Positions 1-64,000 of a DNA stretch of 64,000 nt are shown one piece after another (within the stretch, counting starts at the first letter, position 1; the number at the start of each line of letters is the position of its first letter). The translations under genes and the position numbers were made by a program. Below the pieces are notes generated by a model, which did no database searches, was not told where the DNA came from, and saw only the letters and a list, made by a program, of their open reading frames with translations. Location of the stretch: the IMG/VR virus record IMGVR_UViG_3300032294_002710, positions 70,853 through 134,852 of that record; one strand, given 5' to 3'. Source of the DNA: a virus.

Positions 1-150
1 TTGCAAAAACTTTGGAAATTTAAAGAAGATTCTCTTTATCACAGATTTTGGGAACTTCCTAAGTGTGAATGTCCTAAGTCGGACAATCGTGATGTCTATG
101 GTACAGGTCATAGATATATCAATCCGAATTGTAAATTACACGGTGACTAA
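1..150 (+). CDS. Partial hypothetical phage protein (C-terminus, CxCP..DN...CxxHG)
   Basis: Open frame 1 from the window edge to TAA at 148-150; Cys/His motif. Confidence 0.6.
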   Translation: MQKLWKFKEDSLYHRFWELPKCECPKSDNRDVYGTGHRYINPNCKLHGD

Positions 151-212
151 ATTATCCTAAACATTAAAACAATTTCTGGGGTTTTCTGTATAACCTTTAG
201 TAAAATAAAGTT

Positions 213-1022
213 ATGCCAGAAGCTCCAGAAATTCGTATTATGTCTGATTTTATAAATCAGAATTCTAAAAATTTTAGATTTAAAAAACTTTTTCACGTAG
301 AAAAGGGAAATAATCCTATTGACTCCAATTATGATCAGTATAATGTTTCTGCTGATTTTTATGGAAAACAACTTCAATTAAATTTTTATAATCGACTTGG
401 TGAATCTATGAATATTTCGGTATTCATGGGTATGTCGGGAAATTGGAAATTAGTATCAACCGAGTCTTGGTCTGATACTAAATTTACTCGTATGCGTCTT
501 GATAGAGAAGATGGTATGAGTCTTCTTTTGTATGGTGGGTATATGGGTCCAAAGTATAAAATAGGTGGTTTCAATACAAAAAGGGGATTTGATATCGTAA
601 AAGATTTTGATAAGTTTAAGAGTAATGTTTTAGATAACCTATCTACCAAAGTATTTGATAAACCTATTTGTGAAATGCTTTTAGACCAACGATACTTTGA
701 CGGTGTTGGTAATTATATAAGAAGTACAATACTTTATTATTTAGATGTTAATCCATTTGAATCAGCCAGATCTGTTATTAAAAACAATCCACGCATTTTT
801 GATATGTGTAAGGAGGTTATTGAAAAATCTTACAGTTTAAATGGTGGTCAGTTAAGAGATTGGCAGAATCCAAATCCAAATTTAAGCTCTACTGAATTTC
901 TTGATTGGGTTTTTTATCAAAAAGGAATTTCTTGTGAAGATAAGACTGGAAGAACATTCTGGTTTAGTGAAAAATGGGCAGATGAGTGTCCATATAAAAT
1001 CAAACAACTATTATGGAATTAA
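213..1022 (+). CDS. Fpg/Nei-family DNA glycosylase
   Basis: N-terminal MPEAPE catalytic motif; H2TH motif LLDQRYFDGVGNYIRS. Confidence 0.9.
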   Translation: MPEAPEIRIMSDFINQNSKNFRFKKLFHVEKGNNPIDSNYDQYNVSADFYGKQLQLNFYNRLGESMNISVFMGMSGNWKLVSTESWSDTKFTRMRLDREDGMSLLLYGGYMGPKYKIGGFNTKRGFDIVKDFDKFKSNVLDNLSTKVFDKPICEMLLDQRYFDGVGNYIRSTILYYLDVNPFESARSVIKNNPRIFDMCKEVIEKSYSLNGGQLRDWQNPNPNLSSTEFLDWVFYQKGISCEDKTGRTFWFSEKWADECPYKIKQLLWN

Positions 1023-1468
1023 TAACAACTTACATTTGTAAAAAAGGTGATATTGGTGTGCATGACAATATGTTTGGTGGTACATTAATGTCACTAATTG
1101 ATGATGCTGCGGCTTCTTATGCGGCTCAAATATGTGATACACCAAGAATTGTTACTATTAAAATTGATGAATTAGTTTTTAAAAGACCAGTTAAGGTCGG
1201 TAGTTTAATTAAAATCTATGGAAAGGTTGTAGAGTTTGGTAGAACTTCTGTTTCTTTATATATCGAGGTTAGGAAACATAATGTTTATACTGGAGAACAA
1301 GAAGTTGTGACACATACAAATATAAAATTTGTTCGCATAGACGAAGAAGGAAATTCTATTCCTATTTCTGAAAGAGTTAAGGTTAGATATTCTGATAGAG
1401 TTAAACAATTTGGTAAAGGACTTATTTCAAATGAAGAAAAAAATTGTTTAAATGAAATCACAAATTAA
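1013..1468 (+). CDS. Acyl-CoA thioesterase (hotdog fold)
   Basis: HDNMFGGTLMSLIDDAA, VTIKIDELVFKRPV, GRTS motifs. Confidence 0.85.
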   Translation: MELITTYICKKGDIGVHDNMFGGTLMSLIDDAAASYAAQICDTPRIVTIKIDELVFKRPVKVGSLIKIYGKVVEFGRTSVSLYIEVRKHNVYTGEQEVVTHTNIKFVRIDEEGNSIPISERVKVRYSDRVKQFGKGLISNEEKNCLNEITN

Positions 1469-1658
1469 TAAAAAAAATGTTCAAAATATTGGTGAACATT
1501 ATGGATTAGATATTGAGGCAGAATTAACATCAATGCTATCTGATGAATTGGCTAAATCAATAGATGCTGAAATTATGAAGAATCTATTTGGTAGTGATAA
1601 GAAGAAGGATAAAATTAATAGAATATTAGAAAAAATTAAAAAATTTGAAAATGATTAA
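1452..1658 (+). CDS. Mini-protein resembling an internal fragment of T4 gp23-like major capsid protein plus C-terminal KKDKINRILEKI helix
   Basis: HYGLDIEAELTSMLSDELAKSIDAEIM resembles recalled gp23 VHGMDADAELSGILATEIMLEINREVV. Confidence 0.6.
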   Translation: MKSQINKKNVQNIGEHYGLDIEAELTSMLSDELAKSIDAEIMKNLFGSDKKKDKINRILEKIKKFEND

Positions 1659-2481
1659 AGCTGATAAGTATTATATAAATAATCTTGTAAATATTATGAG
1701 TGGGGGATCTTTTGATGAGAATCCAAGACCAAAATGGTCGGATGGTATCTCAGCACACTCAAAATTTATCACACAAGTATTTGAAGAGTATGATATATCT
1801 AAAGGTGAATTTCCAATTACTACACTGAGAAATACAGCTATTAAAACCGGAATTAAAGAAGTTCTTTGGATTTATCAGAAACAAACCAGTTCATTAAAAG
1901 TGGCTCGTGAGATGGGTATTAATTGGTGGGATGAGTGGAATATAGGTGATGATACTATCGGTCAACGATATGGCGCTACAATTCAAAGATATGACTTAAT
2001 GAATAAGTTATTAAAAAGTCTTAAAGAAGATCCGTTTTCTAGAAGACATATTATTAATATGTATCAAGAGTCTGATATGAACGAGACAAAAGGATTACAT
2101 CCTTGTGCATTTGAGACCCTATGGTCTGTTAGAAAAATTGATGGTAATTTTTATCTTGATTTAACTCTTAATCAAAGAAGTAATGATTATATAATGGCTG
2201 GATATATAAATAAGATACAATATGTTGCCTTACAAATGATGGTCGCTTCTCATTTAGGATATAAACCAGGTAAATTCTGTCACTTTGTTCAGAATTTACA
2301 CATTTATGATAGACATTTTGAGGCGGCTAATGAGATATTAGATAGGAGATCAACAAATAAACAACCAAGTATATCATTAAAATCAGATAAGAACTTCTAT
2401 GATTTTACAATAGAAGACTTTGAAATACATAATACAGATGGTATTAAAAAGCTAAGTTTTGATTTAGAAATAGCTGTTTAA
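1651..2481 (+). CDS. thyA: Thymidylate synthase
   Basis: SRRHI, LHPCAF, QRSND, NLHIYDRH motifs; ATG at 1651. Confidence 0.95.
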   Translation: MIKADKYYINNLVNIMSGGSFDENPRPKWSDGISAHSKFITQVFEEYDISKGEFPITTLRNTAIKTGIKEVLWIYQKQTSSLKVAREMGINWWDEWNIGDDTIGQRYGATIQRYDLMNKLLKSLKEDPFSRRHIINMYQESDMNETKGLHPCAFETLWSVRKIDGNFYLDLTLNQRSNDYIMAGYINKIQYVALQMMVASHLGYKPGKFCHFVQNLHIYDRHFEAANEILDRRSTNKQPSISLKSDKNFYDFTIEDFEIHNTDGIKKLSFDLEIAV

Positions 2482-2499
2482 AAAAATTAATAAAACAAT

Positions 2500-2991
2500 A
2501 TGCAAGAAGAATTAGACCCAATTTATGAACTTATAGTTTCACAGGTTAAAAATATAGACCGTGATGATTTAACAGATGATGTTGATCAAGGTCCAAAATC
2601 TAATCAAGTTGAAAAACAAATGGTTTATATCTGGATTAGGCTTTATATAAAAGAAGAATTGTCTGATATAAAAGAAGGTGATGACTTTAGTATTAAGTAT
2701 TTACCATCTGGTGAGAAATTGATGACAAAGTTTATTTGTTTCGGAAAAAAGAACTCATTTAAAGATGCTGAAGACTTCAATCAAATTCAAATTACAACTG
2801 AGGATGATACTAAATGTTTGTGTTTAATGGTTAATGAAGATGAAATTCAAACTGGTGAACATATTCCATTTATTAGATCGCTATTTAAAGTTTCAAAACA
2901 CTTTGAATATCAAGTTTATTTGAGAGAAGAATTGGAATTTAAAAACGAGAGAACTGGTCAATCTGTTGAATATATTGATTGTGATTTCTAA
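2500..2991 (+). CDS. Hypothetical protein
   Basis: 163-aa ORF, operon-like position. Confidence 0.7.
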   Translation: MQEELDPIYELIVSQVKNIDRDDLTDDVDQGPKSNQVEKQMVYIWIRLYIKEELSDIKEGDDFSIKYLPSGEKLMTKFICFGKKNSFKDAEDFNQIQITTEDDTKCLCLMVNEDEIQTGEHIPFIRSLFKVSKHFEYQVYLREELEFKNERTGQSVEYIDCDF

Positions 2992-3030
2992 TTACAGAGT
3001 ATAGATTGAAGAAAAAATAAATCAATTTTT

Positions 3031-3225
3031 ATGATACAATGTAAAATAAAAGAACTTAAAGAAATTAACAAATTGATTGACCTGAGAAGCTCAAGTGATA
3101 TATCAATTGAAAGTCATAAGGAAAAAAGAGACCAATTGATTTCTGAACTTGAAGAGGAGTTGATGAAATTAAATGACTTTGATAACTGGAAAGAATGGAA
3201 AAACTTTCAAATTTTTGATTTTTAG
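3031..3225 (+). CDS. Hypothetical protein
   Basis: 64-aa ORF. Confidence 0.55.
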   Translation: MIQCKIKELKEINKLIDLRSSSDISIESHKEKRDQLISELEEELMKLNDFDNWKEWKNFQIFDF

Positions 3226-3632
3226 TCTCTAAAAACAAAAACAAATCTTGATGTTCCTATTCCGAATGATTGTAAATATTGATTTCCGTAGGCTGTTAAT
3301 AATTCACAATTAAATTCGGATTGAAATCTTTTTAATAAATCTTCACAATCTTGATTAAATTCATACAATGTTGTATAGAAGTCATTTGGTCCAGATAGGT
3401 CGCAGTGTATTATTAAATTGACATCTTTAATGTTTTTAATATGCTTTCCTATATTTATCCTACTATGATAGTCTCTAACGTTATAAGATTTAATAAACGA
3501 GTATCTAATATCGTTTGAATCTATTGAGTTTTCAACCATATCCCATTTATCAACAAGATCTTGAAATATATCTTTTATTTCTTCGATGTTTGGATTATTT
3601 GAGAAACTTTCAAATTTTGAAATAATATACAT
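3222..3632 (-). CDS. Hypothetical protein with capsid-targeting-like N-terminus
   Basis: MYIISKFESF; TATATA motif upstream. Confidence 0.7.
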   Translation of the reverse strand: MYIISKFESFSNNPNIEEIKDIFQDLVDKWDMVENSIDSNDIRYSFIKSYNVRDYHSRINIGKHIKNIKDVNLIIHCDLSGPNDFYTTLYEFNQDCEDLLKRFQSEFNCELLTAYGNQYLQSFGIGTSRFVFVFRD

Positions 3633-3660
3633 GACATATATATAAAATTAAAAAGCAAAC

Positions 3661-5202
3661 GTGTTAGTAGATACTCAATATTTAATAAATCATAGAAAAC
3701 TAGTTGTTAGTTATGTTGATAAGTCAGGTGATATTAAGTTAAAATATTTTGATTGGCAAACTCCTCTTAAATATGTAACTTGTGAGGATAACGATCCCCA
3801 GAGACATCCAGATTATAAATCTTGGGATGGAAAGCATGTTAAGCAGATAGAGGTAAATCATCCAGATCGATATGCAGTTTATGAATTTCTTGATGCTCTT
3901 CCAGAAAAAGAGAAAGAGGAAATTTTTGAATTTAATCTTCCTAAGATATTTTTTATAGATATCGAGACTGAGATAATTGATGGATTTCCAGAGGCTGCTG
4001 ATATAAAAGATGCCGCTGGAAATGTTATTAAAGAAGGTGCCTCTACACAAGTTTTATCTATATCTATTGTTTATGACGATAAAATAATTCTTTTGGGGTT
4101 GAAAGATATGCCTCAAGATATGCAGGATCGTATAATAAACAATAGTAATAAATATTTTGAAAAGTCAAAAGTTGAATACAAATTCAAATATGTTAGATAT
4201 GAAAGTGAATTTGATATGATGTATGACTTTTTTCATAAGATGGTTCCAAAAATGCCACTTATAACCGGTTGGAACTTCTTAAACTATGACTGGTTATACT
4301 TAGTAAATAGATCTAGAAAGATATCAAAATGGGTAAATGGAAAAGAGATAAAAATAGACCCAGCCGTTTCATCTCCAACTAAAAGATTAAATAAAGTTTG
4401 GTCAACTGATTATGAAGTTCCAGCTCATAGAATGATATTCGACTACATGCAACTGTATGAAATTTGTGACACATCTATTAAGGTTAAAGAAAGCTCATCA
4501 TTGGATTTTGTTTCAAATAAGTTAGTTGGTGTGGATAAAATTAAATATTCCGGCTCTCTCCAAAAACTTTATGAAGACGACTTTGAAACTTTTATGTATT
4601 ATAACGCTGTTGACTCCGTTTTGGTGCAAAAGATACATGAAGCCAGAAATTATATTTCTATTATTTTCGCTATTTCTGCCCTTGCTAGAATTCGTGTTGT
4701 AGATATTGTGTCTCAGATGAATAATGCTCTTGGTTCACTTGCTATCACTGAAGGTGTGCTCAGAAATAGATTCCGAGATATGGAAAACATTATCTTATTT
4801 AAAGACGAAAATGCTGTTCGTGGTGGTGAATCAGGAATTGCTGGTGGTTGGGTAAAAGATCCAGTTGTTGGTATGAATAAGTGGTGTGTTATTTATGACT
4901 TTGCCTCACTTTATCCTACAACTCAACTTCAGTTCTTTATCGCACCAGAAACATTTGTTGGTGTTAAAACTGAACAAGAAGCTGACTACTGTTTCAATGG
5001 TAATCAGAGAATTAAAATTGATTTAGATAAACACGTTGTCTGTGTAAATGGTGTTGTCTTCGAGAAGAGATATTCACCAACACTGAAGATGTTGGATGAT
5101 GTCTACGCTGACCGTAAAAAGAATAAGAAAATCATGATGGCTAAAAAAGAAGAGTATAAAGCTGTTATGGATGAAATAAAAAAATTAGAAGCCGAATTAT
5201 AA
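3661..5202 (+). CDS. Family B DNA polymerase, N-terminal part (exonuclease + motif A); split gene
   Basis: DIETE, GWNFLNYDW, YNAVD exonuclease motifs; YDFASLYP motif A; ends before motifs B and C. Confidence 0.9.
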   Translation: MLVDTQYLINHRKLVVSYVDKSGDIKLKYFDWQTPLKYVTCEDNDPQRHPDYKSWDGKHVKQIEVNHPDRYAVYEFLDALPEKEKEEIFEFNLPKIFFIDIETEIIDGFPEAADIKDAAGNVIKEGASTQVLSISIVYDDKIILLGLKDMPQDMQDRIINNSNKYFEKSKVEYKFKYVRYESEFDMMYDFFHKMVPKMPLITGWNFLNYDWLYLVNRSRKISKWVNGKEIKIDPAVSSPTKRLNKVWSTDYEVPAHRMIFDYMQLYEICDTSIKVKESSSLDFVSNKLVGVDKIKYSGSLQKLYEDDFETFMYYNAVDSVLVQKIHEARNYISIIFAISALARIRVVDIVSQMNNALGSLAITEGVLRNRFRDMENIILFKDENAVRGGESGIAGGWVKDPVVGMNKWCVIYDFASLYPTTQLQFFIAPETFVGVKTEQEADYCFNGNQRIKIDLDKHVVCVNGVVFEKRYSPTLKMLDDVYADRKKNKKIMMAKKEEYKAVMDEIKKLEAEL

Positions 5203-5206
5203 TTCG

Positions 5207-5214
5207 TATATTTG
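5207..5214 (+). promoter_or_regulatory. Bacteroidota-type -7 promoter element
   Basis: TATATTTG (TAnnTTTG) 6 nt before the helicase ATG. Confidence 0.55.
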
Positions 5215-5220
5215 TAAAAT

Positions 5221-6888
5221 ATGTCACTAAAAAAAGATTTACTTAAATATCAGCCTCGCAAAGAGCAACAAGAATGTATCGATTTTATCGATTCTGAATA
5301 TAAAAAGAATAAGGAAAATAAATTCTTCCTTCTTAATCTACCGGTGGGTACTGGAAAATCACACTTAGCATTGATGATTGCTGATTGGTATTTGAAAAAT
5401 GTCAATGGTAATGCTAAATTTGACGTTATTACAAATAGTAAGATTCTTCAAGATCAATATGTAGAGACATATGATTCTATTAACGATTTAAAAGGTAAAG
5501 AAAATTATGAGTGTGCTCAGTATTCTTGTTCTTGTGCACAAGGTAATGAATTTAATAGACTAAATAAGTCAAGTTGTGAATTTTGTCCACATTCATCTGC
5601 TAGAGATGGATATGTATCAGGTAGAATGTCTTTGACCAATTTTTATCTTTACATTCTTTTCCAACTCTATATGACAAAAATGATGGACGCTAGAGGTGGT
5701 AATGTATTGATAGTAGATGAAGCACATGATTTTGATGATGTGATGTCTGATTTCATCACGATTAAAATAACAGAAACGGTTGTTAAGAGATTAAAGTTCT
5801 CTAATGAAGATAAGATTATAAAAGAACTTAAAAAAATCACTACTATTAGTGGTTATATTGATTTTCTAAAAGAGCTGCAAGGTGAGATTGCCACCACTAT
5901 ATCAGATGTTGAGAGAACACTGAATGCTGAGAAGAGAAATGTTAAGTCGGTTAAAAGAGAAAATGCTGTTAATAAGGTCTTGGGTGGTAAGAACTCAGAT
6001 ATTAAGTTAATGCAAGTTATTACAGATCTACAACAATATCAGTCTAAAATTGAAATTTTCTTAAATGAGTATAAGGCAAATCCTAATAATTGGGTATTAG
6101 AGTCAAATTATAATGAAAAGACTAAACAGAAGGAACTATCATTAGAACCAATTTGGGCGTTTGACTACCTTGATAAGTATGTTTTCTCTAAGTATGATAT
6201 GGTATTTCTAATGTCTGGAACTATTTTAGATAAAAGTCTATTTTGTCAACTTAATGGTTTAGATGTTGAAAAGGCTGTTTATTACTCAATTGAATCTCCT
6301 TTCCCTGTTAAAAATAGACCAATATACTATATGCCATTAGGAAAGATGTCATATAAATCGAAAGAAGAGACTTTTAAAAACTATGTTCCCTTTCTTCAGA
6401 AGATATTGAATAAATATCCTGATAAGAAAGGTATAATTCATAGTAACTCTTTTGAACTAGCCAGTTGGATTGCTCGTGATGTTAAAGATCCAAGATTGGT
6501 ATATCACGACTCTTCTAATAAAGATTTAGTTCTACAAGAACATTACGCTACTGACAAACCAACTGTTATAGTATCTCCGAGTATGGATACAGGCGTGAGT
6601 TTTGATGATGATAAGGCTAGATTTCAAGTGATTGCTAAAATTCCTTATCCAAGTTTGGCTTCTCAAAAGAATAAATTAAGACAGAAGAATAACCCAGAGT
6701 GGTATACTTGGAAAACAATTTCTGGACTTATTCAAATGACAGGAAGAGCAGTTAGATCAAGTGAGGATTATGCTGATACTATTATAATTGATGGATCTTT
6801 TTCAGACCTATTGAAATACTCTGGTCAATATTTTCCACATTGGTTTCAAGAGGCGATTAAAAAGGTTAATGTTAAGATTAATGTCTAA
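5221..6888 (+). CDS. DinG/XPD-like SF2 helicase
   Basis: PRKEQ Q-motif, PVGTGKS, DEAH, MSGT, Cys cluster, QMTGRAVRS. Confidence 0.9.
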   Translation: MSLKKDLLKYQPRKEQQECIDFIDSEYKKNKENKFFLLNLPVGTGKSHLALMIADWYLKNVNGNAKFDVITNSKILQDQYVETYDSINDLKGKENYECAQYSCSCAQGNEFNRLNKSSCEFCPHSSARDGYVSGRMSLTNFYLYILFQLYMTKMMDARGGNVLIVDEAHDFDDVMSDFITIKITETVVKRLKFSNEDKIIKELKKITTISGYIDFLKELQGEIATTISDVERTLNAEKRNVKSVKRENAVNKVLGGKNSDIKLMQVITDLQQYQSKIEIFLNEYKANPNNWVLESNYNEKTKQKELSLEPIWAFDYLDKYVFSKYDMVFLMSGTILDKSLFCQLNGLDVEKAVYYSIESPFPVKNRPIYYMPLGKMSYKSKEETFKNYVPFLQKILNKYPDKKGIIHSNSFELASWIARDVKDPRLVYHDSSNKDLVLQEHYATDKPTVIVSPSMDTGVSFDDDKARFQVIAKIPYPSLASQKNKLRQKNNPEWYTWKTISGLIQMTGRAVRSSEDYADTIIIDGSFSDLLKYSGQYFPHWFQEAIKKVNVKINV

Positions 6889-7618
6889 GTGATTTAAATA
6901 TAGTCACACATTTTTCAATAGCTTCTATACCTTTTTGGTCAAATTTAAATTGTTTAGATTTAGCACTTTCAACTAAATTTGAGTCTTGATATTTTGATTT
7001 TTCACTATCAGGTATTGACCATAAATTCACAACAGCCCATTCATCCTGAGACATTACTATTGCTGATAGTTCTTTTTTATGTGTGGATATAAAATCATCT
7101 AATGATCCTTTTTCAAAGGTTATTGTAAATCCTGCTGGAATACTTCCTTGTTGTTCTTTATTGATGTCTAATTTTAGAATTGTTCTTAAATTTCGATATT
7201 CACTACTATTTTCAATACTGGGTATCATAGATTCAGTGTCCCACTCATAAAACTGTAGACCTAAAACTTTTTCTACATACTCTTTAAACTCTTCAAATGA
7301 CTTTACATCTTTATTAGATGGTGCCTCATTATCTCTGAATTTTAACATAAATTGACAATAGTGCTTACCATCCAATATACCCATATAAACATGTAGTTTA
7401 TCATTTATAGATTCATATCCAATTGATGTCATTCTATTATTCAATTCAATAACATCTTTCATGAATTGAATTCTATCTGTTTCAAATATTCTACCTGTTA
7501 TTGTTATAAATCCTTGAAATACATCAGAATCCATTTCATATCCTGAATCTTTAAGGTCTAATAAAAGGTCATCAATTTCTTGTTTAGAAAGTGACTCATT
7601 GAATTTTATAATTCTCAT
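6878..7618 (-). CDS. Hypothetical protein with capsid-targeting-like N-terminus
   Basis: MRIIKFNES; AATATATA upstream. Confidence 0.7.
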   Translation of the reverse strand: MRIIKFNESLSKQEIDDLLLDLKDSGYEMDSDVFQGFITITGRIFETDRIQFMKDVIELNNRMTSIGYESINDKLHVYMGILDGKHYCQFMLKFRDNEAPSNKDVKSFEEFKEYVEKVLGLQFYEWDTESMIPSIENSSEYRNLRTILKLDINKEQQGSIPAGFTITFEKGSLDDFISTHKKELSAIVMSQDEWAVVNLWSIPDSEKSKYQDSNLVESAKSKQFKFDQKGIEAIEKCVTIFKSLRH

Positions 7619-7637
7619 AGAGTATATATTAAAACAA

Positions 7638-7663
7638 AAAACCCACTCATTTGAGTGGGTTTT
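7638..7663. terminator. Intrinsic terminator
   Basis: aaaacccactca-tt-tgagtgggtttt inverted repeat. Confidence 0.75.
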
Positions 7664-7666
7664 GAT

Positions 7667-8185
7667 TTATTTCTTTTTAGCTTCAATCGCTTTTCTTAAA
7701 CCTTCTGGTAGTTTTTTCTGTGCTGCTGTGAGACCTTTTCCTTCTTTCTTATCTTCTTTAGCATCTTTAGCTGCTTTTTTCATAGATTCTTCTTTATCTC
7801 CGTCTTTGTCTAAATCTAAGAAATCTGGTTTAGATTTCTTTTTACCTTTTTTATATGAATTATTTTTAGCCTCGAAACTCATAATATGTCTTCCTTCTTC
7901 TGAAAATGATGGTACATCACCTTCCTCTTCTTCTGAAGAGTCATAAAGATCTTCTCTATTAAAATCACCTTCTTCTTCGTCTGAAGCAAATGCGTCTTCA
8001 CGATCCCAATCTCCTTCTTCCGAAGAAATTTCATCAGGCATAACATCTGACAATTCTTCATCAGAATCAAAATCAGTTTCCATTTCTCCTGATCTCATTT
8101 TTTTAGCGTAGTCAATAAATTCTTGCTCATCAGAATCAACATCTGGAGAAAGATAAAAGTTTTCGAATTTTTTTAAGTGTTTCAT
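7667..8185 (-). CDS. Acidic/basic low-complexity protein, probable head-internal protein
   Basis: MKHLKKFENF start; acidic core; KPDFLDLDKDGDKEESMKKAAKD. Confidence 0.75.
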   Translation of the reverse strand: MKHLKKFENFYLSPDVDSDEQEFIDYAKKMRSGEMETDFDSDEELSDVMPDEISSEEGDWDREDAFASDEEEGDFNREDLYDSSEEEEGDVPSFSEEGRHIMSFEAKNNSYKKGKKKSKPDFLDLDKDGDKEESMKKAAKDAKEDKKEGKGLTAAQKKLPEGLRKAIEAKKK

Positions 8186-8255
8186 ATAAAGGTTTTTTAT
8201 TTTAATTATATATTAAACAATTTATTTCAAATTATTGATTTTTATATATAATAAG

Positions 8256-9437
8256 ATGAAAATCCTAAACTTTTTTGACTTTATTTTTGAAAACTTCAAG
8301 AAGATTGAAGTTCCCTTTCAATTTTGCACAGAATTTGACTATGTTATAAGAGAGATTGATAGTCCTATATCAAAAGCTTTTTTTGATCTAAGACTAAAAA
8401 ACTGTGATATATCATTAATTAATATTGGTGATGAGACTGATACTGCTACTTTTACAACTTCAACTAAGCTATCTCAACATTTTAATACAGAAAGTGAAAA
8501 GCAATTAACTACTTTAATACAGCCTTTAACCAGAAATACTGAAATATATTCTAAGAATAGAACAACTATTAAAATAGGAAGGCTTATTCGTAAATTATTT
8601 GGTACAAAGTTTAGTGATGTTGAGATTGAGAAATTTGTAAATCAATACAAATCAAGTTTAGATTCTAAGATTACAAATTTTGAAATTTGGGAAGGTTCTA
8701 GAATAAAAGAAGGATATATGTCTAAGAACTACACATATGATGGTGCTAGTTCAAATCCATTAATAAATTCTTGCATGAATGATGAAATTGAACTTGTCGA
8801 TTTCTATAATTATGTTCCCGTAAAATTACTTGTTATGTTGAATAACGAGAGGCATATCTTTGGAAGATCTTTGATTTGGAAAACTGATAGAGGTCTTTTT
8901 ATGGATAGAGTTTATTGTGCTTTTGACTCGGACTATTATAAGTTTATTGACTATGCTAAAAAGAATAATATAATTTATAAGGCTGAAAATAAAAGTGGAT
9001 GTCAGACAAAATATGTAAAGGGTGATGTTACTTCTTGGTTTCCGATGATTGTTAGTTTAAAATTTGAGGTTGAGACTTATAATCAAGAAGATTTCACAGA
9101 AGATCCTAAGGACTTTCCATATATGGATACTTTTATTTATGGCCAGAAAAATAGATTAAGTAATTATGAACCACTTGATGATAGTTATTATGTCTTGACA
9201 GATACTGATGGTGGCTTTTTGGAAGTTACTCCTGTTTATGATATAAATGGTCAAAGAATTGAGACTGATCAAATTGAAAATTATGAATGGTCAAATACTC
9301 AAAATGGTTGGATTTATAATAAAGATGTTGTTTACGTATCTTCGGTCCAAGATTATTTATCTCTTGATTACTTAAAAGATCCTGAAAATGGTTTCACTTG
9401 GTCATCAAAAACAGGATGGATTAAAAATGGAAAATAA
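8256..9437 (+). CDS. Conserved phage protein (NSCM/GRxLxW/DRxY/PYMDT family), paralog of 10287
   Basis: Shared motifs with 10287..12596; likely start MKILNFFDFIFE. Confidence 0.75.
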   Translation: MKILNFFDFIFENFKKIEVPFQFCTEFDYVIREIDSPISKAFFDLRLKNCDISLINIGDETDTATFTTSTKLSQHFNTESEKQLTTLIQPLTRNTEIYSKNRTTIKIGRLIRKLFGTKFSDVEIEKFVNQYKSSLDSKITNFEIWEGSRIKEGYMSKNYTYDGASSNPLINSCMNDEIELVDFYNYVPVKLLVMLNNERHIFGRSLIWKTDRGLFMDRVYCAFDSDYYKFIDYAKKNNIIYKAENKSGCQTKYVKGDVTSWFPMIVSLKFEVETYNQEDFTEDPKDFPYMDTFIYGQKNRLSNYEPLDDSYYVLTDTDGGFLEVTPVYDINGQRIETDQIENYEWSNTQNGWIYNKDVVYVSSVQDYLSLDYLKDPENGFTWSSKTGWIKNGK

Positions 9438-9447
9438 TATATAACTA

Positions 9448-10290
9448 ATGAAAGTTTTAAATTTTGAAAAGTATCAATTGGCTGAAGATTTATCTAATTT
9501 TATAGCAAATCCAACTATTAATGAATCTGATAATAAAGATTCACAAATTAATGGTATTTTAAAGAAGTTATCTCAAGATTTAAAATTTAACTACGGATTA
9601 GTTTTCACTTTCGGTGTTGGTGTTAGAGTAATGTATCCAATTGTTGAGGGATTAATAACAAATGGTAGTTTAAAGGTGGAACCCACTATGGAGAATATTG
9701 TATTAGTTAGTATCGCTGCATTAACAATTACATACTTGGAAGAGTCAAAGAATAAAGCAGGTGATGCTGAAGTACCTTGTAATTGTAAAAATAAATCTAA
9801 GGATTGTGAAAAATGTAGTGGTACCGGTATGATTAAAAGTATTGTCACTAAACAAGATGCTAGAACAATTCTTGAAGAACTTAAATTAAGAGGAATTGGT
9901 AATGGAATTGTTAGGAAAATGGTTGAATGTTTTAAATTTTTAGGTTCAGTATTGAAGGCATTGTTCAAAAATACACCATATGTTGTAAATGGACTTATAG
10001 ATATGTTAGCATATACATCAGTTTTAATACCTGCGATGAATGGAATCAGTGCAATAGTTGGTAAGTATGATCTTAACATTGATACTTTAATTGGTAACTC
10101 GGCGGCAATTGCCTTGGGTATTTCTACATTTTTAACAAAATATGGATTTGATTGGTTAGTTAAGAAATTCAAAAATAAATTTGGATTTGATACTAAAAAT
10201 CTTGATGTTCCTACAGTTATTAAACCTTATGATATTGGTGACGCTGAGAGTGATAACTTAGGTGATAACAAATTAATTAAAGAACAGTGA
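9448..10290 (+). CDS. Membrane protein with CxC..CxxCxGxG zinc motif
   Basis: Hydrophobic segments; CNC...CEKCSGTG. Confidence 0.7.
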   Translation: MKVLNFEKYQLAEDLSNFIANPTINESDNKDSQINGILKKLSQDLKFNYGLVFTFGVGVRVMYPIVEGLITNGSLKVEPTMENIVLVSIAALTITYLEESKNKAGDAEVPCNCKNKSKDCEKCSGTGMIKSIVTKQDARTILEELKLRGIGNGIVRKMVECFKFLGSVLKALFKNTPYVVNGLIDMLAYTSVLIPAMNGISAIVGKYDLNIDTLIGNSAAIALGISTFLTKYGFDWLVKKFKNKFGFDTKNLDVPTVIKPYDIGDAESDNLGDNKLIKEQ

Positions 10291-12596
10291 TAAGAAAATA
10301 TTCAAATTTTAGATACTTTTTTTTATTGGAATCACTTTTAAAAGTGGATCCTGAATTTCTTAATTTATTGAAAGATACTTCCTCAAAAGATCCAATCGCT
10401 AAAATGTTATTAGGATTAATTGATCAGGATATCACTACAAATGTTAATTACTTAAAACCATCTGATAAGAATGATGATGTTAAATTTGTTAATGATACAC
10501 AAGTAAAAAGATTTTTAGATGCTGGTCAAGATCCTTTTGATAGAGCTACAAATAGTGCTAAAATTGGTAGAACAGTTAGACAAATATTAACCGCTAATAA
10601 AATAAGTTTCACAGACCAGCAAATTGAAAAGTTTGTAAACACTTATAAAAATTCTTGGGATAGAAAATATAAAAAAACAGGTGAAGGTCTTCACTTAATA
10701 TCAGGTGAGGAAATTAGACATTGGTATCTTGAAAGTACATATGTTCCAGGTGGTGGGACTCTCAATAACTCTTGTATGAGATATCAAGAAACTCAGGAAT
10801 TTTTAAATATTTATACTGAGAATCCAGATACTTGTCAATTACTAATTCTCGTTGATGATAAGAATAGATTATTAGGTAGAGCACTACTTTGGAAGTTAAT
10901 AGATGGTACTGGTAAGTCACCTTACTTTTTGGACAGAATCTATACAAGATTTGATAGTGACGCTGAAAAATTTGCTGATTGGTTTAGAGATTTTATAAAG
11001 GCAAAAGATGACAATTTTAGCGCACATTTTCTTGGTAGAACACACGGCTGTAGAGTTCAATTGAAAAAATGGAAATTTAAACTTTATCCATATATGGATA
11101 CCTTTGCTATATTAGACTACAATGACGGTATTTTACTTACATATGATGGTGAGGATAGAAAAAGGATTCAATATCATATTCAAAATACTGGTGGTTATCC
11201 AAATGTACCAGGTCATAATTGGTCAGAAAAACATCAAATGTGGATTCTTTCTAGTGAGGCTATTTGGATTGGTGATTTAGATGATTATGTCCTAAAATCA
11301 GATTGTGTTAAGAATTATAAAGATGAATTTATTTATAAAGAATTTGCGGTTTATTCTGAATTCTACAAATCCTATATTAATAAGATTACTGCTGTTGAAG
11401 AAGAAGGATTTGGATTAGTTGATAGTGATGATGTTTGCTATGTTTATGATAGTATTGAGAATGGAAAACCCGCTAAAAAGAAAAAGTATTTGTACTCACT
11501 TTTAGGAGATTCTGAGTATGGGAAAGTAGAAAGTGGATGGATTGATTATTGGATAAATAAAAAATATTTAACTTATGACTGCTATTCAAATGAGTTTTTA
11601 ATTTTAAAAGATGATATGTTTGAAGAGTATGAGAAATTATATCCTATTAAAAAGCAAGATTTTGATAAAATTGATGAAGAAAGTAAATGGTTTAAGGGTG
11701 TTGATCTATACTATGACTCATTTGGTATAAGTGATCTTTATACTAGAACACCATTAGTTCTGCATTTCTATGACTCTACTAAAGAAGAAAGAAGATATCT
11801 TTTACCAGAATCATTTATGAATGCCTTTGAATTTAAAAAAGTGGATAATTTTTTGGTGATAAGAAAATCTACCTTTTTAACAGGATTTAAGCAAATGTGT
11901 TATGACTACACTTTAGATTTTTTAAAGAAGATAGGAGTGAGTAGTCCGGAAATGTTAGATAAGTTAAAAGATATCAATGATGAGTTAACTAGTAGGTCTA
12001 GTGATTATCGAACTTTAAATAAAAATTATATGGAAATGAAAAAGTGTGGCAGTTACAAGGAGCTTTTTAACTCTAAGATTGCTGAACTATTTAATAGAAA
12101 TAAAATTTTAGAAAATTTAGGAAGTGAAGAATCTATAAATAAATTTATTACATTTTTAAAAGAAAATCGACACAGTTTTTCATTTTACACTAACTATGAG
12201 GGGTCTGATTCGCGAGTACGAGATGAACTAATTGAGGTCAATTATATAGATGAGGATATTAGTCAAAAAATTTCTAAGTTCATTGAAACATTTAAAAAAC
12301 AAATAATTTTCTCTGCATATTGGTATGTACTTATAAATGATATGGATTATGTTCAAGAATTATTGAGTAGATATTGTGAACAGAATAAATTGCAACAATC
12401 TCCTACGTTAGTTAAGTATTATGTTAGGTATGATGATGTTGGTGCAAATTTCGCGGAAAGTGTCGCTTCTGCTAGAAGTGATTTTGGTGATATGTATGAT
12501 TACAGAAAGATTTGTACTGAACAAAATATAAGCAGGAATACTTGGACTAAAAATAGCGAAGATGTTTATAATGATTTTCTATCGAGGTTAAAATAA
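10287..12596 (+). CDS. Conserved phage protein, paralog of 8256
   Basis: KIGRTVR, IEKFVNTYK, NSCMR, GRALLWK, DRIY, PYMDTF. Confidence 0.75.
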   Translation: MIRKYSNFRYFFLLESLLKVDPEFLNLLKDTSSKDPIAKMLLGLIDQDITTNVNYLKPSDKNDDVKFVNDTQVKRFLDAGQDPFDRATNSAKIGRTVRQILTANKISFTDQQIEKFVNTYKNSWDRKYKKTGEGLHLISGEEIRHWYLESTYVPGGGTLNNSCMRYQETQEFLNIYTENPDTCQLLILVDDKNRLLGRALLWKLIDGTGKSPYFLDRIYTRFDSDAEKFADWFRDFIKAKDDNFSAHFLGRTHGCRVQLKKWKFKLYPYMDTFAILDYNDGILLTYDGEDRKRIQYHIQNTGGYPNVPGHNWSEKHQMWILSSEAIWIGDLDDYVLKSDCVKNYKDEFIYKEFAVYSEFYKSYINKITAVEEEGFGLVDSDDVCYVYDSIENGKPAKKKKYLYSLLGDSEYGKVESGWIDYWINKKYLTYDCYSNEFLILKDDMFEEYEKLYPIKKQDFDKIDEESKWFKGVDLYYDSFGISDLYTRTPLVLHFYDSTKEERRYLLPESFMNAFEFKKVDNFLVIRKSTFLTGFKQMCYDYTLDFLKKIGVSSPEMLDKLKDINDELTSRSSDYRTLNKNYMEMKKCGSYKELFNSKIAELFNRNKILENLGSEESINKFITFLKENRHSFSFYTNYEGSDSRVRDELIEVNYIDEDISQKISKFIETFKKQIIFSAYWYVLINDMDYVQELLSRYCEQNKLQQSPTLVKYYVRYDDVGANFAESVASARSDFGDMYDYRKICTEQNISRNTWTKNSEDVYNDFLSRLK

Positions 12597-12656
12597 GAAA
12601 AAAGTAGCAAACAATAAAATATATTTTCACTATAAAATCAAAATATATTAAACTGT

Positions 12657-13985
12657 ATGACCTCGTCATTAGAAAAAGTTTTTTTTAACTACATATTAAA
12701 GAATAAGAAGTATTTTGAAATTATAAGACCGTATTTTTTTAGGAATTCTGAAATTCAATTTGTATTCGGTATAATCCGTGAATACATGACTAAAAATTCA
12801 GATGCTCAAATACCAACACCGAGACAAATTCTCGATATGGTTACTCTCGAAGATAAAGAAGGAATAATAACAAAAGAAATTTTAAAGTCTCTATTAACAG
12901 ATAATCTAAAAGATTATGATGAAAAGAATTTCATTGAACCTAAGTTTAACGCCTGGATTCTATCAAATAGAATTAAAGCAGGTACTGTAGATATTATCGA
13001 TGAAACAAGAAATTTTGATAATATATCTGATTTTGAATCTGCTATAGAAAGAGCAAATAAAATAAGAGCAATCGTTGATGAGATGTCATCAACAAATTTT
13101 GTTGATGATGATGATTTAGGATCTGATTTTGATGAACCTGAACTTCACGTACAAGATAGTTCAAGGTTTAAAGTTAAGTCCGGGTTCGAAACTATTGATC
13201 ATATTTTAGGTGGTGGATGGGATATTGGTACACTAAATTGTGTAATGGCTGAGACTAATAATGGTAAATCACTATGGATGCAAAACTTTGCAGTAAAAAC
13301 TGCTGATGCTGGTGCTAATGTCTTATACATCACTCTTGAAATGAGTGAGAGAAAAGTTCTTAAAAGATTGGGTTCAATGCGTTTAAGAATTCCAATTAAT
13401 GATTATGATACAGTCAGTAAAGATACTGAATTAATAAGAAAAAAGATTAAGTCTCTCGGTTCGATGAAAGAAGGTGGTGATTTATTTTCTAATAAAGTTG
13501 GTAAAATTTATACAAAGTTCTGGGCCGCTGGAACTGCTACTATAAATGAATTTGATAATTATGTTCAAAAAATTAATCAAAAAAAGGGAATTAAATTTGA
13601 CATGATTATTGTTGATTATATCACACTTGTTGCACCGGTTAAAGGTGCTGGTGATAATCTCTATACAAAAGGTAAACACTTGGCTGAGGGTCTAAGAGCT
13701 TTAGGTGCTAAATATAAATGTCCAATTATTACGGGAGTACAGGTGGCAAAGGATGCATGGAATGCATCTGATATAACTTTAGAAAGTGTGCCAGAATCTA
13801 AAGCAATTGCTGAAACTGCGGACACTTTTTTTGCTATAATAAGAACTGAGGAAATGAAACGATTAAATCTCTACAGATTTAAGTTATTAAAGCAAAGAGA
13901 TGGAGACTTTCTAAAGAGTCAAATAAAACTGACTCTCAACCCTACATACTTGACATTGGAAAATGATCAATTTGTAGATTCTTAA
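12657..13985 (+). CDS. Replicative DNA helicase (DnaB / T4 gp41-like)
   Basis: Walker A AETNNGKS, YITLEMSE, IIVDYI, KQRDG. Confidence 0.9.
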   Translation: MTSSLEKVFFNYILKNKKYFEIIRPYFFRNSEIQFVFGIIREYMTKNSDAQIPTPRQILDMVTLEDKEGIITKEILKSLLTDNLKDYDEKNFIEPKFNAWILSNRIKAGTVDIIDETRNFDNISDFESAIERANKIRAIVDEMSSTNFVDDDDLGSDFDEPELHVQDSSRFKVKSGFETIDHILGGGWDIGTLNCVMAETNNGKSLWMQNFAVKTADAGANVLYITLEMSERKVLKRLGSMRLRIPINDYDTVSKDTELIRKKIKSLGSMKEGGDLFSNKVGKIYTKFWAAGTATINEFDNYVQKINQKKGIKFDMIIVDYITLVAPVKGAGDNLYTKGKHLAEGLRALGAKYKCPIITGVQVAKDAWNASDITLESVPESKAIAETADTFFAIIRTEEMKRLNLYRFKLLKQRDGDFLKSQIKLTLNPTYLTLENDQFVDS

Positions 13986-14000
13986 AAAATAATTATAAAG

Positions 14001-14936
14001 ATGCCAAAGAAGAAAAAATATGAAGAAGAAGAAGATTTTGAAAACTTTGATGAGTTGGAAAATGAATCTAGCTTTGATGAAGTTGTAGATGATGATAAGT
14101 CTGATGATCTTGATAGCTCAGAAGTAGAGGACATTTTAGGTGATGATGACGGTGACTTAGATATAGTAATTGAGATATCTGAAGATCCTATTGATGAAGA
14201 AGCACCTAAAGATGAAGATGTTGTTTTATCAAAGCACAAGGTACAAGGCAAGCACTCCTTAAAGTATGACTCTATTTTTAAGGGTAAAAAAGAGGAAAAG
14301 CCAGATGAAGATGGTGGAGATCAAACAGCTATGTATTTCAATGAAAAATTTGAAGTAGATAAGTCATCATTTTTCTATGTTGAGTCTTATGATAACGAGT
14401 ATTATATTAGACAAAAAAATGTTAAAGAGAAGGTTTATAATGTTCTTCTTCAACATACTAATATAAATTTTCTTAATAATAGAAGAAAACCATCAAAATC
14501 GGATTTTAATCACTACTATTATTTACTCAAGGCGAATTTAGACCAAGATGGTTTTACTAATATTGAATTATTTAATGAATTATCTGTTTATTTTTCTGAT
14601 AACCTATTCAACATGTTTAAGCTATTGGATAATAAGTGGAGAAATTTAATAATTATTGAATTACAAGATCACATAGGCAAAAATACAAATGCTAAAGATA
14701 TAACTAATAGAAATATTTATGTTGGTACCGAGTTAGAGTTTTTACAATTAGACGCACTTGGAAACCAGAAGACATTTACTGGCGTTGTACTTGAAGCATA
14801 CTATTCCGAATCTGTTTTTAAAATAGATTCTTATGAGAATGTGTATGAAGTTCATATATCTTCAATAACAAGAATATTAAATAATTCAAAATTTAAGTAT
14901 AATTTAAATAAATTAAATAATATTGATTTTTTATAA
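14001..14936 (+). CDS. Hypothetical protein, acidic N-terminus
   Basis: 311-aa ORF. Confidence 0.7.
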   Translation: MPKKKKYEEEEDFENFDELENESSFDEVVDDDKSDDLDSSEVEDILGDDDGDLDIVIEISEDPIDEEAPKDEDVVLSKHKVQGKHSLKYDSIFKGKKEEKPDEDGGDQTAMYFNEKFEVDKSSFFYVESYDNEYYIRQKNVKEKVYNVLLQHTNINFLNNRRKPSKSDFNHYYYLLKANLDQDGFTNIELFNELSVYFSDNLFNMFKLLDNKWRNLIIIELQDHIGKNTNAKDITNRNIYVGTELEFLQLDALGNQKTFTGVVLEAYYSESVFKIDSYENVYEVHISSITRILNNSKFKYNLNKLNNIDFL

Positions 14937-15010
14937 TTTTCCAAAAAAGGTATTTTAATATGAAAAGTCATAACAATATATAAATTTCTAAAAAATAAAA
15001 ACATACTAAT

Positions 15011-17329
15011 ATGCAAGAAATGATATCGAAAGATGTTAAAAGATCCACTCGTAGCAATGAGTTGAGTGTCAAGAAGAGAAATGGTCAAACTGAAGTTTTT
15101 GAAGCTGAAAAAATTAATAAAGTATTAATTTGGGCAACATCAGGAATAAGTGGTGTTTCCGCATCTGATGTGGCGATGAATTCACATCTACAATTCTATC
15201 CAGGAATAAAGACATCTGAAATACACAAAGTCTTGATTCAATCAGCAGTTGATTTGATTTCAGACAAAAATCCAAACTATCAATATGTTGCTTCAAATCT
15301 ATTGAATTACTTACTTCGTAAAGAAGTTTTTGAAACAAAGAAGGAACTACCTTCTCTATTTGAATGTATTAATAGAAATATTAAAGTGGATTTATATGAC
15401 TCTTTGATACTTGATAAGTACACTCAAGAAGAAATTGCTAAGTGTGATTCGTATATCAAACATGAAAGAGATTATGATTTGACATATGCTGGTCTTCAAC
15501 AATTGATTGATAAATATCTTGTTAAAGATAGAAGCACCGGTAAATCTTATGAGACTCCACAGTTTTGTTTTATGATGATTGCTATGACTGTTTTTGCAGA
15601 TTATGATAAATCTACAAGAATGGATTTTGTAAAAGAATTATATGATATGATTTCTGAACATAAGATTTCTTTACCAACACCAATTATGGCTGGTATTAGA
15701 ACACCAAATCGTCAGTTTTCAAGTTGTACACTAATCGAAGTTGGTGATTCATTAGATTCTATATTTCATGGTAATGTTGCAATTGGTCAGTATGTTGCTA
15801 AAAGAGCTGGTATTGGAATTAATGCTGGTCAAATTAGAGCACTTGGCTCAAAGGTTCGTAATGGTGAAGTAGTACACACTGGGGTTATTCCATTTTTTAA
15901 GATGTTTCAATCAACTTTACACTCTTGTTCCCAAGGTGGTATTCGCAAAGGGTCGGCAACTCTTTATTTTCCTTGGTGGCATAAAGAAATCGAGGATGTT
16001 CTTGTATTGAAAAACAATAAAGGCACTGACGATAATCGTGTAAGACACATGGACTATGGAATTCAATTTGAGAAAACTTTTTACAGTCGATTTATTTCAA
16101 ATGGTGATATTGCACTTTTTTCACCTTCTGATGTTCCTGGACTTTATGATGTATTTGGTCTCCCAGAATTTGAAGAGCTATATTTAAAATATGAGGCAGA
16201 TAAAAAAATCCCTAAGACGATTATTAAAGCGAGAGATTTAATGAACTCTTTTGCACAAGAAAGAATCGGAACTGGTCGTATGTATGTTATGAACATAGAT
16301 AACGCTAATACTAATTCACCTTTTATTGAAAGATTGAAAATGTCTAACTTGTGTGTTGAAATTGTTTTACCAACAGCACCAGTTGAAAATATCTATGATA
16401 TCGATAATAAGAAAGAAACCGAACAATACTCAGATGCTGAGATTGCACTCTGTACATTAGCTGCCTTTAACTTGGGTAATATTAAATCCTGGGCAGAACT
16501 TCATAGAGTTGCTGAGTATATTGTTAGAATTCTTGAATATGTAATCGAGAATCAAGATTATCCAATTAATGCGGCTAAGAAAATGTTAAAGCGTCGATCA
16601 GTTGGAGTCGGTGTAACAAACTTTGCATATTGGTTAGCGAAACAAGGAGTTAAATATTCTGATAAAGAAGCACTTTTCTATGTTGATGAGTTGTTTGAAA
16701 ACATTCAGTATTCGTTATTGAAAGCTTCAAATAAATTGGCACAAGAACTTGGAAAATGTGAGTGGTATGATAAGACTACATATTCTCAAGGTGTTTTACC
16801 AATTGATCGTTATAATAAAAATGTTGATGAGTTAGTTAAGAGAGATTACTCTTGTGATTGGGACACATTAAGAAAGGACATTGAAGAATTTGGTTTAAGA
16901 AATTCTGTATTAACAGCTATTATGCCAGCAGAATCTTCAGCAGTTGTTCAAAATGCTACTAATGGAATTGAACCAATTCGTTCACTTGTTATCACTAAGA
17001 AGTCTAAATCTGGACTTGTTAAACAAGTAGCACCTGAATGTATTAAGTTGAAGAATAAGTATGAGATGGCATTTGAAATGCCGGATAATCGTGGATATAC
17101 TAATATCTGTGCTATTATTCAAAAGTGGATCGATCAATCTATATCAGCTAATCATTACTATCAATATTCATCAGATGGTATTTCAATCGGTGGTGTTATT
17201 AAAGATGTGTTATACGCTTATAAGTACGGATTGAAAACATTGTATTACGCTAATACAGATGATAAAAAGACAGACGATCTTTCTCAAATGGGTATGGATG
17301 GTTGTGAATCAGGAGCTTGTTCGATATGA
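15011..17329 (+). CDS. nrdA: Ribonucleotide reductase class Ia alpha subunit
   Basis: ATP cone VKKRNG, SSC, SNLCVEI, LKTLYY, C-terminal CESGAC. Confidence 0.97.
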   Translation: MQEMISKDVKRSTRSNELSVKKRNGQTEVFEAEKINKVLIWATSGISGVSASDVAMNSHLQFYPGIKTSEIHKVLIQSAVDLISDKNPNYQYVASNLLNYLLRKEVFETKKELPSLFECINRNIKVDLYDSLILDKYTQEEIAKCDSYIKHERDYDLTYAGLQQLIDKYLVKDRSTGKSYETPQFCFMMIAMTVFADYDKSTRMDFVKELYDMISEHKISLPTPIMAGIRTPNRQFSSCTLIEVGDSLDSIFHGNVAIGQYVAKRAGIGINAGQIRALGSKVRNGEVVHTGVIPFFKMFQSTLHSCSQGGIRKGSATLYFPWWHKEIEDVLVLKNNKGTDDNRVRHMDYGIQFEKTFYSRFISNGDIALFSPSDVPGLYDVFGLPEFEELYLKYEADKKIPKTIIKARDLMNSFAQERIGTGRMYVMNIDNANTNSPFIERLKMSNLCVEIVLPTAPVENIYDIDNKKETEQYSDAEIALCTLAAFNLGNIKSWAELHRVAEYIVRILEYVIENQDYPINAAKKMLKRRSVGVGVTNFAYWLAKQGVKYSDKEALFYVDELFENIQYSLLKASNKLAQELGKCEWYDKTTYSQGVLPIDRYNKNVDELVKRDYSCDWDTLRKDIEEFGLRNSVLTAIMPAESSAVVQNATNGIEPIRSLVITKKSKSGLVKQVAPECIKLKNKYEMAFEMPDNRGYTNICAIIQKWIDQSISANHYYQYSSDGISIGGVIKDVLYAYKYGLKTLYYANTDDKKTDDLSQMGMDGCESGACSI

Positions 17330-17610
17330 TAAACTGGATTAAAAACTTATTTAAAAGGAAAGAGGAACCAATTGATCCTCTTTCTCCAAACAATTGGTCA
17401 GTTAGTAGAACTAATGGTAGAGTTATTTATAAAATACCAGTTGGTGACCTGAATCCGAAATATGCTCAAAAAACATTAAAAGAATTAATGAATAAATATA
17501 ACGCCCAGATGCCGATTTCAACCAATTACTGGTTTCCAAGTCCTGATATGACTAAAGCTGAAAAGATTGAAAGAATTTTGAATAAAATTCAACCTAAAGA
17601 GGAAAATTAA
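17326..17610 (+). CDS. Mini-protein resembling a T4 gp20-like portal fragment plus C-terminal KAEKIERILNKI helix
   Basis: SRTNGRVIYKIPVGDLNPKYAQKTLKELMNKY..NYWFP resembles recalled gp20 [35 protein letters not shown]; ATGA overlap with nrdA. Confidence 0.55.
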   Translation: MINWIKNLFKRKEEPIDPLSPNNWSVSRTNGRVIYKIPVGDLNPKYAQKTLKELMNKYNAQMPISTNYWFPSPDMTKAEKIERILNKIQPKEEN

Positions 17611-17637
17611 TATAATAAAGACAATAAAATTAAAAAT

Positions 17638-18714
17638 ATGAAATCAATAATTAACTTAAATACAGATTTAGATTTTACAAAAGCACCATTATTCTTTGGT
17701 GGCGATCTATCTTTACAAAGATATGATAAATTCAGATATGAGAAGATTTTCAATATGTTCAAGCAACATATCTCTTATTTCTGGAGGCCTGAAGAAATTA
17801 ACTTATCAAAAGATAAAGCAGATTTTCAGTCATTAACTGAACATGAGAAGTTTATCTTTACTAAAAATTTAGGATATCAAATTCTATTGGACTCTGTTCA
17901 AAGTCGTGGTATTTCTAATCTTTTAGAAGATTGCTCTAACCAAGAAGTAGAATTGTTTGCAAAGACTTGGGAATTCTTTGAGACTATTCACTCTTACTCT
18001 TATACTTATATTATTAAGAATATCTACTCAAATCCAAGTGAAGTATTTGATAATATTTTAAAAGATGAAGAGATTGTAAAAAGAACGACTTCTGTTACAC
18101 ATTACTATGATGAGTTGATTAATTCTATTCCAGATGAATCAGAACACGATAAGAAGAAGAAATTATATTTAACCCTTGTGTCTATTAATATTCTTGAAGG
18201 TATTAGATTTTATGTTTCTTTTGCTTGTTCATACTGTTTTGCACAGAACAAGAAGATGGAAGGTAACGCTAAGATTATCTCATTAATTAATCGTGATGAA
18301 AACTTACACATGGGATTCACTTCTTTCTTATTGAAGACTTTAAAAGAAGAGTGGTCAGAAGGGTTCCAACAAATCGCAACTGAGTGTGAACCTCTTGTTA
18401 TTAAAATGTATGAGGATGCTGCTAAAGAAGAATTAGAGTGGGCTGAGTATTTATTTAAAGATGGTTCAATGATTGGATTGAATGCTGAGATTTTAACTCA
18501 ATATATGAAGTGGTTAACAAATAATCGTATGAAGATTATTGGTTTAGAGCCTCTTTTTGATAAAGTTCAAAATCCAATTTCTTGGATTAATAACTGGACA
18601 TCAGGTTCTACATCTGTTCAAAATGCTCCACAGGAAACAGAAATTGAAACTTATGTAGTTGGTGCTTATAAGCAAGACATTGATGATGAAAGTTATGATG
18701 AATTTAGTTTTTAA
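17638..18714 (+). CDS. nrdB: Ribonucleotide reductase class Ia beta subunit
   Basis: FWRPEE, LDSVQ, ETIHSYSY, EGIRFY, RDENLH, APQETE. Confidence 0.97.
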   Translation: MKSIINLNTDLDFTKAPLFFGGDLSLQRYDKFRYEKIFNMFKQHISYFWRPEEINLSKDKADFQSLTEHEKFIFTKNLGYQILLDSVQSRGISNLLEDCSNQEVELFAKTWEFFETIHSYSYTYIIKNIYSNPSEVFDNILKDEEIVKRTTSVTHYYDELINSIPDESEHDKKKKLYLTLVSINILEGIRFYVSFACSYCFAQNKKMEGNAKIISLINRDENLHMGFTSFLLKTLKEEWSEGFQQIATECEPLVIKMYEDAAKEELEWAEYLFKDGSMIGLNAEILTQYMKWLTNNRMKIIGLEPLFDKVQNPISWINNWTSGSTSVQNAPQETEIETYVVGAYKQDIDDESYDEFSF

Positions 18715-19064
18715 TGAATAAGCAAGAATTAATTAAATATTACAACTATCTCAATACTAATAAAACAGAACTTTTCAATTCTTTTCATAAATTAAAAAAT
18801 GATAGAGAATTGAAATTTTCTGTTTTATTAGAGTCCTTTTACTGTGGTAAAATTGGTGATCTTTCAGATGAATACCTTAATTTGGTCTCAAATATTGAGG
18901 ATGTTGAGTGTCAGATCAATAGTAAGATAGAAAAAATTGATTTAAACTCAGATGATTTTAATCTTCTTAAAGAACAGCTGGAAGATTATGGTGAGTTACT
19001 TGATGAATCTATCGCTTACTGTGAGTATTTAAAATCTGAAGTCGAAAAAATAATAAATACATAA
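18714..19064 (+). CDS. Hypothetical protein
   Basis: 116-aa ORF with coupled stop/start. Confidence 0.65.
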   Translation: MNKQELIKYYNYLNTNKTELFNSFHKLKNDRELKFSVLLESFYCGKIGDLSDEYLNLVSNIEDVECQINSKIEKIDLNSDDFNLLKEQLEDYGELLDESIAYCEYLKSEVEKIINT

Positions 19065-20575
19065 TGGAAAAAAAGTTATTACCTTATTTAGTAGTCATTT
19101 CCGCTCTTTCAGTATCTTTATCAGCGGCATTCTACTCTGTTACTGGTCTTGGTAAAATGTTTTCAGGTGCCAGTATGCAGGTTATGATTATGATGGCATC
19201 TTTAGAGATAGCCAAGTTAGTATTGGCCTCTTTACTTTATCAATATTGGAGTAAATTAAATAGAGCATTAAAGACATATTACTTTGTAGCACTTTTCGTG
19301 TTGATGTCTATTACATCTGCCGGTATATACGGATATCTTTCATCAGCCTATTCTGATACTTTAAATAAAGTTGAAAATATTGATAAACAAGTTAAAGTTC
19401 TTGAAACTAAGAGAGAAATGTTTCAAACTCAGTTAAATGATGCTAGATCTGAAAAAGAACGATTAAATGAAAATATTGCAGAGTTAACAAAAGGCGTATC
19501 TAATAACTTTGTGCAGTCTAAGGATAGAAATGGTAATATTATTACTACTACTTCGGCCGCTAATAGAAAAGTGTATGAAGAACAATTAAAATCATCTCAG
19601 AAAAGACGAGATGATATTCTTCTGGTAGAAACAGCATTAAATGATTCCATAACTAAAATCGATTTGAAAAAATTAGATTTGGAAACAAATACTGATATAG
19701 CCGGTGAGATAGGTCCTTTGAAGTATATTGCTAAGTTAACTGGTAAATCAATGGATGAAGTTATAAACTGGTTTATAATTGCCTTGATGTTAGTATTCGA
19801 TCCTTTAGCTGTTTCACTTGTTGTTGGTGCCAATGTTATTTTTAGAGATAAGAATAAAGAAAAAGAGAAATTAAAACTAAGTGAAGAGATTGATCAAAAG
19901 GTTATAGAGTTTGAGAAGAGAAAGGAAGAAATAAAAGAACTAGAAAGTGATTTTGAGTCAAAGTTATCAGATTTATCTAAGAGGGAAGAGGATATTAATG
20001 AGTTGGAAAAAGTTAGATTGGTAGAATATCAGAGTAAGTTTGATTCTTTAAAGTCTGAATTTGATAATAAAAATCAACAATTAGACGATAGAAGTATTGA
20101 ATTAGATGAATTGGAAAAACAAATGAGCTCTAATTATGAGAACATTTTTAAAGATTTAAAATTAAAACAAGATTCATTTGATTCTTATGTTAAAGAAGAA
20201 AAGGATAAAATTAAATCTTTAAATAAATCCATATCTGAAAAAGAATCGGAATTAAAAGAGTTAGAAAAATCTATAGACGATAGAGTAAACAAAGAGATTG
20301 AAAATGCAAAATTAAAAATGCAAGAAAAGATTAAGGAGATTAATCTTGAAAAGCAAAAAGTTACCGAGATGAAAAAACAGATCTCAAAAGATAAAAAAGA
20401 ATTTGAGGTTGAAAAGGCTAAATTAGAAAAAATGAAAAGTGATGTCAATGAGTCTATTCAGGAACTAATATCATTAGATCAAGAGATAAAATCTTGGGAA
20501 GATGCACATTGGCAAATGAAGAGAACCAAGGGGTATAATGGACCACCACCTCCGCCACCTTCTGCTATTGTGTAA
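19064..20575 (+). CDS. Membrane-anchored coiled-coil protein
   Basis: N-terminal TM helices, EIGPLKY and VFDPLAV motifs, long coiled coil. Confidence 0.75.
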   Translation: MEKKLLPYLVVISALSVSLSAAFYSVTGLGKMFSGASMQVMIMMASLEIAKLVLASLLYQYWSKLNRALKTYYFVALFVLMSITSAGIYGYLSSAYSDTLNKVENIDKQVKVLETKREMFQTQLNDARSEKERLNENIAELTKGVSNNFVQSKDRNGNIITTTSAANRKVYEEQLKSSQKRRDDILLVETALNDSITKIDLKKLDLETNTDIAGEIGPLKYIAKLTGKSMDEVINWFIIALMLVFDPLAVSLVVGANVIFRDKNKEKEKLKLSEEIDQKVIEFEKRKEEIKELESDFESKLSDLSKREEDINELEKVRLVEYQSKFDSLKSEFDNKNQQLDDRSIELDELEKQMSSNYENIFKDLKLKQDSFDSYVKEEKDKIKSLNKSISEKESELKELEKSIDDRVNKEIENAKLKMQEKIKEINLEKQKVTEMKKQISKDKKEFEVEKAKLEKMKSDVNESIQELISLDQEIKSWEDAHWQMKRTKGYNGPPPPPPSAIV

Positions 20576-20713
20576 AAAATCCACACTTAAAAAAATTCAA
20601 ATTTTTGACATCATATATAATAACATCTGAATAATTAAAAATTTTAAAAAATTTTAAACATCAATTTAAACTTTTTAATTTTTAGTTATAAAAGATAAAC
20701 AATCAAAAATAAT

Positions 20714-20781
20714 CCAGTAGTGATTTTGAGGGTTACTTCGTATGGTTAATGAAAAAAACACTCTTGAAAAGTTATCTCTGG
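20714..20781 (+). ncRNA. Y-RNA-like RNA copy A
   Basis: ccag/ctgg closing stem, tagtgat-stem-TTACTTCG motif; upstream of Ro60. Confidence 0.55.
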
Positions 20782-20805
20782 TCAATTATATATTGAATGT
20801 TAATA

Positions 20806-21066
20806 GCAAACATAGCGATAGGTTGAGTTACTTCGAAATACAATTCAATTTAACACAGATCGACTGAGAGCTAATCCAAGCAATCAGGTTTATAGTGAAA
20901 CAATAAGATATAGACAAAAAAGGATAGAATAGTTCACTTAATGGACTCAAGAATTTACTACTTCTTGTAACTAAAGGGTAGGATAAGATGTAAATCCTAA
21001 AGAACATCGGTCCCAGACCTCGAGATGAGGTCCGGACGACACCTCAGTCTAGATTTCCTTGTTTGC
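20806..21066 (+). ncRNA. Y-RNA-like RNA copy B (about 260 nt)
   Basis: gcaaaca/tgtttgc and taggttgag/ctcagtcta stems, tagcgat..TTACTTCG motif, internal hairpins. Confidence 0.6.
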
Positions 21067-21083
21067 GACATTTATATATCAAT

Positions 21084-21120
21084 GACCAGATTTACCAAAA
21101 GTAAATCTGGTCTTTTTTTT
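21084..21120 (+). terminator. Intrinsic terminator between the Y-like RNAs and Ro60
   Basis: gaccagatttac/gtaaatctggtc stem followed by a T8 run. Confidence 0.8.
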
Positions 21121-21141
21121 GAACAAAATTAAAATTAATAT

Positions 21142-22590
21142 ATGGCAAAGTTTAACACAACAGTACCAAAACAAAAAACACTAACTACTAATTTAGCTGG
21201 TGGACAGGCTTATCAACAATCAAGTGAGTTGGAATTGGTTTCAATCCTTTTAACTTCATTTGTTAGTGACCAATTTTATCGTCAATCTGGTGATACTTTA
21301 GAAAGAGTTAAAACTCTTTTAGATAAAGTTAATCCTAAATTTGCGGCTAAGACTGCAATTTTTGCTCGTGATAAGTTTGGAATGAGAAGTATTACACACG
21401 CTTTAGCTGGTGAGCTAACCTCAAAACTTGGTGGTCATGAGTGGTCAAAGGACTTCTATGATAAAGTTGTTGTTCGTGTTGATGATATGACTGAAATTAT
21501 GTCTTACTATCTTGAGAATAAAACAGATAAGTCTAAACCAAAGTTTCCAAATGCTTTGAAGAAAGGATTTGCATCAGCTTTTGATAAATTTGATAACTAT
21601 CAAATTGCTAAGTATAAGAATGAAAATAAAGAAGTAAAACTTGTTGATATTGTGAATTTGGTTCACCCAGTTCCTACTACTTCAAATAAGGATGCTCTTT
21701 CAAAACTTGTTGCTGGTAATCTGAAGTCTACAGATACTTGGGAATCTAAACTTTCTAAGGCTGGTCAAGAAGCATCTAATGATGAAGAATTGACACAATT
21801 GAAGTCTGATGCTTGGGGAGAACTTCTTACTACAAGAAAAATTGGATACTTTGCACTTCTTAGAAACCTAAGAAATATTATTAATCAAGCTCCACAATTT
21901 GTTGGACTTGCTTGTGACCTATTGGTTGATGAAAAAATGATTAAGTCAAGTCGTGTTCTTCCATTCAGATTTGCAACTGCTTATGAAGAGATTTCTAAAT
22001 TAGGATCTTCTTCTGATGTTAGAAAGGTTATGACTGCATTACACCAGGCTTTGGACATTTCATCTGTAAATATTCCTAAGTTCGATGGTGAGACATTAGT
22101 AGTACTTGATGTATCAGGATCTATGAGTGGTAAACCATCTGAGATAGCTTCTCTTTTTGGAGCTATGTTGGCTAAGGCTAATAACTGTGATGTTATGACA
22201 TTTGCTACAAGTGCTAGTTATAAGTCTTATAACCCAATGGACTCAATACTTACTATTAGAAATGGATTCCGCTTCTCTGGTGGTGGTACGAACTTTAAGG
22301 ATATATTCTTAAAGGCTAATAAGAAATATGACCGTGTTATTATCTTATCAGATATGCAAGGTTGGATGGGTTATACAACACCAGCTTCTGAATTTAATCT
22401 TTATAAGAAGAAATTCAACTGTAATCCTTATGTTTACTCTTGGGATTTGGCTGGACTTGGTACAATGCAACTTCCAGAAAGTAATGTATTTGCATTAGCT
22501 GGATTTAGTGATAAGGTATTTGATATTATGAAGTGGCTTGAAACAGATAGAAATACACTTTATAAAATGATAAATGATATAGAAATCTAA
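21142..22590 (+). CDS. Ro60 / TROVE-domain RNA-binding protein (TROVE + vWA)
   Basis: NLAGGQAY, GMRS, ALLRNLRNI, SRVLPFRF, vWA DVSGSM, GGTNF, SDMQ. Confidence 0.93.
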   Translation: MAKFNTTVPKQKTLTTNLAGGQAYQQSSELELVSILLTSFVSDQFYRQSGDTLERVKTLLDKVNPKFAAKTAIFARDKFGMRSITHALAGELTSKLGGHEWSKDFYDKVVVRVDDMTEIMSYYLENKTDKSKPKFPNALKKGFASAFDKFDNYQIAKYKNENKEVKLVDIVNLVHPVPTTSNKDALSKLVAGNLKSTDTWESKLSKAGQEASNDEELTQLKSDAWGELLTTRKIGYFALLRNLRNIINQAPQFVGLACDLLVDEKMIKSSRVLPFRFATAYEEISKLGSSSDVRKVMTALHQALDISSVNIPKFDGETLVVLDVSGSMSGKPSEIASLFGAMLAKANNCDVMTFATSASYKSYNPMDSILTIRNGFRFSGGGTNFKDIFLKANKKYDRVIILSDMQGWMGYTTPASEFNLYKKKFNCNPYVYSWDLAGLGTMQLPESNVFALAGFSDKVFDIMKWLETDRNTLYKMINDIEI

Positions 22591-22591
22591 T

Positions 22592-22619
22592 AAAAAAACC
22601 CTCATTTGAGGGTTTTTTT
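22592..22619. terminator. Bidirectional intrinsic terminator
   Basis: aaaaaaaccctca-tt-tgagggttttttt between convergent genes. Confidence 0.8.
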
Positions 22620-23367
22620 ATTTTCCTAATATTTCATTACAATAGCCATCTTCATAAGCAGATATTGCATCTGATAGTTCTTGTTTATTATAACTTAGTC
22701 TACCATCACTATAAGTAGCTACTACTATTATTTCATCATCAGTTACGAATCCGATAACTGTAGTATCATCGATATTTTGAGTATCTATTAAGATTTTTGC
22801 TTCTACAACTCCATAACCTTCAAGTTTTTTAATAACATCTTCTACTGCCTTTCTAGTCGGATTATCTTTTTTATTAAATTCTTCTTTTGCTAATCTATAA
22901 TCATCAGTTGATATCTCTTGCGTTACCTGTATCGTTTGTGATATTTCTCTAAAATCTTTAGAATTATTTCCAGCTCCCCAGAATGGTACTTGAGTAATAC
23001 TATTGAAGTTTATCTGAATATCTTCCGCATTTTTAAATCTGTCAAGACAAATATTAAATTGTGTTATAAAATTTGTTTGATCTTCTAGAAATTTTAAGTA
23101 AGATGATGTTGATATTTTGTGTTTTTCAAAGTTATAAGGATTTTTAATATTTTTTAATATTTGAATGTTGTAATATAATTTAATTCCACCTTTTATCTCA
23201 TTAATAAAATGACATTCGCTTTTAAATTCTGATCCTTCATCTAATAACTCCAAGAAATAGTCTTTAATTACCTCATCCGGTATTTTATGTTTATTCTTAA
23301 CCTCCTCACATTCCTCACTATCTGAGAAATTTAGAGCTTCAAAAAATTTATGAAATTTCTTAATCAT
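22618..23367 (-). CDS. Hypothetical protein with capsid-targeting-like N-terminus
   Basis: MIKKFHKFFE. Confidence 0.7.
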   Translation of the reverse strand: MIKKFHKFFEALNFSDSEECEEVKNKHKIPDEVIKDYFLELLDEGSEFKSECHFINEIKGGIKLYYNIQILKNIKNPYNFEKHKISTSSYLKFLEDQTNFITQFNICLDRFKNAEDIQINFNSITQVPFWGAGNNSKDFREISQTIQVTQEISTDDYRLAKEEFNKKDNPTRKAVEDVIKKLEGYGVVEAKILIDTQNIDDTTVIGFVTDDEIIVVATYSDGRLSYNKQELSDAISAYEDGYCNEILGK

Positions 23368-24197
23368 TTAAATTTTCTGTTTTTAATAATCATTTTAGTG
23401 TGTGTTGAATGATTTAGTTCAACATTGAAGTCTTTCTTAACTTGTTGCTTTAGGAATGGTAATAGGAAATCTTCTTCATAAACAATCTTATATTCAGATG
23501 GTATTTTAGATTTTACCGTTTCTAAAGATACTGGAAGATAGTTCTCATTAACCTCTCTATCCCAGTTATCTGTAAACCTATATTTCATCAAGTAGTGTAC
23601 AAATGTTCTATAATTATCACTAATAGTTCCCCATTTTTTTTCAAATGAGTCTAAATAAAATTTATCAGATTTGGATCTGACTTTTCTAACATCATCTTTG
23701 AATTGACTAATCTCTTGTCTGTCTATTTCTAAAGATGGGATCATATCTCTAATTGTGATATATTTAAAATCACCACCAAAGACCTGTTCGTTCCAAAATT
23801 TAGAAATAACATTTGGTCTTGAATATGAGTATACCTCATGAATTACAGAGCTTAAATTTAACAAAGGATTTTTAAATCCAGTTGTTAGTCTAACCGCTTC
23901 GTTCCAATTATTAGTGAATAGTCCTTTTTTGCCTAATCTTGACTTGGCTTTGGATAACATTGTGTCATCTAAATCATATCCTACTAATTTAACACCAGGA
24001 TTTATTTTTGATAACTCTTCTAAAAATGTTCCATCTGCACATCCAAAGTCGACAATTACATCAAAGTTCAACATCTCAGTGAAGAATAATTTATCCCTCA
24101 TCGAGTAATTCATTCCATCGATGTATGATTGTAAATTTGATATTGGTTTTTCACCAACTAACTCTTCTAAAAATAACTTCCAATTGAGTATATTCAT
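23364..24197 (-). CDS. Class I SAM-dependent methyltransferase
   Basis: VDFGCADG, GYDLD, LSSVIHEVYSY. Confidence 0.8.
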   Translation of the reverse strand: MNILNWKLFLEELVGEKPISNLQSYIDGMNYSMRDKLFFTEMLNFDVIVDFGCADGTFLEELSKINPGVKLVGYDLDDTMLSKAKSRLGKKGLFTNNWNEAVRLTTGFKNPLLNLSSVIHEVYSYSRPNVISKFWNEQVFGGDFKYITIRDMIPSLEIDRQEISQFKDDVRKVRSKSDKFYLDSFEKKWGTISDNYRTFVHYLMKYRFTDNWDREVNENYLPVSLETVKSKIPSEYKIVYEEDFLLPFLKQQVKKDFNVELNHSTHTKMIIKNRKFK

Positions 24198-24216
24198 AAT
24201 ATTATATATTATGAAA

Positions 24217-24987
24217 TTATTTCCAAATAGTGCCTAGATCTATTTTAGCAGTTACATCTATTATTTGTGAATCCTTTCTAAGTGAATATTTACCGATGAT
24301 TGAGAGCCTTTTGATAATTTTTCTAATTTTATTTTTATCGGAATCTTCCATATCGTGATTGAAAATTTGAATTAGATTTTCAATTTCATCAAATGTTAAA
24401 TATGATTTATGTCCTAAAAAATATAAAAAATCATAAGAGTAGTTATTATAAACTTCAGATCCTGATTTATTAGACATACTAATCAAAAATTGAGTAAGTG
24501 AGTTTTCTACACCGATAGATGGTACTGAATATTTATATCCATCAAAATTAAATTCACGACTTTTTTCATCATATTTTTCAATGATATCTTCATCTAATTT
24601 ACAATAATTAAATGTCGATGATTCAAATTTAATTTGTTCTTCTTTACCAATTGTGTCATTGAAAAAGTTTAATGTGACTGGTTTATTGTTAGTAAACTTA
24701 ACAATTTCTAAAAACAGATATACAACATCTATGCTTTTAATGTCGTTGTAAGAATATCCATTAGATAATATAACATTTTTTTCAACAATTTTTTTAAGTC
24801 TTGTTACTACAATTCCTAAATCTTCTTTATCGTATTTGTGTTCATATTCTATTATATCTTCTAAATCAGCTTTTTTAATATAAACTTCGAAATCACTCTT
24901 GTAGAAAAACCCCTGAGATGGTAATTGAAAAGTTTCTATTTTTTTCTGAATATTTAATATTCCTTTTATTATGTTAAATAGGCTCAT
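24217..24987 (-). CDS. Baseplate hub assembly protein (T4 gp26-like), tentative
   Basis: LPSQGFFY and SIDVVYLFLEI resemble gp26-family motifs. Confidence 0.5.
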   Translation of the reverse strand: MSLFNIIKGILNIQKKIETFQLPSQGFFYKSDFEVYIKKADLEDIIEYEHKYDKEDLGIVVTRLKKIVEKNVILSNGYSYNDIKSIDVVYLFLEIVKFTNNKPVTLNFFNDTIGKEEQIKFESSTFNYCKLDEDIIEKYDEKSREFNFDGYKYSVPSIGVENSLTQFLISMSNKSGSEVYNNYSYDFLYFLGHKSYLTFDEIENLIQIFNHDMEDSDKNKIRKIIKRLSIIGKYSLRKDSQIIDVTAKIDLGTIWK

Positions 24988-24997
24988 GTTTTTAATT

Positions 24998-26131
24998 TTA
25001 ATTTTCTTCTAGAAATAAATAAATAGTGTCACAAAAATCTTCAATTTTTACCTCATCTGATAAGTTATTTGGGTGAAGCATGTGAATTTTTATTAAATCT
25101 TTTTTAATATCGTATTTAATATTTATTATATAATGTTCTCCTCTGTAATTTATATCAAATAAGTAAAAATAGTTTCCTTGATGTTGCCAAACAACATCGA
25201 TATTGTATTCTTTTAGTCTATTAAACTGGTTATATAGTTCTTTTAACCTATTAGATTCTTCATTTGAAAGTATTGGGAATACTTTTTCCCTAATCATATT
25301 AATAAATCTCTCAGCTTCTTTATTAGAATCTAAATCTAAATCTAAATCAAAAGTTAAATCTAAAGAATTTATCTTTTTTTCAATTTCTTTTAACTTGGAC
25401 ATTATATCCCATTTTGTTGGATGTAAGTTCTTTTTAATCCAGTCTTTTATATTTAAATCTGATTTGTGTTTACCTTCTGGTTTGTCTAAGTCTAAATCTT
25501 GTATCCATCTACCATTTAGATCTCTTGAACTATTGAAGAAAAAACTTGTTGATATTTTATAATTTAAATTATTTGATACAATCTTATCTCTGTTTAACTT
25601 TAAGTTTATTCCAAATTTACTAGAATATTCTCTTAACCAAATTGTTAATGATTTTTTATTATCAAAGTCATCTGTTGTTAAGTCTATTACTGATGTGTAT
25701 TCATTATCTTTTATTTCATAAATCTCATTTTCTATTGAGTATTCAAATTCATTTATTGATTCCAATATCGAATATTCATCTATATTACAAATTACAAATT
25801 CATTTATTGGGAAAAATTGTAAAGCCACGCATTTTATATTCTCATCAAACTCTTGGGATAGTGTCGAGTTTATTCTTGGTGATATATTATCAAATGTTTC
25901 TTTATCCATTCTTTGATTAAATGCTACAAGATAGCTTCTAAATTCTAAGTCACTTGACCATTCACTTCTTTCCAAGTCGTGACAAGTTATTTCACAATCA
26001 CTAATTGTAATTACAGATTTATGTACATGTACATTTACAGACTCATCTATTTCAGATAGAAATGTATCGTTTACTATATCTCTAACAAAGTTAAGTTCGT
26101 TATAGTCTTTAAATTCTAATAGAAGCTTCAT
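24998..26131 (-). CDS. Hypothetical protein
   Basis: MKLLLEFKDYNE start; TATATA upstream. Confidence 0.7.
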   Translation of the reverse strand: MKLLLEFKDYNELNFVRDIVNDTFLSEIDESVNVHVHKSVITISDCEITCHDLERSEWSSDLEFRSYLVAFNQRMDKETFDNISPRINSTLSQEFDENIKCVALQFFPINEFVICNIDEYSILESINEFEYSIENEIYEIKDNEYTSVIDLTTDDFDNKKSLTIWLREYSSKFGINLKLNRDKIVSNNLNYKISTSFFFNSSRDLNGRWIQDLDLDKPEGKHKSDLNIKDWIKKNLHPTKWDIMSKLKEIEKKINSLDLTFDLDLDLDSNKEAERFINMIREKVFPILSNEESNRLKELYNQFNRLKEYNIDVVWQHQGNYFYLFDINYRGEHYIINIKYDIKKDLIKIHMLHPNNLSDEVKIEDFCDTIYLFLEEN

Positions 26132-26165
26132 GTTAGAGTATATATAATTAAAATTAAATTTATAA

Positions 26166-26867
26166 GTGTTAATTTTAGATGATTGTTTTAATTATTTAAG
26201 TAAAATTGAAGATAATTCAATAGACTTAATACTTACAGATCCACCATATGATATTTCAAAGAAGTCTGGATTTAGTTCTGGTAAGCTATCTAAATTTAAT
26301 CAAATATCAATAGACTTTGGATATTGGGACACTGAAATAGATTTAGATAAATTATTTAGAGAATATTATAGAGTTCTAAGAAAAGGAGGAACATTAGTTT
26401 TATTTTATGATATTTGGAAGTCTGCTATGATTAAAGAATTTGCAATTAAATATAAATTTAAACAACCAAGAATAGGACAATGGTTAAAGAATAATCCTGT
26501 TCCTGTTAATTCAAAGATAAATTACTTATCAAATTGTTCAGAATATTTTTTCACTTTTGTTAAGGACAAAAATCCCACTTTTAACTCTGAGTATGATAAC
26601 GGTATTTATAATTTTCCTCTTTGTCATGGTAAAGAAAGGTTGGAACATCCTACTCAAAAACCATTGGGACTTATTAAAAATTTAATAATGAAACATTCAA
26701 ATACTGGTGACTTGGTATTAGATACTTTTAGTGGAACTGGTACAACAGCTGAGGCCTGTTTAGAAACAGAGAGAAGGTATATTTGTATTGAAAGAGATGA
26801 GAATTATTATCAATTATCAAAATTGAGAATAGATTCAATAAAACAAACGAAAATACCAGAAATATAA
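26166..26867 (+). CDS. DNA amino-methyltransferase (N6A/N4C, beta class), no adjacent endonuclease
   Basis: TDPPY, HPTQKP, DTFSGTGTT. Confidence 0.92.
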   Translation: MLILDDCFNYLSKIEDNSIDLILTDPPYDISKKSGFSSGKLSKFNQISIDFGYWDTEIDLDKLFREYYRVLRKGGTLVLFYDIWKSAMIKEFAIKYKFKQPRIGQWLKNNPVPVNSKINYLSNCSEYFFTFVKDKNPTFNSEYDNGIYNFPLCHGKERLEHPTQKPLGLIKNLIMKHSNTGDLVLDTFSGTGTTAEACLETERRYICIERDENYYQLSKLRIDSIKQTKIPEI

Positions 26868-26882
26868 AAATAAAAAAAAGTT

Positions 26883-27296
26883 ATGTCTTTTATTGTTAAA
26901 AACTCACAATTATCTAATGACTCCTTACAAGCATTGAATGAATTAATTGAAAAAGATATTAGTGCTAAACATGCATTTAAAATATTAAGAATTATTAAAC
27001 ATATAAGTTCTATTGTTGAAGATAGAGTTAAGATGGAGAAAAAAATATTTGATAAATGGGTTCAGAGAGATGAGAATGGTAATCCAGTTTTGGCAAAGGA
27101 TGATAATGGTGAGTTTATTTCCGGTGCTGTGGTGATAACTAATGTTGATGAATTTAGCAAAGAAATGTCTGAGTTATTAAATATTGAAAATGAAGTACCT
27201 TTTGATAAAATTGACTTTGAAGAATTAGGACTTGATACTATAAAAATAAAAGATCTTATTAAGATTGACTTCTTATTTAAGGATTCTGAAAACTAA
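26883..27296 (+). CDS. Hypothetical protein
   Basis: 137-aa ORF; AAAC-N18-TATAAA upstream. Confidence 0.7.
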   Translation: MSFIVKNSQLSNDSLQALNELIEKDISAKHAFKILRIIKHISSIVEDRVKMEKKIFDKWVQRDENGNPVLAKDDNGEFISGAVVITNVDEFSKEMSELLNIENEVPFDKIDFEELGLDTIKIKDLIKIDFLFKDSEN

Positions 27297-27623
27297 TATA
27301 AAATCACCTAATCTATTAACACATACGGATTGCCTTTTTAAATAAGCTTCACAAATATCCATCCATCTTTTTTTATCGATTCTATCATTATTATTAAATT
27401 GTAAAAATATATCATGGATTTCTGGTTTTTCATTGGTATAAATTCTAACTATATCTCTTATGTCGTTTAGAACACTAAATAGATTTACCTTTTCCTTGTT
27501 TTCAGTTTCACGATCTAGAGAAAATGCACAGTGGTGCCATAAAAATTTCTCTATTTTAATTGATAGTTGTTCACCACCCTCGTCAATTAAAAAATAATTT
27601 TCATTTATTCTTTTGAAACTCAT
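27273..27623 (-). CDS. Hypothetical protein
   Basis: MSFKRINE start. Confidence 0.6.
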   Translation of the reverse strand: MSFKRINENYFLIDEGGEQLSIKIEKFLWHHCAFSLDRETENKEKVNLFSVLNDIRDIVRIYTNEKPEIHDIFLQFNNNDRIDKKRWMDICEAYLKRQSVCVNRLGDFILVFRILK

Positions 27624-27673
27624 TTTGACGGTATATTATTTTTAATATATATACTAAAATTCATTCTTTGTAA

Positions 27674-29224
27674 ATGGCAATAGCAACCTTTAGTGAGGGT
27701 ACCGGTGTAACAGAAGCTATAAGTAAAAATACTATTAGTGATGTTTTATCATTGTTACCAGATAATACAGTCAAGGAAATAACACCAAGAGATGTGAGAG
27801 ATGCTGTTCTATCTACTTGGGAAAATTCAGTAATTAGATATACTACAGATGGTAGTACTGATTACATTGGTATAGATAGACAAGGCATAAAAGATATTAA
27901 ATTGTTCTTAGGTAAGAAACAAATGTCTGGAAATAATATAATGTCATCAACTTTACTTGGAAGTGACACTGACATATTCCTCTATAATACTAAATCCGAT
28001 TCAGCAATCACTCAAGATTTTAAACTCTCTATATTAGCTGGAACATCGTCAGCTATATTTACATCAGCTCCTTACATTAAAGGTACATTTGTATCGGGTG
28101 TTCAAGAATACATATCATTAGATATAGTAAATCCGGCAGTTTATGGTACTATCAATATTGAAAGTGGATCTTCAGCGAGTGTTACTATCAATAATTTAAT
28201 TTTTCCATCACAGGGATATATTGATTATGTGACATTGAATCCAGGTGTTGCATCTGCATCAACAAATACTGACCTATTTTTGGCGGTAAGTCCTGGTAAT
28301 AATACTGTTGAACTAAAAACATATCAATCCAGTGGTGGTGTTTTAGGTAATGTTTCATTGCCTACAAACATTTATGGTAGTATGGTTTATGTTAATGGTG
28401 ATCCATTAACTTTTACAAATACCACACCAACTGGAGCAACAGTTGGTGGTATACAGTTCGGATCTACATTTAATAATGTTTCAATTGTTGATATGTTAAG
28501 TCAACTATTATATCCATATCTTCCACCTTCTGCAAAGATTTCTATATCAGGTTTGAGTTTTAATGACACTTTTGAAAGAGATCATTCATCTGGATATACT
28601 GTTAATTATACATATACACTTACAAAAACTACTGATAATATAGTTTCTACTTCATTGAGACTAATTAGACAGTCAACTGTTATTGCTTCAATATCTGGTG
28701 CTGCTCTTTCAGGAACAGGATTGGTTAGTCAAACATATACAGGTGCATATACTATTGATGGAACAACAGTGGCTGGTGGTGGAACATCTATAAGAAACTA
28801 TTATACTTTTTCTTGTACACCATTTGATGGTACATCATATGGAACTGCCTCTACATTATTTGAGGGTGTTTTTCCATATTTTTACGGATTCTCAACAACA
28901 AATACTGATTCTCAAATAACTTTAAATGGTACTGTTCTACCAGCATTGACTAAGAGAGTTGATGCGAAAATTGGATTAACACTATCATTGGCAGGAACGG
29001 GCTATTTATACTTTTGTTATCCAGCTATATATGGAACTTTATCAAATATAAAAGATGGAAATGATTATATAGAATATACAGATGGATTAAGTGGTGCTTG
29101 GACATACTCTAATACTAATTTGAATAGTCCTTCTGGCAAATGGTCTGCCGTTCCTTACTATATCTATCGAAAGTATTTGGCATCTACTATACCACCTTCA
29201 CAAAATTATAAATTTAATTTCTAA
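27674..29224 (+). CDS. Virion structural protein (tail/fibre-like)
   Basis: Ser/Thr/Gly-rich beta-type sequence; YLYFCYPAIYG motif; AATATATA upstream. Confidence 0.7.
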   Translation: MAIATFSEGTGVTEAISKNTISDVLSLLPDNTVKEITPRDVRDAVLSTWENSVIRYTTDGSTDYIGIDRQGIKDIKLFLGKKQMSGNNIMSSTLLGSDTDIFLYNTKSDSAITQDFKLSILAGTSSAIFTSAPYIKGTFVSGVQEYISLDIVNPAVYGTINIESGSSASVTINNLIFPSQGYIDYVTLNPGVASASTNTDLFLAVSPGNNTVELKTYQSSGGVLGNVSLPTNIYGSMVYVNGDPLTFTNTTPTGATVGGIQFGSTFNNVSIVDMLSQLLYPYLPPSAKISISGLSFNDTFERDHSSGYTVNYTYTLTKTTDNIVSTSLRLIRQSTVIASISGAALSGTGLVSQTYTGAYTIDGTTVAGGGTSIRNYYTFSCTPFDGTSYGTASTLFEGVFPYFYGFSTTNTDSQITLNGTVLPALTKRVDAKIGLTLSLAGTGYLYFCYPAIYGTLSNIKDGNDYIEYTDGLSGAWTYSNTNLNSPSGKWSAVPYYIYRKYLASTIPPSQNYKFNF

Positions 29225-29226
29225 AT

Positions 29227-30744
29227 ATGGCTATTAATATACAAGAACAATTTAATGTTAATATAGGTCTTCCAATCGACTCAAGAATAGTTGCCAGTGG
29301 TTCAACTGCTAGAAATGCTATAACTTATAAATATGATGGATTAGTTGTCTATGATACTAGTGATAGGAAGACATATGTGTGGAATGCTAATAATAGTAGT
29401 TGGACTTTAACAGATATAAGTGGTGCTGGTACTACTAATGCTCTACCTAAATGGTCCTCCTCTACTGGGTTGACATCTTCTGGTGTTTACATGATTGCAT
29501 CCTCTGGCGTTAATGGAAGGGTAGGTATAAATACAGCTACGCCAAATGAAGTTTTACAAATAAATTCTATAAGTGGTGGATCACAACCATTTGTTATCCA
29601 CAAAGGAAGTTTTAATAACATTATTGGTAGCAACTGGTATAATACTGGTTCAGACGCCTTTTTTTCAGGAACTGATGGATCAGCTATAGTTAAATTTAGA
29701 CCAAATGGTGAAATTGTTATCCACAACAGAGCCAATTCTAATTTTGTACCTTTAAACTCAGCAGACTCATTTAACTCTTTTACAAGTTTATCCATAGGTC
29801 CAGATCGTATAGGTTTACATAGAAATACATATTTTAGTAATAATGGATTAACTATAACATCTGCTGCATACATAAGAGCATTAAATAATTTCTCTACAAA
29901 AACTACACCTGACTACACCTGGTGGAATGATGACATGACTGGTATTTACCACCCATCAGATAATAAAATTGGATTCTCAGTGGAAGGTGAGCAAAAGGCT
30001 TTAATAACAATTAACGGGTTGGCAATAACTGCAACTGATAATGTAACATCACCATCTTCAAGAATACATGTTGATAGTGGAAATTCTGTTGGTAGTAATA
30101 TACAATTCACTGCTGGAACACTAACTGGAGTTGGTTCATCACAGGGTGTATTATTTGGAATTGGTTCAAATGGTGCAGCTGTTTTTCAATCTAGGTTTAA
30201 TAATAGTCCATACCTTTTTGTATTTACTAGTGGTAATAGTCATCACGCTATAAGAAGAAATAAGTTTGTAACATATTCTGGAAGTAATGGTGAGAATTCA
30301 GCATCTGTTTTTGCCGCAAGCGGTGGATCAGGATCTAGAAGTGAGAGAATTAGTTGGGAATGGGTAGCTGGAAGTTTAGGTGGATCTACCACAACCACAA
30401 CAATTTATAATTTGGATATACCAAATGATTCAGTTGTTTCAATTGAGGCCACATTTAACACATCAATTGATCCCAATTCTGGATCTAATCAGTATAAAAC
30501 TCAGAAAGTAATTGCCTTGTTAAGATGTGACTCATCTGGTAATGTTATTAATATATCAAGTTCTACATCATTTACTTTAAATAGTAGTTCATCTACAGGT
30601 ATAGGATCTGTTGCTGTACAAGCATCTGCGTCACAAAACCTTATCGAGTTTAGACAAACCCACGGATCGGGTATTTCATCTTCATATACCGTGTGGTCTA
30701 TTTTAGATATAGTTGCAGTATTTAATGTGAATGTTGGTAGTTAA
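29227..30744 (+). CDS. Tail-fibre-like virion protein
   Basis: PIDSR..YDGLVVYD, GRVGINTATP repeat-type motif, Gly/Ser-rich. Confidence 0.7.
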   Translation: MAINIQEQFNVNIGLPIDSRIVASGSTARNAITYKYDGLVVYDTSDRKTYVWNANNSSWTLTDISGAGTTNALPKWSSSTGLTSSGVYMIASSGVNGRVGINTATPNEVLQINSISGGSQPFVIHKGSFNNIIGSNWYNTGSDAFFSGTDGSAIVKFRPNGEIVIHNRANSNFVPLNSADSFNSFTSLSIGPDRIGLHRNTYFSNNGLTITSAAYIRALNNFSTKTTPDYTWWNDDMTGIYHPSDNKIGFSVEGEQKALITINGLAITATDNVTSPSSRIHVDSGNSVGSNIQFTAGTLTGVGSSQGVLFGIGSNGAAVFQSRFNNSPYLFVFTSGNSHHAIRRNKFVTYSGSNGENSASVFAASGGSGSRSERISWEWVAGSLGGSTTTTTIYNLDIPNDSVVSIEATFNTSIDPNSGSNQYKTQKVIALLRCDSSGNVINISSSTSFTLNSSSSTGIGSVAVQASASQNLIEFRQTHGSGISSSYTVWSILDIVAVFNVNVGS

Positions 30745-31430
30745 TCATTAACGGATTCAAACCACCAATTGAAGTAAATAAAATTATCACCTGTTAGTGT
30801 GTATTGGTCATTATCATATTCAAATATTATCTTATCATTATAAGATTTTAATACTTCAATGATTGAGTTTTTTGGTAAAATAACAAGTTTTCCTGTTTTG
30901 TTTGAGTAGCAATTTACTTCTTCTTTTAATAGTTTAAACTTACCAAATTGTGGTTTTAACCAATTTAATATTTGCTTAATGATTAATCCTTTGGTCTTTA
31001 TGATCCACTCTTTTGTTTGAAGTAATGTATGATCTCTAAATACTTCAGATTTTACTTCAGGTGAGTTTAATATATCTTTTACCACACCCCAGTATTCATC
31101 TTCCTCTTCAGCTTTTAATTTGAAAGATATATACACATCGTATTTTAAGGATGTTGATTTTACAATTTTAATAATTTTTAAAGATGATAGTTCTTGTTCT
31201 TCTAATCCTAATTTAGATTTTATTGATTGGTAAGTTCCTGAGTTTTGTAGTGATTTAGATAATACTCCTAATTTTGATATTGCATTTCTAACGATATCAT
31301 CATGTTTATCAAACGCATTAATTGATAATTGTGGATCATCAACATGTATTGATGCCTGTACTGAATCGGGATTTAATCTTTGAAGGTTAAATTCAGTAAA
31401 TTCAAGTATTAGATGTTTTGGTCTTTTCAT
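30741..31430 (-). CDS. Hypothetical protein
   Basis: 229-aa ORF; KHLILEFTEF. Confidence 0.7.
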   Translation of the reverse strand: MKRPKHLILEFTEFNLQRLNPDSVQASIHVDDPQLSINAFDKHDDIVRNAISKLGVLSKSLQNSGTYQSIKSKLGLEEQELSSLKIIKIVKSTSLKYDVYISFKLKAEEEDEYWGVVKDILNSPEVKSEVFRDHTLLQTKEWIIKTKGLIIKQILNWLKPQFGKFKLLKEEVNCYSNKTGKLVILPKNSIIEVLKSYNDKIIFEYDNDQYTLTGDNFIYFNWWFESVND

Positions 31431-31463
31431 ACTGAATATATATATTAAAATATAAAATTACTT

Positions 31464-31769
31464 ATGAGAATAAGAAAGTTTAATGAGAATGAAATTCAGA
31501 ATTTATCTAATGAGAGATGTGATGAAATAATTAATAATTTAACAGAATTAGCATCTAACATCAATCAAAAGAATGAAATGATTGATTCTCTTATTAATGA
31601 GTTAAATAATTTTATTAATAATTCTGATTCCAAAGTAGATCAAATTGATGACTCTGTTTCTAATTTACAACAAATACGCGGTTATTTTTCTGACTCAATT
31701 GATAAAATTGATAATGTTGTAAATTCTATAAAGGATTACAACAAATCAGGTAGAAAATACATATACTAA
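31464..31769 (+). CDS. Helical protein with capsid-targeting-like N-terminus
   Basis: MRIRKFNENE. Confidence 0.7.
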   Translation: MRIRKFNENEIQNLSNERCDEIINNLTELASNINQKNEMIDSLINELNNFINNSDSKVDQIDDSVSNLQQIRGYFSDSIDKIDNVVNSIKDYNKSGRKYIY

Positions 31770-31772
31770 TTA

Positions 31773-31970
31773 ATGAGTGATTTAATTGGTAAAAAAGGTG
31801 AAAATTTAGAACCGGGTTATGTATGGGCGCCTTATATAATGGTAACTGATATAGTTTCAAGTCCAGGTTTTCCAAGTGCTACAATGAGATCTCGATATAA
31901 AAATCCTAAAATAGAAAAGATAAAAAAAATCCTCGAAAAAATCGAGGATTCTAATTTTACTTCAAGTTAG
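31773..31970 (+). CDS. Mini-protein resembling the C-terminal segment of T4 gp23-like major capsid protein plus KIEKIKKILEKI helix
   Basis: IGKKGENLEPGYVWAPYIMV..MRSRY resembles recalled gp23 VGYKGPNEMDAGIYYAPYVAL..FKTRY. Confidence 0.65.
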   Translation: MSDLIGKKGENLEPGYVWAPYIMVTDIVSSPGFPSATMRSRYKNPKIEKIKKILEKIEDSNFTSS

Positions 31971-32469
31971 TTAACTTGTATATCGTTTTATAGAAAAGAG
32001 CGATTATCTCATCAATTACGTTGTGTAGATGTGTATCTTCTTCTTTGATTGACTTTCTTTCTGCTCTGATAAAATCAACTGTTTGTTTAATATATTCAAG
32101 TGATTTCATTTGACCTGTTGCTGATGTATCAATTGTTTCATATCCTTCAACAATTCCGTATTGACCTTGGTAAGTCTCAATTAAGTCATCTGTAAATTCT
32201 AAAATTTCATCATAGAATGTATTTAACGCATCGTGTTCCCATCCTGAACCCATTTCAGACTTTACTTGTAGATGAAAAATGTGAGCCATTTGTCTAGCTT
32301 CAAATAACTTTGAGAAGAATTTAACAGGAGTAGACTCACCACTTTGCTGTGGCTCTGGTTGTTCCTGTTTAGTAGTTTCTTCAGGTTTTGTATCTGTATT
32401 TTGTGGCAAAGTTAATTCTTGCTCATTTATTCTTTTTGTTTTCTTTTGAAAATCTGAAAATCTTTTCAT
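31957..32469 (-). CDS. Ferritin-like four-helix protein (DUF5856-like)
   Basis: AHIFHLQ, HDALNTFYDE, DDLIETYQG, YKLTNL. Confidence 0.65.
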   Translation of the reverse strand: MKRFSDFQKKTKRINEQELTLPQNTDTKPEETTKQEQPEPQQSGESTPVKFFSKLFEARQMAHIFHLQVKSEMGSGWEHDALNTFYDEILEFTDDLIETYQGQYGIVEGYETIDTSATGQMKSLEYIKQTVDFIRAERKSIKEEDTHLHNVIDEIIALFYKTIYKLTNLK

Positions 32470-32493
32470 AGTAGATTTTTATTTTTTTATATA

Positions 32494-32700
32494 TTAAGAT
32501 TCTAACTCAGTATTATTACCTTTTTCTTCAATATTAAGTATTGTGTAGTCAGACTGATCTTCAATCGAACCTAATATAGAGTCACTTAGATAACCAGCTT
32601 CTCCCTCATTTTCTGCTTTGATTAAGAGTTTTAATTCTACTGAAACCTCGTAGAATCTTTCGTTGTTTTGATTTTCTAATATTTTAGTAAATTTTTTCAT
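32494..32700 (-). CDS. Hypothetical protein
   Basis: Likely start MKKFTKILE at 32700. Confidence 0.6.
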   Translation of the reverse strand: MKKFTKILENQNNERFYEVSVELKLLIKAENEGEAGYLSDSILGSIEDQSDYTILNIEEKGNNTELES

Positions 32701-33761
32701 AAGCTTGCTTTTATACTGTGTGCTTTTCTTTTTATTCTTTGACCAGCAAAGTTTATTCTTTTTTGCCAATATTTGAAGAATTCTAAACAATCCATTTTTC
32801 TTAATGTTGAAAAACTTATAAGTGGCTTTGTATTGTGTACTTTACACTCTTTTTCATAAGTTCTTATCCACATTTCTTTTATTCTCTCAGCTACTAATTT
32901 TTCAGATCCTTTATAAGGTTCATGCTCTGAAATAACCTGTAATAACTTATCATAGAATGTTTGATAGTTGAAATTCTCCATATCATCAGCTATTTGGTAG
33001 ATTTTAAATTTTTTAAGGTCTGTATCAGGATGTTCAGTTATGAAATAGTATATTTCCTGAACATTGGCTCTTATCTCATGATATTCAGAAATATAAAGGT
33101 AATAGTTAAATTTATTCCAAAATTTCCATATTTTTTTAGGAAAATTCCAAATGTTATTTCCAGTGAAAGATAGTGATGGATTAAAACTTCTATTCTCTGG
33201 TCTCATTATATCTGTATACTTAATTACTCTTAGGTAATGCTCATAGCAGTGATTTAACTCGTGATAGAATGTAGAAGCCACATCATCTACTAGGACATTA
33301 ACGTCTTCTTTTTTATTAATATCAAATGATGGCTTTACATCTATTGTTATTCCTAAACTTACAACAATACTATGTTCTGTTATTTGTTTTATAGGTTCTA
33401 CTATCTTTGAATATCCTGACCAGTTTTTATTTCCAAAATATGATGCAACTCCACCTGTTGCTAATTTTTTTGTAAATTCTGGATATTTTTTATCCCATTC
33501 TTTTTGAGTTAGTTTTTTATAATCTATATCTAATTCAAATTTAGTAACGGGAAATTTTGAATATAATTCTACATCTTTAATATATGGTCTTAGAATTATG
33601 TAGTTAATATCTTCTTTAATTTTTAAAGACTTATCTTCCGAATTTAAAAATTCTTTAAAAATACCCAGCGATCTAGATTCAAGAATACTTACAAAAAGTA
33701 AAGATGCCTCAGAAACACCGAGTTTTTCATTGACAAAATCATAAAAAGAAAAAATCCCCAT
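32697..33761 (-). CDS. HExxH putative metallopeptidase
   Basis: YHELNHCYEH, downstream EIRA; start MGIFSFYDFVNE. Confidence 0.55.
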   Translation of the reverse strand: MGIFSFYDFVNEKLGVSEASLLFVSILESRSLGIFKEFLNSEDKSLKIKEDINYIILRPYIKDVELYSKFPVTKFELDIDYKKLTQKEWDKKYPEFTKKLATGGVASYFGNKNWSGYSKIVEPIKQITEHSIVVSLGITIDVKPSFDINKKEDVNVLVDDVASTFYHELNHCYEHYLRVIKYTDIMRPENRSFNPSLSFTGNNIWNFPKKIWKFWNKFNYYLYISEYHEIRANVQEIYYFITEHPDTDLKKFKIYQIADDMENFNYQTFYDKLLQVISEHEPYKGSEKLVAERIKEMWIRTYEKECKVHNTKPLISFSTLRKMDCLEFFKYWQKRINFAGQRIKRKAHSIKASL

Positions 33762-33807
33762 AATGTATATATTATTATAGGGATTTCTTTTTTATCATGG
33801 AGTAAAA

Positions 33808-34236
33808 TTATATTAACTCTTGTAGTTTAGATTCTCTTAAATCTTGTTGATCAACTTCAACTTGAACCATTTCGTAGAAGTTTATATCTACCATACTAGC
33901 ATATTTTTTAGATTCTTCATCACTTGCCATTTGGTGTAGTCTGTATTCATCTGGCTGTGACCATCGATCTTTAGACTCAATTTTACCATATTTTTCATTT
34001 AGAGAGTTGCAAAAATTTAGTAATTCATCCGGATCATCACAAATATCTTCAATATCGTAAGAATACTCAGAGATATTAGTATTTTTAAATTCACTAATAT
34101 TCATCTTTTCAACCTCTTCTCTTGCTCCTTCTTGTGTGAAGAAAATCTTATGTGGATGTCCACCACCACTTTCCGCTTGTGAATACACTTCATCATTGTA
34201 CTCAAATCCCTTTTGTAAAACTACATACGCTATCAT
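33808..34236 (-). CDS. Hypothetical protein
   Basis: GFEYNDEVY; C-terminal RESKLQELI. Confidence 0.7.
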   Translation of the reverse strand: MIAYVVLQKGFEYNDEVYSQAESGGGHPHKIFFTQEGAREEVEKMNISEFKNTNISEYSYDIEDICDDPDELLNFCNSLNEKYGKIESKDRWSQPDEYRLHQMASDEESKKYASMVDINFYEMVQVEVDQQDLRESKLQELI

Positions 34237-34237
34237 A

Positions 34238-34726
34238 TTATACTGTTTTTAAATTGTTTACCCATTTATTTATCTGTGAATCAGCCATTTTGATTATCTC
34301 ATCTTTACTATAACCTTGAGTTGATAAAATATCCATTGACATTATTAAACAGTCAACTGATTCAAGTAAAATATTTTCTTTTATTTGTTCTTTTGTTAGA
34401 TTGGAATTTTTAAATCCAATCATTTTTAAGGTTTCTGCTGAAAGTTCACCAACTTCTTCTTGTAATTTACAAACTCTTTCGATTAAACTATATCCTTCTA
34501 ATTCAGATACATTTTGTATTAACTCATAAATATAGTCAAAATCCTCTCTATTTTCTTCATTTAAAGAAACTTTTGACATATTATTTTGTTCATAATGTTC
34601 CAAAAGTTGTTGAATTATAAGAATTTCATTAGTTTGTTCTTCAGTTAGTTCGACTCCATATAGACTATCTAAATATTCATTAAATTTTTTATAGTCTTCT
34701 TTTGTTTTTATTGGCTTTAATTTCAT
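34238..34726 (-). CDS. MazG-like NTP pyrophosphohydrolase with HigA-like N-terminus
   Basis: KLQEEVGELSAE..ESVD; N-terminal LKPIKTKEDY..LLEHYE. Confidence 0.65.
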   Translation of the reverse strand: MKLKPIKTKEDYKKFNEYLDSLYGVELTEEQTNEILIIQQLLEHYEQNNMSKVSLNEENREDFDYIYELIQNVSELEGYSLIERVCKLQEEVGELSAETLKMIGFKNSNLTKEQIKENILLESVDCLIMSMDILSTQGYSKDEIIKMADSQINKWVNNLKTV

Positions 34727-34773
34727 AAATGAAATTTTAAAATTAATATATAAGTAAAATTCAAAGCTTATAT

Positions 34774-35082
34774 ATGAAGCATATTAAAATGTTTGAAAGA
34801 TTTAGAAAAGGTTCTAAAATTTCTAAAAAAAATGAAGAGTTTATAATGGGTGGTGATACCGAAACTGCTCCAGTTATTGCACCGCCTGCTACTCCAACTA
34901 CAACACCAAGACCTTGGAGACCGGTTCCAACTCAAGTTCCAAAACCTGGCACTGAGGAAAAACCAATGGGTACTTTTCAAGAAGTTATGGATATTTTTAT
35001 GACAGAATTAGATAAAATTAAAGATACTCCAGAGGGTCAAGAAATTATAAAAAATTTACAAGCTAAATATGGGAATATTTAA
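34774..35082 (+). CDS. Pro/Thr-rich protein with capsid-targeting-like N-terminus
   Basis: MKHIKMFERF; PPATPTTTPRP. Confidence 0.7.
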   Translation: MKHIKMFERFRKGSKISKKNEEFIMGGDTETAPVIAPPATPTTTPRPWRPVPTQVPKPGTEEKPMGTFQEVMDIFMTELDKIKDTPEGQEIIKNLQAKYGNI

Positions 35083-36514
35083 AAAATATAATGACTTCCT
35101 CAATGAGGCCTCTTTAAAGAACAATATTGGTGTGCCTGGTGAAGGTGGTACTGAAGGATCTTGGTTAGAAAATGTTAACCGTGAACAAAGAGAAAAGGTA
35201 AGAGAGTTTGAGAGAACTAATATGGGTTTATTGCAAAATTTTCCTCGTATTATTCAAGACTCACAAAGACTTCAAAGTGGAAGAGAAAGACAACTTTCTG
35301 AACTTTGCGAGAAGGCATTCTATCAGTTATTTGGAACCTTATTGGATGATGTTACTCTTGATTTAAAAATAGGTGGTGAGGCTCGTCAAATGATGAGTGA
35401 AACTCCTGAGAAATCAAGACAAAAGATTGAGGATATTGTTGATGAAAGAGTTTTGAATGAAATAATGAAAAGAAAAATATTAAGAACTATTCAACAAGGT
35501 AAAGGTCTTAATTCTAAATCTTTATTAAATTTACCACTTTTTAAAGATGGTGTAAAAGAAATTCTTGGAGAAAGAAATGCTCAACAGTATATTGATAGCT
35601 TGAATAATATTGTTAAAGTTATGGCATTTTTTGATGCTACTTTATCTGAAGCTCAAATAACTCAAGCTGTTAAAAACTCTGCACAGGGTGCTTGTGATAT
35701 TGAAATTGAAGAGGTTGAGGCTCAAGATGAAGATAAACAAGAGAAAAGTGCAGAAGATCTAATTAAAGACTTAGAAAACGGTATAGATTTAACTGAAACA
35801 GATTCAGATATATTAAGTAATATAAGAGTTACTATTAAGGCAAGAGGAGTTGATTTGGGTATATTAATTCACGAATCACTAAAAGGTATTTATAAATTAG
35901 CAACTCAAATGAGTCTTGAACACTTACCAGAAGAAATTGCTCAACAAGTATTGCAAAATACTGAAACTTTATCAGACGAGCCACAAGAATTTAAATATGG
36001 ACCTTCTATGCAGAAGCATTTTGAAAAAGTTATTAATACACATCCTAAAGTTAAGTCAATTATTGATAACTTAACAAGAAATATTTTAAGAGGTGAGAAA
36101 GAAGAAATTGCATCAGCTGAGAATGATTTAGCTGCTTTTCAAGAGCAATTATTCTTTTTTGTTTTTGGATATTTAGCAGCGCTTGGTAAAGATGATCCAA
36201 AAGAGATGTTAAAGGTTGTTTACGCAGTTTTAGCTGATAAGAAAGATGATATTGAGAGATTATTTTTCCCAATAGTTTCTAGCTCAGTTGCTTCTTTAGA
36301 ACAAGAATTTAGTTATCAACAAAGTAAAAATCAGCCAAAAGCTGAACCAAAACAAGAAGAGCCTAAAGATGAACAACCTAAAGTTGAACCTAAAAAATCT
36401 GAAACAACTTTATCTGATTTACAGGAAGAATTGGATGATGCACTTGATAGTGAAGATTATGAAAAGGCTGCAAAAATAAGAGATGAGATAAGTAGGAGAT
36501 TTCCAAATAAATAA
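35069..36514 (+). CDS. Phage protein with C-terminal UVR motif
   Basis: LDDALDSEDYEKAAKIRDEI; start MGIFKKYNDFLNE. Confidence 0.75.
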   Translation: MGIFKKYNDFLNEASLKNNIGVPGEGGTEGSWLENVNREQREKVREFERTNMGLLQNFPRIIQDSQRLQSGRERQLSELCEKAFYQLFGTLLDDVTLDLKIGGEARQMMSETPEKSRQKIEDIVDERVLNEIMKRKILRTIQQGKGLNSKSLLNLPLFKDGVKEILGERNAQQYIDSLNNIVKVMAFFDATLSEAQITQAVKNSAQGACDIEIEEVEAQDEDKQEKSAEDLIKDLENGIDLTETDSDILSNIRVTIKARGVDLGILIHESLKGIYKLATQMSLEHLPEEIAQQVLQNTETLSDEPQEFKYGPSMQKHFEKVINTHPKVKSIIDNLTRNILRGEKEEIASAENDLAAFQEQLFFFVFGYLAALGKDDPKEMLKVVYAVLADKKDDIERLFFPIVSSSVASLEQEFSYQQSKNQPKAEPKQEEPKDEQPKVEPKKSETTLSDLQEELDDALDSEDYEKAAKIRDEISRRFPNK

Positions 36515-36525
36515 TTAATAAACAT

Positions 36526-38526
36526 ATGTTATTTAGATATTCAGAATTTAATAGTAATTTAAAAGTAAACGAAAATATAGCAGGTGCTAAAAAAGTACTA
36601 AAAGATACTTTTGTATTAAATAAAGCATTAGTAGGATTAGAACTTGGTTATAAAACTGATCCAAGTGGTATGTTTGTAACAGATAAATCCGGTGCTCCTG
36701 TAGACTTCAATAACTTACCTGAAGAAACTAAAGCTGAGGCTAAAAAGAAACTTAGAGAGATCAAAGTAAGTGAAGAAGAACAAAGACAAATCGATAGACA
36801 TCCTAAATTTCAAGAAATTAGAGAATTTTTAGGTGATAAGTTAGGTTGGGCGCAATTATTTACCTATTTATATTTTAAAGAAAAGGTTGAGGTAAATGAA
36901 CTCAAAGCTATATTTAATGATCTGAATACATATCATGATCTTCTTGCCAAATTGAGAAGACCAATTTCTAATTATATTGATCCGAATATTACAAATAATG
37001 CTGAACAATTAATAGATGACTTGGAAGATGTTAAGAGATATAGAAAACTTAAAAAGTTCATTGATGAGTTTAACAGAGATTTAAAAACTGACTATGCTCA
37101 AGCTCCTAAATACTTTAAAGATCGTTTAGTTGATATTGCGGCAGCTTTTGATGAATTGGGAAAAGATGATGAAACTGGTAAAATAGATCCAGAGAAACAA
37201 AGAAATATTCAAAAAAGATTCTTTGATAAAATCGGAAGATATAAAACAGTTAGAGAATTGACTGCTGGTGCTGACTCGTTCTTAAAAGCTGAGTCAAATG
37301 CTGGTACTGCTAAGTTTTATCAAGCTATTGATAAGTGTAATAAGAAGTATGGTGATTATGGTGTTAAGGTTTTATACGATGAAGGTGGTCTAATGGTTAT
37401 GGAAATTAAATCATTTGCCGCTTGTAAAGATTTATTCTCAAATACATCTTGGTGTATTGCACAATATTTAAATCAGTGGAATAGCTATGTTGGTGGTGAT
37501 GATGTTTATAATAAACAATATGCTATATTAAACTTCAATTTAGCACCATCTAATAATGAGTCAATTATTGGAATAACGATTGAGCCAAGACAAGCTGTTA
37601 GAGCTTGTCACTTGAAAAATGATGCTGGTGTTAGAGATAGATTTCATGCTATTTTTAATAAATTTGAGGCGGAATTGGGACTGAAGAAAGGATTTATATG
37701 GGAAGGTTTAGTGCCAATGACAGATAAAGAAATCGACGAGAAGAGAAGAAGAATAGTTGCTAATAGAGAAGTTATTAAGAAAGGACTAACATTAGACCAA
37801 GTTAAAAAATATGTAGTTGAAGATGGTGCTGATGTTAATGCTGGAAATGGTGCGGCACTTGATAATGCTGTTGCTGAAGATGATCTTGCAAAAGTTGAAT
37901 TCCTATTAGACTATGGTGCATCTGCTAACCTTCGTAGTAGACAAGAAGCTACTGTAAATAAGGTTAAGTCTTTTGAAATTTTAAAATTGTTAATCAGTAA
38001 AGGTGCTGAAATCACACCACAAGTGTTTAAATCTCTTGTTGAAGATGAGGATGCAGTTAGATTCTGTTTAGATAATGGATTAGATCCTAACTTTAACGAT
38101 AACATGCCGATGAGAATAGCTATTAAGAACGGTAAGTTTAACTTGGTTAAAATGTTAGAGGAGTATAATGTTGATAGCGATAATAAGCGTCAAATGAATA
38201 CTAAACACGCTGCTGAGTATAATCACTGGGATATATTAGAGTACTTTATTTCTAAAGGTGGTGGATATACTAAAGGCTTCCAAGAAGTATTGAAATGGAT
38301 TGGACATACTCAGAAATATAATAACACTAAAGATCCAATTGGTCATAAATTTGAAGTTTTAAATAGACTTCAGAAATATATTGATGATGGTAAAGTTGAG
38401 TGTGATGAAAGACCATATAAGATTGGTGCTGATAGAAACTGTACACTTGAACAAGTTTTGGATAAATATGGTAGTGTTAAAGATTGGGTAATTGCGTCAC
38501 ATCCAGATTTATCTAAAAGAGCTTAA
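36526..38526 (+). CDS. Ankyrin-repeat protein with SWCI motif
   Basis: GADVNAG..AL..AV..VEFLLDYGA ankyrin-like repeats; TSWCIA. Confidence 0.75.
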   Translation: MLFRYSEFNSNLKVNENIAGAKKVLKDTFVLNKALVGLELGYKTDPSGMFVTDKSGAPVDFNNLPEETKAEAKKKLREIKVSEEEQRQIDRHPKFQEIREFLGDKLGWAQLFTYLYFKEKVEVNELKAIFNDLNTYHDLLAKLRRPISNYIDPNITNNAEQLIDDLEDVKRYRKLKKFIDEFNRDLKTDYAQAPKYFKDRLVDIAAAFDELGKDDETGKIDPEKQRNIQKRFFDKIGRYKTVRELTAGADSFLKAESNAGTAKFYQAIDKCNKKYGDYGVKVLYDEGGLMVMEIKSFAACKDLFSNTSWCIAQYLNQWNSYVGGDDVYNKQYAILNFNLAPSNNESIIGITIEPRQAVRACHLKNDAGVRDRFHAIFNKFEAELGLKKGFIWEGLVPMTDKEIDEKRRRIVANREVIKKGLTLDQVKKYVVEDGADVNAGNGAALDNAVAEDDLAKVEFLLDYGASANLRSRQEATVNKVKSFEILKLLISKGAEITPQVFKSLVEDEDAVRFCLDNGLDPNFNDNMPMRIAIKNGKFNLVKMLEEYNVDSDNKRQMNTKHAAEYNHWDILEYFISKGGGYTKGFQEVLKWIGHTQKYNNTKDPIGHKFEVLNRLQKYIDDGKVECDERPYKIGADRNCTLEQVLDKYGSVKDWVIASHPDLSKRA

Positions 38527-39056
38527 CCTTTTAACAGGTCATCTAAGTTAGATTCTCTTGCGAGTCCAGATTCAACCATTATATCATTATAAAGATCTGT
38601 GAAGTTATCAGTATTTAATTCTTTAAATATTTCTGTTACTTTAGATACAGTATCATCATAGAGAGTAGTGTCTTTAAATGCTACTCTTTTATCTTTATAT
38701 GTTAGAATGTATCCAGTTTCTTTTATTATTTCAAGATTGAAGTATTCAGATGAGTTATAAGATTGATTATAATTCAGATTTGATTTTTTTAATCCGTAAT
38801 CAGAAGAGATATTTATAGATTTTTCGTGAATATTTATACTCAAATTATCTCTAAGCTTTAAGAGTCTAAATATCATATTTCTTGTCTTCTCTTTCGTGTT
38901 ATCGTCAGATTCCGAAAACATATAATCATTAAATTGATTGTGAGCAGGTTCTATTGCATATTTTACTTTTTCAGATTTAATTTTATTTCTATCTACTTTA
39001 TTTTTAAAATTATTTAGAGATTTTTCAAATATTTTTTTCAATTTCTTCTTTTTCAT
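38523..39056 (-). CDS. Hypothetical protein
   Basis: Start uncertain; C-terminal RESNLDDLL. Confidence 0.6.
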   Translation of the reverse strand: MKKKKLKKIFEKSLNNFKNKVDRNKIKSEKVKYAIEPAHNQFNDYMFSESDDNTKEKTRNMIFRLLKLRDNLSINIHEKSINISSDYGLKKSNLNYNQSYNSSEYFNLEIIKETGYILTYKDKRVAFKDTTLYDDTVSKVTEIFKELNTDNFTDLYNDIMVESGLARESNLDDLLKG

Positions 39057-39120
39057 AAAATTTATATTTAAAATCATGGGATAGTTTAAATTAGATATAT
39101 ACATAAAATATTGAAATTTT

Positions 39121-39828
39121 GTGAATTTTATAGGAATTGACCCGTCATTAATATCAACCGCAGTTGTAGTAAATGGAAAAATTTTAAACTATTGTAGAGA
39201 GTCTAAAGTTATGTTAAAGAGTGGAATGTCTAAATGGTTTAAATCAGCTGAACAATACTGCACTTACAGATTTATATCATATAGAGATTTTAATAACTAT
39301 TCTGATGGTGAGCTTACAAAACTTAAAGACTATGACTTTATAACTGAAATGATTATTGAAGATATACTATCGAATATAAATCCTAACGAAGAATCTAAAA
39401 TAGGAATAGAAGGGTATAACTTTGGTGCTACTGTTGGTGACCTAATAGATCTTGTAACATTTTCAACATTATTGAGAAAGAAATTATTTGATAGAGTAAG
39501 TGAAGATATTATAGTTATGTCACCATCTACTTTAAAGTTAGAAGCTTGTAAATTAACTTATGATCCAATCGTTAAAGAAGTTGGTAAAAAAGTTAAGAGA
39601 ATTGAATATGAATATAGAAATAAATTAGGAATCTCTGGTGGTAAATTTACTAAAAGAGATATGGCACTTGCTATTATGGATAATGATAAAATTGATGACA
39701 CTTGGTTTAAATATTTGAAATCAATTAGAACCGAGATTTTAGAAGTTAAGGATATTCAAAAGCCGCACGAGGATGTTAATGATGCAGTTTTGATTTATCA
39801 CATACTTAAAAGTGGAAATATAAGTTAA
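39121..39828 (+). CDS. RuvC-like Holliday junction resolvase
   Basis: FIGIDPSL, GIEGY, SPSTLK, DVNDA. Confidence 0.8.
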   Translation: MNFIGIDPSLISTAVVVNGKILNYCRESKVMLKSGMSKWFKSAEQYCTYRFISYRDFNNYSDGELTKLKDYDFITEMIIEDILSNINPNEESKIGIEGYNFGATVGDLIDLVTFSTLLRKKLFDRVSEDIIVMSPSTLKLEACKLTYDPIVKEVGKKVKRIEYEYRNKLGISGGKFTKRDMALAIMDNDKIDDTWFKYLKSIRTEILEVKDIQKPHEDVNDAVLIYHILKSGNIS

Positions 39829-39839
39829 ATATATAACTC

Positions 39840-40160
39840 ATGAATAGAACAAACTTTGAGGACATATTTGGTGAAGATTCAAAAGATTATTTTGATAAAA
39901 TCATAGAAAGATATGGTTTAAAACCGCAATATAATGTCTACCAAAATGAACAAAATGAGGTTATAGTTGATGAGGCTTGGATATCTCCAGACAGTGAAAG
40001 TGTTAAAGCTAACAGAATATTTAAACTTGATGTGTTTTTTTTAGATTTAATAAAAGAAGAATCAAGAATGGATGTTCTTAAAAAAGCATTAGATCTATAT
40101 GTCTCTGTTGAAGACTATGAAAACGCCGCTTTAGTAAGAGATATTATTCAGATTTATTAA
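39840..40160 (+). CDS. Small protein with C-terminal UVR motif
   Basis: VEDYENAALVRDII. Confidence 0.65.
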   Translation: MNRTNFEDIFGEDSKDYFDKIIERYGLKPQYNVYQNEQNEVIVDEAWISPDSESVKANRIFKLDVFFLDLIKEESRMDVLKKALDLYVSVEDYENAALVRDIIQIY

Positions 40161-40636
40161 TCCTTATACTTACCGCCACTTCTTTTCCTCTTACAATATT
40201 GTTTTTGACTAAACCCTTTAGGATTATTGCAGTCTATTGATCTTTTATATTTAACAGACCATCTACTTTTCATACCTTTTCTAGGATTATTGGATTCTTT
40301 AATTAACTGATGAATAGTCAATACAATCTTGTTAGATTTCTCATCTAATTCACAACTTTTTATCTTAAAATTCATCACATCAAAGTGTGCCTCAACTTGA
40401 GTATAGATTTCTTTTTTCTTTAAGAAGTTAAACTCTTCTTTTAAATCATTCGGTTTATTATCTTCTTCTTTGTCAAAAAGTTCAACTTTAAAGTTTTCCT
40501 CATCAACCTCAGCTAATTGTATTCCAATAAATGGATATCTGTCTAATAAGTCAGCAAATACGAATGATAATACATCTTCGTCAATATCAAAGTGTTTATC
40601 AAAATCAAAAAATTCAAAAGTCTTTAAGTATTTCAT
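40157..40636 (-). CDS. Hypothetical protein with capsid-targeting-like N-terminus and basic C-terminal module
   Basis: MKYLKTFEFF; WSVKYKRSIDCNNPKGFSQKQYC. Confidence 0.7.
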   Translation of the reverse strand: MKYLKTFEFFDFDKHFDIDEDVLSFVFADLLDRYPFIGIQLAEVDEENFKVELFDKEEDNKPNDLKEEFNFLKKKEIYTQVEAHFDVMNFKIKSCELDEKSNKIVLTIHQLIKESNNPRKGMKSRWSVKYKRSIDCNNPKGFSQKQYCKRKRSGGKYKD

Positions 40637-40653
40637 AGTAATGTATATATTTA

Positions 40654-40685
40654 TTTGATAAGTTCAAAAAATATACTTATATTTG
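40654..40685 (+). promoter_or_regulatory. Bacteroidota-type sigma-A promoter
   Basis: TTTG-N20-TATATTTG. Confidence 0.7.
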
Positions 40686-40690
40686 TAATT

Positions 40691-41104
40691 ATGAAGTCAC
40701 ACAAACTAGAACACTCAAAAGCAATTGATTTCTTACTTGGTGGTAAGTCAGTATTTACATTTGTAAATACTAAAACTGAAAATCGTTTTACTTTTAAGGT
40801 AAAGAAACATAAGACTGATGATGTTTTTTTTGTTAGTGTGTTGACCAATCCAGAGGTTTACCAATTTATTGGTTCGTTAAAGAACAAATCTTTTACACAC
40901 TCTAAAAAATCTAAAATATCTAAAGATGCTCAATCTGTTAGAGTTTTTGATTATGTTTTTTCAAATTTGTGTAAAGGTACATTGCCGGAGTTTATTGAAA
41001 TTTGGCATGAAGGTAGGTGTGGTAAGTGTGGTAGAACCTTGACAGTACCATCAAGTATTGAAAGTGGTTTTGGTCCAGAATGTTCTAAACGAGTTAAAAA
41101 TTAA
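40691..41104 (+). CDS. DUF6011-like zinc-binding protein
   Basis: GRCGKCGRTLTVPSSIESGFGPEC. Confidence 0.7.
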   Translation: MKSHKLEHSKAIDFLLGGKSVFTFVNTKTENRFTFKVKKHKTDDVFFVSVLTNPEVYQFIGSLKNKSFTHSKKSKISKDAQSVRVFDYVFSNLCKGTLPEFIEIWHEGRCGKCGRTLTVPSSIESGFGPECSKRVKN

Positions 41105-41107
41105 AAT

Positions 41108-41578
41108 ATGATTTCCTTTATTATTTCACTTATTCCATTTAGTATGATTTGTTACTACCTTATCATTATAAAGAGGAGTGGTGGCGTTAAAGATTATGTG
41201 TCTAATTTGGGTGATAAAAAACGAGGACAGAATTGTTACGAGTGTTATATACCTCTCAATTCTCAAATCGACTACGCAAATCTTGATAAGTGTGATCCTA
41301 AATTGTGCCTTTCTTGTGAAAGAGATCGCGCTGTAAAATCTCTTTTTAATCCATTCAAGAGTAAAATTTATAAATTTAACAAGTTTTTCTTCACTAAAAA
41401 GTTTGAAAAATATCAGTTTGTTATTCTAATGTTGAGTTTGGGTGTAATAATATCCAATATAGTGTTATCGTTTTTTGAAATAAAGATTACAAGTATACCA
41501 GGTAATCTATTATTGAGCCTTTACTGGTTCTTGATGGTATATCGTGTTAGGATTGTAAATAAAAAATCCTCTCAATAA
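41108..41578 (+). CDS. Membrane protein with two CxxC motifs
   Basis: TM segments; CYEC, CLSC. Confidence 0.6.
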   Translation: MISFIISLIPFSMICYYLIIIKRSGGVKDYVSNLGDKKRGQNCYECYIPLNSQIDYANLDKCDPKLCLSCERDRAVKSLFNPFKSKIYKFNKFFFTKKFEKYQFVILMLSLGVIISNIVLSFFEIKITSIPGNLLLSLYWFLMVYRVRIVNKKSSQ

Positions 41579-41680
41579 TTTGAGAGGATTAGGGCCGACT
41601 CTCGCCGGGTTCCACCACTTTGTTTTTACTCAAACAAAGAAACATAATTCTTATATAATTAAAAAATAAAATGTTTTTAA

Positions 41681-42583
41681 ATGGATTTAAACTCACTATA
41701 CAATTTTGACGGTGATTTTACAGTTAGATTGGTTGAAGAGACTGATCACTTGTTTGAAGAGGTTCGTCAAGGTAAAAGAGTTATAGGAACATACGATTAT
41801 AATCGTGTTCCAAAAGAAGATGAAATAGTTATAATTATCGGTGACTATCCTGTTAGTAAAGATTCTTTAGTGATAAGTAATCCAATGCGTAGAAACTACC
41901 GATGGGCTCTTAAATTTCAATATGATCATTTTGAAGGACATGAGTGTTGGGATAATATTGATATTATTAATGTTATTAATAGTGATAATAGACCAGATAG
42001 ACTCTTTGATATTCTAAAAGAGTTTAAAAAGATGGGAGTTCCACTTAATAAGGTGTACAGACAATCTGCTATTACTGATTCTTCAACCGGTAATCCATAT
42101 GTTAATGGATTGGTTGGTTGTTTTAAATCACATTTATCTATTCTTAATAGACTTAAAGATGTCGATTTTAATAATATAGCAGTGTTTGAAGATGATTTTA
42201 CATTCTCTGAACCAATTGAAGAAAATCAAAACTCACTAATTAAATTTTTTAATGTTCATTACGGGCACGAAGTTCTGTTACTATCAACAAGTGCTGAGGG
42301 ATCTATAGTTAAAAGAGACGAACTAGTTAGTAATTCTTATCAACCTTGTACAACTACTTCTGGATTTATCCTATCTAAGAAGGGATTAGAAAGAGTTTTA
42401 CCACTGTGGCAGAAAGCAAACGATATGTTAATTGCAACTTGGAATTTTAATGTTTATGCTTGTGATAGATATTGGGCTTTAATTCAAGGAGATAATACTA
42501 TGTTTACATTCAATAGAAAATTGGGGTATCAAAGACCATCTTTTAGTCAGACATCAAATACTTTAGCATATAATTTGGATTAA
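41681..42583 (+). CDS. Glycosyltransferase family 25-like
   Basis: RPDR, GCFKSH, FEDDF, YQRPSFS. Confidence 0.75.
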   Translation: MDLNSLYNFDGDFTVRLVEETDHLFEEVRQGKRVIGTYDYNRVPKEDEIVIIIGDYPVSKDSLVISNPMRRNYRWALKFQYDHFEGHECWDNIDIINVINSDNRPDRLFDILKEFKKMGVPLNKVYRQSAITDSSTGNPYVNGLVGCFKSHLSILNRLKDVDFNNIAVFEDDFTFSEPIEENQNSLIKFFNVHYGHEVLLLSTSAEGSIVKRDELVSNSYQPCTTTSGFILSKKGLERVLPLWQKANDMLIATWNFNVYACDRYWALIQGDNTMFTFNRKLGYQRPSFSQTSNTLAYNLD

Positions 42584-42603
42584 TAAAATATTTAGTATAT
42601 TTG
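42574..42603 (+). promoter_or_regulatory. Bacteroidota-type sigma-A promoter
   Basis: TTTG-N18-TATATTTG. Confidence 0.6.
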
Positions 42604-42609
42604 TAAAAT

Positions 42610-43752
42610 ATGAAAAATGAACTTATTCAGCTAATTGAATCTAAATCACCAGGAAGTATTCCACTTTACCTTGTGATTCGAGGTTCTCATGCTTATGGAA
42701 CTAGTCTACCTACTTCCGATACTGATTATTCTGGAGTTTTTGTCCAGAATCTTGACTCCATTCTTGGTATGTCATATGTTGAGCAAATAAATGATGATAA
42801 GAATGACATTGTAATCTATGAATTGCGTAGATTCCTTGAACTTCTTGCAAAGAATAACCCTACTATTCTTGAACTTCTTAATACACCAGAGGATTGTATT
42901 GTCTATAAACATCCACTTTTTGATAGGATTCTTGATAATAAAGATAAATTCTTAACTAAGATCTGTGCCAATTCTTTTGGTGGTTATGCCAAGGAGCAGA
43001 TTGGTAAGGCAAAAGGTCAAAATAAGAAACAAAACTGGGAAAAGGATAAAGTGACTCGTAAGACACCACTTGATTTTTGTTATCTTCATCAAGGCGAGAA
43101 ATCAATTTCTTTAGTAGAATACATGAACTCTAAAGGTTTAGATCAAAGATTCGCTGGTTTGTCAAAAATCCCACACTCTAAAGAGACCTATGCTCTTTTC
43201 TATGATTTTAAATCAGAAGAAACTGATGGTAGTATTGATTATCCAAGTATGGGTTTTAAGGGAATCGCATTTGAAGATTCGAATGATATTCGTTTGAGTT
43301 CAATTCCATTTGATTGTCCTAAACGATACTTTATAGGTCATATATCCTACAATAAAGATGGATATATGCAACATTGTAAAGATTATAAATCATATGAAAC
43401 TTGGTTAGAACAACGAAATGAACAGCGTTGGGTTGATGTTGAGTCTCATGGTCAGAAGATTGATGGTAAGAATATGATGCACTGTAGAAGATTGATGGAT
43501 ATGGCTCGTGAAATTGCCGAGGGTAAAGGGATTGTTGTTAGACGACCAAATGCTCAAGAGTTAATTGATATTCGTCAGGGTAAAGTAGATCTTCAAACTT
43601 TGATCGATCATGTTGAAAATGAAATCAAAGAGATTGATCTTCTTTATAAAAATTCAACTTTGCCTGATAAAGTTGATATGAGTTTAGTTGAAGATATTTT
43701 GATTGAAATTAGAAAGGAAATTTATACACTTGAAATTGGAATAAACATATGA
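42610..43752 (+). CDS. Pol-beta-superfamily nucleotidyltransferase (RlaP/YcgL-like)
   Basis: RGSHAYG..SDTD, NPTILELL, DGKNMMHCRRL. Confidence 0.8.
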   Translation: MKNELIQLIESKSPGSIPLYLVIRGSHAYGTSLPTSDTDYSGVFVQNLDSILGMSYVEQINDDKNDIVIYELRRFLELLAKNNPTILELLNTPEDCIVYKHPLFDRILDNKDKFLTKICANSFGGYAKEQIGKAKGQNKKQNWEKDKVTRKTPLDFCYLHQGEKSISLVEYMNSKGLDQRFAGLSKIPHSKETYALFYDFKSEETDGSIDYPSMGFKGIAFEDSNDIRLSSIPFDCPKRYFIGHISYNKDGYMQHCKDYKSYETWLEQRNEQRWVDVESHGQKIDGKNMMHCRRLMDMAREIAEGKGIVVRRPNAQELIDIRQGKVDLQTLIDHVENEIKEIDLLYKNSTLPDKVDMSLVEDILIEIRKEIYTLEIGINI

Positions 43753-44315
43753 TTAGCATTATACTTTTACTGATTGGTTTTGCAGCAGGTGTGCTACTTA
43801 CATTTAGCACACTTGTTTACCTTTCTAAGAGAGACGAGAAGAGACTTAAAAAGAAACATTCTGATATATTTACAGATATATTAAAACAATTGACTTCTAA
43901 TAATGTTGAATTTACCTCAAGGATTAATAACACTGTTCAGTTAAATACAAAAATTGATGTTGAGGGAGATATTCAAATTATGTATTTTCTTGATAGACAA
44001 GATATTTCTATATTTCGTGATGGTGATTGTATCTATACAAGTAATCTAATTGAGAAGGAGTTAATAGAAAAGATTTTAAAAACTATCTGGTCGAAGTTTT
44101 CCATTCAAATTAATGATGTTGTTCAATTAATGAGTAATACATTTGATAAGAAAACATTTATGGTTATATCTGGTCTTTCTAATCCTAATGCTCAAGAATC
44201 AACAACTGAGGATGTTCAGTACAACCTTGATGATATTTTGGATAAAATAAATGAAGTAGGATATAATAATTTAACAGAATCAGAAAAACAATTTCTTAAA
44301 AATCTAAATAAATGA
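43749..44315 (+). CDS. Membrane protein with DUF6576-like C-terminus
   Basis: N-terminal TM; LDDILDKINEVGYNNLTESEKQFL. Confidence 0.65.
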   Translation: MISIILLLIGFAAGVLLTFSTLVYLSKRDEKRLKKKHSDIFTDILKQLTSNNVEFTSRINNTVQLNTKIDVEGDIQIMYFLDRQDISIFRDGDCIYTSNLIEKELIEKILKTIWSKFSIQINDVVQLMSNTFDKKTFMVISGLSNPNAQESTTEDVQYNLDDILDKINEVGYNNLTESEKQFLKNLNK

Positions 44316-44557
44316 GCCTCCATTCAACAAAATTTAAGGTAAAGTCATACGATAATCTGATGATTTCCTCATATCAGAGGATTGTAAAGGGTTTTGCAAT
44401 TGATGAAAAACTTAAACCTTATTCTAAAGAGTTTTTAAATAAAGTTTTAAACTATTTTGAAGAAAAGGAAATGTATGAGGAGTGTGCATTTATTAGTAAC
44501 TTTATAAAACAACGATTTGATCACGATTTAAACTATAATAGATATGAATTACATTGA
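44312..44557 (+). CDS. Small protein with UVR-like motif
   Basis: YFEEKEMYEECAFI. Confidence 0.6.
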   Translation: MSLHSTKFKVKSYDNLMISSYQRIVKGFAIDEKLKPYSKEFLNKVLNYFEEKEMYEECAFISNFIKQRFDHDLNYNRYELH

Positions 44558-44702
44558 TGAATTAAAACCAATTTCCTTTTTACCAGAGTCTTTTTTAAAG
44601 GAACTTAATTATTTTCTAATAAATACAAATCTCTCTAAAGACGAGAGATCTAAACTAGTTGATATAATTCAAAAAAATCTTATAACTACGGTTTCTAAAT
44701 AA
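44544..44702 (+). CDS. Small hypothetical protein (52 aa, not in the ORF track)
   Basis: ATG 44544 to TAA 44702 fills the gap. Confidence 0.45.
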   Translation: MNYIDELKPISFLPESFLKELNYFLINTNLSKDERSKLVDIIQKNLITTVSK

Positions 44703-44722
44703 TTTTTTATTATATTTGTGTA

Positions 44723-44959
44723 ATGGAAAATGAAGATTTGAAATTAAAACCTTATGATAGGTTACAAGCCATTTTGTCTGAAAAAGACTCTGGTAAACTA
44801 ACAAAAAATGGTGAGTCTAAGTTAGATGAACTACTTGGTAACACCAAAAAGAAGACATTTCTTGACAAGATTAAAGACTTTTTCTTAAAAATTGACAGTA
44901 AGATTTTTAAATCACCTTCAAGAATGTTTAACACTACTTATTACAAAAGGAGGAAATAA
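44723..44959 (+). CDS. Hypothetical protein
   Basis: TATATTTG at 44711 upstream. Confidence 0.6.
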   Translation: MENEDLKLKPYDRLQAILSEKDSGKLTKNGESKLDELLGNTKKKTFLDKIKDFFLKIDSKIFKSPSRMFNTTYYKRRK

Positions 44960-45441
44960 TGTTTAATAATAAGCCAAATCAACTCGTTAGAGACGAAAAA
45001 GGAAAGGCACACTGGATATCTCGTTCAGTAGCTGTTGTTGCTGTTGTTAAATGGCAAGACAAATTTTTAATTGTTAAGAGAGGTCCCGCTGTATCTAATC
45101 CTAATAAATGGTGTGTTCCTTGTGGATATCTTGACTGGAATGAGTCAGCATCAGAGTGTGTTGTTCGAGAAGTTTACGAAGAGTCTGGTCTTAATCTTAA
45201 AAACTACAAAACATCTGGGTTGGAATTACCGTATGAGTTAGTGACAGAGCCAAGTGTTAACTGGAAGCAAGATATTGCAATTCATTTCTCTGTGGAGATT
45301 GAATCTGAAACAGAGCCGGTAACTGATTACTCAATGGTTAATGACGAAGAGACTTTAGACATCAAGTGGGTATCAGTAGATCAGTTATCAGAGTTTAAAT
45401 TCGCATTTAATCACGATAAGAGAATTGTAAAATGTCACTAA
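44959..45441 (+). CDS. NUDIX hydrolase
   Basis: GYLDWNESASECVVREVYEESGL Nudix box; FAFNH. Confidence 0.92.
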   Translation: MFNNKPNQLVRDEKGKAHWISRSVAVVAVVKWQDKFLIVKRGPAVSNPNKWCVPCGYLDWNESASECVVREVYEESGLNLKNYKTSGLELPYELVTEPSVNWKQDIAIHFSVEIESETEPVTDYSMVNDEETLDIKWVSVDQLSEFKFAFNHDKRIVKCH

Positions 45442-45668
45442 TAAAAAAGACCAGAACTGAAAAAGTTCTTGATTATAGAAAACATAATTATCAAGAATTC
45501 CTTGAAATTCTTATAGAGGAATTACTTGATTTTTGTAAAGATGATGATGTACTACTTACAGAGTTAATATCACATCTTGATAGTACTGAAATTAGAGATG
45601 ATGTCAAGTATGTGATCTCTAAAATGAGAGATGATAAAATTAATTCAATTTTAGATGAAAGACCCTAA
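45432..45668 (+). CDS. Hypothetical protein
   Basis: C-terminal RDDKINSIL. Confidence 0.6.
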   Translation: MSLIKKTRTEKVLDYRKHNYQEFLEILIEELLDFCKDDDVLLTELISHLDSTEIRDDVKYVISKMRDDKINSILDERP

Positions 45669-46524
45669 AAGTTTTGTAAAATTATTTGATCTAAATGTTC
45701 CTGTATTGGAACATTTAGATTACTATATTGATCAGATGTCTAAGACACAAAAGTATAAAGACATTCGAGAATTTGCTGCTCTCTATAAAGAATGTGAGGG
45801 TGAGATTGATGATGCTTATGAATTTCGTAAAAATAAATCAGATGAAATTATTGAGTTTATAAAAGGTACTAATGCCTATAATGAACTCTGTTATGATAAA
45901 AATCTAATTGATTTTCCAACAAATAAGTCACTTGAATATGTTGAGGGTGTTAAATATCTCTCAATTGATTTAAGAAGTGCTAACTGGGTTTCACTAAAGA
46001 AGTATGATCCAGAACATATTAACGAGCTTGGTAGTACTTATTCTGAGTTTTTATCTAAATTTAACTTACCTAAAGTTTTTATTCATTCTAAATATCTTCG
46101 TCAGTTTATATTTGGAAATGTAAATCCAAAAAGGCTTATAAAAGTTCAGAGAAATCTTATACAAAATGTTGTTAGACAATATCAAGATATTCTTCAAATA
46201 GAAGGTGTTAGAAATGATGAAGTAATTTTCTCTTTTAAAGACTTTACTGAAATCAAAGACATCTATAATGAGTTAGATCATGATAGATATAAAACAAAAA
46301 TATTTACAATTAATAGAGTTGAGGATTTTAGAATCGATAACATACATGATATCGATGGGAATCTAGTTTATCGTGAAATGATGGGTGTTGATGGTACTCT
46401 TTTCTTTATTAAGTTGAAGCAGTATATAACTGGAGAAAAATTAGATATTCGAGACCTTTATTTTAAAAGTAATGGTAAAACAGCAATTTGGGCAATTGAT
46501 AATTTAAAAGTTGAATTATGTTAA
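45655..46524 (+). CDS. Hypothetical protein, possible polymerase-palm-like fold
   Basis: YLSIDLRSANW and RNDEVIF acidic motifs. Confidence 0.5.
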   Translation: MKDPKSFVKLFDLNVPVLEHLDYYIDQMSKTQKYKDIREFAALYKECEGEIDDAYEFRKNKSDEIIEFIKGTNAYNELCYDKNLIDFPTNKSLEYVEGVKYLSIDLRSANWVSLKKYDPEHINELGSTYSEFLSKFNLPKVFIHSKYLRQFIFGNVNPKRLIKVQRNLIQNVVRQYQDILQIEGVRNDEVIFSFKDFTEIKDIYNELDHDRYKTKIFTINRVEDFRIDNIHDIDGNLVYREMMGVDGTLFFIKLKQYITGEKLDIRDLYFKSNGKTAIWAIDNLKVELC

Positions 46525-47141
46525 ACGATTTATTTGATACACCAAGTATTGATCTTGGTAATGTAACTTGCCATTCTGGTGGTGCACAAGGTGCTGATAC
46601 CTATTGGGATCAATTAGGAGAGACTTTTGGTGTTAAGACCAAGGCTTATTCGTATAAAACCTCTTATCATACTGGTAAAAATAAAGTTGAGATTACTGAT
46701 AGTGATTATCAAGAAGGTGTTGATGAAATAAATAAGGCAAATAAGGTTTTAGGTCGATATGGTATTCAAAAATACATGAGTCTCCTGGCAAGAAATTGGT
46801 CACAAGTAAAGTATTCACATCAAATATTTGCGATTGGGTATATTGTTGAACCAGGTAAAAAGTCACCTAAAGGATACTATTCTAAATCGAAGTATCAAAC
46901 TGTTGATGGTGGAACTGGATATGCAGTTCAAATGGGAGTAAATCATCAAAAAGATATATATGTCTTTGATCAATCAATAAAATCTTGGTTTAGATGGTCA
47001 TACTCTACTATGACTTTTATTAAACTTAGTGAGGTACCGGTAATTAGTACGCAGGATTTTGCCGGTATCGGTACTCGTGAGATTACAGAAGATGGTATTA
47101 ATGCGATTAAGGATGTTTATAGTAAAACATTTAAAAAATAA
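46518..47141 (+). CDS. SLOG-superfamily protein
   Basis: HSGGAQGAD, LARNW, GGTGYAV, FAGIGTR. Confidence 0.7.
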   Translation: MLNDLFDTPSIDLGNVTCHSGGAQGADTYWDQLGETFGVKTKAYSYKTSYHTGKNKVEITDSDYQEGVDEINKANKVLGRYGIQKYMSLLARNWSQVKYSHQIFAIGYIVEPGKKSPKGYYSKSKYQTVDGGTGYAVQMGVNHQKDIYVFDQSIKSWFRWSYSTMTFIKLSEVPVISTQDFAGIGTREITEDGINAIKDVYSKTFKK

Positions 47142-47192
47142 ACTTTTTATAAAAAAATCCTATAAAGTCCTATTAAAAAATATTTTAAAAAA

Positions 47193-47657
47193 ATGAAAAA
47201 TTATACAACAAAAAGTGGAATGCAACTGATGCAAGATGAACTACGCCACTTAAGCACAGTTGAATATAAAAATGCTATTGAGATGTTACAAGAAGCTCGT
47301 GATAAGGGTGATCTTTCTGAGAATGCTGAATATGAAGCTGCTAAAGAATATCACGCTAATCTCTTAAATAAAATTTCAGCACTAAAAGAGAAGATTAGAA
47401 CTTCTGAAGTTATTGAAAGTGCACAACTAGCAACTAATGAAGTTAATATGTTATCAACCGTGGAGATTAAAAATCATAAACTTAATGTTAATCAGACTTG
47501 GAGATTGGTATCAGAGAGCGAAATTGATACTAAGAATGGTAAAATATCGTTTAATTCACCTATTGGTATGGCATTAATAGGTCACAAAGTTGGAGAGGTT
47601 GTTGAAGTTAATGTACCATCTGGCGTTATGAAGTTAGAAATTTTAAGTATTAAATAA
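47193..47657 (+). CDS. greA: Transcription elongation factor GreA
   Basis: ARDKGDLSENAEYEAAK, ISFNSPIGMALIG. Confidence 0.95.
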   Translation: MKNYTTKSGMQLMQDELRHLSTVEYKNAIEMLQEARDKGDLSENAEYEAAKEYHANLLNKISALKEKIRTSEVIESAQLATNEVNMLSTVEIKNHKLNVNQTWRLVSESEIDTKNGKISFNSPIGMALIGHKVGEVVEVNVPSGVMKLEILSIK

Positions 47658-48055
47658 TGAAAGTGAGTTTTGATTTTGATGGTACTTTGGATGATGAATT
47701 TGGTGGAGTTTATAATCCACAGAAATTAGAAATTCAAAAAATTGCCAAAAAATATTTAGAAGAAGGACATCAGGTCTGTATTATAACTAAACGATATGGA
47801 CCTGAAATGTCTAATATGGGATTAGGCAATGAGCATTCAGTTGTACTTTCTTTAGCAAAAGAATTGGGTATTAAAGAGGTACATTTTACAAATAGAGAAA
47901 TGAAGTTTTCACACATCTTAACTCTAAAAATAGATAGGCATTTTGAAAACTCCGACTACGAGGTTAAGCTGATTAATCAGGCTTGTGGTGAAAAAGGACA
48001 TAACTGTTTAGTTGTCCATGTAGAAGATCCTTATTGGAGAGATTTGGTTTATTAA
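47657..48055 (+). CDS. HAD-superfamily protein
   Basis: VSFDFDGTL, IITKR. Confidence 0.7.
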   Translation: MKVSFDFDGTLDDEFGGVYNPQKLEIQKIAKKYLEEGHQVCIITKRYGPEMSNMGLGNEHSVVLSLAKELGIKEVHFTNREMKFSHILTLKIDRHFENSDYEVKLINQACGEKGHNCLVVHVEDPYWRDLVY

Positions 48056-48071
48056 CTTAATATATAATTTT

Positions 48072-48554
48072 ATGATAAGTAAATTTTCAAAATTAACAGA
48101 ATCTAATGATTCTACGAAGTTTAAGGTTGGTCTTGATTTACACGGTGTTATAGATGCACTTCCAGATTTTTTCGCATTTTTGACTGACTCAATTGTTAAA
48201 AATGGTGGAGAAGTTCATATAATCACTGGTGGTTCTTGGACTAAAGAACTTGAAGACCAAGTAAATTCAATGAATATTAAATGGACTCATAATTTTTCAG
48301 TCTATGACCATCTTATTGAGATAGGAACACCAACTTCTGGTGAGTATGTTTTTCCAGATGGAACTGTTCAGAAGAAATTTTTAGGAGATGCTTGGGATAA
48401 GGCAAAGTCTGATTATTGTAGAGAAAATAATATTAGTTTTCACATTGATGATACTCTAATCTACAATAACTTTTTTACTACACCATTTTGTAGACTTTGG
48501 ACACATAATAATAAACCAAAGTCTCCACATAAAGATGTGAGACATTTGGACTAA
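48072..48554 (+). CDS. HAD-like protein
   Basis: GLDLHGVID, IITG, K..HIDD. Confidence 0.65.
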   Translation: MISKFSKLTESNDSTKFKVGLDLHGVIDALPDFFAFLTDSIVKNGGEVHIITGGSWTKELEDQVNSMNIKWTHNFSVYDHLIEIGTPTSGEYVFPDGTVQKKFLGDAWDKAKSDYCRENNISFHIDDTLIYNNFFTTPFCRLWTHNNKPKSPHKDVRHLD

Positions 48555-49678
48555 TCTAGTTGTTCTAATATTATTACAATTTTATAACCCATATAGATTT
48601 TAAAGAATTTTAATGAGTCTTCATAGGAAGGATCCCCAATAGTACATAGTTTGAATTTACTATTTTTTTGAAATCTTTCATCTTGTGATATTGAGTATTC
48701 TGTTTCTAAAAATTTTTCAATTTTTTCAAAGTTTATATGACCGCCATCATGATCATCTTCATCTTCATCAAAATTTGGAAGCATTGAATATTCTAAGATG
48801 TAGTATATTTTATCTTGTCTGAAAAAATCAGGTATATTTTTAAACATAAAATTTGAATAAAATTTATCAAATATTCTTGACTTTATACCAACTACATCAT
48901 TAATACGAGTTGATATACTTACACTTAACTTTGAATTGAACATTTCTTTTGCAAGGTCAGTAAGATCTATAAAATAATCTTCAACCTCATCAATAGTATT
49001 AGAAGCATTTTTATCAATTATTTCATTGAACTTTACTTCTAAATCTTTTTTATTATCCTCATATTCTTTTCTTTTAGATTCGTATCTATCTTTTAGTTTT
49101 TTCTGTAAGTCTTTATCTATTTCTAAAACTCTCATGTAATTAAAAGCTTTGAAACCACTCATTTCTGGGTATTTTTTAATATACTCTTTTTTGAAAAACT
49201 CTATTAATTTATCTACTTGAGATTGTGAGATATTAATATAGCTATAAACATCATTATCATTTAGTCCAGTCTCTGATGTTAGAACCTTATTGGTTTTCAT
49301 ATCTCTACCAATTAATCTTTTACTCGGTCCGGATCCATTTTTCTCAACTTCTATTCTGGCTCTTGTTATATCATTATCCCAACCAGATTCTCGTATTGAT
49401 GTTAGATTAACTTCGATGTATTCTGGATATTCACCACCAGCTGTTCCAGCTTGTGCATATGGGTCTTCAGATATCTTGTATATTAAGGTGCACTGTGATC
49501 CATTATCAAAGATTTTTGCCGCCATAACATTTTTATGTTTGTTATAGTTTTGATAAATCATATCTATATACTTTTTAGCGATTTTATCATTCTCTTTAAC
49601 CGTTTTATAGTTAAGTAATTCTAATCCTTTAGATATAATACCTTCGTTAATAAATTCTTGATATTTTTGTAGTTTCAT
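48551..49678 (-). CDS. Hypothetical protein with capsid-targeting-like N-terminus
   Basis: Likely start MKLQKYQEFINE. Confidence 0.7.
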   Translation of the reverse strand: MKLQKYQEFINEGIISKGLELLNYKTVKENDKIAKKYIDMIYQNYNKHKNVMAAKIFDNGSQCTLIYKISEDPYAQAGTAGGEYPEYIEVNLTSIRESGWDNDITRARIEVEKNGSGPSKRLIGRDMKTNKVLTSETGLNDNDVYSYINISQSQVDKLIEFFKKEYIKKYPEMSGFKAFNYMRVLEIDKDLQKKLKDRYESKRKEYEDNKKDLEVKFNEIIDKNASNTIDEVEDYFIDLTDLAKEMFNSKLSVSISTRINDVVGIKSRIFDKFYSNFMFKNIPDFFRQDKIYYILEYSMLPNFDEDEDDHDGGHINFEKIEKFLETEYSISQDERFQKNSKFKLCTIGDPSYEDSLKFFKIYMGYKIVIILEQLD

Positions 49679-49679
49679 T

Positions 49680-50036
49680 TTAGTGATTTCTTTTTGGCAG
49701 AGGCATATCACTTACTATTTTTACTTTAAAAGTAAATCCATCATCTGTTCCATAAACTGTGTCGGCGTCGTAATTACCACCAAATGTATATGGTTTTGGA
49801 CCATTTGCCTTCATCATTTGTTCGTGTAGTTGTTGCCTTAACTTTTCATCTTCTAACCTACACATTTCCTCATATGGAAGATCCCTTGTTGGATTAAATG
49901 TAGGTTCCTGATAAGTTTGTGGGTTATTTTTATAACCATACTTAGCAAGTAACATCTCAGCCTCATTTTGAGATATATCAGCTGGTTTAATATCTTCTTG
50001 TTGATCTTGTACTATTCTAACTTCTGGTCTATTCAT
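49680..50036 (-). CDS. Hypothetical protein
   Basis: 118-aa ORF. Confidence 0.65.
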   Translation of the reverse strand: MNRPEVRIVQDQQEDIKPADISQNEAEMLLAKYGYKNNPQTYQEPTFNPTRDLPYEEMCRLEDEKLRQQLHEQMMKANGPKPYTFGGNYDADTVYGTDDGFTFKVKIVSDMPLPKRNH

Positions 50037-50039
50037 AAC

Positions 50040-50522
50040 TTATTTATTAATTCTTGTAAGTGTAATAGTGTTATTTCCATAATTGGTCATTTTAAAGTTA
50101 GGAATTGGATTTTTTTGAAGATACCTTAAATACATTTTAGTTCTTTGTGTCATATAATCTTTTTCATTTTTTTTGGCTAATCCTTCAAACTGAATTTTAT
50201 TACATAAAAAAGACTTACTTTTAACAAACTCATTAAGTATTGTTCCAAGAACCGTGTCTACAATTCTAAGAGGATTTGATTCAATTAATTTTGATACTGA
50301 CCAATCATTAATATCATTGTCCCACACAAAATAAGACATCGTGTAATGTTTACTAAGTGTGTTTCTACCAGTGGTTATGTTTTTGAATTGTACTAAGAAC
50401 TTGTTACTATTTTGATCTTCAAAAGTATACTCCACATAGTAGTTATCATCTTTAGTCATTTTCACAGTATCACTAAAAGAATTTGATTCAGTGAATGAAA
50501 TATAATTGTGAATATGTCTCAT
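50040..50522 (-). CDS. Hypothetical protein with capsid-targeting-like N-terminus
   Basis: MRHIHNYISFTE; QRTKMY. Confidence 0.7.
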   Translation of the reverse strand: MRHIHNYISFTESNSFSDTVKMTKDDNYYVEYTFEDQNSNKFLVQFKNITTGRNTLSKHYTMSYFVWDNDINDWSVSKLIESNPLRIVDTVLGTILNEFVKSKSFLCNKIQFEGLAKKNEKDYMTQRTKMYLRYLQKNPIPNFKMTNYGNNTITLTRINK

Positions 50523-50595
50523 AATAATATAATATATATAAAAAAGTGATTTAAAAAACTAATATATACACTATAAAAAAATAATTAAAATTATT

Positions 50596-51048
50596 ATGAA
50601 ACACTTAAAAAAGTTTGAAAACTTTTCTATAAATGAAGAAGAAGAAGCTCTATTTGGTTTAGTACAGACAAATAAAGAGGCTAATAGTAAAATATCTGAA
50701 TATACTCAAGATATTTTGTCTGGTAAGTTTGAAAAAACTGAAGATCTTAAAAAATCTATGAAAAAATATGTTGATGCTAAGCCGGTACAAGGTCTTGGTT
50801 CATCAATGGGTCAATGGATGGGTTACATAAGTAATGTTAATGACCTTTTAAAGGCTCCTAAGAAACCAGAAGGACAATTAGAAGATGCTTTTGGTAAAAT
50901 GAAGCCAGCTACTGAAGTAATTGAAGAAGAGATAGCAAGAATCGTTCTTAAAGACAGATTAGTTGCTAAGAATGATGGTAAGTGGAATGTTGAAAGTAAA
51001 GGTAGAAGCTTTGGTGCAACTCAACACACTTTTGGTGGTGGTGCGTAA
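50596..51048 (+). CDS. Hypothetical protein with capsid-targeting-like N-terminus
   Basis: MKHLKKFENFSINE; AATATATA upstream. Confidence 0.75.
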   Translation: MKHLKKFENFSINEEEEALFGLVQTNKEANSKISEYTQDILSGKFEKTEDLKKSMKKYVDAKPVQGLGSSMGQWMGYISNVNDLLKAPKKPEGQLEDAFGKMKPATEVIEEEIARIVLKDRLVAKNDGKWNVESKGRSFGATQHTFGGGA

Positions 51049-51065
51049 TATATTATTTTTTTATA

Positions 51066-51097
51066 AAAAAAACCCAGTCAATTTGACTGGGTTTTTT
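51066..51097. terminator. Bidirectional intrinsic terminator
   Basis: A-run cccagtcaa-t-ttgactggg T-run between convergent genes. Confidence 0.8.
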
Positions 51098-51099
51098 AT

Positions 51100-51519
51100 T
51101 TAATTATTTTCCAATTTTTTTCTATCACTATCTGTTAGTGATTCAATTCCAAATTGATTTATTTTATCAAGAATGTGATCTACTGTAATGTTTTCATTAA
51201 TAAAGTCGTCGATGTTTTTATTAAAATCATCATCATGAAATTTGATTTGACTAAATAATACATCATCTGTAATATCTTCGTAAGTAAAATCCAAGTTCTT
51301 TTGTCGAAAGAATAAGATAATTCTGGTTAGAACATACCTAGTTGTGATAACATATGAGGACATTTTACCATTAATCTCAAAATCATATGCTTTCATATCA
51401 TAACTTTCCAAATCTTCAATTTCTTGAAATGTTAGATTTTTATAAAGCTCTTCAGCTTCATTTTTTGTTAATTCTGTGTTTATCTTATAAACAAACATAT
51501 TTGTGTATTGTGTTTTCAA
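51100..51519 (-). CDS. Protein with DUF6576-like C-terminus
   Basis: VDHILDKINQFGIESLTDSDRKKL. Confidence 0.65.
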   Translation of the reverse strand: MKTQYTNMFVYKINTELTKNEAEELYKNLTFQEIEDLESYDMKAYDFEINGKMSSYVITTRYVLTRIILFFRQKNLDFTYEDITDDVLFSQIKFHDDDFNKNIDDFINENITVDHILDKINQFGIESLTDSDRKKLENN

Positions 51520-51619
51520 ATATAGTCAATAATTTTAAAAAAACAAGGATTTTATTTTACTATTTTATTTTTTTATTCAGAAAATGTTTGTATATTTGAA
51601 AAACACAATAAGGCAGACG

Positions 51620-51970
51620 ATGTTTAAGAAGTTTTACAAAAATATTTATTCACTACCAGCTTTGGTTCTTCACGAACTTTCTCACATTATTGTTTCATTA
51701 CTCTTTGGTGGTAAACTCAATAATGTTATTATTAAGAGCTGTAGTTCAGTAGATTTGAAAATTTCAAATCTTAAAAATATGACACAAGTTAGAATTGTTG
51801 CTATGGCACCATTGATTGTACCACTTGTGTTTATCGGACTTAGTTTTGTGAATACTGATTTTGTGGTATGTGTTATGTATTCTTTGTCAGTTTTCAAGAC
51901 TACATTACCAAGCCCAACAGACTTTACAACAAGTAAGTTTACCGTACCAAAATTTTTGGCAAAAAAATAA
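51620..51970 (+). CDS. Membrane HExxH (M50-like) peptidase, small
   Basis: LHELSH, VAMAPL, PSPTD. Confidence 0.6.
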   Translation: MFKKFYKNIYSLPALVLHELSHIIVSLLFGGKLNNVIIKSCSSVDLKISNLKNMTQVRIVAMAPLIVPLVFIGLSFVNTDFVVCVMYSLSVFKTTLPSPTDFTTSKFTVPKFLAKK

Positions 51971-52009
51971 ACAAAGGGAACATAGAGTATATAATATATA
52001 CTCTTACAT

Positions 52010-52081
52010 TGCGGGGTAGAGCAGAGGTAGCTCGTCAGGCTCATAACCTGAAGGCCGGTGGTTCGATTCCACCCCCCGCTA
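52010..52081 (+). tRNA. tRNA-Met(CAT), initiator-like
   Basis: Cloverleaf; loop ctCATaa; 1:72 mismatch. Confidence 0.9.
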
Positions 52082-52166
52082 CATGAAAAAGAAAATTTGT
52101 ATTTTTATACAGAAAATAACTCTAAACAAGATTTGCTTAGGTTATTGTAAAAATTAATACTCACAC

Positions 52167-52241
52167 TGCGGGTGGGTGAAACGGAAAATCATTCCAGGCT
52201 CATAACCTGTGAGATACTTGGTTCGACTCCAGGACCCGCTA
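52167..52241 (+). tRNA. tRNA-Met(CAT), initiator-like
   Basis: Cloverleaf; loop ctCATaa; 1:72 mismatch. Confidence 0.8.
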
Positions 52242-52260
52242 CAAAAAAATTAAAAAAATA

Positions 52261-52291
52261 TTTGGAGATTTAAAAAATCTTCGTATATTTG
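52261..52291 (+). promoter_or_regulatory. Bacteroidota-type promoter of the Tyr/Glu tRNA operon
   Basis: TTTG-N19-TATATTTG. Confidence 0.8.
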
Positions 52292-52325
52292 TAAAACAAA
52301 ACAGAACAATTTAAAAATAGAAATC

Positions 52326-52406
52326 ATGGCAACTTTTGAAACATATTATTATGAAGCGTATGAGGAACACTCAGCGACTGGAGATACTATGTCTGTGAAA
52401 AGTTGA
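52326..52406 (+). CDS. Leader peptide 1 (MATFETYYYEAYEEHSATGDTMSVKS), Tyr/Glu attenuator
   Basis: 4 Tyr + 4 Glu in codons 5-14; lies between promoter and terminator. Confidence 0.85.
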   Translation: MATFETYYYEAYEEHSATGDTMSVKS

Positions 52407-52436
52407 TATGTAAGATATTAACTAAAAACACAAGTT

Positions 52437-52470
52437 AACCCAGTCAAAATCAAAATTGACTGGGTTTTTT
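52437..52470 (+). terminator. Attenuator terminator 1
   Basis: aacccagtcaa/ttgactgggtt + T run; 5' arm also complementary to leader gactgg (52376-81). Confidence 0.85.
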
Positions 52471-52484
52471 GTTTTAAAATATAT

Positions 52485-52578
52485 TGGGGTATAACGGTAG
52501 GGCATAGTAAGCGCCCGACAGAGTATATAAAACGCCGTATGGACTACCTGTGAGGAGGTTCGATTCCTTCTACTCCAA
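52485..52578 (+). tRNA. Non-canonical tRNA-Tyr(GTA)-like RNA, D-arm rewired
   Basis: Acceptor tggggta/tactcca, T-arm; degenerate anticodon arm with GTA; acggt pairs with gccgt. Confidence 0.5.
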
Positions 52579-52586
52579 CTAAATAT

Positions 52587-52658
52587 GGTCCCATCATCTA
52601 ATGGTTAGGATACAAGACTTTCAATCTTGAAATGCGGGTTCGATCCCCGTTGGGACTA
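52587..52658 (+). tRNA. tRNA-Glu(TTC)
   Basis: Cloverleaf; caaga-ctTTCaa-tcttg. Confidence 0.92.
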
Positions 52659-52667
52659 CAAAAATAT

Positions 52668-52751
52668 GGGAGAGTAACCGGTAACTGGTAGCCGCGCGGA
52701 CTGTAAATCCGCTCTCATTCGAGACTGGGGGTTCGAGTCCCTCCTCTCCCA
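52668..52751 (+). tRNA. tRNA-Tyr(GTA)
   Basis: gcgga-ctGTAaa-tccgc; long variable arm. Confidence 0.92.
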
Positions 52752-52756
52752 CAAAT

Positions 52757-52830
52757 GCTCTTGTCGTCTAACGGTAGGACTCCTGTTTTTCAAACAGATG
52801 TAGATGCGGGTTCGATTCCCGTCAAGAGTA
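52757..52830 (+). tRNA. tRNA-Glu(TTC)
   Basis: ctgt-ttTTCaa-acag. Confidence 0.85.
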
Positions 52831-52838
52831 CTAAATAT

Positions 52839-52932
52839 GGGATGTGTTGTCACAAGGGGTCTGTAAAACCCCTCTCCGTTAACAAAATTGTGACTGGTTT
52901 GGAGTTTAGAGGTTCGATTCCTTCATATCCCA
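52839..52932 (+). tRNA. Non-canonical tRNA-Tyr(GTA), D-arm rewired
   Basis: ggggt-ctGTAaa-acccc; no D hairpin; gtcacaa pairs with ttgtgac in the variable arm. Confidence 0.75.
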
Positions 52933-52940
52933 CTAAATAT

Positions 52941-53015
52941 GGTCCGTTCGTCTAGCCAGGTCTAGGACATCTCCCTTTCACGGAGAAGACACGGGTTCGA
53001 ATCCCGTACGGACTA
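52941..53015 (+). tRNA. tRNA-Glu(TTC)
   Basis: tctcc-ctTTCac-ggaga. Confidence 0.92.
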
Positions 53016-53021
53016 CAATAT

Positions 53022-53095
53022 GGCCCTGTCGTCTACGATGGCTAGGACATCACCCTCTCAAGGTGAAGAAGGCGGATCGACACCGCTCAGGGCTA
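53022..53095 (+). tRNA. tRNA-Glu(CTC)
   Basis: tcacc-ctCTCaa-ggtga; T-loop ATCGACA variant. Confidence 0.88.
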
Positions 53096-53098
53096 CAA

Positions 53099-53240
53099 AA
53101 ATATCAGGAGTACCTGTCGTAGAAAGTTAATTACTTTCCCTGATATTTATACAACTCAATGATGTAAGTGATTTTGGCAGTACCGACAGGAGGGTGAATT
53201 TAATTAGATTCTTTGGGGTTCGATTCCCACCATTGAGTTA
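53099..53240 (+). ncRNA. Two-module structured RNA (hairpin + tRNA-like unit)
   Basis: aaatatcagg/cctgatattt; aactcaatg/cattgagtt with GTTCGATT T-loop; cross-pairing cctgtcg/cgacagg. Confidence 0.5.
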
Positions 53241-53246
53241 TTTTAT

Positions 53247-53332
53247 TGGAAGGTGGCCGAGTGGTTAATGGCGGCAGACTGTAAATCTGCTCTCTTCGGA
53301 GTACGGGGGTTCGAATCCCTCCCTTCCAACCA
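53247..53332 (+). tRNA. tRNA-Tyr(GTA) with encoded CCA
   Basis: gcaga-ctGTAaa-tctgc; variable arm. Confidence 0.93.
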
Positions 53333-53371
53333 AGAAATTATAAAAAATTTCCTAAAATAAGAAATTTTTTA

Positions 53372-53379
53372 TATATTTG
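53372..53379 (+). promoter_or_regulatory. Bacteroidota-type -7 element
   Basis: TATATTTG. Confidence 0.5.
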
Positions 53380-53439
53380 TAAAGTAAATCAAATGTGGCT
53401 AAGTCCTATATGGCAAAAAGTTCATATTTTGATTTTTAT

Positions 53440-53526
53440 GGGAAAGTACCGAAGTGGTCAAACGGGCCTCAGTCGTAACTGGGGTGGCCTTAGGGTCTTC
53501 AGCGGTTCGAATCCGACTCTTTCCCA
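53440..53526 (+). tRNA. Class II tRNA with irregular anticodon loop (probably Tyr-derived)
   Basis: cctcag-tcgtaa-ctgggg gives a 6- or 8-nt loop; long variable arm; A73. Confidence 0.6.
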
Positions 53527-53593
53527 CTAAAATATTTATTAGGAGAGAAAAACTTTTTAATATATATTTATATAACTTAAAATAAAGATAAAA

Positions 53594-53671
53594 ATGAAAG
53601 CAGTTAATAACATATCAATCATAGGGAACGGCGCGATAGCGGGCGGTGGGCCCATTATGCTGATTGGATAA
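53594..53671 (+). CDS. Leader peptide 2 (MKAVNNISIIGNGAIAGGGPIMLIG), Ile/Gly/Ala attenuator
   Basis: 6 Ile (3 ATA), 6 Gly, 3 Ala in 25 codons; precedes terminator. Confidence 0.85.
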   Translation: MKAVNNISIIGNGAIAGGGPIMLIG

Positions 53672-53697
53672 GTTTTAACTCTTTCATTAAAGATACG

Positions 53698-53728
53698 AAC
53701 CCAGTCAGTAAATTGACTGGGTTTTTTT
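53698..53728 (+). terminator. Attenuator terminator 2
   Basis: aacccagtcag/ttgactgggtt + T run; 5' arm complementary to leader ctgattgg (53660-67). Confidence 0.85.
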
Positions 53729-53733
53729 ATTAT

Positions 53734-53814
53734 CGGCAGGTACCGTTGGATGCTTATATCATCTATACACGTAGCGGGAAGTTGAAAACGTGGGTTCGAA
53801 TCCCACCCTGCCGA
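53734..53814 (+). tRNA. Non-canonical tRNA-Ile(TAT), D-arm rewired
   Basis: cggcagg/cctgccg; ggatg-ctTATat-catct; ccgtt pairs with agcgg. Confidence 0.75.
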
Positions 53815-53816
53815 CA

Positions 53817-53890
53817 AACTCAAACTTGTGTTAACTCCTTGAGAGTGAAGTTGTGTACACAACAGGTTTATTCCCATAAGTCCCTGAGTT
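53817..53890 (+). ncRNA. Structured multibranch element in tRNA operon
   Basis: aactca/tgagtt, acttgtg/cataagt, actc/gagt, gttgt/acaac. Confidence 0.4.
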
Positions 53891-53893
53891 ATT

Positions 53894-53967
53894 GCAGAAG
53901 TGGTGTTTAATGGTTAGCATGTGAGACTTCCACTCTCAAGGTGCCGGTTCGAATCCGGTCTTCTGCT
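53894..53967 (+). tRNA. tRNA-Gly(TCC)
   Basis: tgaga-ctTCCac-tctca; U73. Confidence 0.92.
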
Positions 53968-53974
53968 CAGATAT

Positions 53975-54048
53975 GTCGATGACGCATAAATGGTGGTGCA
54001 CCTGATTGCCAATCAGGAATAGAGCCGGTTCGATCCCGGTTATCGACT
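53975..54048 (+). tRNA. tRNA-Gly(GCC)
   Basis: cctga-ttGCCaa-tcagg; U73. Confidence 0.88.
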
Positions 54049-54063
54049 CAGACTTTTCAATAT

Positions 54064-54101
54064 GCCGGAGGACTCCCTGTTAGTCCCAGGGTCCGGCTCC
54101 A
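54064..54101 (+). ncRNA. Acceptor-stem minihelix ending in UCCA
   Basis: gccgga/tccggc followed by t-cca. Confidence 0.35.
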
Positions 54102-54175
54102 GGGGCAGCATGTACCAAGGCTGGCGAAGATTTCTGGCAGAAATCTTGTGATGGATTCAATTTCCATCTGCTCCA
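54102..54175 (+). tRNA. tRNA-Ala(GGC), atypical D-arm, 7-bp anticodon stem
   Basis: G3:U70; aagattt-ctGGCag-aaatctt. Confidence 0.75.
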
Positions 54176-54184
54176 CAAAAATTA

Positions 54185-54259
54185 GGGGATGCATGTACTG
54201 AGGCTAAGCGAAAAGCACTTGCAATGCTTTTGATGTGATTTCGACTATCACCATCTCCA
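54185..54259 (+). tRNA. tRNA-Ala(TGC), atypical D-arm, 7-bp anticodon stem
   Basis: G3:U70; aaaagca-ctTGCaa-tgctttt. Confidence 0.78.
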
Positions 54260-54378
54260 CGAGTTCGATAGAGAAACTCTCCACTTTATGAATGATTTTG
54301 AAAATGTTTTACAAAGGAAGAAGAGTATTAGAAATCAAAAATATCTTGAAAGTCTTAAATAATTTCATATATTTGTAA

Positions 54379-54654
54379 AAATTAAATCTTATTGCCGCAG
54401 AAACAAATAGTAAATTACCTGGTCAATACTGGGAACAATTAAATAAACACGGATTACCTAACTATCTTTACTTAGGGGATGAATTAGTAATCGTTGACAG
54501 TATTGAGAAAAGAAAGAGAAAAAATGGCGCGAAAGTCGATCAGATATATTATATTCTGAGTGATGGTAGAGTAAAGCACGCATCTTTTTTCAAAAAGATT
54601 GATATAAAAGTAATAAAAAGAGATTATCTATTAAATAGTATCTTAAATGATTAA
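54379..54654 (+). CDS. Open frame without ATG/GTG/TTG start (non-canonical start or damaged gene)
   Basis: 91 sense codons after TATATTTG promoter; ends IKRDYLLNSILND overlapping tilS start. Confidence 0.5.
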   Translation, partial: KLNLIAAETNSKLPGQYWEQLNKHGLPNYLYLGDELVIVDSIEKRKRKNGAKVDQIYYILSDGRVKHASFFKKIDIKVIKRDYLLNSILND

Positions 54655-55234
54655 AGTCTTAGGTAAAATTCCTAAAGGTGAATTTGGACTTGCCTGTTCA
54701 GGTGGGGTTGATTCGATGGCTATTGCTAACTTTTTAGTTAATGGTGGTTACAATCCACATATTCTATACTTTAATCATAATACTGAACACGGAGATCTTG
54801 CCGAGAAGTTTGTAACTGAATATTGTCAGAGACATAATCTAAAACTCACAATTGGTAGAACTGATCTTAAACCTCAATCAAATAAAGAAAAGATTTGGAG
54901 TGATTTGAGATATGAGTTTTTCTCAAAATTTGATTTTCCTGTTATTACTTGCCATCATTTAGATGATTGTGTTGAGACTTACATTTTCTCTTGTCTTAGA
55001 GGATTTCAATCGGTTATTCCTTATTCTAAGGGTAATGTAATTCGCCCATTCCTATTGAATGAAAAATCACAATTTTATAAGTGGTGTGAGAATAAAGGAG
55101 TGCCTTTTATTGAGGATGAATCAAATTCATGTGTAGATTATTCAAGAAATCGTATTCGTCATAATATTGTTCCAGAGTCACTGTTGGTAAATCCTGGATT
55201 GAAAACTGTTGTTAAGAAGATGATTACTCTGTAA
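54647..55234 (+). CDS. tilS: tRNA(Ile)-lysidine synthetase, catalytic domain only
   Basis: PP-loop SGGVDSM, RY, HHLDDCVET, IRPFL, DESN..YSRNRIRH. Confidence 0.9.
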   Translation: MIKVLGKIPKGEFGLACSGGVDSMAIANFLVNGGYNPHILYFNHNTEHGDLAEKFVTEYCQRHNLKLTIGRTDLKPQSNKEKIWSDLRYEFFSKFDFPVITCHHLDDCVETYIFSCLRGFQSVIPYSKGNVIRPFLLNEKSQFYKWCENKGVPFIEDESNSCVDYSRNRIRHNIVPESLLVNPGLKTVVKKMITL

Positions 55235-56267
55235 AGTAGATATAGAACTGTTTACAATTTTCCCTATTTGGTACATAGTCTAATTTGGTTTTAAATCCTT
55301 CAGATTTAAAGTAAGATACAATTTCTTCTATTACTGAATTAACTTCATCTAAGATAATTTTGTGTCTAGAAAACCCAGAATCATTTTTTAATGCTCCTGA
55401 TATCCAAACATAAGGATCATTTTGGGTCCACCAAATATGATGCCTATAAATACTATTGCTATCTTTAAGATCTAGTAATATATCATTAACACTTTTTTCA
55501 ATTTCTCTTCTAATTGGGCTTTCAGGTCGGCACCAGTCATATTTATATTGTGGTTTACTGATACTCTCATTGATTTGATCATCCTTCTCATAGAATTCTA
55601 TAATAATGAAGTCACCTTTAAATCCATAATTCATTATATCTGGTTGGGAAATACTTTTTTGATGTTTTAATTGTGGTTCGATCCATTTTTTGAATTCCTC
55701 AATACTATTTAAAGTAATTTCCTCTTCTTTTGTTACGTTATCACTTGTTAAGAAAATTTTATACTCATAATCCTCCATATATCTCACAATATTTTCCAAA
55801 TATTGAATTAGTGTATCATTTATCCGACCACCTCTATCATTAATCCCTGGAGTGTTCCAATCAAATTCATCTAATGGTTCAAGAATAACTTTACAAGAAT
55901 ATTCATCTTCATTATACTTTTCAGTATTTGTATGAATAGTTATACTCCATTCACCTTCATCTTGTAAATCTAAAGATAAATCTTTTAGATGTTCAGAATC
56001 TTCATCTATATTGAATGATTCATTTAGATTTTCATACCATTCTTGTCCTTTGTAATAATGATTCCAAGGTTTAAAATCAGACTTTTTTAATTCTCTTCCA
56101 ACTCTTTTTTCTAAACAAGAAACACAGATATACTTATTTTGTTTAGATTTAGGTATGTATTTTGACCACCCTTCAAACCAATAGTCTTCTGGAAATTTAC
56201 CACAATCAGCACATTCTGCCCATTTAGGTTTTTTATTAAAATCTTCAAATATTTTTAAGTATTTCAT
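55224..56267 (-). CDS. Modular protein with capsid-targeting-like N-terminus and zinc finger
   Basis: MKYLKIFEDF; CADC..CVSC; internal LNES and INES. Confidence 0.7.
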   Translation of the reverse strand: MKYLKIFEDFNKKPKWAECADCGKFPEDYWFEGWSKYIPKSKQNKYICVSCLEKRVGRELKKSDFKPWNHYYKGQEWYENLNESFNIDEDSEHLKDLSLDLQDEGEWSITIHTNTEKYNEDEYSCKVILEPLDEFDWNTPGINDRGGRINDTLIQYLENIVRYMEDYEYKIFLTSDNVTKEEEITLNSIEEFKKWIEPQLKHQKSISQPDIMNYGFKGDFIIIEFYEKDDQINESISKPQYKYDWCRPESPIRREIEKSVNDILLDLKDSNSIYRHHIWWTQNDPYVWISGALKNDSGFSRHKIILDEVNSVIEEIVSYFKSEGFKTKLDYVPNRENCKQFYIYFTE

Positions 56268-56705
56268 TTATATACTGTATTTTATACCAATTTGCCTTAC
56301 GGTTGTATCTATCCATTTAGGATTTAGCAAATCATCAATACTCATATCAAGGCCTGTATTGAGATTGCTATGTATCCAAATTTTGGATATTTTACCACCT
56401 ATTGACTCTATGTAACTTTTAGAAGATAATAATGTGTTTATTATTTCTGATGGTTTAAATAATGATGGTTTGTAGTTTACCCAATCTTCAATTTCTTCAC
56501 CCGTTTCATCATCAATTTTATATGTAATTAAAGATTTTTTTGAAATACTTACATCGATATAGTTGAAGTGTTTATGATGTATATTCTGTGGAACTACTCT
56601 TACATCAAATTCTTCACTTATTTCAGAGTAAATATCTTTAATATATTCAATCATCTCTTCAATTTCCGAAGGTTCGTATGACTCGAATTTTTTTAAGTAT
56701 TTCAT
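56268..56705 (-). CDS. Hypothetical protein, paralog of 57415
   Basis: MKYLKKFESY; YIKDIYSEISEEF, SSKSYIESIGGKISKIW. Confidence 0.75.
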   Translation of the reverse strand: MKYLKKFESYEPSEIEEMIEYIKDIYSEISEEFDVRVVPQNIHHKHFNYIDVSISKKSLITYKIDDETGEEIEDWVNYKPSLFKPSEIINTLLSSKSYIESIGGKISKIWIHSNLNTGLDMSIDDLLNPKWIDTTVRQIGIKYSI

Positions 56706-57415
56706 AAAGGATCTTGAATTACTTCACCATTTTTATCTAATAGTTTAAACTCTTTTGGTTCAAAATAATTATTAGTATATGTTACTTCTCCCTTATTATT
56801 CTTCAGTCTAATATCACCTCCAAATCCAGTATATTTATCAACCAGACCCTTGTGTTCTTGTCCATCTATTGTGAATTCTGCGAATACTTCACCATTTTTA
56901 ATTCTATCTTTAAATAACTTTTTTCTGTATATTACTTCTGGATCTTTTAGATATTTCAACTTTTGCTCTTGATCCTTTATCTTTTTATCCTGTATAGTTG
57001 TTAATTCGGATAATAGTATTTCATATTTACCAGTCTTTTCATCAAATTGACCAATTGAATAGTGTGTATTATTTTTAACTGGTTCAGTAGTTTGACAATG
57101 AACTTTAGGTCCTCTATTTGTTACAAAGTTCCAATGGTCTGATACACGATATGATTTATCAGGCTTAGATTCCCAAGATATATCATCTGACGAATAAAAC
57201 GATTTAGAGTAAGGTGATTTATATATAATCGGCCATTCCTTCATCATTTCTATAATTGAATCTGGAATTCCAAATTGAGATAGTTCTTCTGGTTGATATA
57301 TTTTACCTGTTGGACTTGGATTGTTTTTATGCCAAAGTTCATTTCTAAGTTGTCTTTTACTTTTAACAACCTCTTCACCGCTTTCAAAATCTTCAAATAG
57401 TTTTAAGAATCTCAT
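56702..57415 (-). CDS. Hypothetical protein (RVSDHW motif)
   Basis: MRFLKLFEDF; KSPYSKSFY, YRVSDHWNF. Confidence 0.7.
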   Translation of the reverse strand: MRFLKLFEDFESGEEVVKSKRQLRNELWHKNNPSPTGKIYQPEELSQFGIPDSIIEMMKEWPIIYKSPYSKSFYSSDDISWESKPDKSYRVSDHWNFVTNRGPKVHCQTTEPVKNNTHYSIGQFDEKTGKYEILLSELTTIQDKKIKDQEQKLKYLKDPEVIYRKKLFKDRIKNGEVFAEFTIDGQEHKGLVDKYTGFGGDIRLKNNKGEVTYTNNYFEPKEFKLLDKNGEVIQDPL

Positions 57416-57873
57416 TATAGTATATATTCTATATTAATTTGTACTAAATCTCCGAGATCTGAATGACGATTTAAAAACTCATCAAAACTTAGAGTTATAC
57501 CATCATTTGGATTTGATATATGTAACCATACTTTGGATATTTCACCATCAACTGATTCGATATAACTTTTTGATGTTAGTATTAATTCCATCACTTCGTC
57601 TATTTTAAAAGTAGCTTGTTTAAATTTTGACCAATCATCTGTACCATCCGACTTTTTAAACTCTGGCGATTCCTTGAATATGTTTATGCCTATTGAAGAG
57701 GATTTCCAATTGTGTGTATTTGTGTTATAAGATTTTATATTAAAATCATCTGATATTTCGGAGAAAATATCTTTTAAGTAATCAGACACTTCCTTAAATT
57801 CTTTATCATTAGTTGATTGATGATGGCTTTTTTTGAAGTCATCAAACATTTCAAATAGTTTTAAATATCTCAT
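57415..57873 (-). CDS. Hypothetical protein, paralog of 56268
   Basis: MRYLKLFEMF; YLKDIFSEISDDF, TSKSYIESVDGEISKVW. Confidence 0.75.
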   Translation of the reverse strand: MRYLKLFEMFDDFKKSHHQSTNDKEFKEVSDYLKDIFSEISDDFNIKSYNTNTHNWKSSSIGINIFKESPEFKKSDGTDDWSKFKQATFKIDEVMELILTSKSYIESVDGEISKVWLHISNPNDGITLSFDEFLNRHSDLGDLVQINIEYIL

Positions 57874-57909
57874 TTTTTATATATTAAAAAATCAATTATA
57901 TTTGTAGTT

Positions 57910-58281
57910 ATGATATATGAGTTCTTTACAGATAAAACAACTGGACCACTTACTAATTTTCTAAGTAGTTTGGCTAACATGCCCACTCTGAAGATGCTAG
58001 ATTACACTCTATTAGAGTATCATACACTTGATGTTAAAGAGTATGGTGTTAAGAGGTTTACTTTTGGATATGAAGGTAATACATTTAAGTTTTACTTATC
58101 AAAAAGTGATACTATTGGTTTATCATTTGAGGATAATACCATGCCACATACTGGTGCATTTCATCATTTTAGACTCTATTATACTGGAAACTCAATTAAT
58201 AATTACAAGGTTAATGACGAGATTAGGCAATATTTGTTATCTTTTGTAAGAGATTATAAATTGAGTCAAATAGTAAAATAA
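57910..58281 (+). CDS. Hypothetical protein
   Basis: TATATTTG at 57897; C-terminal RDYKLSQIV. Confidence 0.65.
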   Translation: MIYEFFTDKTTGPLTNFLSSLANMPTLKMLDYTLLEYHTLDVKEYGVKRFTFGYEGNTFKFYLSKSDTIGLSFEDNTMPHTGAFHHFRLYYTGNSINNYKVNDEIRQYLLSFVRDYKLSQIVK

Positions 58282-58282
58282 A

Positions 58283-58314
58283 TTTGGAAGATTAAACTTT
58301 AATACATATATTTG
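58283..58314 (+). promoter_or_regulatory. Bacteroidota-type sigma-A promoter
   Basis: TTTG-N20-TATATTTG. Confidence 0.7.
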
Positions 58315-58400
58315 TAAAATAATAATAACATATCATTTTTCTTTGATCAAAAGGTGGAGAAAAAATTTTCAAAGAAATTTGAAAAAAAAAGAAAAAAGAT

Positions 58401-59225
58401 ATGAAAAATGAAAAAGATAGCCTCGGCAACCGCATGAAGGCTTACGAAAACCAAACCTGTGGAATCAAAATGCTTCCACTTATCCCTGTAATCGCTCGTC
58501 TTGATGGTAAGGGATTCTCTAAATTTACTAAAGGTCTTAAACGACCTTATGATGAAAGGCTTTCAAATCTTATGATTGAAACCACAAAGTATCTTGTAAA
58601 AGAAACTAATGCTAATTGTGGTTACACTCAAAGTGACGAAATCACTCTTATGTGGTACTCTGATAGTCATGAGTCAAAAATCTACTTTGATGGTAGACTT
58701 TTCAAAATGATTTCAGATCTTGCTTCAATGGGTTCTGTATTCTTCAATTCTAAACTTGCTGAATACATTCCTGAGAAGAAAGATAAAATGCCAAGATTCG
58801 ATTGTCGAGTTTGGAATGTTCCGAATGTAGATGAAGCCGTGAATGTTTTTTACTGGAGAGAAAAAGATGCAACCAAGAACTCTATTACAATGGCTGCTTC
58901 TGAATACTACTCACACAATTTCCTTATGGGTAAGAATGGTTCTGAAAAACAAGAATTACTTTTCCAAAAAGGTGTAAACTGGAATGATTATCCATCTTTC
59001 TTTAAAAGAGGTAGTTACATTCAAAGAAAGCGAGTTGTAAGTAAGTTTAGCAGTGAAGAACTTGAGAGACTTCCACTTAAACACAAGGCAAGACTTAATC
59101 CAGATCTTGAAATCGAAAGATGGGTTATTGATCGTGTAGAACTTCCACCACTCTCAACTATTGAGAATAAAGTTGGTGTGATTGTATATGGTGAAGATGT
59201 GAAAATTAAAAGTCCAGTTTTTTAA
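58401..59225 (+). CDS. Thg1-like tRNA(His) guanylyltransferase / 3'-5' polymerase
   Basis: RMKAYE, RLDGKGFSKFT, YTQSDEI, FDCR, WREKDATKNS. Confidence 0.92.
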   Translation: MKNEKDSLGNRMKAYENQTCGIKMLPLIPVIARLDGKGFSKFTKGLKRPYDERLSNLMIETTKYLVKETNANCGYTQSDEITLMWYSDSHESKIYFDGRLFKMISDLASMGSVFFNSKLAEYIPEKKDKMPRFDCRVWNVPNVDEAVNVFYWREKDATKNSITMAASEYYSHNFLMGKNGSEKQELLFQKGVNWNDYPSFFKRGSYIQRKRVVSKFSSEELERLPLKHKARLNPDLEIERWVIDRVELPPLSTIENKVGVIVYGEDVKIKSPVF

Positions 59226-59237
59226 CTGGACTTTTTT
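59208..59237 (+). terminator. Intrinsic terminator
   Basis: aaaagtccagtt/aactggactttt + T run. Confidence 0.7.
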
Positions 59238-59266
59238 ATATATATTTGTAAAACTAATTTTCAAAA

Positions 59267-59590
59267 ATGAAACATATTTCCGGAATTAATGAGTCTTTTA
59301 AAGACAGAAGAAGAAAAGAAATTGAGGCAGAAATTGCTAGAAAACAAAAAGAACTTGATGAATTGCAAAATTCTGAAAATGATGCAGTAATTGAGTTAAG
59401 TGATTATACAACAGAAGATAAAGTTAAGTTCTTTGATAGGATGTATAAGATGGCCGCAGAACACTTACAAAGTGCTGAGGATGGTCGTGTAGATGATGAT
59501 GCTGAACATTGGTTTTTTGAGGAAGGATTTGGAATTTTGAACCTAAAAGACAAAAGAAAACTTTGGAATTTCTATAATGAACTTATTTAA
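59267..59590 (+). CDS. Hypothetical protein
   Basis: MKHISGINESF. Confidence 0.7.
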   Translation: MKHISGINESFKDRRRKEIEAEIARKQKELDELQNSENDAVIELSDYTTEDKVKFFDRMYKMAAEHLQSAEDGRVDDDAEHWFFEEGFGILNLKDKRKLWNFYNELI

Positions 59591-59595
59591 CTACT

Positions 59596-59970
59596 ATGAT
59601 AATAAAAAAATTTAATGAATCTGTTGAAAGTCCTAAAGTAAGACTTGCAGAATATTGTGAACTTGAAGGTGATTGTAATAATTACGATCTATATGAGCTT
59701 TTTAAACAACACACTGGAATTGAATTAGAGTTTGAGGCTGGTCAAGAATATGGAACAGGTTGTTATGGGCTAATTAGATTTATGGATAATAATCCCAAAT
59801 CTACTTATAGATTTTATCCTACTCTAGAAGAATTAGAAGATAAGATTCAAAAATATAAAGATAAAAAACTTGGTAAATATGAATATATCACTGCCAATGA
59901 TATAGTAAACTACTTTAGAAGAAAGGGAATTCTACCTGAAAAAGATTTTCTATTTAACGTTGACTATTAA
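59596..59970 (+). CDS. Hypothetical protein
   Basis: MIIKKFNES. Confidence 0.7.
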   Translation: MIIKKFNESVESPKVRLAEYCELEGDCNNYDLYELFKQHTGIELEFEAGQEYGTGCYGLIRFMDNNPKSTYRFYPTLEELEDKIQKYKDKKLGKYEYITANDIVNYFRRKGILPEKDFLFNVDY

Positions 59971-60029
59971 TGTGTAATTTCAAACTTTATTAGAAACTTT
60001 ATATACAAATAAAAACTAAATTAAATAAA

Positions 60030-60452
60030 ATGATTAAAGAAGGTAGTAAAGTTAAAGCCCATTATACTGGTCGTTTAACGAATAATGATGTTTTTGACAC
60101 ATCGTTGAGAGATGGTCGTGAGCCATTAGAGTTTGTAGTTGGTGAAGGATCACTTATTCCAGGATTTGAAAATGGTATAATGGGTTTGTCTAAAGGAGAC
60201 AAGAAAACTGTAAATATACCACCATCTGAAGCTTATGGGGAATACAGACAAGATTTGTGCTTAACAGTTCCAAAGACTAATGTGCCACCTGGTATTCAAG
60301 TTGGACAAACACTTCAAGCTAATACAGATGGTCAAATGGTTCCATTTATTGTTAGAGAAGTGATGGAGAATGAAGTTATTGTTGATGCGAATCATCCATT
60401 AGCTGGTCAAGAATTGATTTTTGATATTGAAATTGTAGATATTGAAAATTAA
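60030..60452 (+). CDS. FKBP-type peptidyl-prolyl isomerase (SlyD-like)
   Basis: HYTG, FDTS, LIPGFE, AYG, DANHPLAG. Confidence 0.93.
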   Translation: MIKEGSKVKAHYTGRLTNNDVFDTSLRDGREPLEFVVGEGSLIPGFENGIMGLSKGDKKTVNIPPSEAYGEYRQDLCLTVPKTNVPPGIQVGQTLQANTDGQMVPFIVREVMENEVIVDANHPLAGQELIFDIEIVDIEN

Positions 60453-60483
60453 TTTGGAAGTTAAAAAAACTTCCTTATATTTG
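60453..60483 (+). promoter_or_regulatory. Bacteroidota-type sigma-A promoter
   Basis: TTTG-N19-TATATTTG. Confidence 0.75.
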
Positions 60484-60489
60484 TAAAAT

Positions 60490-60567
60490 AAAACAGAGAA
60501 CTCCGGTATGGTCTCAATCATTACTCAGAACCGGGCTTCGGAGAGTTACAAGTTGAGACTCTGTTTT
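60490..60567 (+). ncRNA. Candidate pseudoknotted small RNA
   Basis: aaaacagag/ctctgtttt, aactc/gagtt, ccggt/accgg, crossing gtctcaa/ttgagac. Confidence 0.5.
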
Positions 60568-60587
60568 TAAAAAAAAATTAAAAAATA

Positions 60588-60618
60588 TTTGAAAGATTAA
60601 AACTTTTTCATATATTTG
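60588..60618 (+). promoter_or_regulatory. Bacteroidota-type promoter of the third tRNA operon
   Basis: TTTG-N19-TATATTTG. Confidence 0.8.
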
Positions 60619-60663
60619 TATAAAATAACACAAAGAGACAAAAACTTTTTAATATATAAAAAA

Positions 60664-60777
60664 ATGAGAACAATGAATCTAAATATCACAAATTTGAACC
60701 TCACAATGGTGGTGAATAATACATTATGTATTAGAACCGCTGGTTCGGGTTGTGCAAAATTTGGATTTATCTCGTGA
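60664..60777 (+). CDS. Leader peptide 3 (MRTMNLNITNLNLTMVVNNTLCIRTAGSGCAKFGFIS), multi-amino-acid attenuator
   Basis: First 25 codons use only M,R,T,N,L,I,V,C, the set of downstream tRNAs. Confidence 0.88.
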   Translation: MRTMNLNITNLNLTMVVNNTLCIRTAGSGCAKFGFIS

Positions 60778-60804
60778 TGAATTGATATAATCCAAAAAAG
60801 ATAC

Positions 60805-60840
60805 AAACCCGAACCGTAAAAAGTTCGGGTTTTTTGTTTT
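60805..60840 (+). terminator. Attenuator terminator 3
   Basis: aaacccgaac/gttcgggttt + T run; 5' arm has a perfect 10-nt complement ggttcgggtt (60742-51) in the leader. Confidence 0.88.
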
Positions 60841-60844
60841 ATAC

Positions 60845-60919
60845 GCTCCCGTAGCCCAATTGGCAGAGGCAACAGACTTAAACCCTGTACAGGTATCGGT
60901 TCGAATCCGATGGGGAGTA
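60845..60919 (+). tRNA. tRNA with anticodon TAA (Leu), short variable region
   Basis: acaga-ctTAAac-cctgt. Confidence 0.75.
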
Positions 60920-60967
60920 CAAAAAGAGAAGGTGACATATCGCACTCTGAAAATGCGAAATGGTAAT

Positions 60968-61051
60968 GCCCAGGTGGTGGAATTGGTAGACACCCCGGTC
61001 TAAGAAGCCGGTGTCCGTAAGGACGTGAGAGTTCGAGTCTCTCCTTGGGTA
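60968..61051 (+). tRNA. tRNA-Leu(AAG)
   Basis: ccggt-ctAAGaa-gccgg; variable arm. Confidence 0.88.
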
Positions 61052-61119
61052 CGAAAGTTTTTAACCCCTTCCAGATATTTCCGCTGTTGTCTGGAAGGGG
61101 TGGAGACAAGGATTAAAAT

Positions 61120-61202
61120 ACCTTTGTGGCGAAATTGGTAGCACGCGCTGGTCTTAGAAACCAGTTCCGAAAGGAGTGTCGGTTCGAATCCGACTAAAGG
61201 TA
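61120..61202 (+). tRNA. tRNA-Leu(TAG)
   Basis: ctggt-ctTAGaa-accag. Confidence 0.92.
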
Positions 61203-61208
61203 CAAAAT

Positions 61209-61281
61209 GGTCTCTTCGTCCAACTGGACAGGACATCGGTCTTCTAAACCGAGGATATGGGTTCGAATCCCGTAGGGACTA
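61209..61281 (+). tRNA. tRNA-Arg(TCT)
   Basis: tcggt-ctTCTaa-accga. Confidence 0.9.
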
Positions 61282-61287
61282 CTAAAA

Positions 61288-61372
61288 GGATGGGTTGCTT
61301 TAGAGGCCGAAAAGTCTGGACTGTTAATCCAGTGTCGCAAGACCACCGTGGGTTCGAATCCCACCCTGTCCT
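61288..61372 (+). tRNA. tRNA-Asn(GTT) with long variable arm
   Basis: ctgga-ctGTTaa-tccag; gtc-gcaa-gac arm. Confidence 0.8.
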
Positions 61373-61385
61373 CAAAATTATATAC

Positions 61386-61472
61386 TGGCAGTTGGCCGAG
61401 AGGACGATGGCAGTGGACTGTTAATCCACCGTAGCGAAAGCTCCAACATAGGTTCGAATCCTATACTGTCAG
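61386..61472 (+). tRNA. tRNA-Asn(GTT) with long variable arm
   Basis: gtgga-ctGTTaa-tccac; agc-gaaa-gct arm; G73. Confidence 0.85.
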
Positions 61473-61483
61473 CTAACAAAATA

Positions 61484-61565
61484 CGGCAAGTACCAGCCCA
61501 TCCTGATAAGATGGAGAACTGTAGTTGGTATGTTGAAAACGTGGGTTCGAGTCCCACCTTGCCGA
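61484..61565 (+). tRNA. Non-canonical tRNA-Ile(GAT), D-arm rewired
   Basis: cggcaag/cttgccg; ccatc-ctGATaa-gatgg; taccagc pairs with gttggta. Confidence 0.78.
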
Positions 61566-61575
61566 CAAAGGATTA

Positions 61576-61649
61576 GCCTCCTTAGCTTTAATTGGTAGAG
61601 CACCTGACTTGTAATCAGGGGGTTGTCGGTTCGAGTCCGGCAGGAGGCT
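61576..61649 (+). tRNA. tRNA-Thr(TGT)
   Basis: cctga-ctTGTaa-tcagg. Confidence 0.93.
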
Positions 61650-61656
61650 CATATAT

Positions 61657-61739
61657 AGGAATAGTAATTGAAAGAGATACTTCGATCAAACTTCTAATTT
61701 GGCAACGAAACCAAAAACTCTTTTAAGATTTTCTTTCCT
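61657..61739 (+). ncRNA. Y-RNA-like RNA copy C
   Basis: agga/tcct, tagtaat, ttgaaagag/ctcttttaa, ATACTTCG motif. Confidence 0.55.
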
Positions 61740-61743
61740 TTAT

Positions 61744-61826
61744 GCACAGGTGGTAGAGTGGCGAATGCAACGGCCTGCAAAGCCGTAGTCGAAAGACCAT
61801 CGGGGGTTCGAGTCCCTCCCTGTGCT
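61744..61826 (+). tRNA. tRNA-Cys(GCA) with long variable arm
   Basis: acggc-ctGCAaa-gccgt; gtc-gaaa-gac arm; U73. Confidence 0.87.
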
Positions 61827-61832
61827 CAACTT

Positions 61833-61903
61833 GCCCCGGTGGCGTAATGGGAGCGTACTTGTTTTACATGCAAGTGGCAGTGGTTCGAATCCACTTCGGG
61901 GTA
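61833..61903 (+). tRNA. tRNA-Val(TAC)
   Basis: cttgt-ttTACat-gcaag. Confidence 0.87.
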
Positions 61904-61910
61904 CTAAAAT

Positions 61911-61984
61911 TGGAATATAGCTCAGTTGGTTAGAGCAATTCGCTGATACCGAATAGGTCGCTGGTTCGAGTCCAGCTATTCCAA
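61911..61984 (+). tRNA. tRNA-Ile(GAT)
   Basis: attcg-ctGATac-cgaat. Confidence 0.92.
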
Positions 61985-61989
61985 CAAAA

Positions 61990-62103
61990 ATGTATGGTGA
62001 TTAAAAGTGTTACTTCGTGAAATGGTTAACACAATTGTTTTAAACACAATTATTTACTGGTTCGAATCCAGTAGTATAAACCACTTTTAAACCTTTCCTA
62101 CAT
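61990..62103 (+). ncRNA. Y-RNA-like RNA copy D with tRNA-like domain (YrlA-type architecture)
   Basis: atgta/tacat, ttaaaagtg/cacttttaa, TTACTTCG, then D-arm, anticodon-like arm and T-arm actgg-TTCGAAT-ccagt. Confidence 0.7.
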
Positions 62104-62108
62104 TTAAT

Positions 62109-62193
62109 GCCGATGTGGCTCAGTGGCGACAGCACCGGTTTTGTAAACCGGAGACGATTTAGTCCAGCGGGGGTTCGAGTCCCTCCATCGGCT
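62109..62193 (+). tRNA. tRNA-Thr(TGT) with long variable arm
   Basis: ccggt-ttTGTaa-accgg. Confidence 0.85.
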
Positions 62194-62195
62194 CA

Positions 62196-62303
62196 ATGAA
62201 TGTGTGAATGCACGATAAACTAAAACGGCACCAGCGGAGACTGGAGTGGATATTGGAAACACATAACCACCACAAATGTAGGAGAATACCCTACCACATT
62301 CAT
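62196..62303 (+). ncRNA. tRNA-like structured RNA of unknown type
   Basis: atgaatgtg/cacattcat acceptor-like stem; gtagg-agaatac-cctac T-like arm; ccag/ctgg and gtgg/ccac hairpins. Confidence 0.5.
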
Positions 62304-62308
62304 CAAAT

Positions 62309-62382
62309 AGTCTTGTAGCTCAGTTGGTTAGAGCGTTTGGTCGACATCCAAAAGGTCATCGGTTCGAATCCGGTCAGGACTA
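62309..62382 (+). tRNA. tRNA-Val(GAC)
   Basis: tttgg-tcGACat-ccaaa (C33). Confidence 0.88.
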
Positions 62383-62387
62383 CAAAA

Positions 62388-62459
62388 GCCAATGTCGTAT
62401 AACGGCAATTACACACCGTTGGTATCGGTGAGACACCAGTTCAACTCTGGTCTTTGGCT
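62388..62459 (+). tRNA. tRNA-Thr(GGT)
   Basis: caccg-ttGGTat-cggtg. Confidence 0.85.
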
Positions 62460-62464
62460 CAAAT

Positions 62465-62554
62465 GCCTCAGTGGCGAAACTGGTTGAAACGCCTTAGTCT
62501 TAGGAACTAAGACCCAAGTGGTAAACGTTGTCGGTTCGAATCCGACCTGAGGTA
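62465..62554 (+). tRNA. tRNA-Leu(TAG)
   Basis: ttagt-ctTAGga-actaa; variable arm. Confidence 0.9.
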
Positions 62555-62571
62555 CAAAAAATATAATAAAA

Positions 62572-62775
62572 ATGGCAAAGTGGTATAACATAGTTAAAAG
62601 ATATAAAGGTGAATCTAAGAGTCACAAGAGATTTTATTCTTCCAGAGATATGATGGAGTTAAAAAGAATGATATCAGTTGCAAACTCGGAGGCTAAAAGA
62701 GGTTTGAGAAAACCTTATAAAGGAATCTCACCTTGTGGATGTGGAATGGAAGGATGTTTCATTTTGTATTCATAA
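62572..62775 (+). CDS. Small basic protein inside tRNA operon
   Basis: 67 aa between tRNAs; CGCGMEGC. Confidence 0.55.
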   Translation: MAKWYNIVKRYKGESKSHKRFYSSRDMMELKRMISVANSEAKRGLRKPYKGISPCGCGMEGCFILYS

Positions 62776-62780
62776 AAAAT

Positions 62781-62865
62781 GCCGAAATGGCGGAACTGGT
62801 AGACGCGCCGGCCTCAAAAGCTGGTGTCCTTAAAGGACGTGTGGGTTCGAGTCCCACTTTCGGTA
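62781..62865 (+). tRNA. tRNA-Leu(CAA)
   Basis: ccggc-ctCAAaa-gctgg; variable arm. Confidence 0.92.
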
Positions 62866-62870
62866 CAAAT

Positions 62871-62942
62871 GGCGATATGGTGTAACGGCAAGCTCACATG
62901 GCTCATATCCTTGAGGACCAGGTTCGATTCCTGGTATCGCTA
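62871..62942 (+). tRNA. tRNA(CAT), elongator Met or Ile2
   Basis: catgg-ctCATat-ccttg. Confidence 0.8.
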
Positions 62943-63005
62943 CCTTGAATTTTTTTAAAAATAAACCAAGATGGAGAAATTGTGATATAAAAATGAAATT
63001 TAAAA

Positions 63006-63275
63006 ATGGAATCAAACGAAGTAAAAAAAGAGTTATTGAAAAACAAAACAGTTGCTAAACTGAGTCACTATTGTGCTGGGAATTTATATTATCAAGTTCA
63101 ATTAGAATCTGGTTTATATCAATTTCCAATATCAACAATAGAATCTGAGTGTGAAGTTATTTCTTTATCTTCTGATCTTGGTACAACTCAGTTTGATTCT
63201 GAAATCAAGGCTTCATTTTTAAATAGATGGATTGATAAGGCTATTAAGAGTTCTGAATTTATAAAAGTTAATTAA
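63006..63275 (+). CDS. Hypothetical protein
   Basis: 89-aa ORF; GNLYY, YQFPI, DLGTT. Confidence 0.7.
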   Translation: MESNEVKKELLKNKTVAKLSHYCAGNLYYQVQLESGLYQFPISTIESECEVISLSSDLGTTQFDSEIKASFLNRWIDKAIKSSEFIKVN

Positions 63276-63615
63276 ACTTCTTATAGACTTCAGATTTTTG
63301 AAACCAAGTGTTGTTTTCGGATAATAGTTCAAAACTATTATGTGCTTGTTCACACATTTTTTTAAATTGTGAAATATCATAAGCGGAGAGTTTAAACCAT
63401 TCTCCGCTTATTTTTTTGTCTTGAAAAAATCTATGTAATTTTGATTCTATTTGAGTTCCCCATTTAGATTTATATTGATCAATTAATTCTAATTCTGAGG
63501 CATTTCCAGTCTTCATTTCTTTAATTCTTTGAAGTGGATTTCTTTTTGTATATCCAATTTTGTAACAAGTATCGCCTTCAATTGTAGATGAAATTAAATA
63601 TACACATATTTCCAT
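63268..63615 (-). CDS. GIY-YIG / T5orf172-family nuclease
   Basis: VYLI..YKIGYTK..RIKEMKTGN, E..LH, GEWF. Confidence 0.85.
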   Translation of the reverse strand: MEICVYLISSTIEGDTCYKIGYTKRNPLQRIKEMKTGNASELELIDQYKSKWGTQIESKLHRFFQDKKISGEWFKLSAYDISQFKKMCEQAHNSFELLSENNTWFQKSEVYKKFN

Positions 63616-63645
63616 TAAATATATATATGTAAATGTTCGTTCTAT

Positions 63646-64000
63646 ATGAATAAAAGTAAAAAGAAACATATAATATCATTTATTGATTATGCTTTAAATG
63701 AAACATTAAAATCTGATAAAATAGATATTGTTATAAAAAAATTAGAAAATTTTTTCAATAAAAGAGGGTTATATAAGAAGTCTAATTTTGGGGATGAAGT
63801 TAACTCACCATATTATCAAATTATAACAGATAAGGTAATGATGAATAGAATGTTAAGTGGTTATAAAGATAAAAATAATTCTTTGACAAAAAGTTTAATT
63901 AAGTCTGGTATTAATATAGACAATACAATTTCAGAATTAGAAAGACAAATATCCGAATTTAATTATGGTGATGTTTCAATATTCACAGATTTTAATAATA
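63646..64000 (+). CDS. Partial hypothetical protein (runs off window)
   Basis: MNKSKKKHIISFIDYALNE; AATATATA upstream. Confidence 0.6.
   Translation, partial: MNKSKKKHIISFIDYALNETLKSDKIDIVIKKLENFFNKRGLYKKSNFGDEVNSPYYQIITDKVMMNRMLSGYKDKNNSLTKSLIKSGINIDNTISELERQISEFNYGDVSIFTDFNN

Follow-up and report, generated by a model that had tools for sequence, protein, structure and literature searches.

Tagged mini-proteins of a huge phage resemble capsid and portal segments and may mimic head-assembly interfaces

MicroProteins are small, consist of a single domain related to part of a larger protein, and enter non-productive complexes; plant LITTLE ZIPPER and animal Id are examples. Small proteins and peptides also act on phage heads and related shells. 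The T4 proteins gp67 and gp68 are small prohead core proteins with a role in head form, and the satellite capsid redirectors P4 Sid and SaPI CpmB are small proteins that bind the helper capsid protein and alter its assembly. The T4 capsid-targeting sequence, the cargo-loading peptides of encapsulins and the encapsulation peptides of microcompartments are short terminal amphipathic addresses for a shell; those of encapsulins are C-terminal and bind a shell of the HK97 fold. On the side of host sensing, the Gol peptide of gp23 activates Lit. T4-type phages carry free-standing homing endonuclease loci, among them mobE between nrdA and nrdB and the seg genes. Finally, PMC11087589 presents DSAD1 as a phage antagonist that competes with a structural protein for the sensor DSR2.

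The window analysed here is a stretch of 64,000 nucleotides (positions 70,853 to 134,852 of IMG/VR record IMGVR_UViG_3300032294_002710), in which an initial annotation had described three intact mini-ORFs, dispersed and with two of them inside nucleotide-metabolism operons; all three are present and placed as claimed. Mini-protein A (68 aa; 1452..1658, plus strand) resembles a capsid short P-domain helix and spine helix followed by a tail helix; B (94 aa; 17326..17610, plus strand) comprises a conserved N-terminal 16 aa, a portal-like middle and a tail helix; and C (65 aa; 31773..31970, plus strand) resembles a capsid C-terminal P-loop segment with a tail helix. The phage's own capsid protein and portal measure 576 aa and 569 aa. 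A is flanked by genes for a 4HBT thioesterase upstream, with a 17-nt overlap, and for thymidylate synthase, where it also overlaps the thyA start. B is sandwiched by NrdA and NrdB; its longest frame begins at TTG 17317, but the start used by 19 of 20 aligned homologues is ATG 17326, which shares the overlap ATGA with the stop of nrdA. C begins 4 nt downstream of the preceding ORF. The gene neighbourhood suggests early-type expression of the A and B operons. All three genes are remote from the head module. A, B and C recall gp67 and gp68 in their small size and in a possible influence on head form.

Profile comparisons indicate that A and C are homologous to capsid segments, though below Pfam's own threshold. 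A aligned with Pfam Gp23 (PF07068) at positions 160-197 of 376 (E 3.2e-5; 24.0 bits against a cut-off of 24.4) and with the PHROG major head protein (E 7.6e-4), and the A family aligned with capsid proteins of the clade in hhalign (P 95.4%, E 1.9e-8; A 1-46 on capsid 331-379). The body of A (residues 1-46; 1452..1589, plus strand) thereby corresponds to residues 331-379 of the phage's own capsid protein and to T4 gp23 ~267-312. The Pfam profile search returned no match for C, which aligned with the clade capsid proteins in hhalign (P 87.8%, E 3.3e-6; C 5-44 on capsid 510-552); its body (residues 4-44; 31782..31904, plus strand) corresponds to own capsid 509-552 and T4 gp23 ~447-477. The C family profile matched full-length capsid ORFs of two relatives (E 2.7e-4 and 5.1e-4), and the C orthologue in W02, which together with W01 makes up a pair of complete relatives of 635-642 kb, matched Pfam Gp23 positions 308-356 (E 2.2e-4). 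Rather than a complete HK97-type fold, A spans Gp23 positions 160-197 and the C orthologue 308-356, of 376. A single-chain AF2 model of A (pLDDT 82.8) contains two helices, 21-46 and 50-67.

We mapped both bodies onto T4 gp23. In PMC9546572, T4 head-length mutations form two internal gp23 clusters near the quasi-threefold axes, one with A268, A275, D285 and D287 and the other with T457, R460 and G461. The first four residues all fall inside the stretch matched by the A body, with A residues D20 and E22 aligned to D285 and D287, and the remaining three all fall inside the stretch matched by the C body. On this alignment A (gp23 268-287) and C (457-461) cover the segments in which the T4 head-length (ptg) mutations cluster, at inter-capsomer contacts; the T4 data concern point mutations in full-length gp23, whereas here the segments are separate fragment genes. 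A (residues 1-48) is identical to a canonical T4-like capsid protein at 17 of 48 positions, compared with 11-12 of 44-46 for the clade's own. C is nearer the clade's own capsid protein (score 65-67) than the canonical one (44), a result as compatible with self-interaction as with an attack on others. The Gol region presumably lies elsewhere in gp23 than either segment.

Evidence for B came from the portal profile. B matched Pfam Portal_T4 (PF07230) at positions 198-239 of 433 (E 1.8e-5; 24.1 bits, above the cut-off of 22.9), a match that is precomputed for many of its homologues, and aligned in hhalign with portal residues 274-300 (P 81.6%, E 1.1e-5). Its YWFP part gave a weak, collinear alignment at portal 318-341 (E 0.11), and a single local alignment spans both portal-like parts. 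The portal-like body (residues 27-77 in the 97-aa frame; 17395..17547, plus strand) corresponds to own portal ~274-332 and T4 gp20 ~283-342. B represents 42 of the 433 Portal_T4 positions and not the full wing-stem-clip-crown architecture. Because the segment lies between two long stem helices, B appears to cover the portal clip, a placement made by topology (PMC9958956). AF2 modelled B poorly (pLDDT 52.6). The portal-like middle of B is indel-rich and fast-evolving, dN/dS reaching about 1 in some pairs, and the portal mimicry may be loose. The assignments proposed in the initial annotation, two different gp23-type capsid segments for A and C and a gp20-type portal segment for B, are thus supported, and the check it had suggested against gp23 and gp20 profiles and the phage's own full-length genes returned matches at E 1e-5 to 2e-8.

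Matches this short raise the question of whether ordinary small helical phage proteins, rich in lysine and isoleucine, merely resemble head proteins by chance. The genome has a GC content of ~30%, C lacks a Pfam match, A falls 0.4 bits below its cut-off, and a PDB profile search reached only E about 0.9 for A against gp23 and found nothing with B and C. Against this stand three independent profile-profile matches that are collinear and in the correct places, orthologues in W01 and W02 that independently match the same Pfam positions, and tail motif counts far above both shuffled and reversed controls. We regard a chance resemblance as extremely improbable.

The three proteins share a C-terminal motif, as had been claimed. 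Among the 754 ORFs of at least 30 aa in the 134.8-kb contig, the pattern K.[DE]KI.[RK]IL[EN]KI and the looser KI..IL.KI each occur in three, namely A, B and C, and nowhere else; a still looser pattern gave 4 matches where shuffled sequences averaged 0.6, and 3 of the 4 were C-terminal. The motif falls in the A tail helix (residues 50-67, as in the AF2 model; 1599..1652, plus strand), in the B tail (KAEKIERILNKI; 17554..17589, plus strand) and in the C tail (PKIEKIKKILEKI; 31905..31943, plus strand). I55 and I58 are nearly invariant in the A tail across 97 diverse homologues, and K83, I84, I87, L88, N89 and I91 are invariant in the B tail in 21 sequences. We rejected a recent DNA repeat or mobile cassette end: the tails have 71% mean column identity, are AT-rich and carry synonymous differences (tail dS 0.5-0.9), and the flanks of the three tails share no nucleotide similarity.

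We then surveyed the predicted genes of W01 and W02 and observed a generic C-terminal tag with the consensus R-[D/N]-x-K-[I/L]-x-x-[I/L]-L. The tag ends 115 of 1025 genes in W02 (against 84 of 7797 internal windows) and 92 of 1073 in W01 (against 75 of 7871), or 9-11% of predicted proteins. It lies 0-2 residues from the C-terminus in 69 of the 115 W02 genes and 53 of the 92 W01 genes, and in W02 an R occupies position -4 in 96 of 115. Codon use within the tag equals genome usage, indicating that it is a protein-level signal. By its sequence, the tail of A, B and C is a special form of this generic tag. Within the window a 78-aa ORF (45432..45668, plus strand) ends in the generic tag RDDKINSIL plus 4 aa, a 142-aa ORF (33808..34236, minus strand) carries RESKLQELI at its very end, and a 193-aa ORF (38523..39104, minus strand) ends in the tag-like RESNLDDLL plus 2 aa. 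The helix does behave like the common tag that had been proposed: it is a variant of a clade-wide C-terminal motif, but one found also on proteins that are neither capsid- nor portal-derived, including many ORFans and a riboflavin kinase, so that nothing capsid-specific can be read from it. In the relatives, tagged proteins further include a third Gp23 segment, scaffold repeats (E 1e-37), a prohead protease segment, additional portal pieces and a fragment of DNA polymerase B containing motif A (E 1.3e-4). Profile searches for a sliding clamp that the tail might bind (PF02916, PF09116, PF00712 and PF00705) returned nothing at E<=1 in any of 4 genomes, which leaves room for a divergent clamp or that of the host.

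The fragments are intact and conserved, again in line with the earlier description. Homologues form 113 clusters for A, 70 for B and 35 for C at 90% identity (the window's own C is among the 35), and frames are intact in every homologue seen. A-like proteins at E<=1e-3 fall into 661 clusters when grouped at 50% identity; the best 150 of these are all 41-225 aa, 120 of them at most 100 aa, and the database label of the family is at most 'Gp23 domain-containing'. The dN/dS comparison across relatives that had been suggested gave a median of 0.19 over 14 pairs for A and of 0.42 over 35 pairs for B, the B tail having 0.21, and A and B, the two measured, are under purifying selection.

The genomic setting of A and B corresponds to homing-endonuclease hot spots, judged from neighbouring genes. 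GIY-YIG endonuclease genes adjoin A in locus L008, B in L103 and a B-like gene in W02, and variable insertions occur in 6 of 8 nrdA-B-nrdB loci (L101 and L102 being identical). The nrdA and nrdB flanks are 83-99% identical, compared with 54-76% for B, which diverges 5-10 times faster than they do. These are the same intergenic positions, between nrdA and nrdB and next to thyA, that hold variable inserts in T4-type phages; A, B and C, however, are not endonucleases and are kept where the endonuclease gene is absent, as in the window. Such a setting would suit by-products of endonuclease repair, in which short templated copies of several unrelated, essential and highly conserved genes were inserted in frame with a pre-existing tag-coding 3' end and hitch-hike with little or no function. 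Repair of this kind may account for how the genes arose, but not for why they have been kept, given the long-term conservation of A-like proteins, the intact frames, dN/dS well below 1 for A and both tails, invariant residues in body as well as tail, and the same two neighbours retained by C across deep divergence. We consider functionless by-products quite unlikely.

A second possibility is that the proteins are constructive prohead components, with the tag as a capsid- or scaffold-targeting peptide, the C-terminal counterpart of the T4 N-terminal capsid-targeting sequence, and the mini-proteins as small core proteins that touch the shell at quasi-threefold sites and the portal vertex and help set the size or shape of a very large capsid, or packaging. 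Like known shell-targeting peptides, the tag is short, terminal, amphipathic and common to many unrelated proteins, although it is C-terminal, unlike the T4 sequence, has its own consensus and is present at the end of about 9-11% of predicted proteins. Head proteins are the source of most fragments that were recognised (three capsid segments, portal pieces, protease and scaffold), A and C map onto the T4 head-length clusters, and two proteins (P0257 and P0325) unite A-like and C-like segments in one chain. Tail-less A homologues carry an N-terminal M..FKFF.G (7 'N only' among the best 150, plus 2 by eye) that resembles the N-terminal capsid-targeting-like motif, and in W01 this type of motif and the tag are hardly ever found together (odds ratio 0.09, p 0.0013), as alternative signals would show. 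W02, however, shows no significant relation of the two (odds ratio 0.62, p 0.36), and in neither genome are they positively associated. A building role also sits poorly with nucleotide-metabolism operons far from the head module, with an A that is less like the phage's own capsid protein than like canonical ones, with a rate of divergence in B that would be unusual for a structural partner, and with the tagged DNA polymerase fragment, which is not a head protein and also counts against a mimic of head assembly. On balance we find a constructive role doubtful.

The early-type operons, the accessory positions at endonuclease hot spots and the fast evolution of B amid highly conserved flanks would also be expected of sensor decoys, that is, mini-proteins that present core-protein epitopes and occupy host immune sensors without triggering them, ahead of the arrival of the real proteins. 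The proteins from which the tagged fragments derive (capsid, portal, DNA polymerase, protease and scaffold) overlap the 'core phage proteome' that 10.64898/2026.01.04.697583 and PMC13728456 report as sensed by Avs proteins. The same sources describe Avs sensors as recognising whole conserved folds through extended interfaces (10.64898/2026.01.04.697583; PMC13728456), which a piece of 30-45 residues would poorly reproduce; a bound fragment might activate the sensor instead of blocking it, and the tag on about 10% of proteins is left unexplained. Both DSAD1 with DSR2 and Gol with Lit tie short capsid segments or competing phage proteins to host sensing, though DSAD1 does not derive from the protein that is sensed. 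A decoy function strikes us as unlikely.

The reading we favour, tentatively and as possible more than probable, is that A, B and C are tag-addressed competitive mimics of head-assembly interfaces. Like microProteins, they are short, are encoded by genes of their own and are each homologous to a single interaction segment of some larger protein, and we presume that they bind competitively. They differ from microProteins in that their parents are phage virion or replication proteins, in that several parents are represented in one genome and in the shared, added C-terminal tag. From the homology, conservation, tag, T4 mapping and genomic context observed here we infer binding, a hub and a biological target. 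The three would be real, translated accessory genes whose bodies each retain a single contact element of a head protein, short and conserved (the short P-domain helix and spine helix in A, the P-loop segment in C, the portal clip in B). Each body may occupy the site normally contacted by its parent segment, on neighbouring capsomers at quasi-threefold axes for A and C and on terminase or neck proteins for B; since it could not propagate assembly, it would act like a competitive inhibitor of the microProtein type. The tail, a predicted basic amphipathic C-terminal helix and specialised form of the clade-wide short linear tag, may bring every tagged protein to a single hub, for which the assembling prohead or scaffold is the likeliest candidate. 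The outcome would be that capsid assembly and DNA packaging are modulated or blocked. With the early-type nucleotide-metabolism operons, the endonuclease hot spots and the greater closeness of A to canonical T4-type capsid proteins in mind, we think it more likely that the proteins act on co-infecting relatives or satellites, or control timing, than that they help to build the head. Satellite redirectors offer a likeness in being small proteins at work on capsid assembly in genetic conflict, but Sid and CpmB are not capsid-derived and share no tag, and here the genes lie in the phage itself. The match to interfaces may partly reflect detection bias, as only fragments of the most conserved parent segments are recognisable.

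A literature search found no published description of these mini-proteins; the segment mapping, the generic tag, the other tagged fragments, the endonuclease hot-spot setting and the fast divergence of B relative to nrdA and nrdB are new here. A broader proposal, which we put forward as improbable, is that peptide mimicry serves as an arsenal in the huge phages of this clade: dozens of small proteins would each carry, on a shared tag, the best-conserved contact motif of a core protein (capsid, portal, prohead protease, scaffold or DNA polymerase), together sabotaging the assembly and replication of competing phages or blinding host sensors, with the tag as a new protein-sorting route for about a tenth of the phage proteome. 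Should the mimicry of interfaces be borne out, these would be the first naturally occurring proteins of a microProtein-like kind that inhibit or modulate capsid assembly and DNA packaging in phages. They would also serve directly as peptide probes for the portal clip and, through their match to the T4 head-length clusters, for the contacts that set capsid size. As sensor antagonists, they would instead reveal a way for a phage to conceal its 'core proteome' from pattern-recognition immunity. In both cases, a tag carried by about one in ten predicted proteins of phages of 635-642 kb suggests that the largest phages known have an addressing system that has gone unrecognised, possibly for virion loading or for a compartment.

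The window, the final 64 kb of a 134,852-bp viral contig (24% complete by CheckV, GC ~30%), encodes three mini-proteins, A (1452..1658, 68 aa), B (17326..17610, 94 aa; its longest frame begins at a TTG at 17317) and C (31773..31970, 65 aa), and an ORF check found all three where the initial annotation had placed them. Packing between these ORFs and the adjoining genes is tight: A runs into both of its neighbors, the 3' end of a 4HBT thioesterase gene and the 5' end of the thymidylate synthase gene; the start of B overlaps the nrdA stop as ATGA, and 27 nt separate its end from nrdB; and C begins 4 nt past a 101-aa ORF and overlaps a convergent DUF5856 gene at its end. This 101-aa ORF (31464..31769) has a capsid-targeting-like N-terminal start, MRIRKFNENE, and a sub-threshold Pfam match of coiled-coil type (24.2 bits, cut-off 29.1). 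Genes resembling A, B and C are also present in two complete relatives, LR745206.1 (W02, 634,780 bp) and LR756502.1 (W01, 642,428 bp). The gene upstream of the thioesterase (213..1022) encodes an Fpg/Nei-type DNA glycosylase, both domains of which were matched sub-threshold by Pfam. A further window ORF (3661..5202, 513 aa) comprises an exonuclease domain and positions 26-151 of the DNA polymerase B model, whereas relatives encode the remaining part of that polymerase domain far away in the genome. DNA polymerase B appears to be split (W02 coordinates concerned: 130634..131950 on the minus strand and 233919..234311).

We observed that A matches positions 160-197 of 376 in Pfam Gp23 (E 3.2e-5, 24.0 bits, just under the cut-off of 24.4), and its residues 1-46 align with residues 331-379 of the clade capsid protein in hhalign (P 95.4%, E 1.9e-8). 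B matches positions 198-239 of 433 in Portal_T4 (E 1.8e-5, 24.1 bits, cut-off 22.9), with residues 36-63 aligning to clade portal 274-300 (P 81.6%, E 1.1e-5); its YWFP motif is collinear on portal 318-341, weakly so in hhalign (E 0.11), and one local alignment takes in both parts, with a deletion between them. C had no Pfam match, its residues 5-44 align with clade capsid 510-552 (hhalign P 87.8%, E 3.3e-6), and a C profile found the full-length capsid ORFs of two relatives (E 2.7e-4 and 5.1e-4). The Pfam, hhalign and C-profile matches therefore confirm the likeness to gp23 and gp20 that had originally been proposed. Chance resemblance would account for all of this only very improbably in our estimate; a PDB sequence search matched A to gp23/gp24 only at E ~0.9-1.2 and gave no relevant match for B or C, and tblastn against GenBank phages returned none for B and only weak matches, at E 0.2 or worse, for C.

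The phage's own full-length proteins are encoded upstream of the window, namely a 576-aa gp23-type capsid protein (contig 49315..51045) and a 569-aa portal (contig 44428..46137). The 576-aa capsid protein keeps both segments, which rules out that A and C make up for a split capsid gene. Residues 1-48 of A share 17 of 48 identities with a canonical T4-like capsid protein from an unrelated contig versus only 11-12 of 44-46 with own-clade capsid proteins; C shows the reverse, with alignment scores of 65-67 to its own clade's capsid versus 44 to the canonical one. Immediately before the capsid gene lies a gene (contig 47089..49275; W02 198546..200669) for a 707-728-aa fusion protein in which a prohead-protease-like N-terminus is followed by ~12 tandem 14-residue acidic, scaffold-like repeats and an acidic tract. 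The middle of C (DIVSSPGFPSATM) is nearer to a segment of this protease-scaffold protein (DIVADPGFASAKM) than to the aligned capsid stretch, and the C profile matches the protease ORFs of three relatives (E 0.002-0.004). Either C would be a chimera, or its two candidate parents, capsid and protease-scaffold, would have a motif in common.

Via alignments, A corresponds to T4 gp23 ~267-312, with D20 aligned to D285 and E22 to D287, and C to gp23 ~447-477; the numbering reproduced the residue identities named in PMC9546572. According to that paper, T4 head-length mutations form two internal gp23 clusters, one of them T457A, R460C and G461S in the P loop, and a third cluster at the gp23 N-terminus; the internal two map close to the quasi-threefold axes, at which capsomers contact each other (PMC9546572). 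A and C therefore cover the two internal clusters, with the caveat that the kept segments are also their parents' most conserved stretches, the only ones that a search can recognise. For the body of B the counterpart is gp20 ~283-342, between the two long stem helices, and by portal topology we infer that it is the portal clip and where the clip's residue range lies. According to PMC9958956, the clip is exposed, and the packaging motor gp17 and the neck protein gp13 dock on it.

Searches of 90%-identity clusters recovered 113 clusters for the A family (55-96% identity to the query, 41-93 aa), 70 for the B family (54-89%, 73-106 aa) and 35, the window's own included, for the C family (67-86%, 60-65 aa). 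Each of these homologues is a small protein in its own right, and the contigs that encode them reach 642,751 bp; alignments of all three families contain invariant residues in both body and tail. At 50% identity, an A-like profile matched 661 clusters (E<=1e-3); the best 150 were all 41-225 aa long, 120 of them at most 100 aa, and most matches span the spine helix and the tail. In the ESM Atlas, 30 A-like viral clusters of 63-74 aa have at least 50 members each, only 34-40% of which are labelled Gp23, and databases label proteins of the A, B and C types at most partially as 'Gp23'. Nei-Gojobori estimates from IMG/VR loci gave a median dN/dS of 0.19 for A (14 pairs from 6 sequences, two of them identical so that some pairs repeat) and 0.42 for B (35 pairs from 9 sequences, two identical), with 0.21 for the B tail, demonstrating purifying selection on A and on the tail of B. 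AlphaFold2 predicted two helices in A, 21-46 and 50-67 (pLDDT 82.8), and an unreliable model for B (pLDDT 52.6). The first 16 residues of B (17326..17373; MINWIKNLFKKKEEPI-like) are nearly invariant across its family, and an unrelated 52-aa ORF in W02 (597888..598046), which carries the C-terminal tag considered below, has a similar start, MINWLFRRKK; judged by this likeness, the B-type start may be a second, N-terminal signal.

The C-terminal tail that had been proposed as common to A, B and C is borne out, with the motif KI..IL.KI occurring in these three only among the 754 ORFs of the contig. The tail DNA has a mean column identity of 71% in AT-rich DNA, uses differing codons and lacks a common flank, which together rule out a recent DNA repeat or cassette end. 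An origin from the portal stem helix past WFP, though suggestive by eye, is unsupported, the hhalign alignment of the C-terminal part of B ending after WFP (E 0.11); clamp families were not found in four genomes, and a clamp-binding tail is at most a distant prospect. When the pattern [KR]K.[KS]I..I[FLY] was searched in W02, 16 matches were found among 3711 ORFs, 14 of them at most 12 residues from the C-terminus, against none in reversed and a mean of 0.95 in shuffled controls.

A broader pattern, applied to the last 22 residues in both complete relatives and the window's contig, ended 115 of 1025 genes in W02 (11.2%; internal control windows 84/7797, 1.08%), 92 of 1073 in W01 (8.6%; 75/7871, 0.95%) and 9 of 190 in the contig (19/1684), the gene sets being crude (ORFs not mostly inside a longer ORF) and the expression built after examples had been seen. 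The aligned logo of this tag reads K-S-E-[I/L]-R-D-x-K-[I/L]-N-K-[I/L]-L, then 0-2 residues, and includes positions that the expression left free (R at a variably spaced -4 in 96/115, K at -8 in 36/115). Its consensus, R-[D/N]-x-K-[I/L]-x-x-[I/L]-L with 0-2 residues before the end, sits mostly on ORFans of 61-250 aa, most often on proteins of 61-120 aa (59 of 320 in W02); window ORFs with the motif are 33808..34236 (minus), 38523..39104 (minus) and 45432..45668 (plus). The codon use of the tag matches genome usage, and the signal therefore lies at the protein level. The fragment-bearing mini-proteins have a sub-variant, the longer KI..IL.KI in this contig and RK.KI..IF in W02. Taken together, the restriction of KI..IL.KI to A, B and C and the generic tag counts indicate that the shared helix is particular to A, B and C and at the same time belongs to a far more widespread tag.

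Further tagged fragments are found in the relatives. Those in W02 include, by Pfam, a 61-aa ORF matching Gp23 positions 132-163 (E 0.0057), an A-like ORF matching 164-194 (E 6e-4) and a C-like ORF matching 308-356 (E 2.2e-4), along with an 83-aa ORF (460435..460686, minus strand) that joins four 14-residue protease-scaffold repeats to the tag (E ~1e-37) and a 53-aa ORF resembling a protease segment by eye and matching the A4 profile (E 0.0035). Portal-like pieces in the same genome comprise a permuted, B-like 84-aa ORF, a 50-aa ORF with D.WMP and a 51-aa ORF weakly matching Portal_T4 385-425 (E 0.048). W01 contributes a C-like 61-aa ORF that matches capsid proteins in phmmer (E 6.5e-6), a 58-aa ORF with DYWMP and the tail, and a 49-aa ORF in which DNA polymerase B motif A precedes the tail (Pfam positions 58-91, E 1.3e-4, 21.3 bits, cut-off 23). 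The tag is also carried by proteins with no recognisable parent, including a DUF6011 protein and a riboflavin kinase. When four sets of ten tagged W01/W02 proteins were searched against Pfam, the ten tiny ORFs gave only the weak Portal_T4 match and the ten longer proteins only the riboflavin kinase and a weak DUF4441 match; by this measure, clients of the tag are mostly ORFans.

An 'N only' score applies to seven of the top 150 A-like representatives, and two more are tail-less by eye; these proteins start M..FKFF.G. This tail-less subclass leaves room for a reading in which the mini-proteins would be constructive prohead components or cargo, as does the finding that in W01 an N-terminal capsid-targeting-like motif and the tag hardly ever share a protein (odds ratio 0.09, p 0.0013); no significant relation between the two was found in W02, and we consider a constructive prohead role unlikely. 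A candidate link between the tag and the N-terminal motif is not supported, with no positive association in W01 or W02. Tail-less capsid-spine mini-proteins occur in other phage lineages (representatives P0242, P0267, P0274, P0286, P0288, P0291, P0292, P0341 and P0359; 2899..3150 in the relative locus L014), and the M..FKFF.G forms keep the strand preceding the spine helix. P0267 and P0359 have an FKFF motif at the end as well, which suggests tandem copies or run-on gene calls; P0257 and P0325 each fuse an A-like and a C-like segment.

In 8/8 IMG/VR loci examined, nrdA and nrdB flank B, a single flank gene being visible where the locus ends, and these flanks are 83-99% identical to the window's proteins versus 54-76% for B. 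A thioesterase adjoins A in 3/5 loci and thyA in 2/5 (the latter two identical), and C keeps both neighbors, the 101-aa ORF and DUF5856, in 6/6 loci checked, across deep divergence. In more distant relatives (L011, L012, L014, L015 and L016, near 3000), an A-like gene directly follows a conserved 260-490-aa gene, glycosyltransferase-like by eye as are other larger ORFs around the A-like gene of L014, a neighborhood that differs from the window's thioesterase-thyA site. Three RNA-library runs contained only 5-6% of sampled words; contigs from RNA libraries, which cannot show transcription, cover relatives' nrdA 3' end, B start and B tail and are mostly 95-99% alike (one 90-95%, one <90%). We infer the expression timing of A, B and C from gene neighborhood only.

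Six of the eight loci, two of them identical, carry extra genes that separate B from nrdA or from nrdB, one being a GIY-YIG endonuclease (PF01541, E 1.4e-4, 22.5 bits, cut-off 22.6). Immediately upstream of A, locus L008 has a SegE-like GIY-YIG gene (E 2.7e-7), and in W02 the gene after the B-like one is of the T5orf172/MUG113 type. With such genes nearby, the mini-proteins might be by-products of endonuclease-driven repair, an origin that we judge improbable. Beside the GIY-YIG gene inserted in L008, only the first 63 codons of the Fpg/Nei-type glycosylase are left (1834..2025). A 407-410-aa ORF with no Pfam match, found between nrdA and B (L097 720..1952, L102 729..1952, L099 1197..2383), resembles PD-(D/E)XK- or Vsr-type nucleases by eye in its C-terminal part and is split into three ORFs in L099; it is probably a decaying mobile endonuclease.

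Collectively, A, B and C are conserved genes, each composed of one head-protein contact element and a variant of a clade-wide C-terminal tag. A non-exhaustive literature search, supplements aside, found no description of capsid- or portal-fragment mini-proteins or of the tag. Avs proteins are reported to recognize core phage proteins by their fold, among them capsid protein, portal and DNA polymerase (10.64898/2026.01.04.697583; PMC13728456). The likeness of these sensed proteins to the parents of the fragments would fit antagonism of such sensors; however, small pieces are unlikely to be good decoys where Avs recognizes whole folds, and we doubt this reading. Mechanistically, the body would bind whatever its parent element binds and the tag would address the protein to a common partner. 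Weighing the sequence evidence, we tentatively rank first the possibility that A, B and C act as competitive interface mimics on assembly and packaging, probably directed against other phages or serving timing control.

Follow-up and report, generated by a model that had tools for sequence, protein, structure and literature searches.

Multivalent leader-peptide attenuators of amino-acid operons include trpL, hisL, leuL, thrL and the ilvGMEDA leader, and in E. coli the pheM leader attenuator controls pheST, which encodes phenylalanyl-tRNA synthetase. The phage modules described here resemble the attenuators of amino-acid operons in having a short ORF with regulatory codon runs, an intrinsic terminator, a mutually exclusive antiterminator that would depend on ribosome position, and several amino acids per leader. 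They differ in that they would regulate tRNAs and not enzymes, so that the regulated product would be the sensed molecule and would feed back directly on the sensor, in that there are seven to eight paralogous modules per genome that cover nearly all amino acids, and in that some of the leaders lie within a tRNA precursor transcript. With pheM they would share leader-peptide attenuation of a component of the translation apparatus and not of biosynthesis, but pheM controls a synthetase, serves a single amino acid and resides in a cellular genome. T-box riboswitches also attenuate transcription and report the state of a specific tRNA, but a T-box binds uncharged tRNA directly without translation whereas the phage codon runs are in frame inside ORFs. 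The trn operon of Anabaena PCC 7120 is a long, stress-induced accessory tRNA array that is reported to be silent until translation is impaired (PMC8421152, PMC10272220), as the phage arrays would be. It is reported to be under the protein repressor TrcR (ribbon-helix-helix) and not a leader peptide (PMC10272220) and, unlike the phage arrays, it is one array unsorted by amino acid.

The phage leaders had no sequence match in curated Rfam families; in a cmscan of 51800-63100 with E up to 1 there were 27 matches to tRNA, the 7 to other families were sub-threshold, and none of them was to a T-box or an amino-acid-operon leader. Leader-peptide control of tRNA genes is not described in the literature that we searched, megaphage papers included, and within that literature this would be the first leader-peptide attenuation of tRNA genes. 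Ribosome-mediated attenuation of the trp/ilv type is of a known kind; its use on tRNA genes would be new. It is a long-standing question for what reason phages carry tRNAs and what controls their expression, and here the genome itself points to the probable signal for each tRNA block.

Layout of the three modules

The window, that is, the whole stretch of 64,000 nt that was analysed, has 28 tRNAs by ARAGORN, which are the complete tRNA set of the 134,852-bp contig. They are grouped as two Met, Glu/Tyr (52587-53332), Gly/Ala (53894-54260), and a 17-tRNA block of Leu, Arg, Asn, Thr, Cys, Val, Ile and Met (60845-62944). The two Met tRNAs, at 52010-52242, are without a leader. Three short ORFs are present. 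In each of the three modules an intrinsic terminator lies 24-30 nt beyond the ORF and the tRNAs come next, without a promoter motif between terminator and tRNAs. There are 14 terminator-like sites in 50000-64000 compared to 7.4 +/- 2.9 in shuffled sequences. The features are as follows.

Module 1 (Glu/Tyr)
52261-52291, plus strand: promoter 1 (motif match by regex), with TTTG at -33 (52261-52264) and TATATTTG at -7 (52284-52291)
52326-52406, plus strand: leader ORF 1, 26 aa, MATFETYYYEAYEEHSATGDTMSVKS, with homologues in 5 other contigs
52375-52398, plus strand: predicted antiterminator 5' strand 1, whose GACTGG core pairs with CCAGTC in the terminator 5' arm
52431-52475, plus strand: intrinsic terminator 1, with a core stem at 52437-52466 and then a T-run
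52485-53332, plus strand: array 1, Glu(ttc) x3, Glu(ctc) and Tyr(gta) x2 by ARAGORN, and two tRNA-like units
Module 2 (Ile/Gly/Ala)
53551-53570, plus strand: conserved motif AACTTTTTAATATATA, overlapped by TATATTTA, before leader 2
53594-53671, plus strand: leader ORF 2, 25 aa, MKAVNNISIIGNGAIAGGGPIMLIG, from ORF scan and codon analysis
53660-53668, plus strand: predicted antiterminator 5' strand 2, CTGATTGG, which pairs with CCAGTCAG
53697-53728, plus strand: intrinsic terminator 2, hairpin (53697-53724) and T-run
53734-54260, plus strand: array 2, tRNA-like Ile(TAT), Gly(tcc), Gly(gcc), Ala(ggc) and Ala(tgc)
Module 3 (large eight-amino-acid block)
60588-60618, plus strand: promoter 3 (motif match by regex), with TTTG at -33 (60588-60591) and TATATTTG at -7 (60611-60618)
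60664-60777, plus strand: leader ORF 3, 37 aa, MRTMNLNITNLNLTMVVNNTLCIRTAGSGCAKFGFIS, starting at ATG and not at the listed upstream TTG
60742-60752, plus strand: predicted antiterminator 5' strand 3, GGTTCGGGTTG, which pairs with AAACCCGAAC in the terminator 5' arm
60805-60841, plus strand: intrinsic terminator 3, hairpin (60805-60832) and T-run
60845-62944, plus strand: array 3, Leu x6 (taa, aag, tag, taa, tag, caa), Arg(tct), Asn x2, Thr x3, Cys, Val x2, Ile(gat) and Met

The motifs of promoter 1 are those of a putative Bacteroidota-type promoter. The first-pass annotation had given all three modules the order promoter, ORF, terminator and tRNAs. The ORF, terminator and tRNAs are there in all three and promoter motifs precede leaders 1 and 3, but leader 2 has only TATATTTA, and the closest canonical promoter motif is at 53372-53379. 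The AACTTTTTAATATATA/TATATTTA region before leader 2 is possibly a promoter or an initiation signal; the AACTTTTTAATATATA motif is also found downstream of promoter 3 (60643-60658). Some units in the arrays are unusual. The two tRNA-like units of array 1 that were missed by ARAGORN (about 52485-52578 and 52836-52935) have GTA in their loops, the Ile(TAT) unit of array 2 (53734-53814) is atypical and tRNA-like, Ala(ggc) at 54105-54176 was detected only at a lower ARAGORN threshold, and an atypical Ile(GAT)-like unit lies near 61485-61567 in array 3. A canonical Ile(tat) occupies the same array position as the Ile(TAT) unit in the public megaphages LR745206.1 and LR756502.1.

Codon match in the window and in related phages

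The control codons of leader 1 are codons 5-14 (52338-52367), of which 8/10 are Glu or Tyr; those of leader 2, codons 7-19 (53612-53650), are rich in Ile, Gly and Ala and include three ATA; and those of leader 3, codons 2-25 (60667-60738), specify solely the eight amino acids of array 3. When the whole 134,852-bp contig was scanned in all six frames, a single one of 137,455 stop-free windows had eight or more of its 10 residues in {E,Y}, and it was leader 1; likewise, one of 71,246 windows was made up wholly (25/25 residues) of {C,I,L,M,N,R,T,V}, namely, leader 3. These two unique stretches are each immediately upstream of their own array. Four clusters contig-wide have seven or more of 9 residues in {A,G}, and leader 2 is one of these. 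In a 3x3 leader-by-array matrix every leader scored highest with its own array. The earlier observation, that each ORF is rich in the codons of its own array, is confirmed.

In all, 10 phage contigs, the two megaphages among them, carry 34 such modules. We analysed 31 of the modules, on 7 contigs, the other three being on 3 further contigs; modules across genomes are homologous, and counts over the 31 are not independent. Seven modules each are found in a 476-kb IMG/VR record, LR756502.1 and LR745206.1, the set being Phe/His/Trp/Lys, Arg/Ser, Glu/Tyr, Ile/Gly/Ala, the large block, Asp/Pro and Gln. In each of these three genomes the true leader-array pairing gave the highest diagonal sum of all 5,040 permutations, and the own array was top-scoring in 5/7, 6/7 and 5/7 rows. 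All 31 modules have an ATG ORF of 16-38 codons, a distance of 22-36 nt from stop to stem, and a terminator with a hairpin of -9 to -18 kcal/mol and a run of at least 4 T, and in none of the 31 is there a TAnnTTTG motif between the terminator and the first tRNA. In 19 of them the first ARAGORN tRNA is 8-24 nt (under 30 nt) past the stem end. Isolated tRNAs in the 476-kb relative (Leu/Arg, Met and Cys singles) are without a leader.

Leaders are altered where arrays merge or split. In L005 a Tyr/Glu/Gly array is fused and its leader reads ...AAYEGAYGYEG..., and in L005 and L011 a separate Leu(tag/gag or aag/caa) and Met array has its own leader with CTA/TTG/CTT and ATG, while the large-block leaders of these two have Leu as TTA only and zero Met. 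The Asp/Pro leaders also contain Gln codons, and a Gln leader without a promoter lies directly downstream with its array. Arg codons track the anticodon: CGC/CGA go with Arg(acg), AGA with Arg(tct), and AGG/AGA occur only given Arg(cct). The check proposed with the first-pass annotation, whether in related phages the codons of a leader vary together with the anticodons of the array behind it, was run and co-variation was found. At the level of isoacceptors overall the match was 200 against 189 expected, barely above codon usage, and 14/214 codons for cognate amino acids, for example AGT Ser and CCT Pro, are unread by the anticodons that ARAGORN called. Whole-peptide binomial tests were weak for some modules (0.17-0.24 for G1_EY, G1_DP and G1_big (array truncated)).

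Alternative pairings and ribosome position

Folding placed the antiterminator strand immediately 3' of the cognate-codon run in 27/31 modules. With the A-site on control codons the terminator 5' arm is predicted to be paired upstream with a probability of at least 0.6 in 30/31 modules. In 27/31 this probability is predicted to halve no more than two codons to either side of where the control run ends. Folding with ribosome position, also proposed earlier as a check, has the antiterminator forming on the control codons and lost near the run end in these 27. The peptides past the control run diverge completely among homologues and the pairing is retained. Arm pairing was 0.83 against 0.53 in dinucleotide shuffles, the G+C-rich arm pairing with a probability of about 0.53 even in shuffled sequence; it was above the shuffle mean in 31/31 modules and in the top 5% in 19/31. 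Antiterminator duplexes were more stable with the cognate terminator than with that of a homologue (-10.4 vs -8.6 kcal/mol, Mann-Whitney p 0.004), the gain being clearest in the large-block, Leu/Met and Phe/His/Trp/Lys families. A simple duplex test was strong (z <= -2.9) in only 8/17 modules.

In the window, the pairing probability observed for module 2 was reached by 0/100 shuffles, and leader 3 has z -4.9 against shuffles, co-variation inside its family, and a fold with the complete 1:2, 2:3 and 3:4 alternatives. The weakest antiterminators are those of the Glu/Tyr family, in which 0.14-0.42 of shuffles were at least as good, and leader 1 belongs here with z -1.7 in the duplex test and 0.17 of shuffles at least as good in pairing. 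All three window leaders have the candidate anti-antiterminator (1:2) pairing in their minimum-energy folds at full length. In ribosome-free truncated folds the arm-paired probability ranged from 0.10 to 1.00 across modules, with leader 3 at 1.00, and termination was not consistently predicted. It had been claimed that the end of each ORF, through its stop codon, begins the hairpin. The strand is predicted to pair with the terminator 5' arm in all three, but it ends 6, 1 and 23 nt ahead of the stop in leaders 1, 2 and 3, and the stop codon of leader 3 is within the enclosed hairpin and not at the antiterminator start. The stop codon of leader 1 is likewise within the enclosed hairpin in the predicted fold.

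Proposed mechanism and its alternatives

The anatomy of the modules, their codon-array specificity, the geometry and co-variation of the predicted alternative pairings, and conservation on at least 10 phage contigs are read from sequence and comparison, and we infer leader translation, stalling and regulated readthrough. The earlier reading by the logic of trp/his/thr-type attenuation is supported, with a cognate-codon ATG ORF, a terminator and a predicted ribosome-dependent antiterminator present and conserved in relatives. We propose that the modules are, with high probability, transcription attenuators of the ribosome-mediated (leader-peptide) type and act as gates on phage tRNA operons, and that the phage probably makes each tRNA set only while ribosomes read the matching codons slowly. 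Transcription would start at a Bacteroidota-type promoter, or run on from an upstream tRNA block, and a ribosome would translate the short leader. When charged cognate tRNAs are ample the ribosome would clear the control run, move over the antiterminator strand and reach the stop; the terminator hairpin would then form, and transcription would stop ahead of the tRNAs. When any cognate tRNA is scarce the ribosome would stall on the control run, the strand just downstream would pair with the terminator 5' arm, and RNA polymerase would enter the array. Since the array products would be the sensed tRNAs, each array would act as a multivalent negative-feedback supply loop for its set of amino acids, and separate regulation of each array would explain why tRNA genes are sorted by amino acid in these phages. 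The trigger may be host tRNA depletion, a mismatch in codon usage or a nuclease defence. Starvation for amino acids would open the gate as well, to no use.

It is likely that a large freshwater/subsurface phage clade has in this way an amino-acid-resolved tRNA supply homeostat, in which seven to eight leaders would time codon groups and gate the cognate arrays, with serial gates possible and re-coding on merge or split. The logic may reach cultured phages because 2/3 of the tRNA blocks of phiCbK show it. If true, this would be a general and so far undescribed phage way to sense and repair the host tRNA pool. The modules would be compact natural sensors of codon-specific decoding speed, possibly of use as reporters, and it would become directly testable, possibly in phiCbK with Caulobacter, whether phage tRNAs stand in for host tRNAs that are depleted or cleaved, as has been hypothesized.

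That the attenuators evolved mainly to replace host tRNAs cut by anticodon-nuclease defences, and not for routine supply and demand, seems to us a speculative and doubtful purpose; such defences were named as an example in the first-pass annotation. Circumstantially, tRNA-related enzymes, a PP-loop ATPase and a Thg1-like protein, are encoded between the arrays, and cleaved tRNAs would make ribosomes stall at just these codons, but the modules of relatives span nearly all amino acids, beyond the known nuclease targets, and a homeostatic role explains this without any defence. It is very unlikely that the modules are real and translated but sense general translation capacity or transcription-translation coupling and not particular tRNAs. 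Any slow ribosome would yield the same structural outcome, and the leaders have a common N-terminal M-x-N-[IL]-N-x-N/I module irrespective of their array; the control runs, however, are array-specific and change with array content down to Arg and Leu isoacceptors, for which a general sensor would have no need. An RNA-only switch, in which the untranslated codon run contacts tRNA anticodons in the style of a T-box specifier or the region binds a protein, is highly improbable. The ribosome-binding signal is not verifiable for a Bacteroidota-type host and anticodon pairing by the repeated cognate triplets is conceivable in principle, but in 31/31 modules these triplets are in one frame from the ATG to a stop 22-36 nt ahead of the stem, divergent homologues in DNA of 30% G+C retain open frames of 16-38 codons, and a match to a T-box or other cis-regulatory family is absent at E up to 1. 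The least credible explanation is that the ORFs are small functional peptides or chance frames and the hairpins common leaky terminators, or insulators that separate transcription units, for, although similar AACCCAGTCA-type terminators are found elsewhere, for example at 51067-51097, the enriched stretches are unique genome-wide, the true pairing ranks 1/5,040 in each of three genomes, the C-terminal halves of the peptides are unconserved while the pairing is conserved, and in 19/31 modules tRNAs follow 8-24 nt past the stem with no promoter motif in between.

tRNA arrays and leader ORFs in the window

ARAGORN placed 28 tRNA genes in the window, all on the + strand, and Rfam agreed on 27 of them. 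These are every tRNA of the 134,852-bp contig, whose G+C content is 29.9%. The tRNA blocks, the ORFs that precede them and the terminator hairpins, which are G+C-rich, end in a T-run and lie 24-30 nt past each leader ORF, are listed here.

tRNA blocks (ARAGORN), leader ORFs and terminators
52010-52242, + strand: Met pair
52326-52406, + strand: leader 1, ATG ORF before the Glu/Tyr block, peptide MATFETYYYEAYEEHSATGDTMSVKS
52437-52466, + strand: terminator hairpin past leader 1
52587-53332, + strand: Glu/Tyr block
53594-53671, + strand: leader 2, ATG ORF before the Gly/Ala block, peptide MKAVNNISIIGNGAIAGGGPIMLIG
53697-53724, + strand: terminator hairpin past leader 2
53894-54260, + strand: Gly/Ala block
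60664-60777, + strand: leader 3, ATG ORF before the 17-gene block, peptide MRTMNLNITNLNLTMVVNNTLCIRTAGSGCAKFGFIS
60805-60832, + strand: terminator hairpin past leader 3
60845-62944, + strand: 17-gene block of only Leu, Arg, Asn, Thr, Cys, Val, Ile and Met tRNAs

The first-pass annotation had assigned all three arrays the order promoter, short ORF, intrinsic terminator and tRNAs. The ORF, the terminator and the tRNAs were found in all three, whereas leader 2 is without the full promoter motif. The -33 TTTG and -7 TATATTTG motifs, which we take to be the Bacteroidota promoter type, are upstream of leaders 1 and 3; leader 2 has only TATATTTA upstream and is preceded by a tRNA-like unit with the canonical motif at 53372-53379. 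The Met pair and the isolated tRNAs have no leader. Leader 2 is also rich in Ile, including three ATA codons, and the first unit past its terminator (53734-53814), which was missed by ARAGORN, recurs in two relatives, where compensatory changes are seen in the stem that holds its loop, CTTATA[T/C], which gives the anticodon TAT. A canonical Ile(tat) is at the equivalent position in the megaphage records LR745206.1 and LR756502.1. Ala(ggc) at 54105-54176 was gained at a lower ARAGORN threshold.

The possibility that such leaders arose by chance was tested by scanning all six frames of the contig for composition-restricted stop-free windows. At least eight Glu/Tyr in 10 residues occurred in one of 137,455 stop-free windows, and that one is leader 1; a 25-residue window made solely of the eight amino acids of array 3 occurred in one of 71,246, and that one is leader 3; at least seven Gly/Ala in nine residues occurred at four places in the contig, leader 2 among them. 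When the three leaders were scored against the three arrays in a matrix of enrichment z-scores, each leader gave its top score with its own array. The proposal that each ORF is rich in the codons of its own array is thus borne out, leaders 1 and 3 being unique contig-wide. Isoacceptor matching overall (200 of 214 codons for the arrays' amino acids against 189 expected, with 14 unread by the called anticodons) is barely over codon usage and hence was used solely for the Arg and Leu sub-cases described below, and whole-peptide statistics are unimpressive for some modules. A chance origin was rejected because the Glu/Tyr and eight-amino-acid stretches are unique in the contig and the true leader-array pairing tops the permutations. 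The tRNA-array leader feature in the window is real.

Related modules and co-variation of leaders with arrays

A search with the Thg1-like protein (58401-59225; Pfam Thg1), whose gene lies between the arrays, gave 25 viral loci. In four close relatives (73-77% identity) the arrays are sorted in the same way and the leaders are homologous. One locus is from a 476,236-bp record that has 59 tRNA matches and further modules in its other clusters.

Further modules of the 476-kb record, five of its seven: leader, then tRNAs past the terminator
MRTNNTHKHFSKSNKWFSNQF...: Phe, His, Phe, Trp, Lys x4
...SKSSSSRSS...: Arg(acg), Ser x3
...NPQPQVVIDQDP...: Asp x4, Pro
MRTTTQYQQQQQINPTD: Gln x3
large-block leader: large mixed block

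[quoted passage not shown] Except for these two unannotated records, the nearest annotated phages by DNA showed similarity at the tRNA level only. A 16-mer motif scan of IMG/VR gave at least 80 loci, and the motif-ORF-terminator-tRNA module was present in four of the matches listed, one being the 476-kb record again and three being further contigs; the 16-mer is AT-rich and its matches are mostly due to chance. The total is at least 34 modules on at least 10 contigs, and 31 modules on 7 contigs were analysed. In the more distant carriers of the Thg1-like protein (loci L006/L007 and L013) tRNAs are present and the pipeline search did not find the leader/terminator module; the system as found here is limited to a clade.

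The distance from the stop codon to the terminator stem is 22-36 nt (median 26) in 31/31 modules. The first ARAGORN tRNA begins within 30 nt of the stem end in 19 of the 31; most of the others have a tRNA-like unit in the interval. Since none of the 31 has the motif TAnnTTTG on the way from terminator to first tRNA, the arrays would be reachable only by terminator readthrough. Of 22 leaders examined, 15 have TAnnTTT[G/A] 14-56 nt 5' of the ATG and the remaining ones directly follow a tRNA, and the latter would therefore be internal gates within a longer transcript.

In each of three seven-module genomes the true leader-array pairing gave the highest diagonal sum of 5,040 permutations, and the own array was top-scoring in 5/7, 6/7 and 5/7 rows; these genomes are related and so the three tests are not independent. 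Rearrangements of the arrays are more telling. In the related locus L005 the Tyr, Glu and Gly arrays are fused and the leader reads ...AAYEGAYGYEG.... Both L005 and a second relative, L011, have a separate array of Leu(tag), Leu(gag or aag), Leu(caa) and Met behind its own leader, M[RK]N[RI]NLNMNLLNLM..., which uses the codons CTA, TTG, CTT and ATG, and in their large-block leaders TTA, matching Leu(taa), is the sole Leu codon and Met does not occur. The large-block leader of L005 has AGA/AGG Arg codons and its array has an Arg(cct) gene, neither of which is in L011. The Arg/Ser leader has CGC and CGA with Arg(acg), while large-block leaders have AGA with Arg(tct). In LR756502.1 a leader contains W, and the Trp tRNA that seemed absent from the array was recovered at a lower ARAGORN threshold. 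Leader codons in the related phages thus track array fusions and splits and the Arg and Leu anticodons, the co-variation that the first-pass annotation had proposed as a check.

Serial gating was supported for Asp/Pro to Gln only; the Glu/Tyr leaders show no enrichment for Ile/Gly/Ala. In three compared loci (L028 1293-2323, L034 1459-2870 and L035 1704-3120) the Asp/Pro leaders also hold 3-4 Gln codons, and a promoter-less Gln leader with its terminator and array is immediately 3' of the Asp/Pro module, an arrangement that suggests two gates in series. Contigs of four DNA runs showed population variants only. Among the variants listed, three are in leader ORFs, one changing codon 2 from Ala to Thr and two synonymous, a number too small to be used.

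The predicted switch and its interpretation

In the full-length fold of leader 3 the control region pairs with the next segment and the terminator is formed, and when the fold ends before the 3' arm GGUUCGGGUUGUG pairs with CAAACCCGAACC; these predicted folds are the classical 1:2, 2:3 and 3:4 alternatives. The effect of a ribosome was modelled by restricting the fold, at each leader position, to RNA that starts 15 nt beyond the A-site and ends at the terminator loop, on 31 modules and also in a 17-module run (17/17). With the A-site on the control run, the terminator 5' arm was paired upstream with a probability of at least 0.6 in 30/31 modules. In 27/31 this probability fell by half no further than ±2 codons from the last control codon; in these modules the predicted antiterminator is lost near the end of the control run, as had been proposed for a ribosome moving on to the stop codon. 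Mean arm pairing was 0.83 against 0.53 in dinucleotide shuffles of the upstream RNA, and the observed value was above the shuffle mean in 31/31 modules and in the top 5% in 19/31; for window leaders 1, 2 and 3 shuffles equalled or exceeded the observed value in a fraction of 0.17, 0.00 and 0.00. A simple duplex test was strong in just 8/17 modules, the Glu/Tyr antiterminators are weak on folding, and termination in an untranslated leader was not consistently predicted. Within families, pairing with the module's own terminator (-10.4 kcal/mol) was stronger than with the terminator of a homologue (-8.6 kcal/mol; p 0.004), the advantage being greatest where the terminators differ, as for GGACGGGATT/AAATCCCGTC in L005 and GGACAGGATT/AAATCCTGTTC in L011. 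The peptides of homologues are unrelated past the control run, as expected if this segment is constrained as RNA.

These sequences and modelled folds are most simply read as tRNA operons under multivalent ribosome-mediated attenuation. The gate would open when any control codon is decoded slowly, and the tRNAs then produced would shut it again. That the ORFs encode small functional peptides was rejected because the peptide ends past the control run are unrelated in homologues while the pairing is kept. A T-box-like RNA was rejected since Rfam gave no match to T-box, nor to amino-acid-operon leader families, at E up to 1. Attenuation, the mechanism suggested in the first-pass annotation, is the best-supported explanation on the basis of the array-matched leaders, the predicted switch and the co-variation in relatives. 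Its usual trigger may be a codon-usage mismatch, a loss of host tRNAs as infection proceeds, or cleavage by nucleases of the host defence.

The phage modules follow the same logic as the trp, his, thr and ilv leaders, whose defining features, as far as tested, were found in them with the exception of the 1:2 element, for which the folds did not agree. The phage modules differ from these leaders in the regulated genes, which are tRNAs, in the viral setting, in the number of paralogous modules per genome and in having gates within tRNA precursor transcripts. Control of tRNA genes by a leader peptide was not described in the open full-text literature covered, main texts only, and 'attenuat' and 'leader' had 0 matches each in the covered text of the megaphage papers PMC7162821 and PMC9723777. 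The nearest conditionally expressed tRNA array found in print is the Anabaena trn operon, which, from the part of the paper covered, is controlled by the repressor TrcR (PMC10272220).

In Caulobacter phage phiCbK (JX100813.1; 46800-52800) an ORF enriched for the amino acids of the block is upstream at two of three annotated terminators preceding tRNA blocks: gp083, rich in S, L, P and K, before Pro, Pro, Lys, Lys, Leu x3 and Ser x2, and an ORF with ...YRQFVRQIQVVRNI... before Phe, Val, Ile, Ile, Val, Gln and Gln. A matching ORF was not found for the third terminator-preceded block (Glu, Asp). Being cultured, phiCbK is a possible experimental model.

Other features of the tRNA region

Four tRNA-like units (~52485-52578, 52836-52935, 53734-53814 and ~61485-61567) missed by ARAGORN at default have normal acceptor and T arms and seem to be without a normal D arm; GTA (Tyr), TAT and GAT (Ile) are the triplets in their anticodon loops, and their stems have compensatory changes in relatives. 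At 53440-53525 is an 86-nt tRNA-like gene, to which ARAGORN assigns the four-base anticodon cgta when its threshold is lowered; it has a promoter motif of its own (53372-53379) and no leader. Asn, Cys and Thr tRNAs of 84-88 nt (61288-61373, 61386-61473, 61744-61827 and 62109-62194) have long extra arms, which are unusual for these tRNAs.

In all relatives the motif AACTTTTTAATATATA precedes many leader ATGs at a distance of 6-27 nt. With up to two mismatches allowed it matches at 8 sites in the window against 1.1 expected, at 53551-53566, at 60643-60658 and at six more with two mismatches. This motif may act as a second type of promoter or as an initiation signal and could imply near-leaderless mRNAs. 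Just 5' of module 3, at 60476-60567, a promoter motif (60476-60483) is followed by a structured RNA of ~80 nt that closes with a hairpin and T-run (fold -20.5 kcal/mol; no Rfam match).

The genes between the arrays, 54647-55234, 58401-59225 and 60030-60452, code for a PP-loop ATPase, a family that includes tRNA-modifying enzymes, the Thg1-like tRNA-His guanylyltransferase and an FKBP-type prolyl isomerase. On the minus strand at 55224-57873 are four adjoining ORFs (347, 145, 237 and 152 aa), each starting with M-[KR]-[YF]-L-K-x-F-E, and N-termini related to this one occur in the ORFs at 50596-51048 (+ strand) and at 50040-50522. Within array 3, between Leu(tag) and Leu(caa), is a K/R-rich ORF of 67 aa (62572-62775; no Pfam match), whose position is the site of the separate Leu/Met leader in L005 and L011.

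What the first reader, a model, noticed from the sequence alone, without database searches (positions are those of the whole stretch)
52326..53332. Tyr/Glu attenuator: leader ETYYYEAYEE precedes only Tyr and Glu tRNAs
Eight of codons 5-14 are TAT, GAA or GAG. The array has Tyr(GTA) x4 including two atypical, Glu(TTC) x3 and Glu(CTC), the last matching the single GAG. Antiterminator: gactgg (52376-81) with ccagtc, tgtg with caca, and agttgatat (contains the TGA stop) with atattaact.
Basis: partly seen in the sequence, partly recalled or inferred. Interest (0 to 1): 0.86.

Follow-up and report, generated by a model that had tools for sequence, protein, structure and literature searches.

The report
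Leader-peptide attenuator gating phage tRNA genes
In this large phage, a block of tyrosine and glutamate tRNA genes sits behind a tiny test gene rich in tyrosine and glutamate codons and a switchable transcription stop, so the phage probably makes these tRNAs only when ribosomes read those codons slowly.

Summary
ORF 52326-52406 (MATFETYYYEAYEEHSATGDTMSVKS) has TAT/GAA/GAG at 8 of codons 5-14. It ends 30 nt before an 11-bp terminator (52437-52466). After it come Glu(ttc) x3, Glu(ctc), Tyr(gta) x2 and D-armless Tyr-like genes.

It is one of three such units in the window. Unit B has an Ile/Gly/Ala leader and an Ile(tat)-like, Gly, Ala array. Unit C has an eight-amino-acid leader and a 17-tRNA array.

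In relatives, 62 of 63 terminators that precede tRNAs have a short ORF ending 20-34 nt upstream (9.4% at random positions). Leader residues track the downstream tRNAs: 395 of 1049 match, against 184 +/- 18 after shuffling (0 of 20,000). The match holds at codon level (AGA vs CGN, ATA vs ATY) and only in the ORF frame. Antiterminator strands change together with the terminator arms in the unit-C family.

Best reading: a trp/his-style ribosome-mediated attenuator that feeds decoding speed back onto tRNA gene transcription.

Weak points:
- There is no expression evidence.
- Unit A's antiterminator is about 9 kcal/mol weaker than its terminator.

Nine literature searches found no description for tRNA genes. 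This scan has noted the same arrangement before on other genomes.

The parts
52261..52291 (+). Promoter-like site of unit A: TTTG, 19 nt, TATATTTG. This is the Bacteroidota-type -33/-7 pattern; the consensus is recalled, not tested.
   Evidence: Pattern TTTG-N17-21-TAnnTTTG gives 14 matches in the window against 4.07 +/- 2.18 in shuffles (0 of 100 shuffles reach 14). This site is one of the 14.
52326..52406 (+). Leader ORF of unit A: 26 codons plus TGA (MATFETYYYEAYEEHSATGDTMSVKS).
   Evidence: It ends 30 nt before the terminator stem, inside the 20-34 nt range seen in 62 of 63 related units.
52338..52367 (+). Control codons 5-14: TAT x4, GAA x3, GAG x1, plus ACA and GCG.
   Evidence: Ranks first of 805 short ORFs for E/Y density.
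52341..52392 (+). Predicted 1:2 hairpin of the untranslated leader. It buries the control codons and the start of the antiterminator strand (anti-antiterminator).
   Evidence: Free-RNA MFE, nt 16-67 of the leader. Prediction only.
52376..52445 (+). Antiterminator: a long imperfect hairpin. GACTGG 52376-81 pairs with CCAGTC 52440-45. The inner helix AGTTGATAT 52401-09 (holds the TGA stop) pairs with ATATTAACT 52415-23.
   Evidence: RNAfold with the 3' arm withheld, and with a ribosome masked at codons 8-12. Duplex with its own 5' arm is -11.0 kcal/mol against -6.2 for shuffles (2 of 200 as good). It ranks first against the arms of 19 other terminator classes.
52437..52470 (+). Intrinsic terminator: AACCCAGTCAA, loop of 8, TTGACTGGGTT, then TTTT.
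   Evidence: The hairpin alone is -15.8 kcal/mol.
52484..53332 (+). Regulated array. In order: Tyr-like D-armless gene 52484-52579; Glu(ttc) 52587-52659; Tyr(gta) 52668-52752; Glu(ttc) 52757-52831; D-armless Tyr(GUA loop) 52838-52935; Glu(ttc) 52941-53016; Glu(ctc) 53022-53096; hairpin plus tRNA-like 53100-53240; Tyr(gta) 53247-53332.
53594..53728 (+). Unit B. Leader MKAVNNISIIGNGAIAGGGPIMLIG (53594-53671; Ile x6 of which ATA x3, Gly x6, Ala x3) and terminator 53698-53723 with its T tract. CTGATTGG at the ORF end pairs with CCAGTCAG.
   Evidence: (all 10 nt of the 5' arm pair upstream when a ribosome is masked at codons 8-14).
53734..54260 (+). Array B: D-armless Ile-like gene (loop CUUAUAU), Gly(tcc), Gly(gcc), Ala(ggc) 54105-54176, Ala(tgc).
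   Evidence: Relatives have an ARAGORN-called Ile(tat) at the same first position.
60588..60835 (+). Unit C. Promoter-like site 60588-60618; leader MRTMNLNITNLNLTMVVNNTLCIRTAGSGCAKFGFIS (60664-60777); region 2 GGTTCGGGTTG 60742-52; terminator 60806-60831.
   Evidence: (the antiterminator is the MFE, or within 2.5 kcal/mol of it, when a ribosome is masked at codons 8-14).
60845..62944 (+). Array C: 17 ARAGORN tRNAs (Leu x7, Arg, Asn x2, Thr x4... in full: Leu, Arg, Asn, Thr, Cys, Val, Ile, Met only) plus a D-armless Ile(GAU loop) gene at 61484-61565.

Best explanation
Unit A is a ribosome-mediated (leader-peptide) transcription attenuator that controls a phage tRNA-Tyr/tRNA-Glu gene array.

Proposed mechanism (inferred):
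1. Transcription starts at the promoter-like site near 52291.
2. A ribosome translates the 26-codon leader.
3. If Tyr (TAT) or Glu (GAA/GAG) codons 5-14 are decoded slowly, because charged tRNA-Tyr or tRNA-Glu is scarce, the stalled ribosome melts the 1:2 hairpin. The strand 52376-52409 is then free to pair with 52415-52445. This sequesters CCAGTC of the terminator's 5' arm, so RNA polymerase reads on into the tRNA genes.
4. If decoding is fast, the ribosome runs to the TGA, which sits inside the antiterminator's 5' strand, and unwinds it. The terminator 52437-52466 forms and transcription stops.
5. With no translation at all, the 1:2 hairpin plus the terminator form, so the default state is off.

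The product (tRNA) relieves the signal (slow decoding), so this would be a direct negative feedback on the tRNA pool, one array at a time.

Shown by sequence: the ORF, codon run, terminator, complementary strands, gene order, and the family-wide co-variation of leader and tRNA set.

Inferred: translation of the leader, coupling to the polymerase, and the direction of the switch.
For: (1) Anatomy at the stated coordinates.

(2) Two more units of the same build lie in the window, with different codon sets that match their own arrays. By my count from those calls, 26 of the 28 ARAGORN tRNAs lie behind the three units.

(3) The 634,780-bp phage LR745206.1 has 7 such units: H/K/F/S/W; Y/E; I/G/A; N/L/T/V/I/C/R/M; P/Q/D; Q. 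By my count, 52 of its 61 tRNA matches lie behind them.

(4) Two scans of viral contigs were made, one seeded on the terminator and one on an unrelated upstream motif. In the resulting loci, 62 of 63 terminators followed by a tRNA within 260 nt have an ATG ORF of 12-60 codons ending 20-34 nt upstream, against 1882 of 20,000 random positions.

(5) Leader and tRNA set match.
- 38 non-redundant units: 395 of 1049 residues match, against 183.8 +/- 18.2 when sets are shuffled among units (maximum 266; 0 of 20,000 reach the observed value).
- Codon level: 362 of 1074 against 156.5 +/- 16.8 (0 of 20,000).
- The match is frame-specific: 362 of 1074 in frame, against 143 of 1035 and 129 of 1035 in the other two frames.

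(6) Tyr and Glu specifically, in 45 non-redundant units.
- Leaders with 3 or more Tyr: 12 of 12 have a Tyr tRNA downstream, against 4 of 33 of the others (p = 6.3e-8).
- Leaders with 3 or more Glu: 6 of 7 against 6 of 38 (p = 6.9e-4).

(7) Isoacceptor level (my tally).
- Arrays with Arg(acg/gcg) have leaders with CGN 8 and AGA 2. Arrays with Arg(tct) have AGA 5 and CGN 0.
- Arrays with Ile(tat) have ATA 17 and ATY 9. Arrays with Ile(gat) have ATY 7 and ATA 1.

(8) Antiterminator.
- Unit A's strand pairs with its own 5' arm better than with 19 other classes of arm.
- In the unit-C family, four different terminator arms (CCCGAAC, CCCTCAGA, CCCTTAGA, CCCCTAGA) each come with a matching copy of the 3' arm inside the ORF.
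Against: - There is no evidence of expression or of regulated readthrough. The only RNA-labelled data were assembled contigs that mostly cover conserved tRNA bodies and give nothing on leader A.
- Unit A's antiterminator covers only 6 of the 11 nt of the 5' arm. It is 8.7-9.8 kcal/mol less stable than the terminator alternative even with a ribosome masked at codons 8-12, so it must win kinetically.
- Across the family, my simple duplex measure shows specific complementarity in only part of the units. 15 of 39 have z < -2, and 15 of 57 rank first against other arm classes. The P/D, S/R and CCCAATC-arm units do not stand out.
- Units are related by descent, so the shuffles overstate independence. 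About ten distinct codon classes are the real sample.
- Many leaders share an N-terminal T/I/N-rich motif (MxTITNI) that is not matched by tRNAs in their arrays.
- ARAGORN misses the atypical tRNAs, so the tRNA sets are incomplete.
- It is unknown which polymerase transcribes the arrays, and whether it couples to ribosomes.
- More tRNA would not cure stalling caused by amino-acid shortage.
Confidence: 0.8

Rival explanations
1. The leader RNA senses tRNAs directly, without a ribosome, by codon-anticodon pairing (T-box-like). The 'ORF' would then be incidental.
For: The codons match the anticodons of the downstream tRNAs. A terminator/antiterminator pair is also the expression platform of T-boxes (established knowledge).
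Against: - No T-box family, or any other riboswitch family, matched 50000-64000 at E up to 1.
- The matched codons are many, tandem, and in one frame bounded by ATG and a stop: 362 of 1074 in frame against about 13% in the other frames.
- The stop codon keeps a fixed distance of 20-34 nt from the terminator in 62 of 63 units. That spacing makes sense for a ribosome, not for tRNA docking.
Confidence: 0.05
2. The short ORFs are translated, but they act through RNA processing, transcript stability or Rho-like polarity rather than through the intrinsic terminator. Alternatively the switch has the opposite sign, with efficient translation promoting tRNA expression.
For: Unit A's antiterminator is thermodynamically weak. 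In several unit families no specific antiterminator was found by my measure.
Against: - Every unit has a GC-rich hairpin plus T tract immediately before the first tRNA.
- The stop codon lies inside or next to the strand that competes with the terminator.
- In units B and C a ribosome masked at the control codons yields the antiterminator, while one masked on the stop codon yields the terminator.
Confidence: 0.1
3. The ORF/array match is chance or shared ancestry, and the ORFs are non-functional or encode small peptides with another role.
For: For unit A alone the composition test is modest (P = 8.3e-3). Units are homologous, so part of the correlation is inherited.
Against: - About ten different codon classes each match their own array. 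These include fused arrays whose leader carries the union of residues: MRTIINIEAIGYAYEAGS... precedes Glu, Tyr, Ile(tat), Gly, Ala.
- Peptide sequence is poorly conserved while composition tracks the tRNAs.
- Shuffles never reach the observed match.
Confidence: 0.03

Closest known systems
Leader-peptide attenuators of enterobacterial amino-acid operons (trpL, hisL, leuL, pheL; multivalent thrL and ilvL of ilvGMEDA). Named from established knowledge, not from a call.
   Same: A promoter-proximal short ORF with a run of control codons, an intrinsic terminator before the first regulated gene, a competing antiterminator whose 5' strand lies in or near the ORF's 3' end, and a 1:2 pairing in the untranslated RNA. 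Like thr and ilv, it is multivalent (several amino acids in one leader).
   Different: - The regulated genes are tRNAs, not biosynthetic enzymes, so the sensed molecule and the product are of the same kind.
- It is carried by a phage.
- There are up to eight amino acids per leader (unit C).
- One scaffold (N-terminal MxTITNI, terminator CCCAGTC/GACTGGG) is reused with different codon cassettes.
- No Rfam leader family matches.
pheM leader of the pheST (phenylalanyl-tRNA synthetase) operon of E. coli (recalled)
   Same: Attenuation by a leader peptide applied to a gene of the translation apparatus that handles the same amino acid as the control codons.
   Different: It controls a synthetase protein, not tRNA genes. 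It has a single amino acid and is cellular.
T-box riboswitches
   Same: They link the state of a specific tRNA to a terminator/antiterminator choice.
   Different: They bind tRNA directly through a specifier codon and the T-box sequence, without translation, and they control synthetase, biosynthesis and transport genes. No T-box match was found here.
Anabaena sp. PCC 7120 trn operon (long tRNA array induced by translational stress)
   Same: An accessory tRNA array that is silent by default and switched on when translation is impaired (PMC8421152, passages read; PMC10272220, abstract read).
   Different: Control there is at the promoter, through direct repeats bound by the repressor TrcR. The words attenuat*, leader and terminator occur 0 times in PMC8421152. 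That control is not codon-specific.

Membership tests
Ribosome-mediated (leader-peptide) transcription attenuators | A short ORF with start and stop codons between the promoter and the first regulated gene | tested here: met
   ORF 52326-52406. 62 of 63 related sites have one, against 9.4% of random positions.
Ribosome-mediated (leader-peptide) transcription attenuators | Enrichment of control codons cognate to what the operon supplies | tested here: met
   8 of codons 5-14 are Tyr/Glu. The family-wide match holds at residue, codon and frame level.
Ribosome-mediated (leader-peptide) transcription attenuators | An intrinsic terminator between the leader ORF and the regulated genes | tested here: met
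   52437-52466 plus T tract.
Ribosome-mediated (leader-peptide) transcription attenuators | A mutually exclusive antiterminator that involves the ORF's 3' part and the terminator's 5' arm | tested here: inconclusive
   It is predicted for unit A (6 of 11 arm nt; 8.7-9.8 kcal/mol weaker than the terminator). It is strong in unit C, with co-varying arms in its family. By a simple duplex test it is specific in only 15 of 57 units.
Ribosome-mediated (leader-peptide) transcription attenuators | Readthrough rises when the cognate codons are decoded slowly and depends on leader translation | not testable with these tools
   This needs reporter assays or infected-cell Term-seq and Ribo-seq. The RNA contigs were uninformative.
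Ribosome-mediated (leader-peptide) transcription attenuators | Regulated genes are amino-acid biosynthesis or synthetase genes (the classical scope) | tested here: not met
   Only tRNA and tRNA-like genes follow the terminator. I therefore file it as a new variant, not as a member of any named leader family.
Rfam amino-acid leader families (His, Leu, Thr, Trp, Phe leaders) | A match to the family covariance model | tested here: not met
   cmscan of 50000-64000 at E up to 1 lists none of them. It shows only a weak L20_leader match at 63300-63421 (25.1 bits, E = 0.26), away from the units.
T-box riboswitch | Stem I with specifier loop and a conserved T-box sequence (covariance model match) | tested here: not met
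   No T-box match at E up to 1.

The most novel reading that the evidence does not exclude
These units are modular, codon-programmable sensors of the tRNA pool. One scaffold is re-tuned by swapping its codon cassette. This would let a large phage detect which isoacceptors have become limiting during infection, whether through host tRNA-cleaving defence, phage-induced decay of host tRNA, or a codon-usage mismatch. The phage would then switch on exactly the array that replaces them. That is a demand-driven control of tRNA genes not described for any cell or virus.
Probability: 0.3. Interest if true: 0.92.

Novelty: new variant of a known kind. Interest (0 to 1): 0.85.

Why it matters
tRNA genes are usually seen as controlled by growth-rate or stringent mechanisms, or as constitutive. 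A codon-specific attenuator in front of tRNA arrays would be a direct feedback from decoding speed to tRNA supply.

- It would explain why the tRNA genes of huge phages are sorted into isotype blocks.
- It would give a testable account of when phage tRNAs are needed.
- It would supply natural, compact sensors of the decoding speed of chosen codons.
- It would improve annotation. The small ORFs and the D-armless tRNAs are missed by standard tools.

Tried and rejected
Expression evidence. The look-up of sequencing runs listed 20 runs. The four RNA-labelled runs held only 0.06-0.09 of the sampled words and are kept as contigs. Laid at 90% likeness, they cover mostly tRNA bodies, often with loose ends that belong to other organisms. 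Depth is zero over 52348-52495 in all four runs. This says nothing for or against transcription or termination. One 220-nt contig of RNA run X19 spans 53549-53766, across unit B's leader and terminator, with 7 differences. It may be DNA carry-over or a relative, so I do not count it.

GenBank phages. 202 records matched, nearly all through single tRNA genes. Only LR745206.1 was syntenic.

Column-wise covariation. I planned to run the count of structure pairs on alignment A1, but MAFFT put the terminator arms of the window and L091 one column out of register with the other seven rows. I compared arms per sequence instead.

Atypical tRNAs. ARAGORN in relaxed, intron and mitochondrial modes gave the Ala(ggc) gene and the 4-base-anticodon tRNA. 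For the D-armless genes it gave only spurious intron or overlapping calls.

Ideas rejected:
- Lambda bar-type minigenes that deplete tRNA by drop-off. Those are two-codon ORFs without terminators (recalled).
- A T-box-like direct sensor (see rivals).
- Leader peptides as conserved small proteins. Their sequences diverge while composition tracks the arrays.

Literature. Nine searches returned no paper describing leader-peptide attenuation of tRNA genes. I judged this from search listings and abstracts only. Subscription journals and supplements are outside that library.
Full report
WHAT IS THERE

The window is the last 64 kb of a 134,852-bp virus contig with 30% G+C. The contig encodes ribonucleotide reductase, a family-B DNA polymerase, a helicase and a TROVE/Ro60-like protein.

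At 52326-52406 lies a 26-codon ORF, MATFETYYYEAYEEHSATGDTMSVKS. Codons 5-14 are GAA ACA TAT TAT TAT GAA GCG TAT GAG GAA. A TTTG-N19-TATATTTG promoter-like site lies at 52261-52291. That pattern occurs 14 times in the window against 4.07 +/- 2.18 in shuffles.

Thirty nucleotides after the TGA comes an 11-bp G+C-rich hairpin with a T tract, at 52437-52470. Behind it, ARAGORN and Rfam find Glu(ttc) x3, Glu(ctc) and Tyr(gta) x2, and no other isotype, up to the next promoter-like site at 53372.

The three gaps in the array hold tRNA-like genes with normal acceptor and T arms but no D hairpin.
- 52838-52935 has a clean CUGUAAA loop.
- 52484-52579 belongs to a conserved family whose relatives carry TGTAAG in the homologous loop. 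The window copy reads ATAGTAAG.

IT IS NOT ALONE

Two more units of the same build are in the window.

Unit B:
- Leader 53594-53671, MKAVNNISIIGNGAIAGGGPIMLIG, with Ile x6 (three of them ATA), Gly x6 and Ala x3.
- It precedes a D-armless gene with loop CUUAUAU, then Gly(tcc), Gly(gcc), Ala(ggc) and Ala(tgc).

Unit C:
- Leader 60664-60777, MRTMNLNITNLNLTMVVNNTLCIRTAGSGCAKFGFIS.
- Its first 25 codons use only M, R, T, N, L, I, V and C.
- It precedes 17 tRNAs for exactly those eight amino acids.

By my count, 26 of the 28 ARAGORN tRNAs of the window lie behind the three units. Two Met(cat) genes do not.

RELATIVES

The best GenBank match is LR745206.1, an uncultured phage of 634,780 bp. It has 61 Rfam tRNA matches. 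The four array regions plus L001 hold seven leader-terminator units:
- MTTNSTHKNFSKSHKWFS... before His, Phe, Trp, Lys, Arg, Ser
- ...SYESYYEE... before Glu, Tyr
- MKNLNNISIAVIGNGAGAI... before Ile(tat), Gly
- MTTMNLNMTMNLTLNVVNITLCNIR... before Asn, Arg, Leu, Val, Ile, Thr, Met
- ...APVNPQPQDQDP... before Pro, Asp
- MTTTQQIQQQQINQTD before Gln x3

By my count from the coordinates, 52 of the 61 tRNA matches lie behind a unit.

A scan of IMG/VR with the terminator pattern gave 116 stretches. A second scan, with an unrelated 17-nt motif found upstream of leaders B and C, gave 90 stretches. In all these loci plus the window, 63 terminators are followed by a tRNA within 260 nt. Of these, 62 have an ATG ORF of 12-60 codons ending 20-34 nt upstream. 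The one exception sits at a locus edge. Such an ORF occurs at 1882 of 20,000 random positions.

Further classes appear:
- MKMITQQQQQ before Gln x3
- ...YYKQYYYK... before Lys, Lys, Tyr, Lys
- ...SSSSSRSS... before Arg, Ser
- YQKQYQPKGGKPYG before Pro, Gln, Lys, Tyr, Thr, Gly
- N/I/D/E/Y/C-rich leaders before Asn, Asp, Tyr, Cys
- MRTIINIEAIGYAYEAGS... before Glu, Tyr, Ile(tat), Gly, Ala, a fused array whose leader carries the union of residues

STATISTICS

- In 38 non-redundant units (60% or less ungapped identity; 49 units before filtering), 395 of 1049 leader residues are amino acids of the unit's own tRNAs. When tRNA sets are shuffled among units the figure is 183.8 +/- 18.2, with a maximum of 266 and 0 of 20,000 shuffles reaching the observed value.
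- With strict wobble at codon level, 362 of 1074 match against 156.5 +/- 16.8 (0 of 20,000).
- The match is confined to the ORF frame: 362 of 1074, against 143 of 1035 and 129 of 1035 in the other frames.
- In 45 non-redundant units, leaders with 3 or more Tyr have a Tyr tRNA behind them in 12 of 12 cases, against 4 of 33 of the others. For Glu the figures are 6 of 7 against 6 of 38.
- Synonymous choice follows the isoacceptor (my tally). Arg(acg/gcg) arrays have CGN 8 and AGA 2; Arg(tct) arrays have AGA 5 and CGN 0. By hand, Fisher p is about 0.007. Ile(tat) arrays have ATA 17 and ATY 9; Ile(gat) arrays have ATY 7 and ATA 1.

The units are homologous, so these shuffles overstate independence. 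About ten distinct codon classes are the effective sample.

For unit A alone, 8 E/Y of 25 codons gives P = 8.3e-3 against the contig's long ORFs. It ranks first of 805 short ORFs for E/Y density.

RNA SWITCH

For unit A:
- The free leader folds into a 1:2 hairpin (nt 16-67) plus the terminator.
- With the 3' arm withheld, or with a ribosome masked at codons 8-12, GACUGG (52376-81) pairs with CCAGUC (52440-45).
- This structure covers only 6 of the 11 arm nucleotides. It is 8.7-9.8 kcal/mol less stable than the terminator alternative, so it would have to act kinetically. That is also the case for the classical trp attenuator (recalled).

For units B and C:
- Unit B shows a long 1:2 pairing in the free RNA, and full 5'-arm sequestration under a stalled ribosome (difference 5.4-8.2 kcal/mol).
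- Unit C's antiterminator is the MFE, or within 2.5 kcal/mol of it, under stalling.
- With a ribosome on the stop codon the terminator returns in all three units.

Covariation:
- In the unit-C family, nine sequences carry four kinds of terminator arm (CCCGAAC, CCCTCAGA or CCCTCAGT, CCCTTAGA, CCCCTAGA). Each has a matching copy of the 3' arm inside the ORF: GGTTCGGG, (T)CTGAGGG, CTGAGGG with one G-U pair, and TCTAGGGG.
- Over all units the picture is mixed. 15 of 39 have duplex z < -2. 15 of 57 pair best with their own arm among 20 classes, and by my tally 29 of 57 rank in the best three, where about 9 are expected.
- The P/D, S/R and CCCAATC-arm units do not stand out by this simple measure.

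MECHANISM AND RIVALS

The best reading is a trp/his-type attenuator whose output is tRNA. Slow decoding of the control codons leads to antitermination and transcription of the array; fast decoding or no translation leads to termination.

A ribosome-free, T-box-like sensor is unlikely. There is no Rfam match, and the signal is frame-bound with a fixed distance from stop codon to terminator.

Action through processing, or with the opposite sign, cannot be excluded without experiments. Chance is excluded by the family-wide tests.

KNOWN OR NEW

Nine full-text searches found no account of leader-peptide attenuation of tRNA genes. I judged them from listings and abstracts.

The nearest system in print is the Anabaena trn array. 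It is induced by translational stress through promoter repeats and the repressor TrcR (PMC8421152, passages; PMC10272220, abstract). That is a different mechanism and is not codon-specific.

Earlier notes of this scan describe the same arrangement on other genomes. They also list units B and C and the D-armless tRNAs of this window as separate first-reader findings. I tested those claims here on this DNA and its relatives.

I rate it as a new variant of a known kind of control. Interest is high, and the function is unproven.

Noticed in passing
window 52484-52579, 52838-52935, 53734-53817, 61484-61565: Four tRNA-like genes have normal acceptor and T arms but no D hairpin. The strand after the acceptor stem pairs with the region 3' of the anticodon arm, giving one long composite arm. 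The loops read GUA (52838), UAU (53734) and GAU (61484). These match the isotype of their arrays, and the UAU loop matches the ATA codons of leader B. ARAGORN and Rfam do not call them.
   Followed up: partly
window 53100-53240: A 48-nt hairpin (53100-53147) is followed by a tRNA-like element (53153-53240). The element has a 9-bp acceptor stem, a T arm and an unpaired AUGUAAG, with no clear anticodon arm.
   Followed up: no
window 53372-53525: A promoter-like TATATTTG site (53372) drives a long-variable-arm tRNA (53440-53525). ARAGORN calls it only at a relaxed threshold, with a 4-base anticodon (cgta). It has no leader ORF of the attenuator type. Relatives also carry tRNAs with 4-base or 2-base 'anticodons': L054 atca, L120 gtag, L162 acat, L011 tg, L121 gt.
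   Followed up: partly
window 61288-61473, 61744-61827, 62109-62194: Asn(gtt) genes of 86 and 88 nt, a Cys(gca) gene of 84 nt and a Thr(tgt) gene of 86 nt are as long as long-variable-arm tRNAs. That length is unusual for these isotypes.
   Followed up: no
window 53553-53565 and 60645-60657; also L001, L087, L091, L119: The motif AAACTTTTTAATATATA lies 10-30 nt upstream of the ATG of leaders B and C and of relatives' leaders. In LR745206.1 it also lies upstream of a leaderless tRNA-Met. It may be a second, phage-specific promoter or a 5'-UTR element. Used as a scan seed, it recovered 13 further units.
   Followed up: partly
window 60453-60575: A promoter-like site (60453-60483) is followed by a structured stretch of about 75 nt that ends in a hairpin and T tract, with no ORF. 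It is a candidate small RNA just upstream of unit C.
   Followed up: no
window 62573-62775: A 67-codon ORF sits inside tRNA array C, between Leu(tag) and Leu(caa)/Met(cat).
   Followed up: no
window 21142-22590: A protein with TROVE and Ro60-type vWA domains (Pfam E = 6.9e-16). Ro60/Rsr proteins work with tRNA-like Y RNAs (recalled), which may be relevant to the odd tRNA-like genes.
   Followed up: no
window 54105-54176: tRNA-Ala(ggc) is found only at a relaxed ARAGORN threshold. It completes array B as Ile-like, Gly, Gly, Ala, Ala.
   Followed up: partly
leaders of many units (for example L001, L046, L081, L136): Leaders with different control codons share an N-terminal motif M-x-T-(I/L)-(T/N)-N-I and often the same terminator arms (CCCAGTC/GACTGGG). 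This suggests one scaffold duplicated and re-tuned. The motif itself is not explained by the tRNA content of the arrays.
   Followed up: partly
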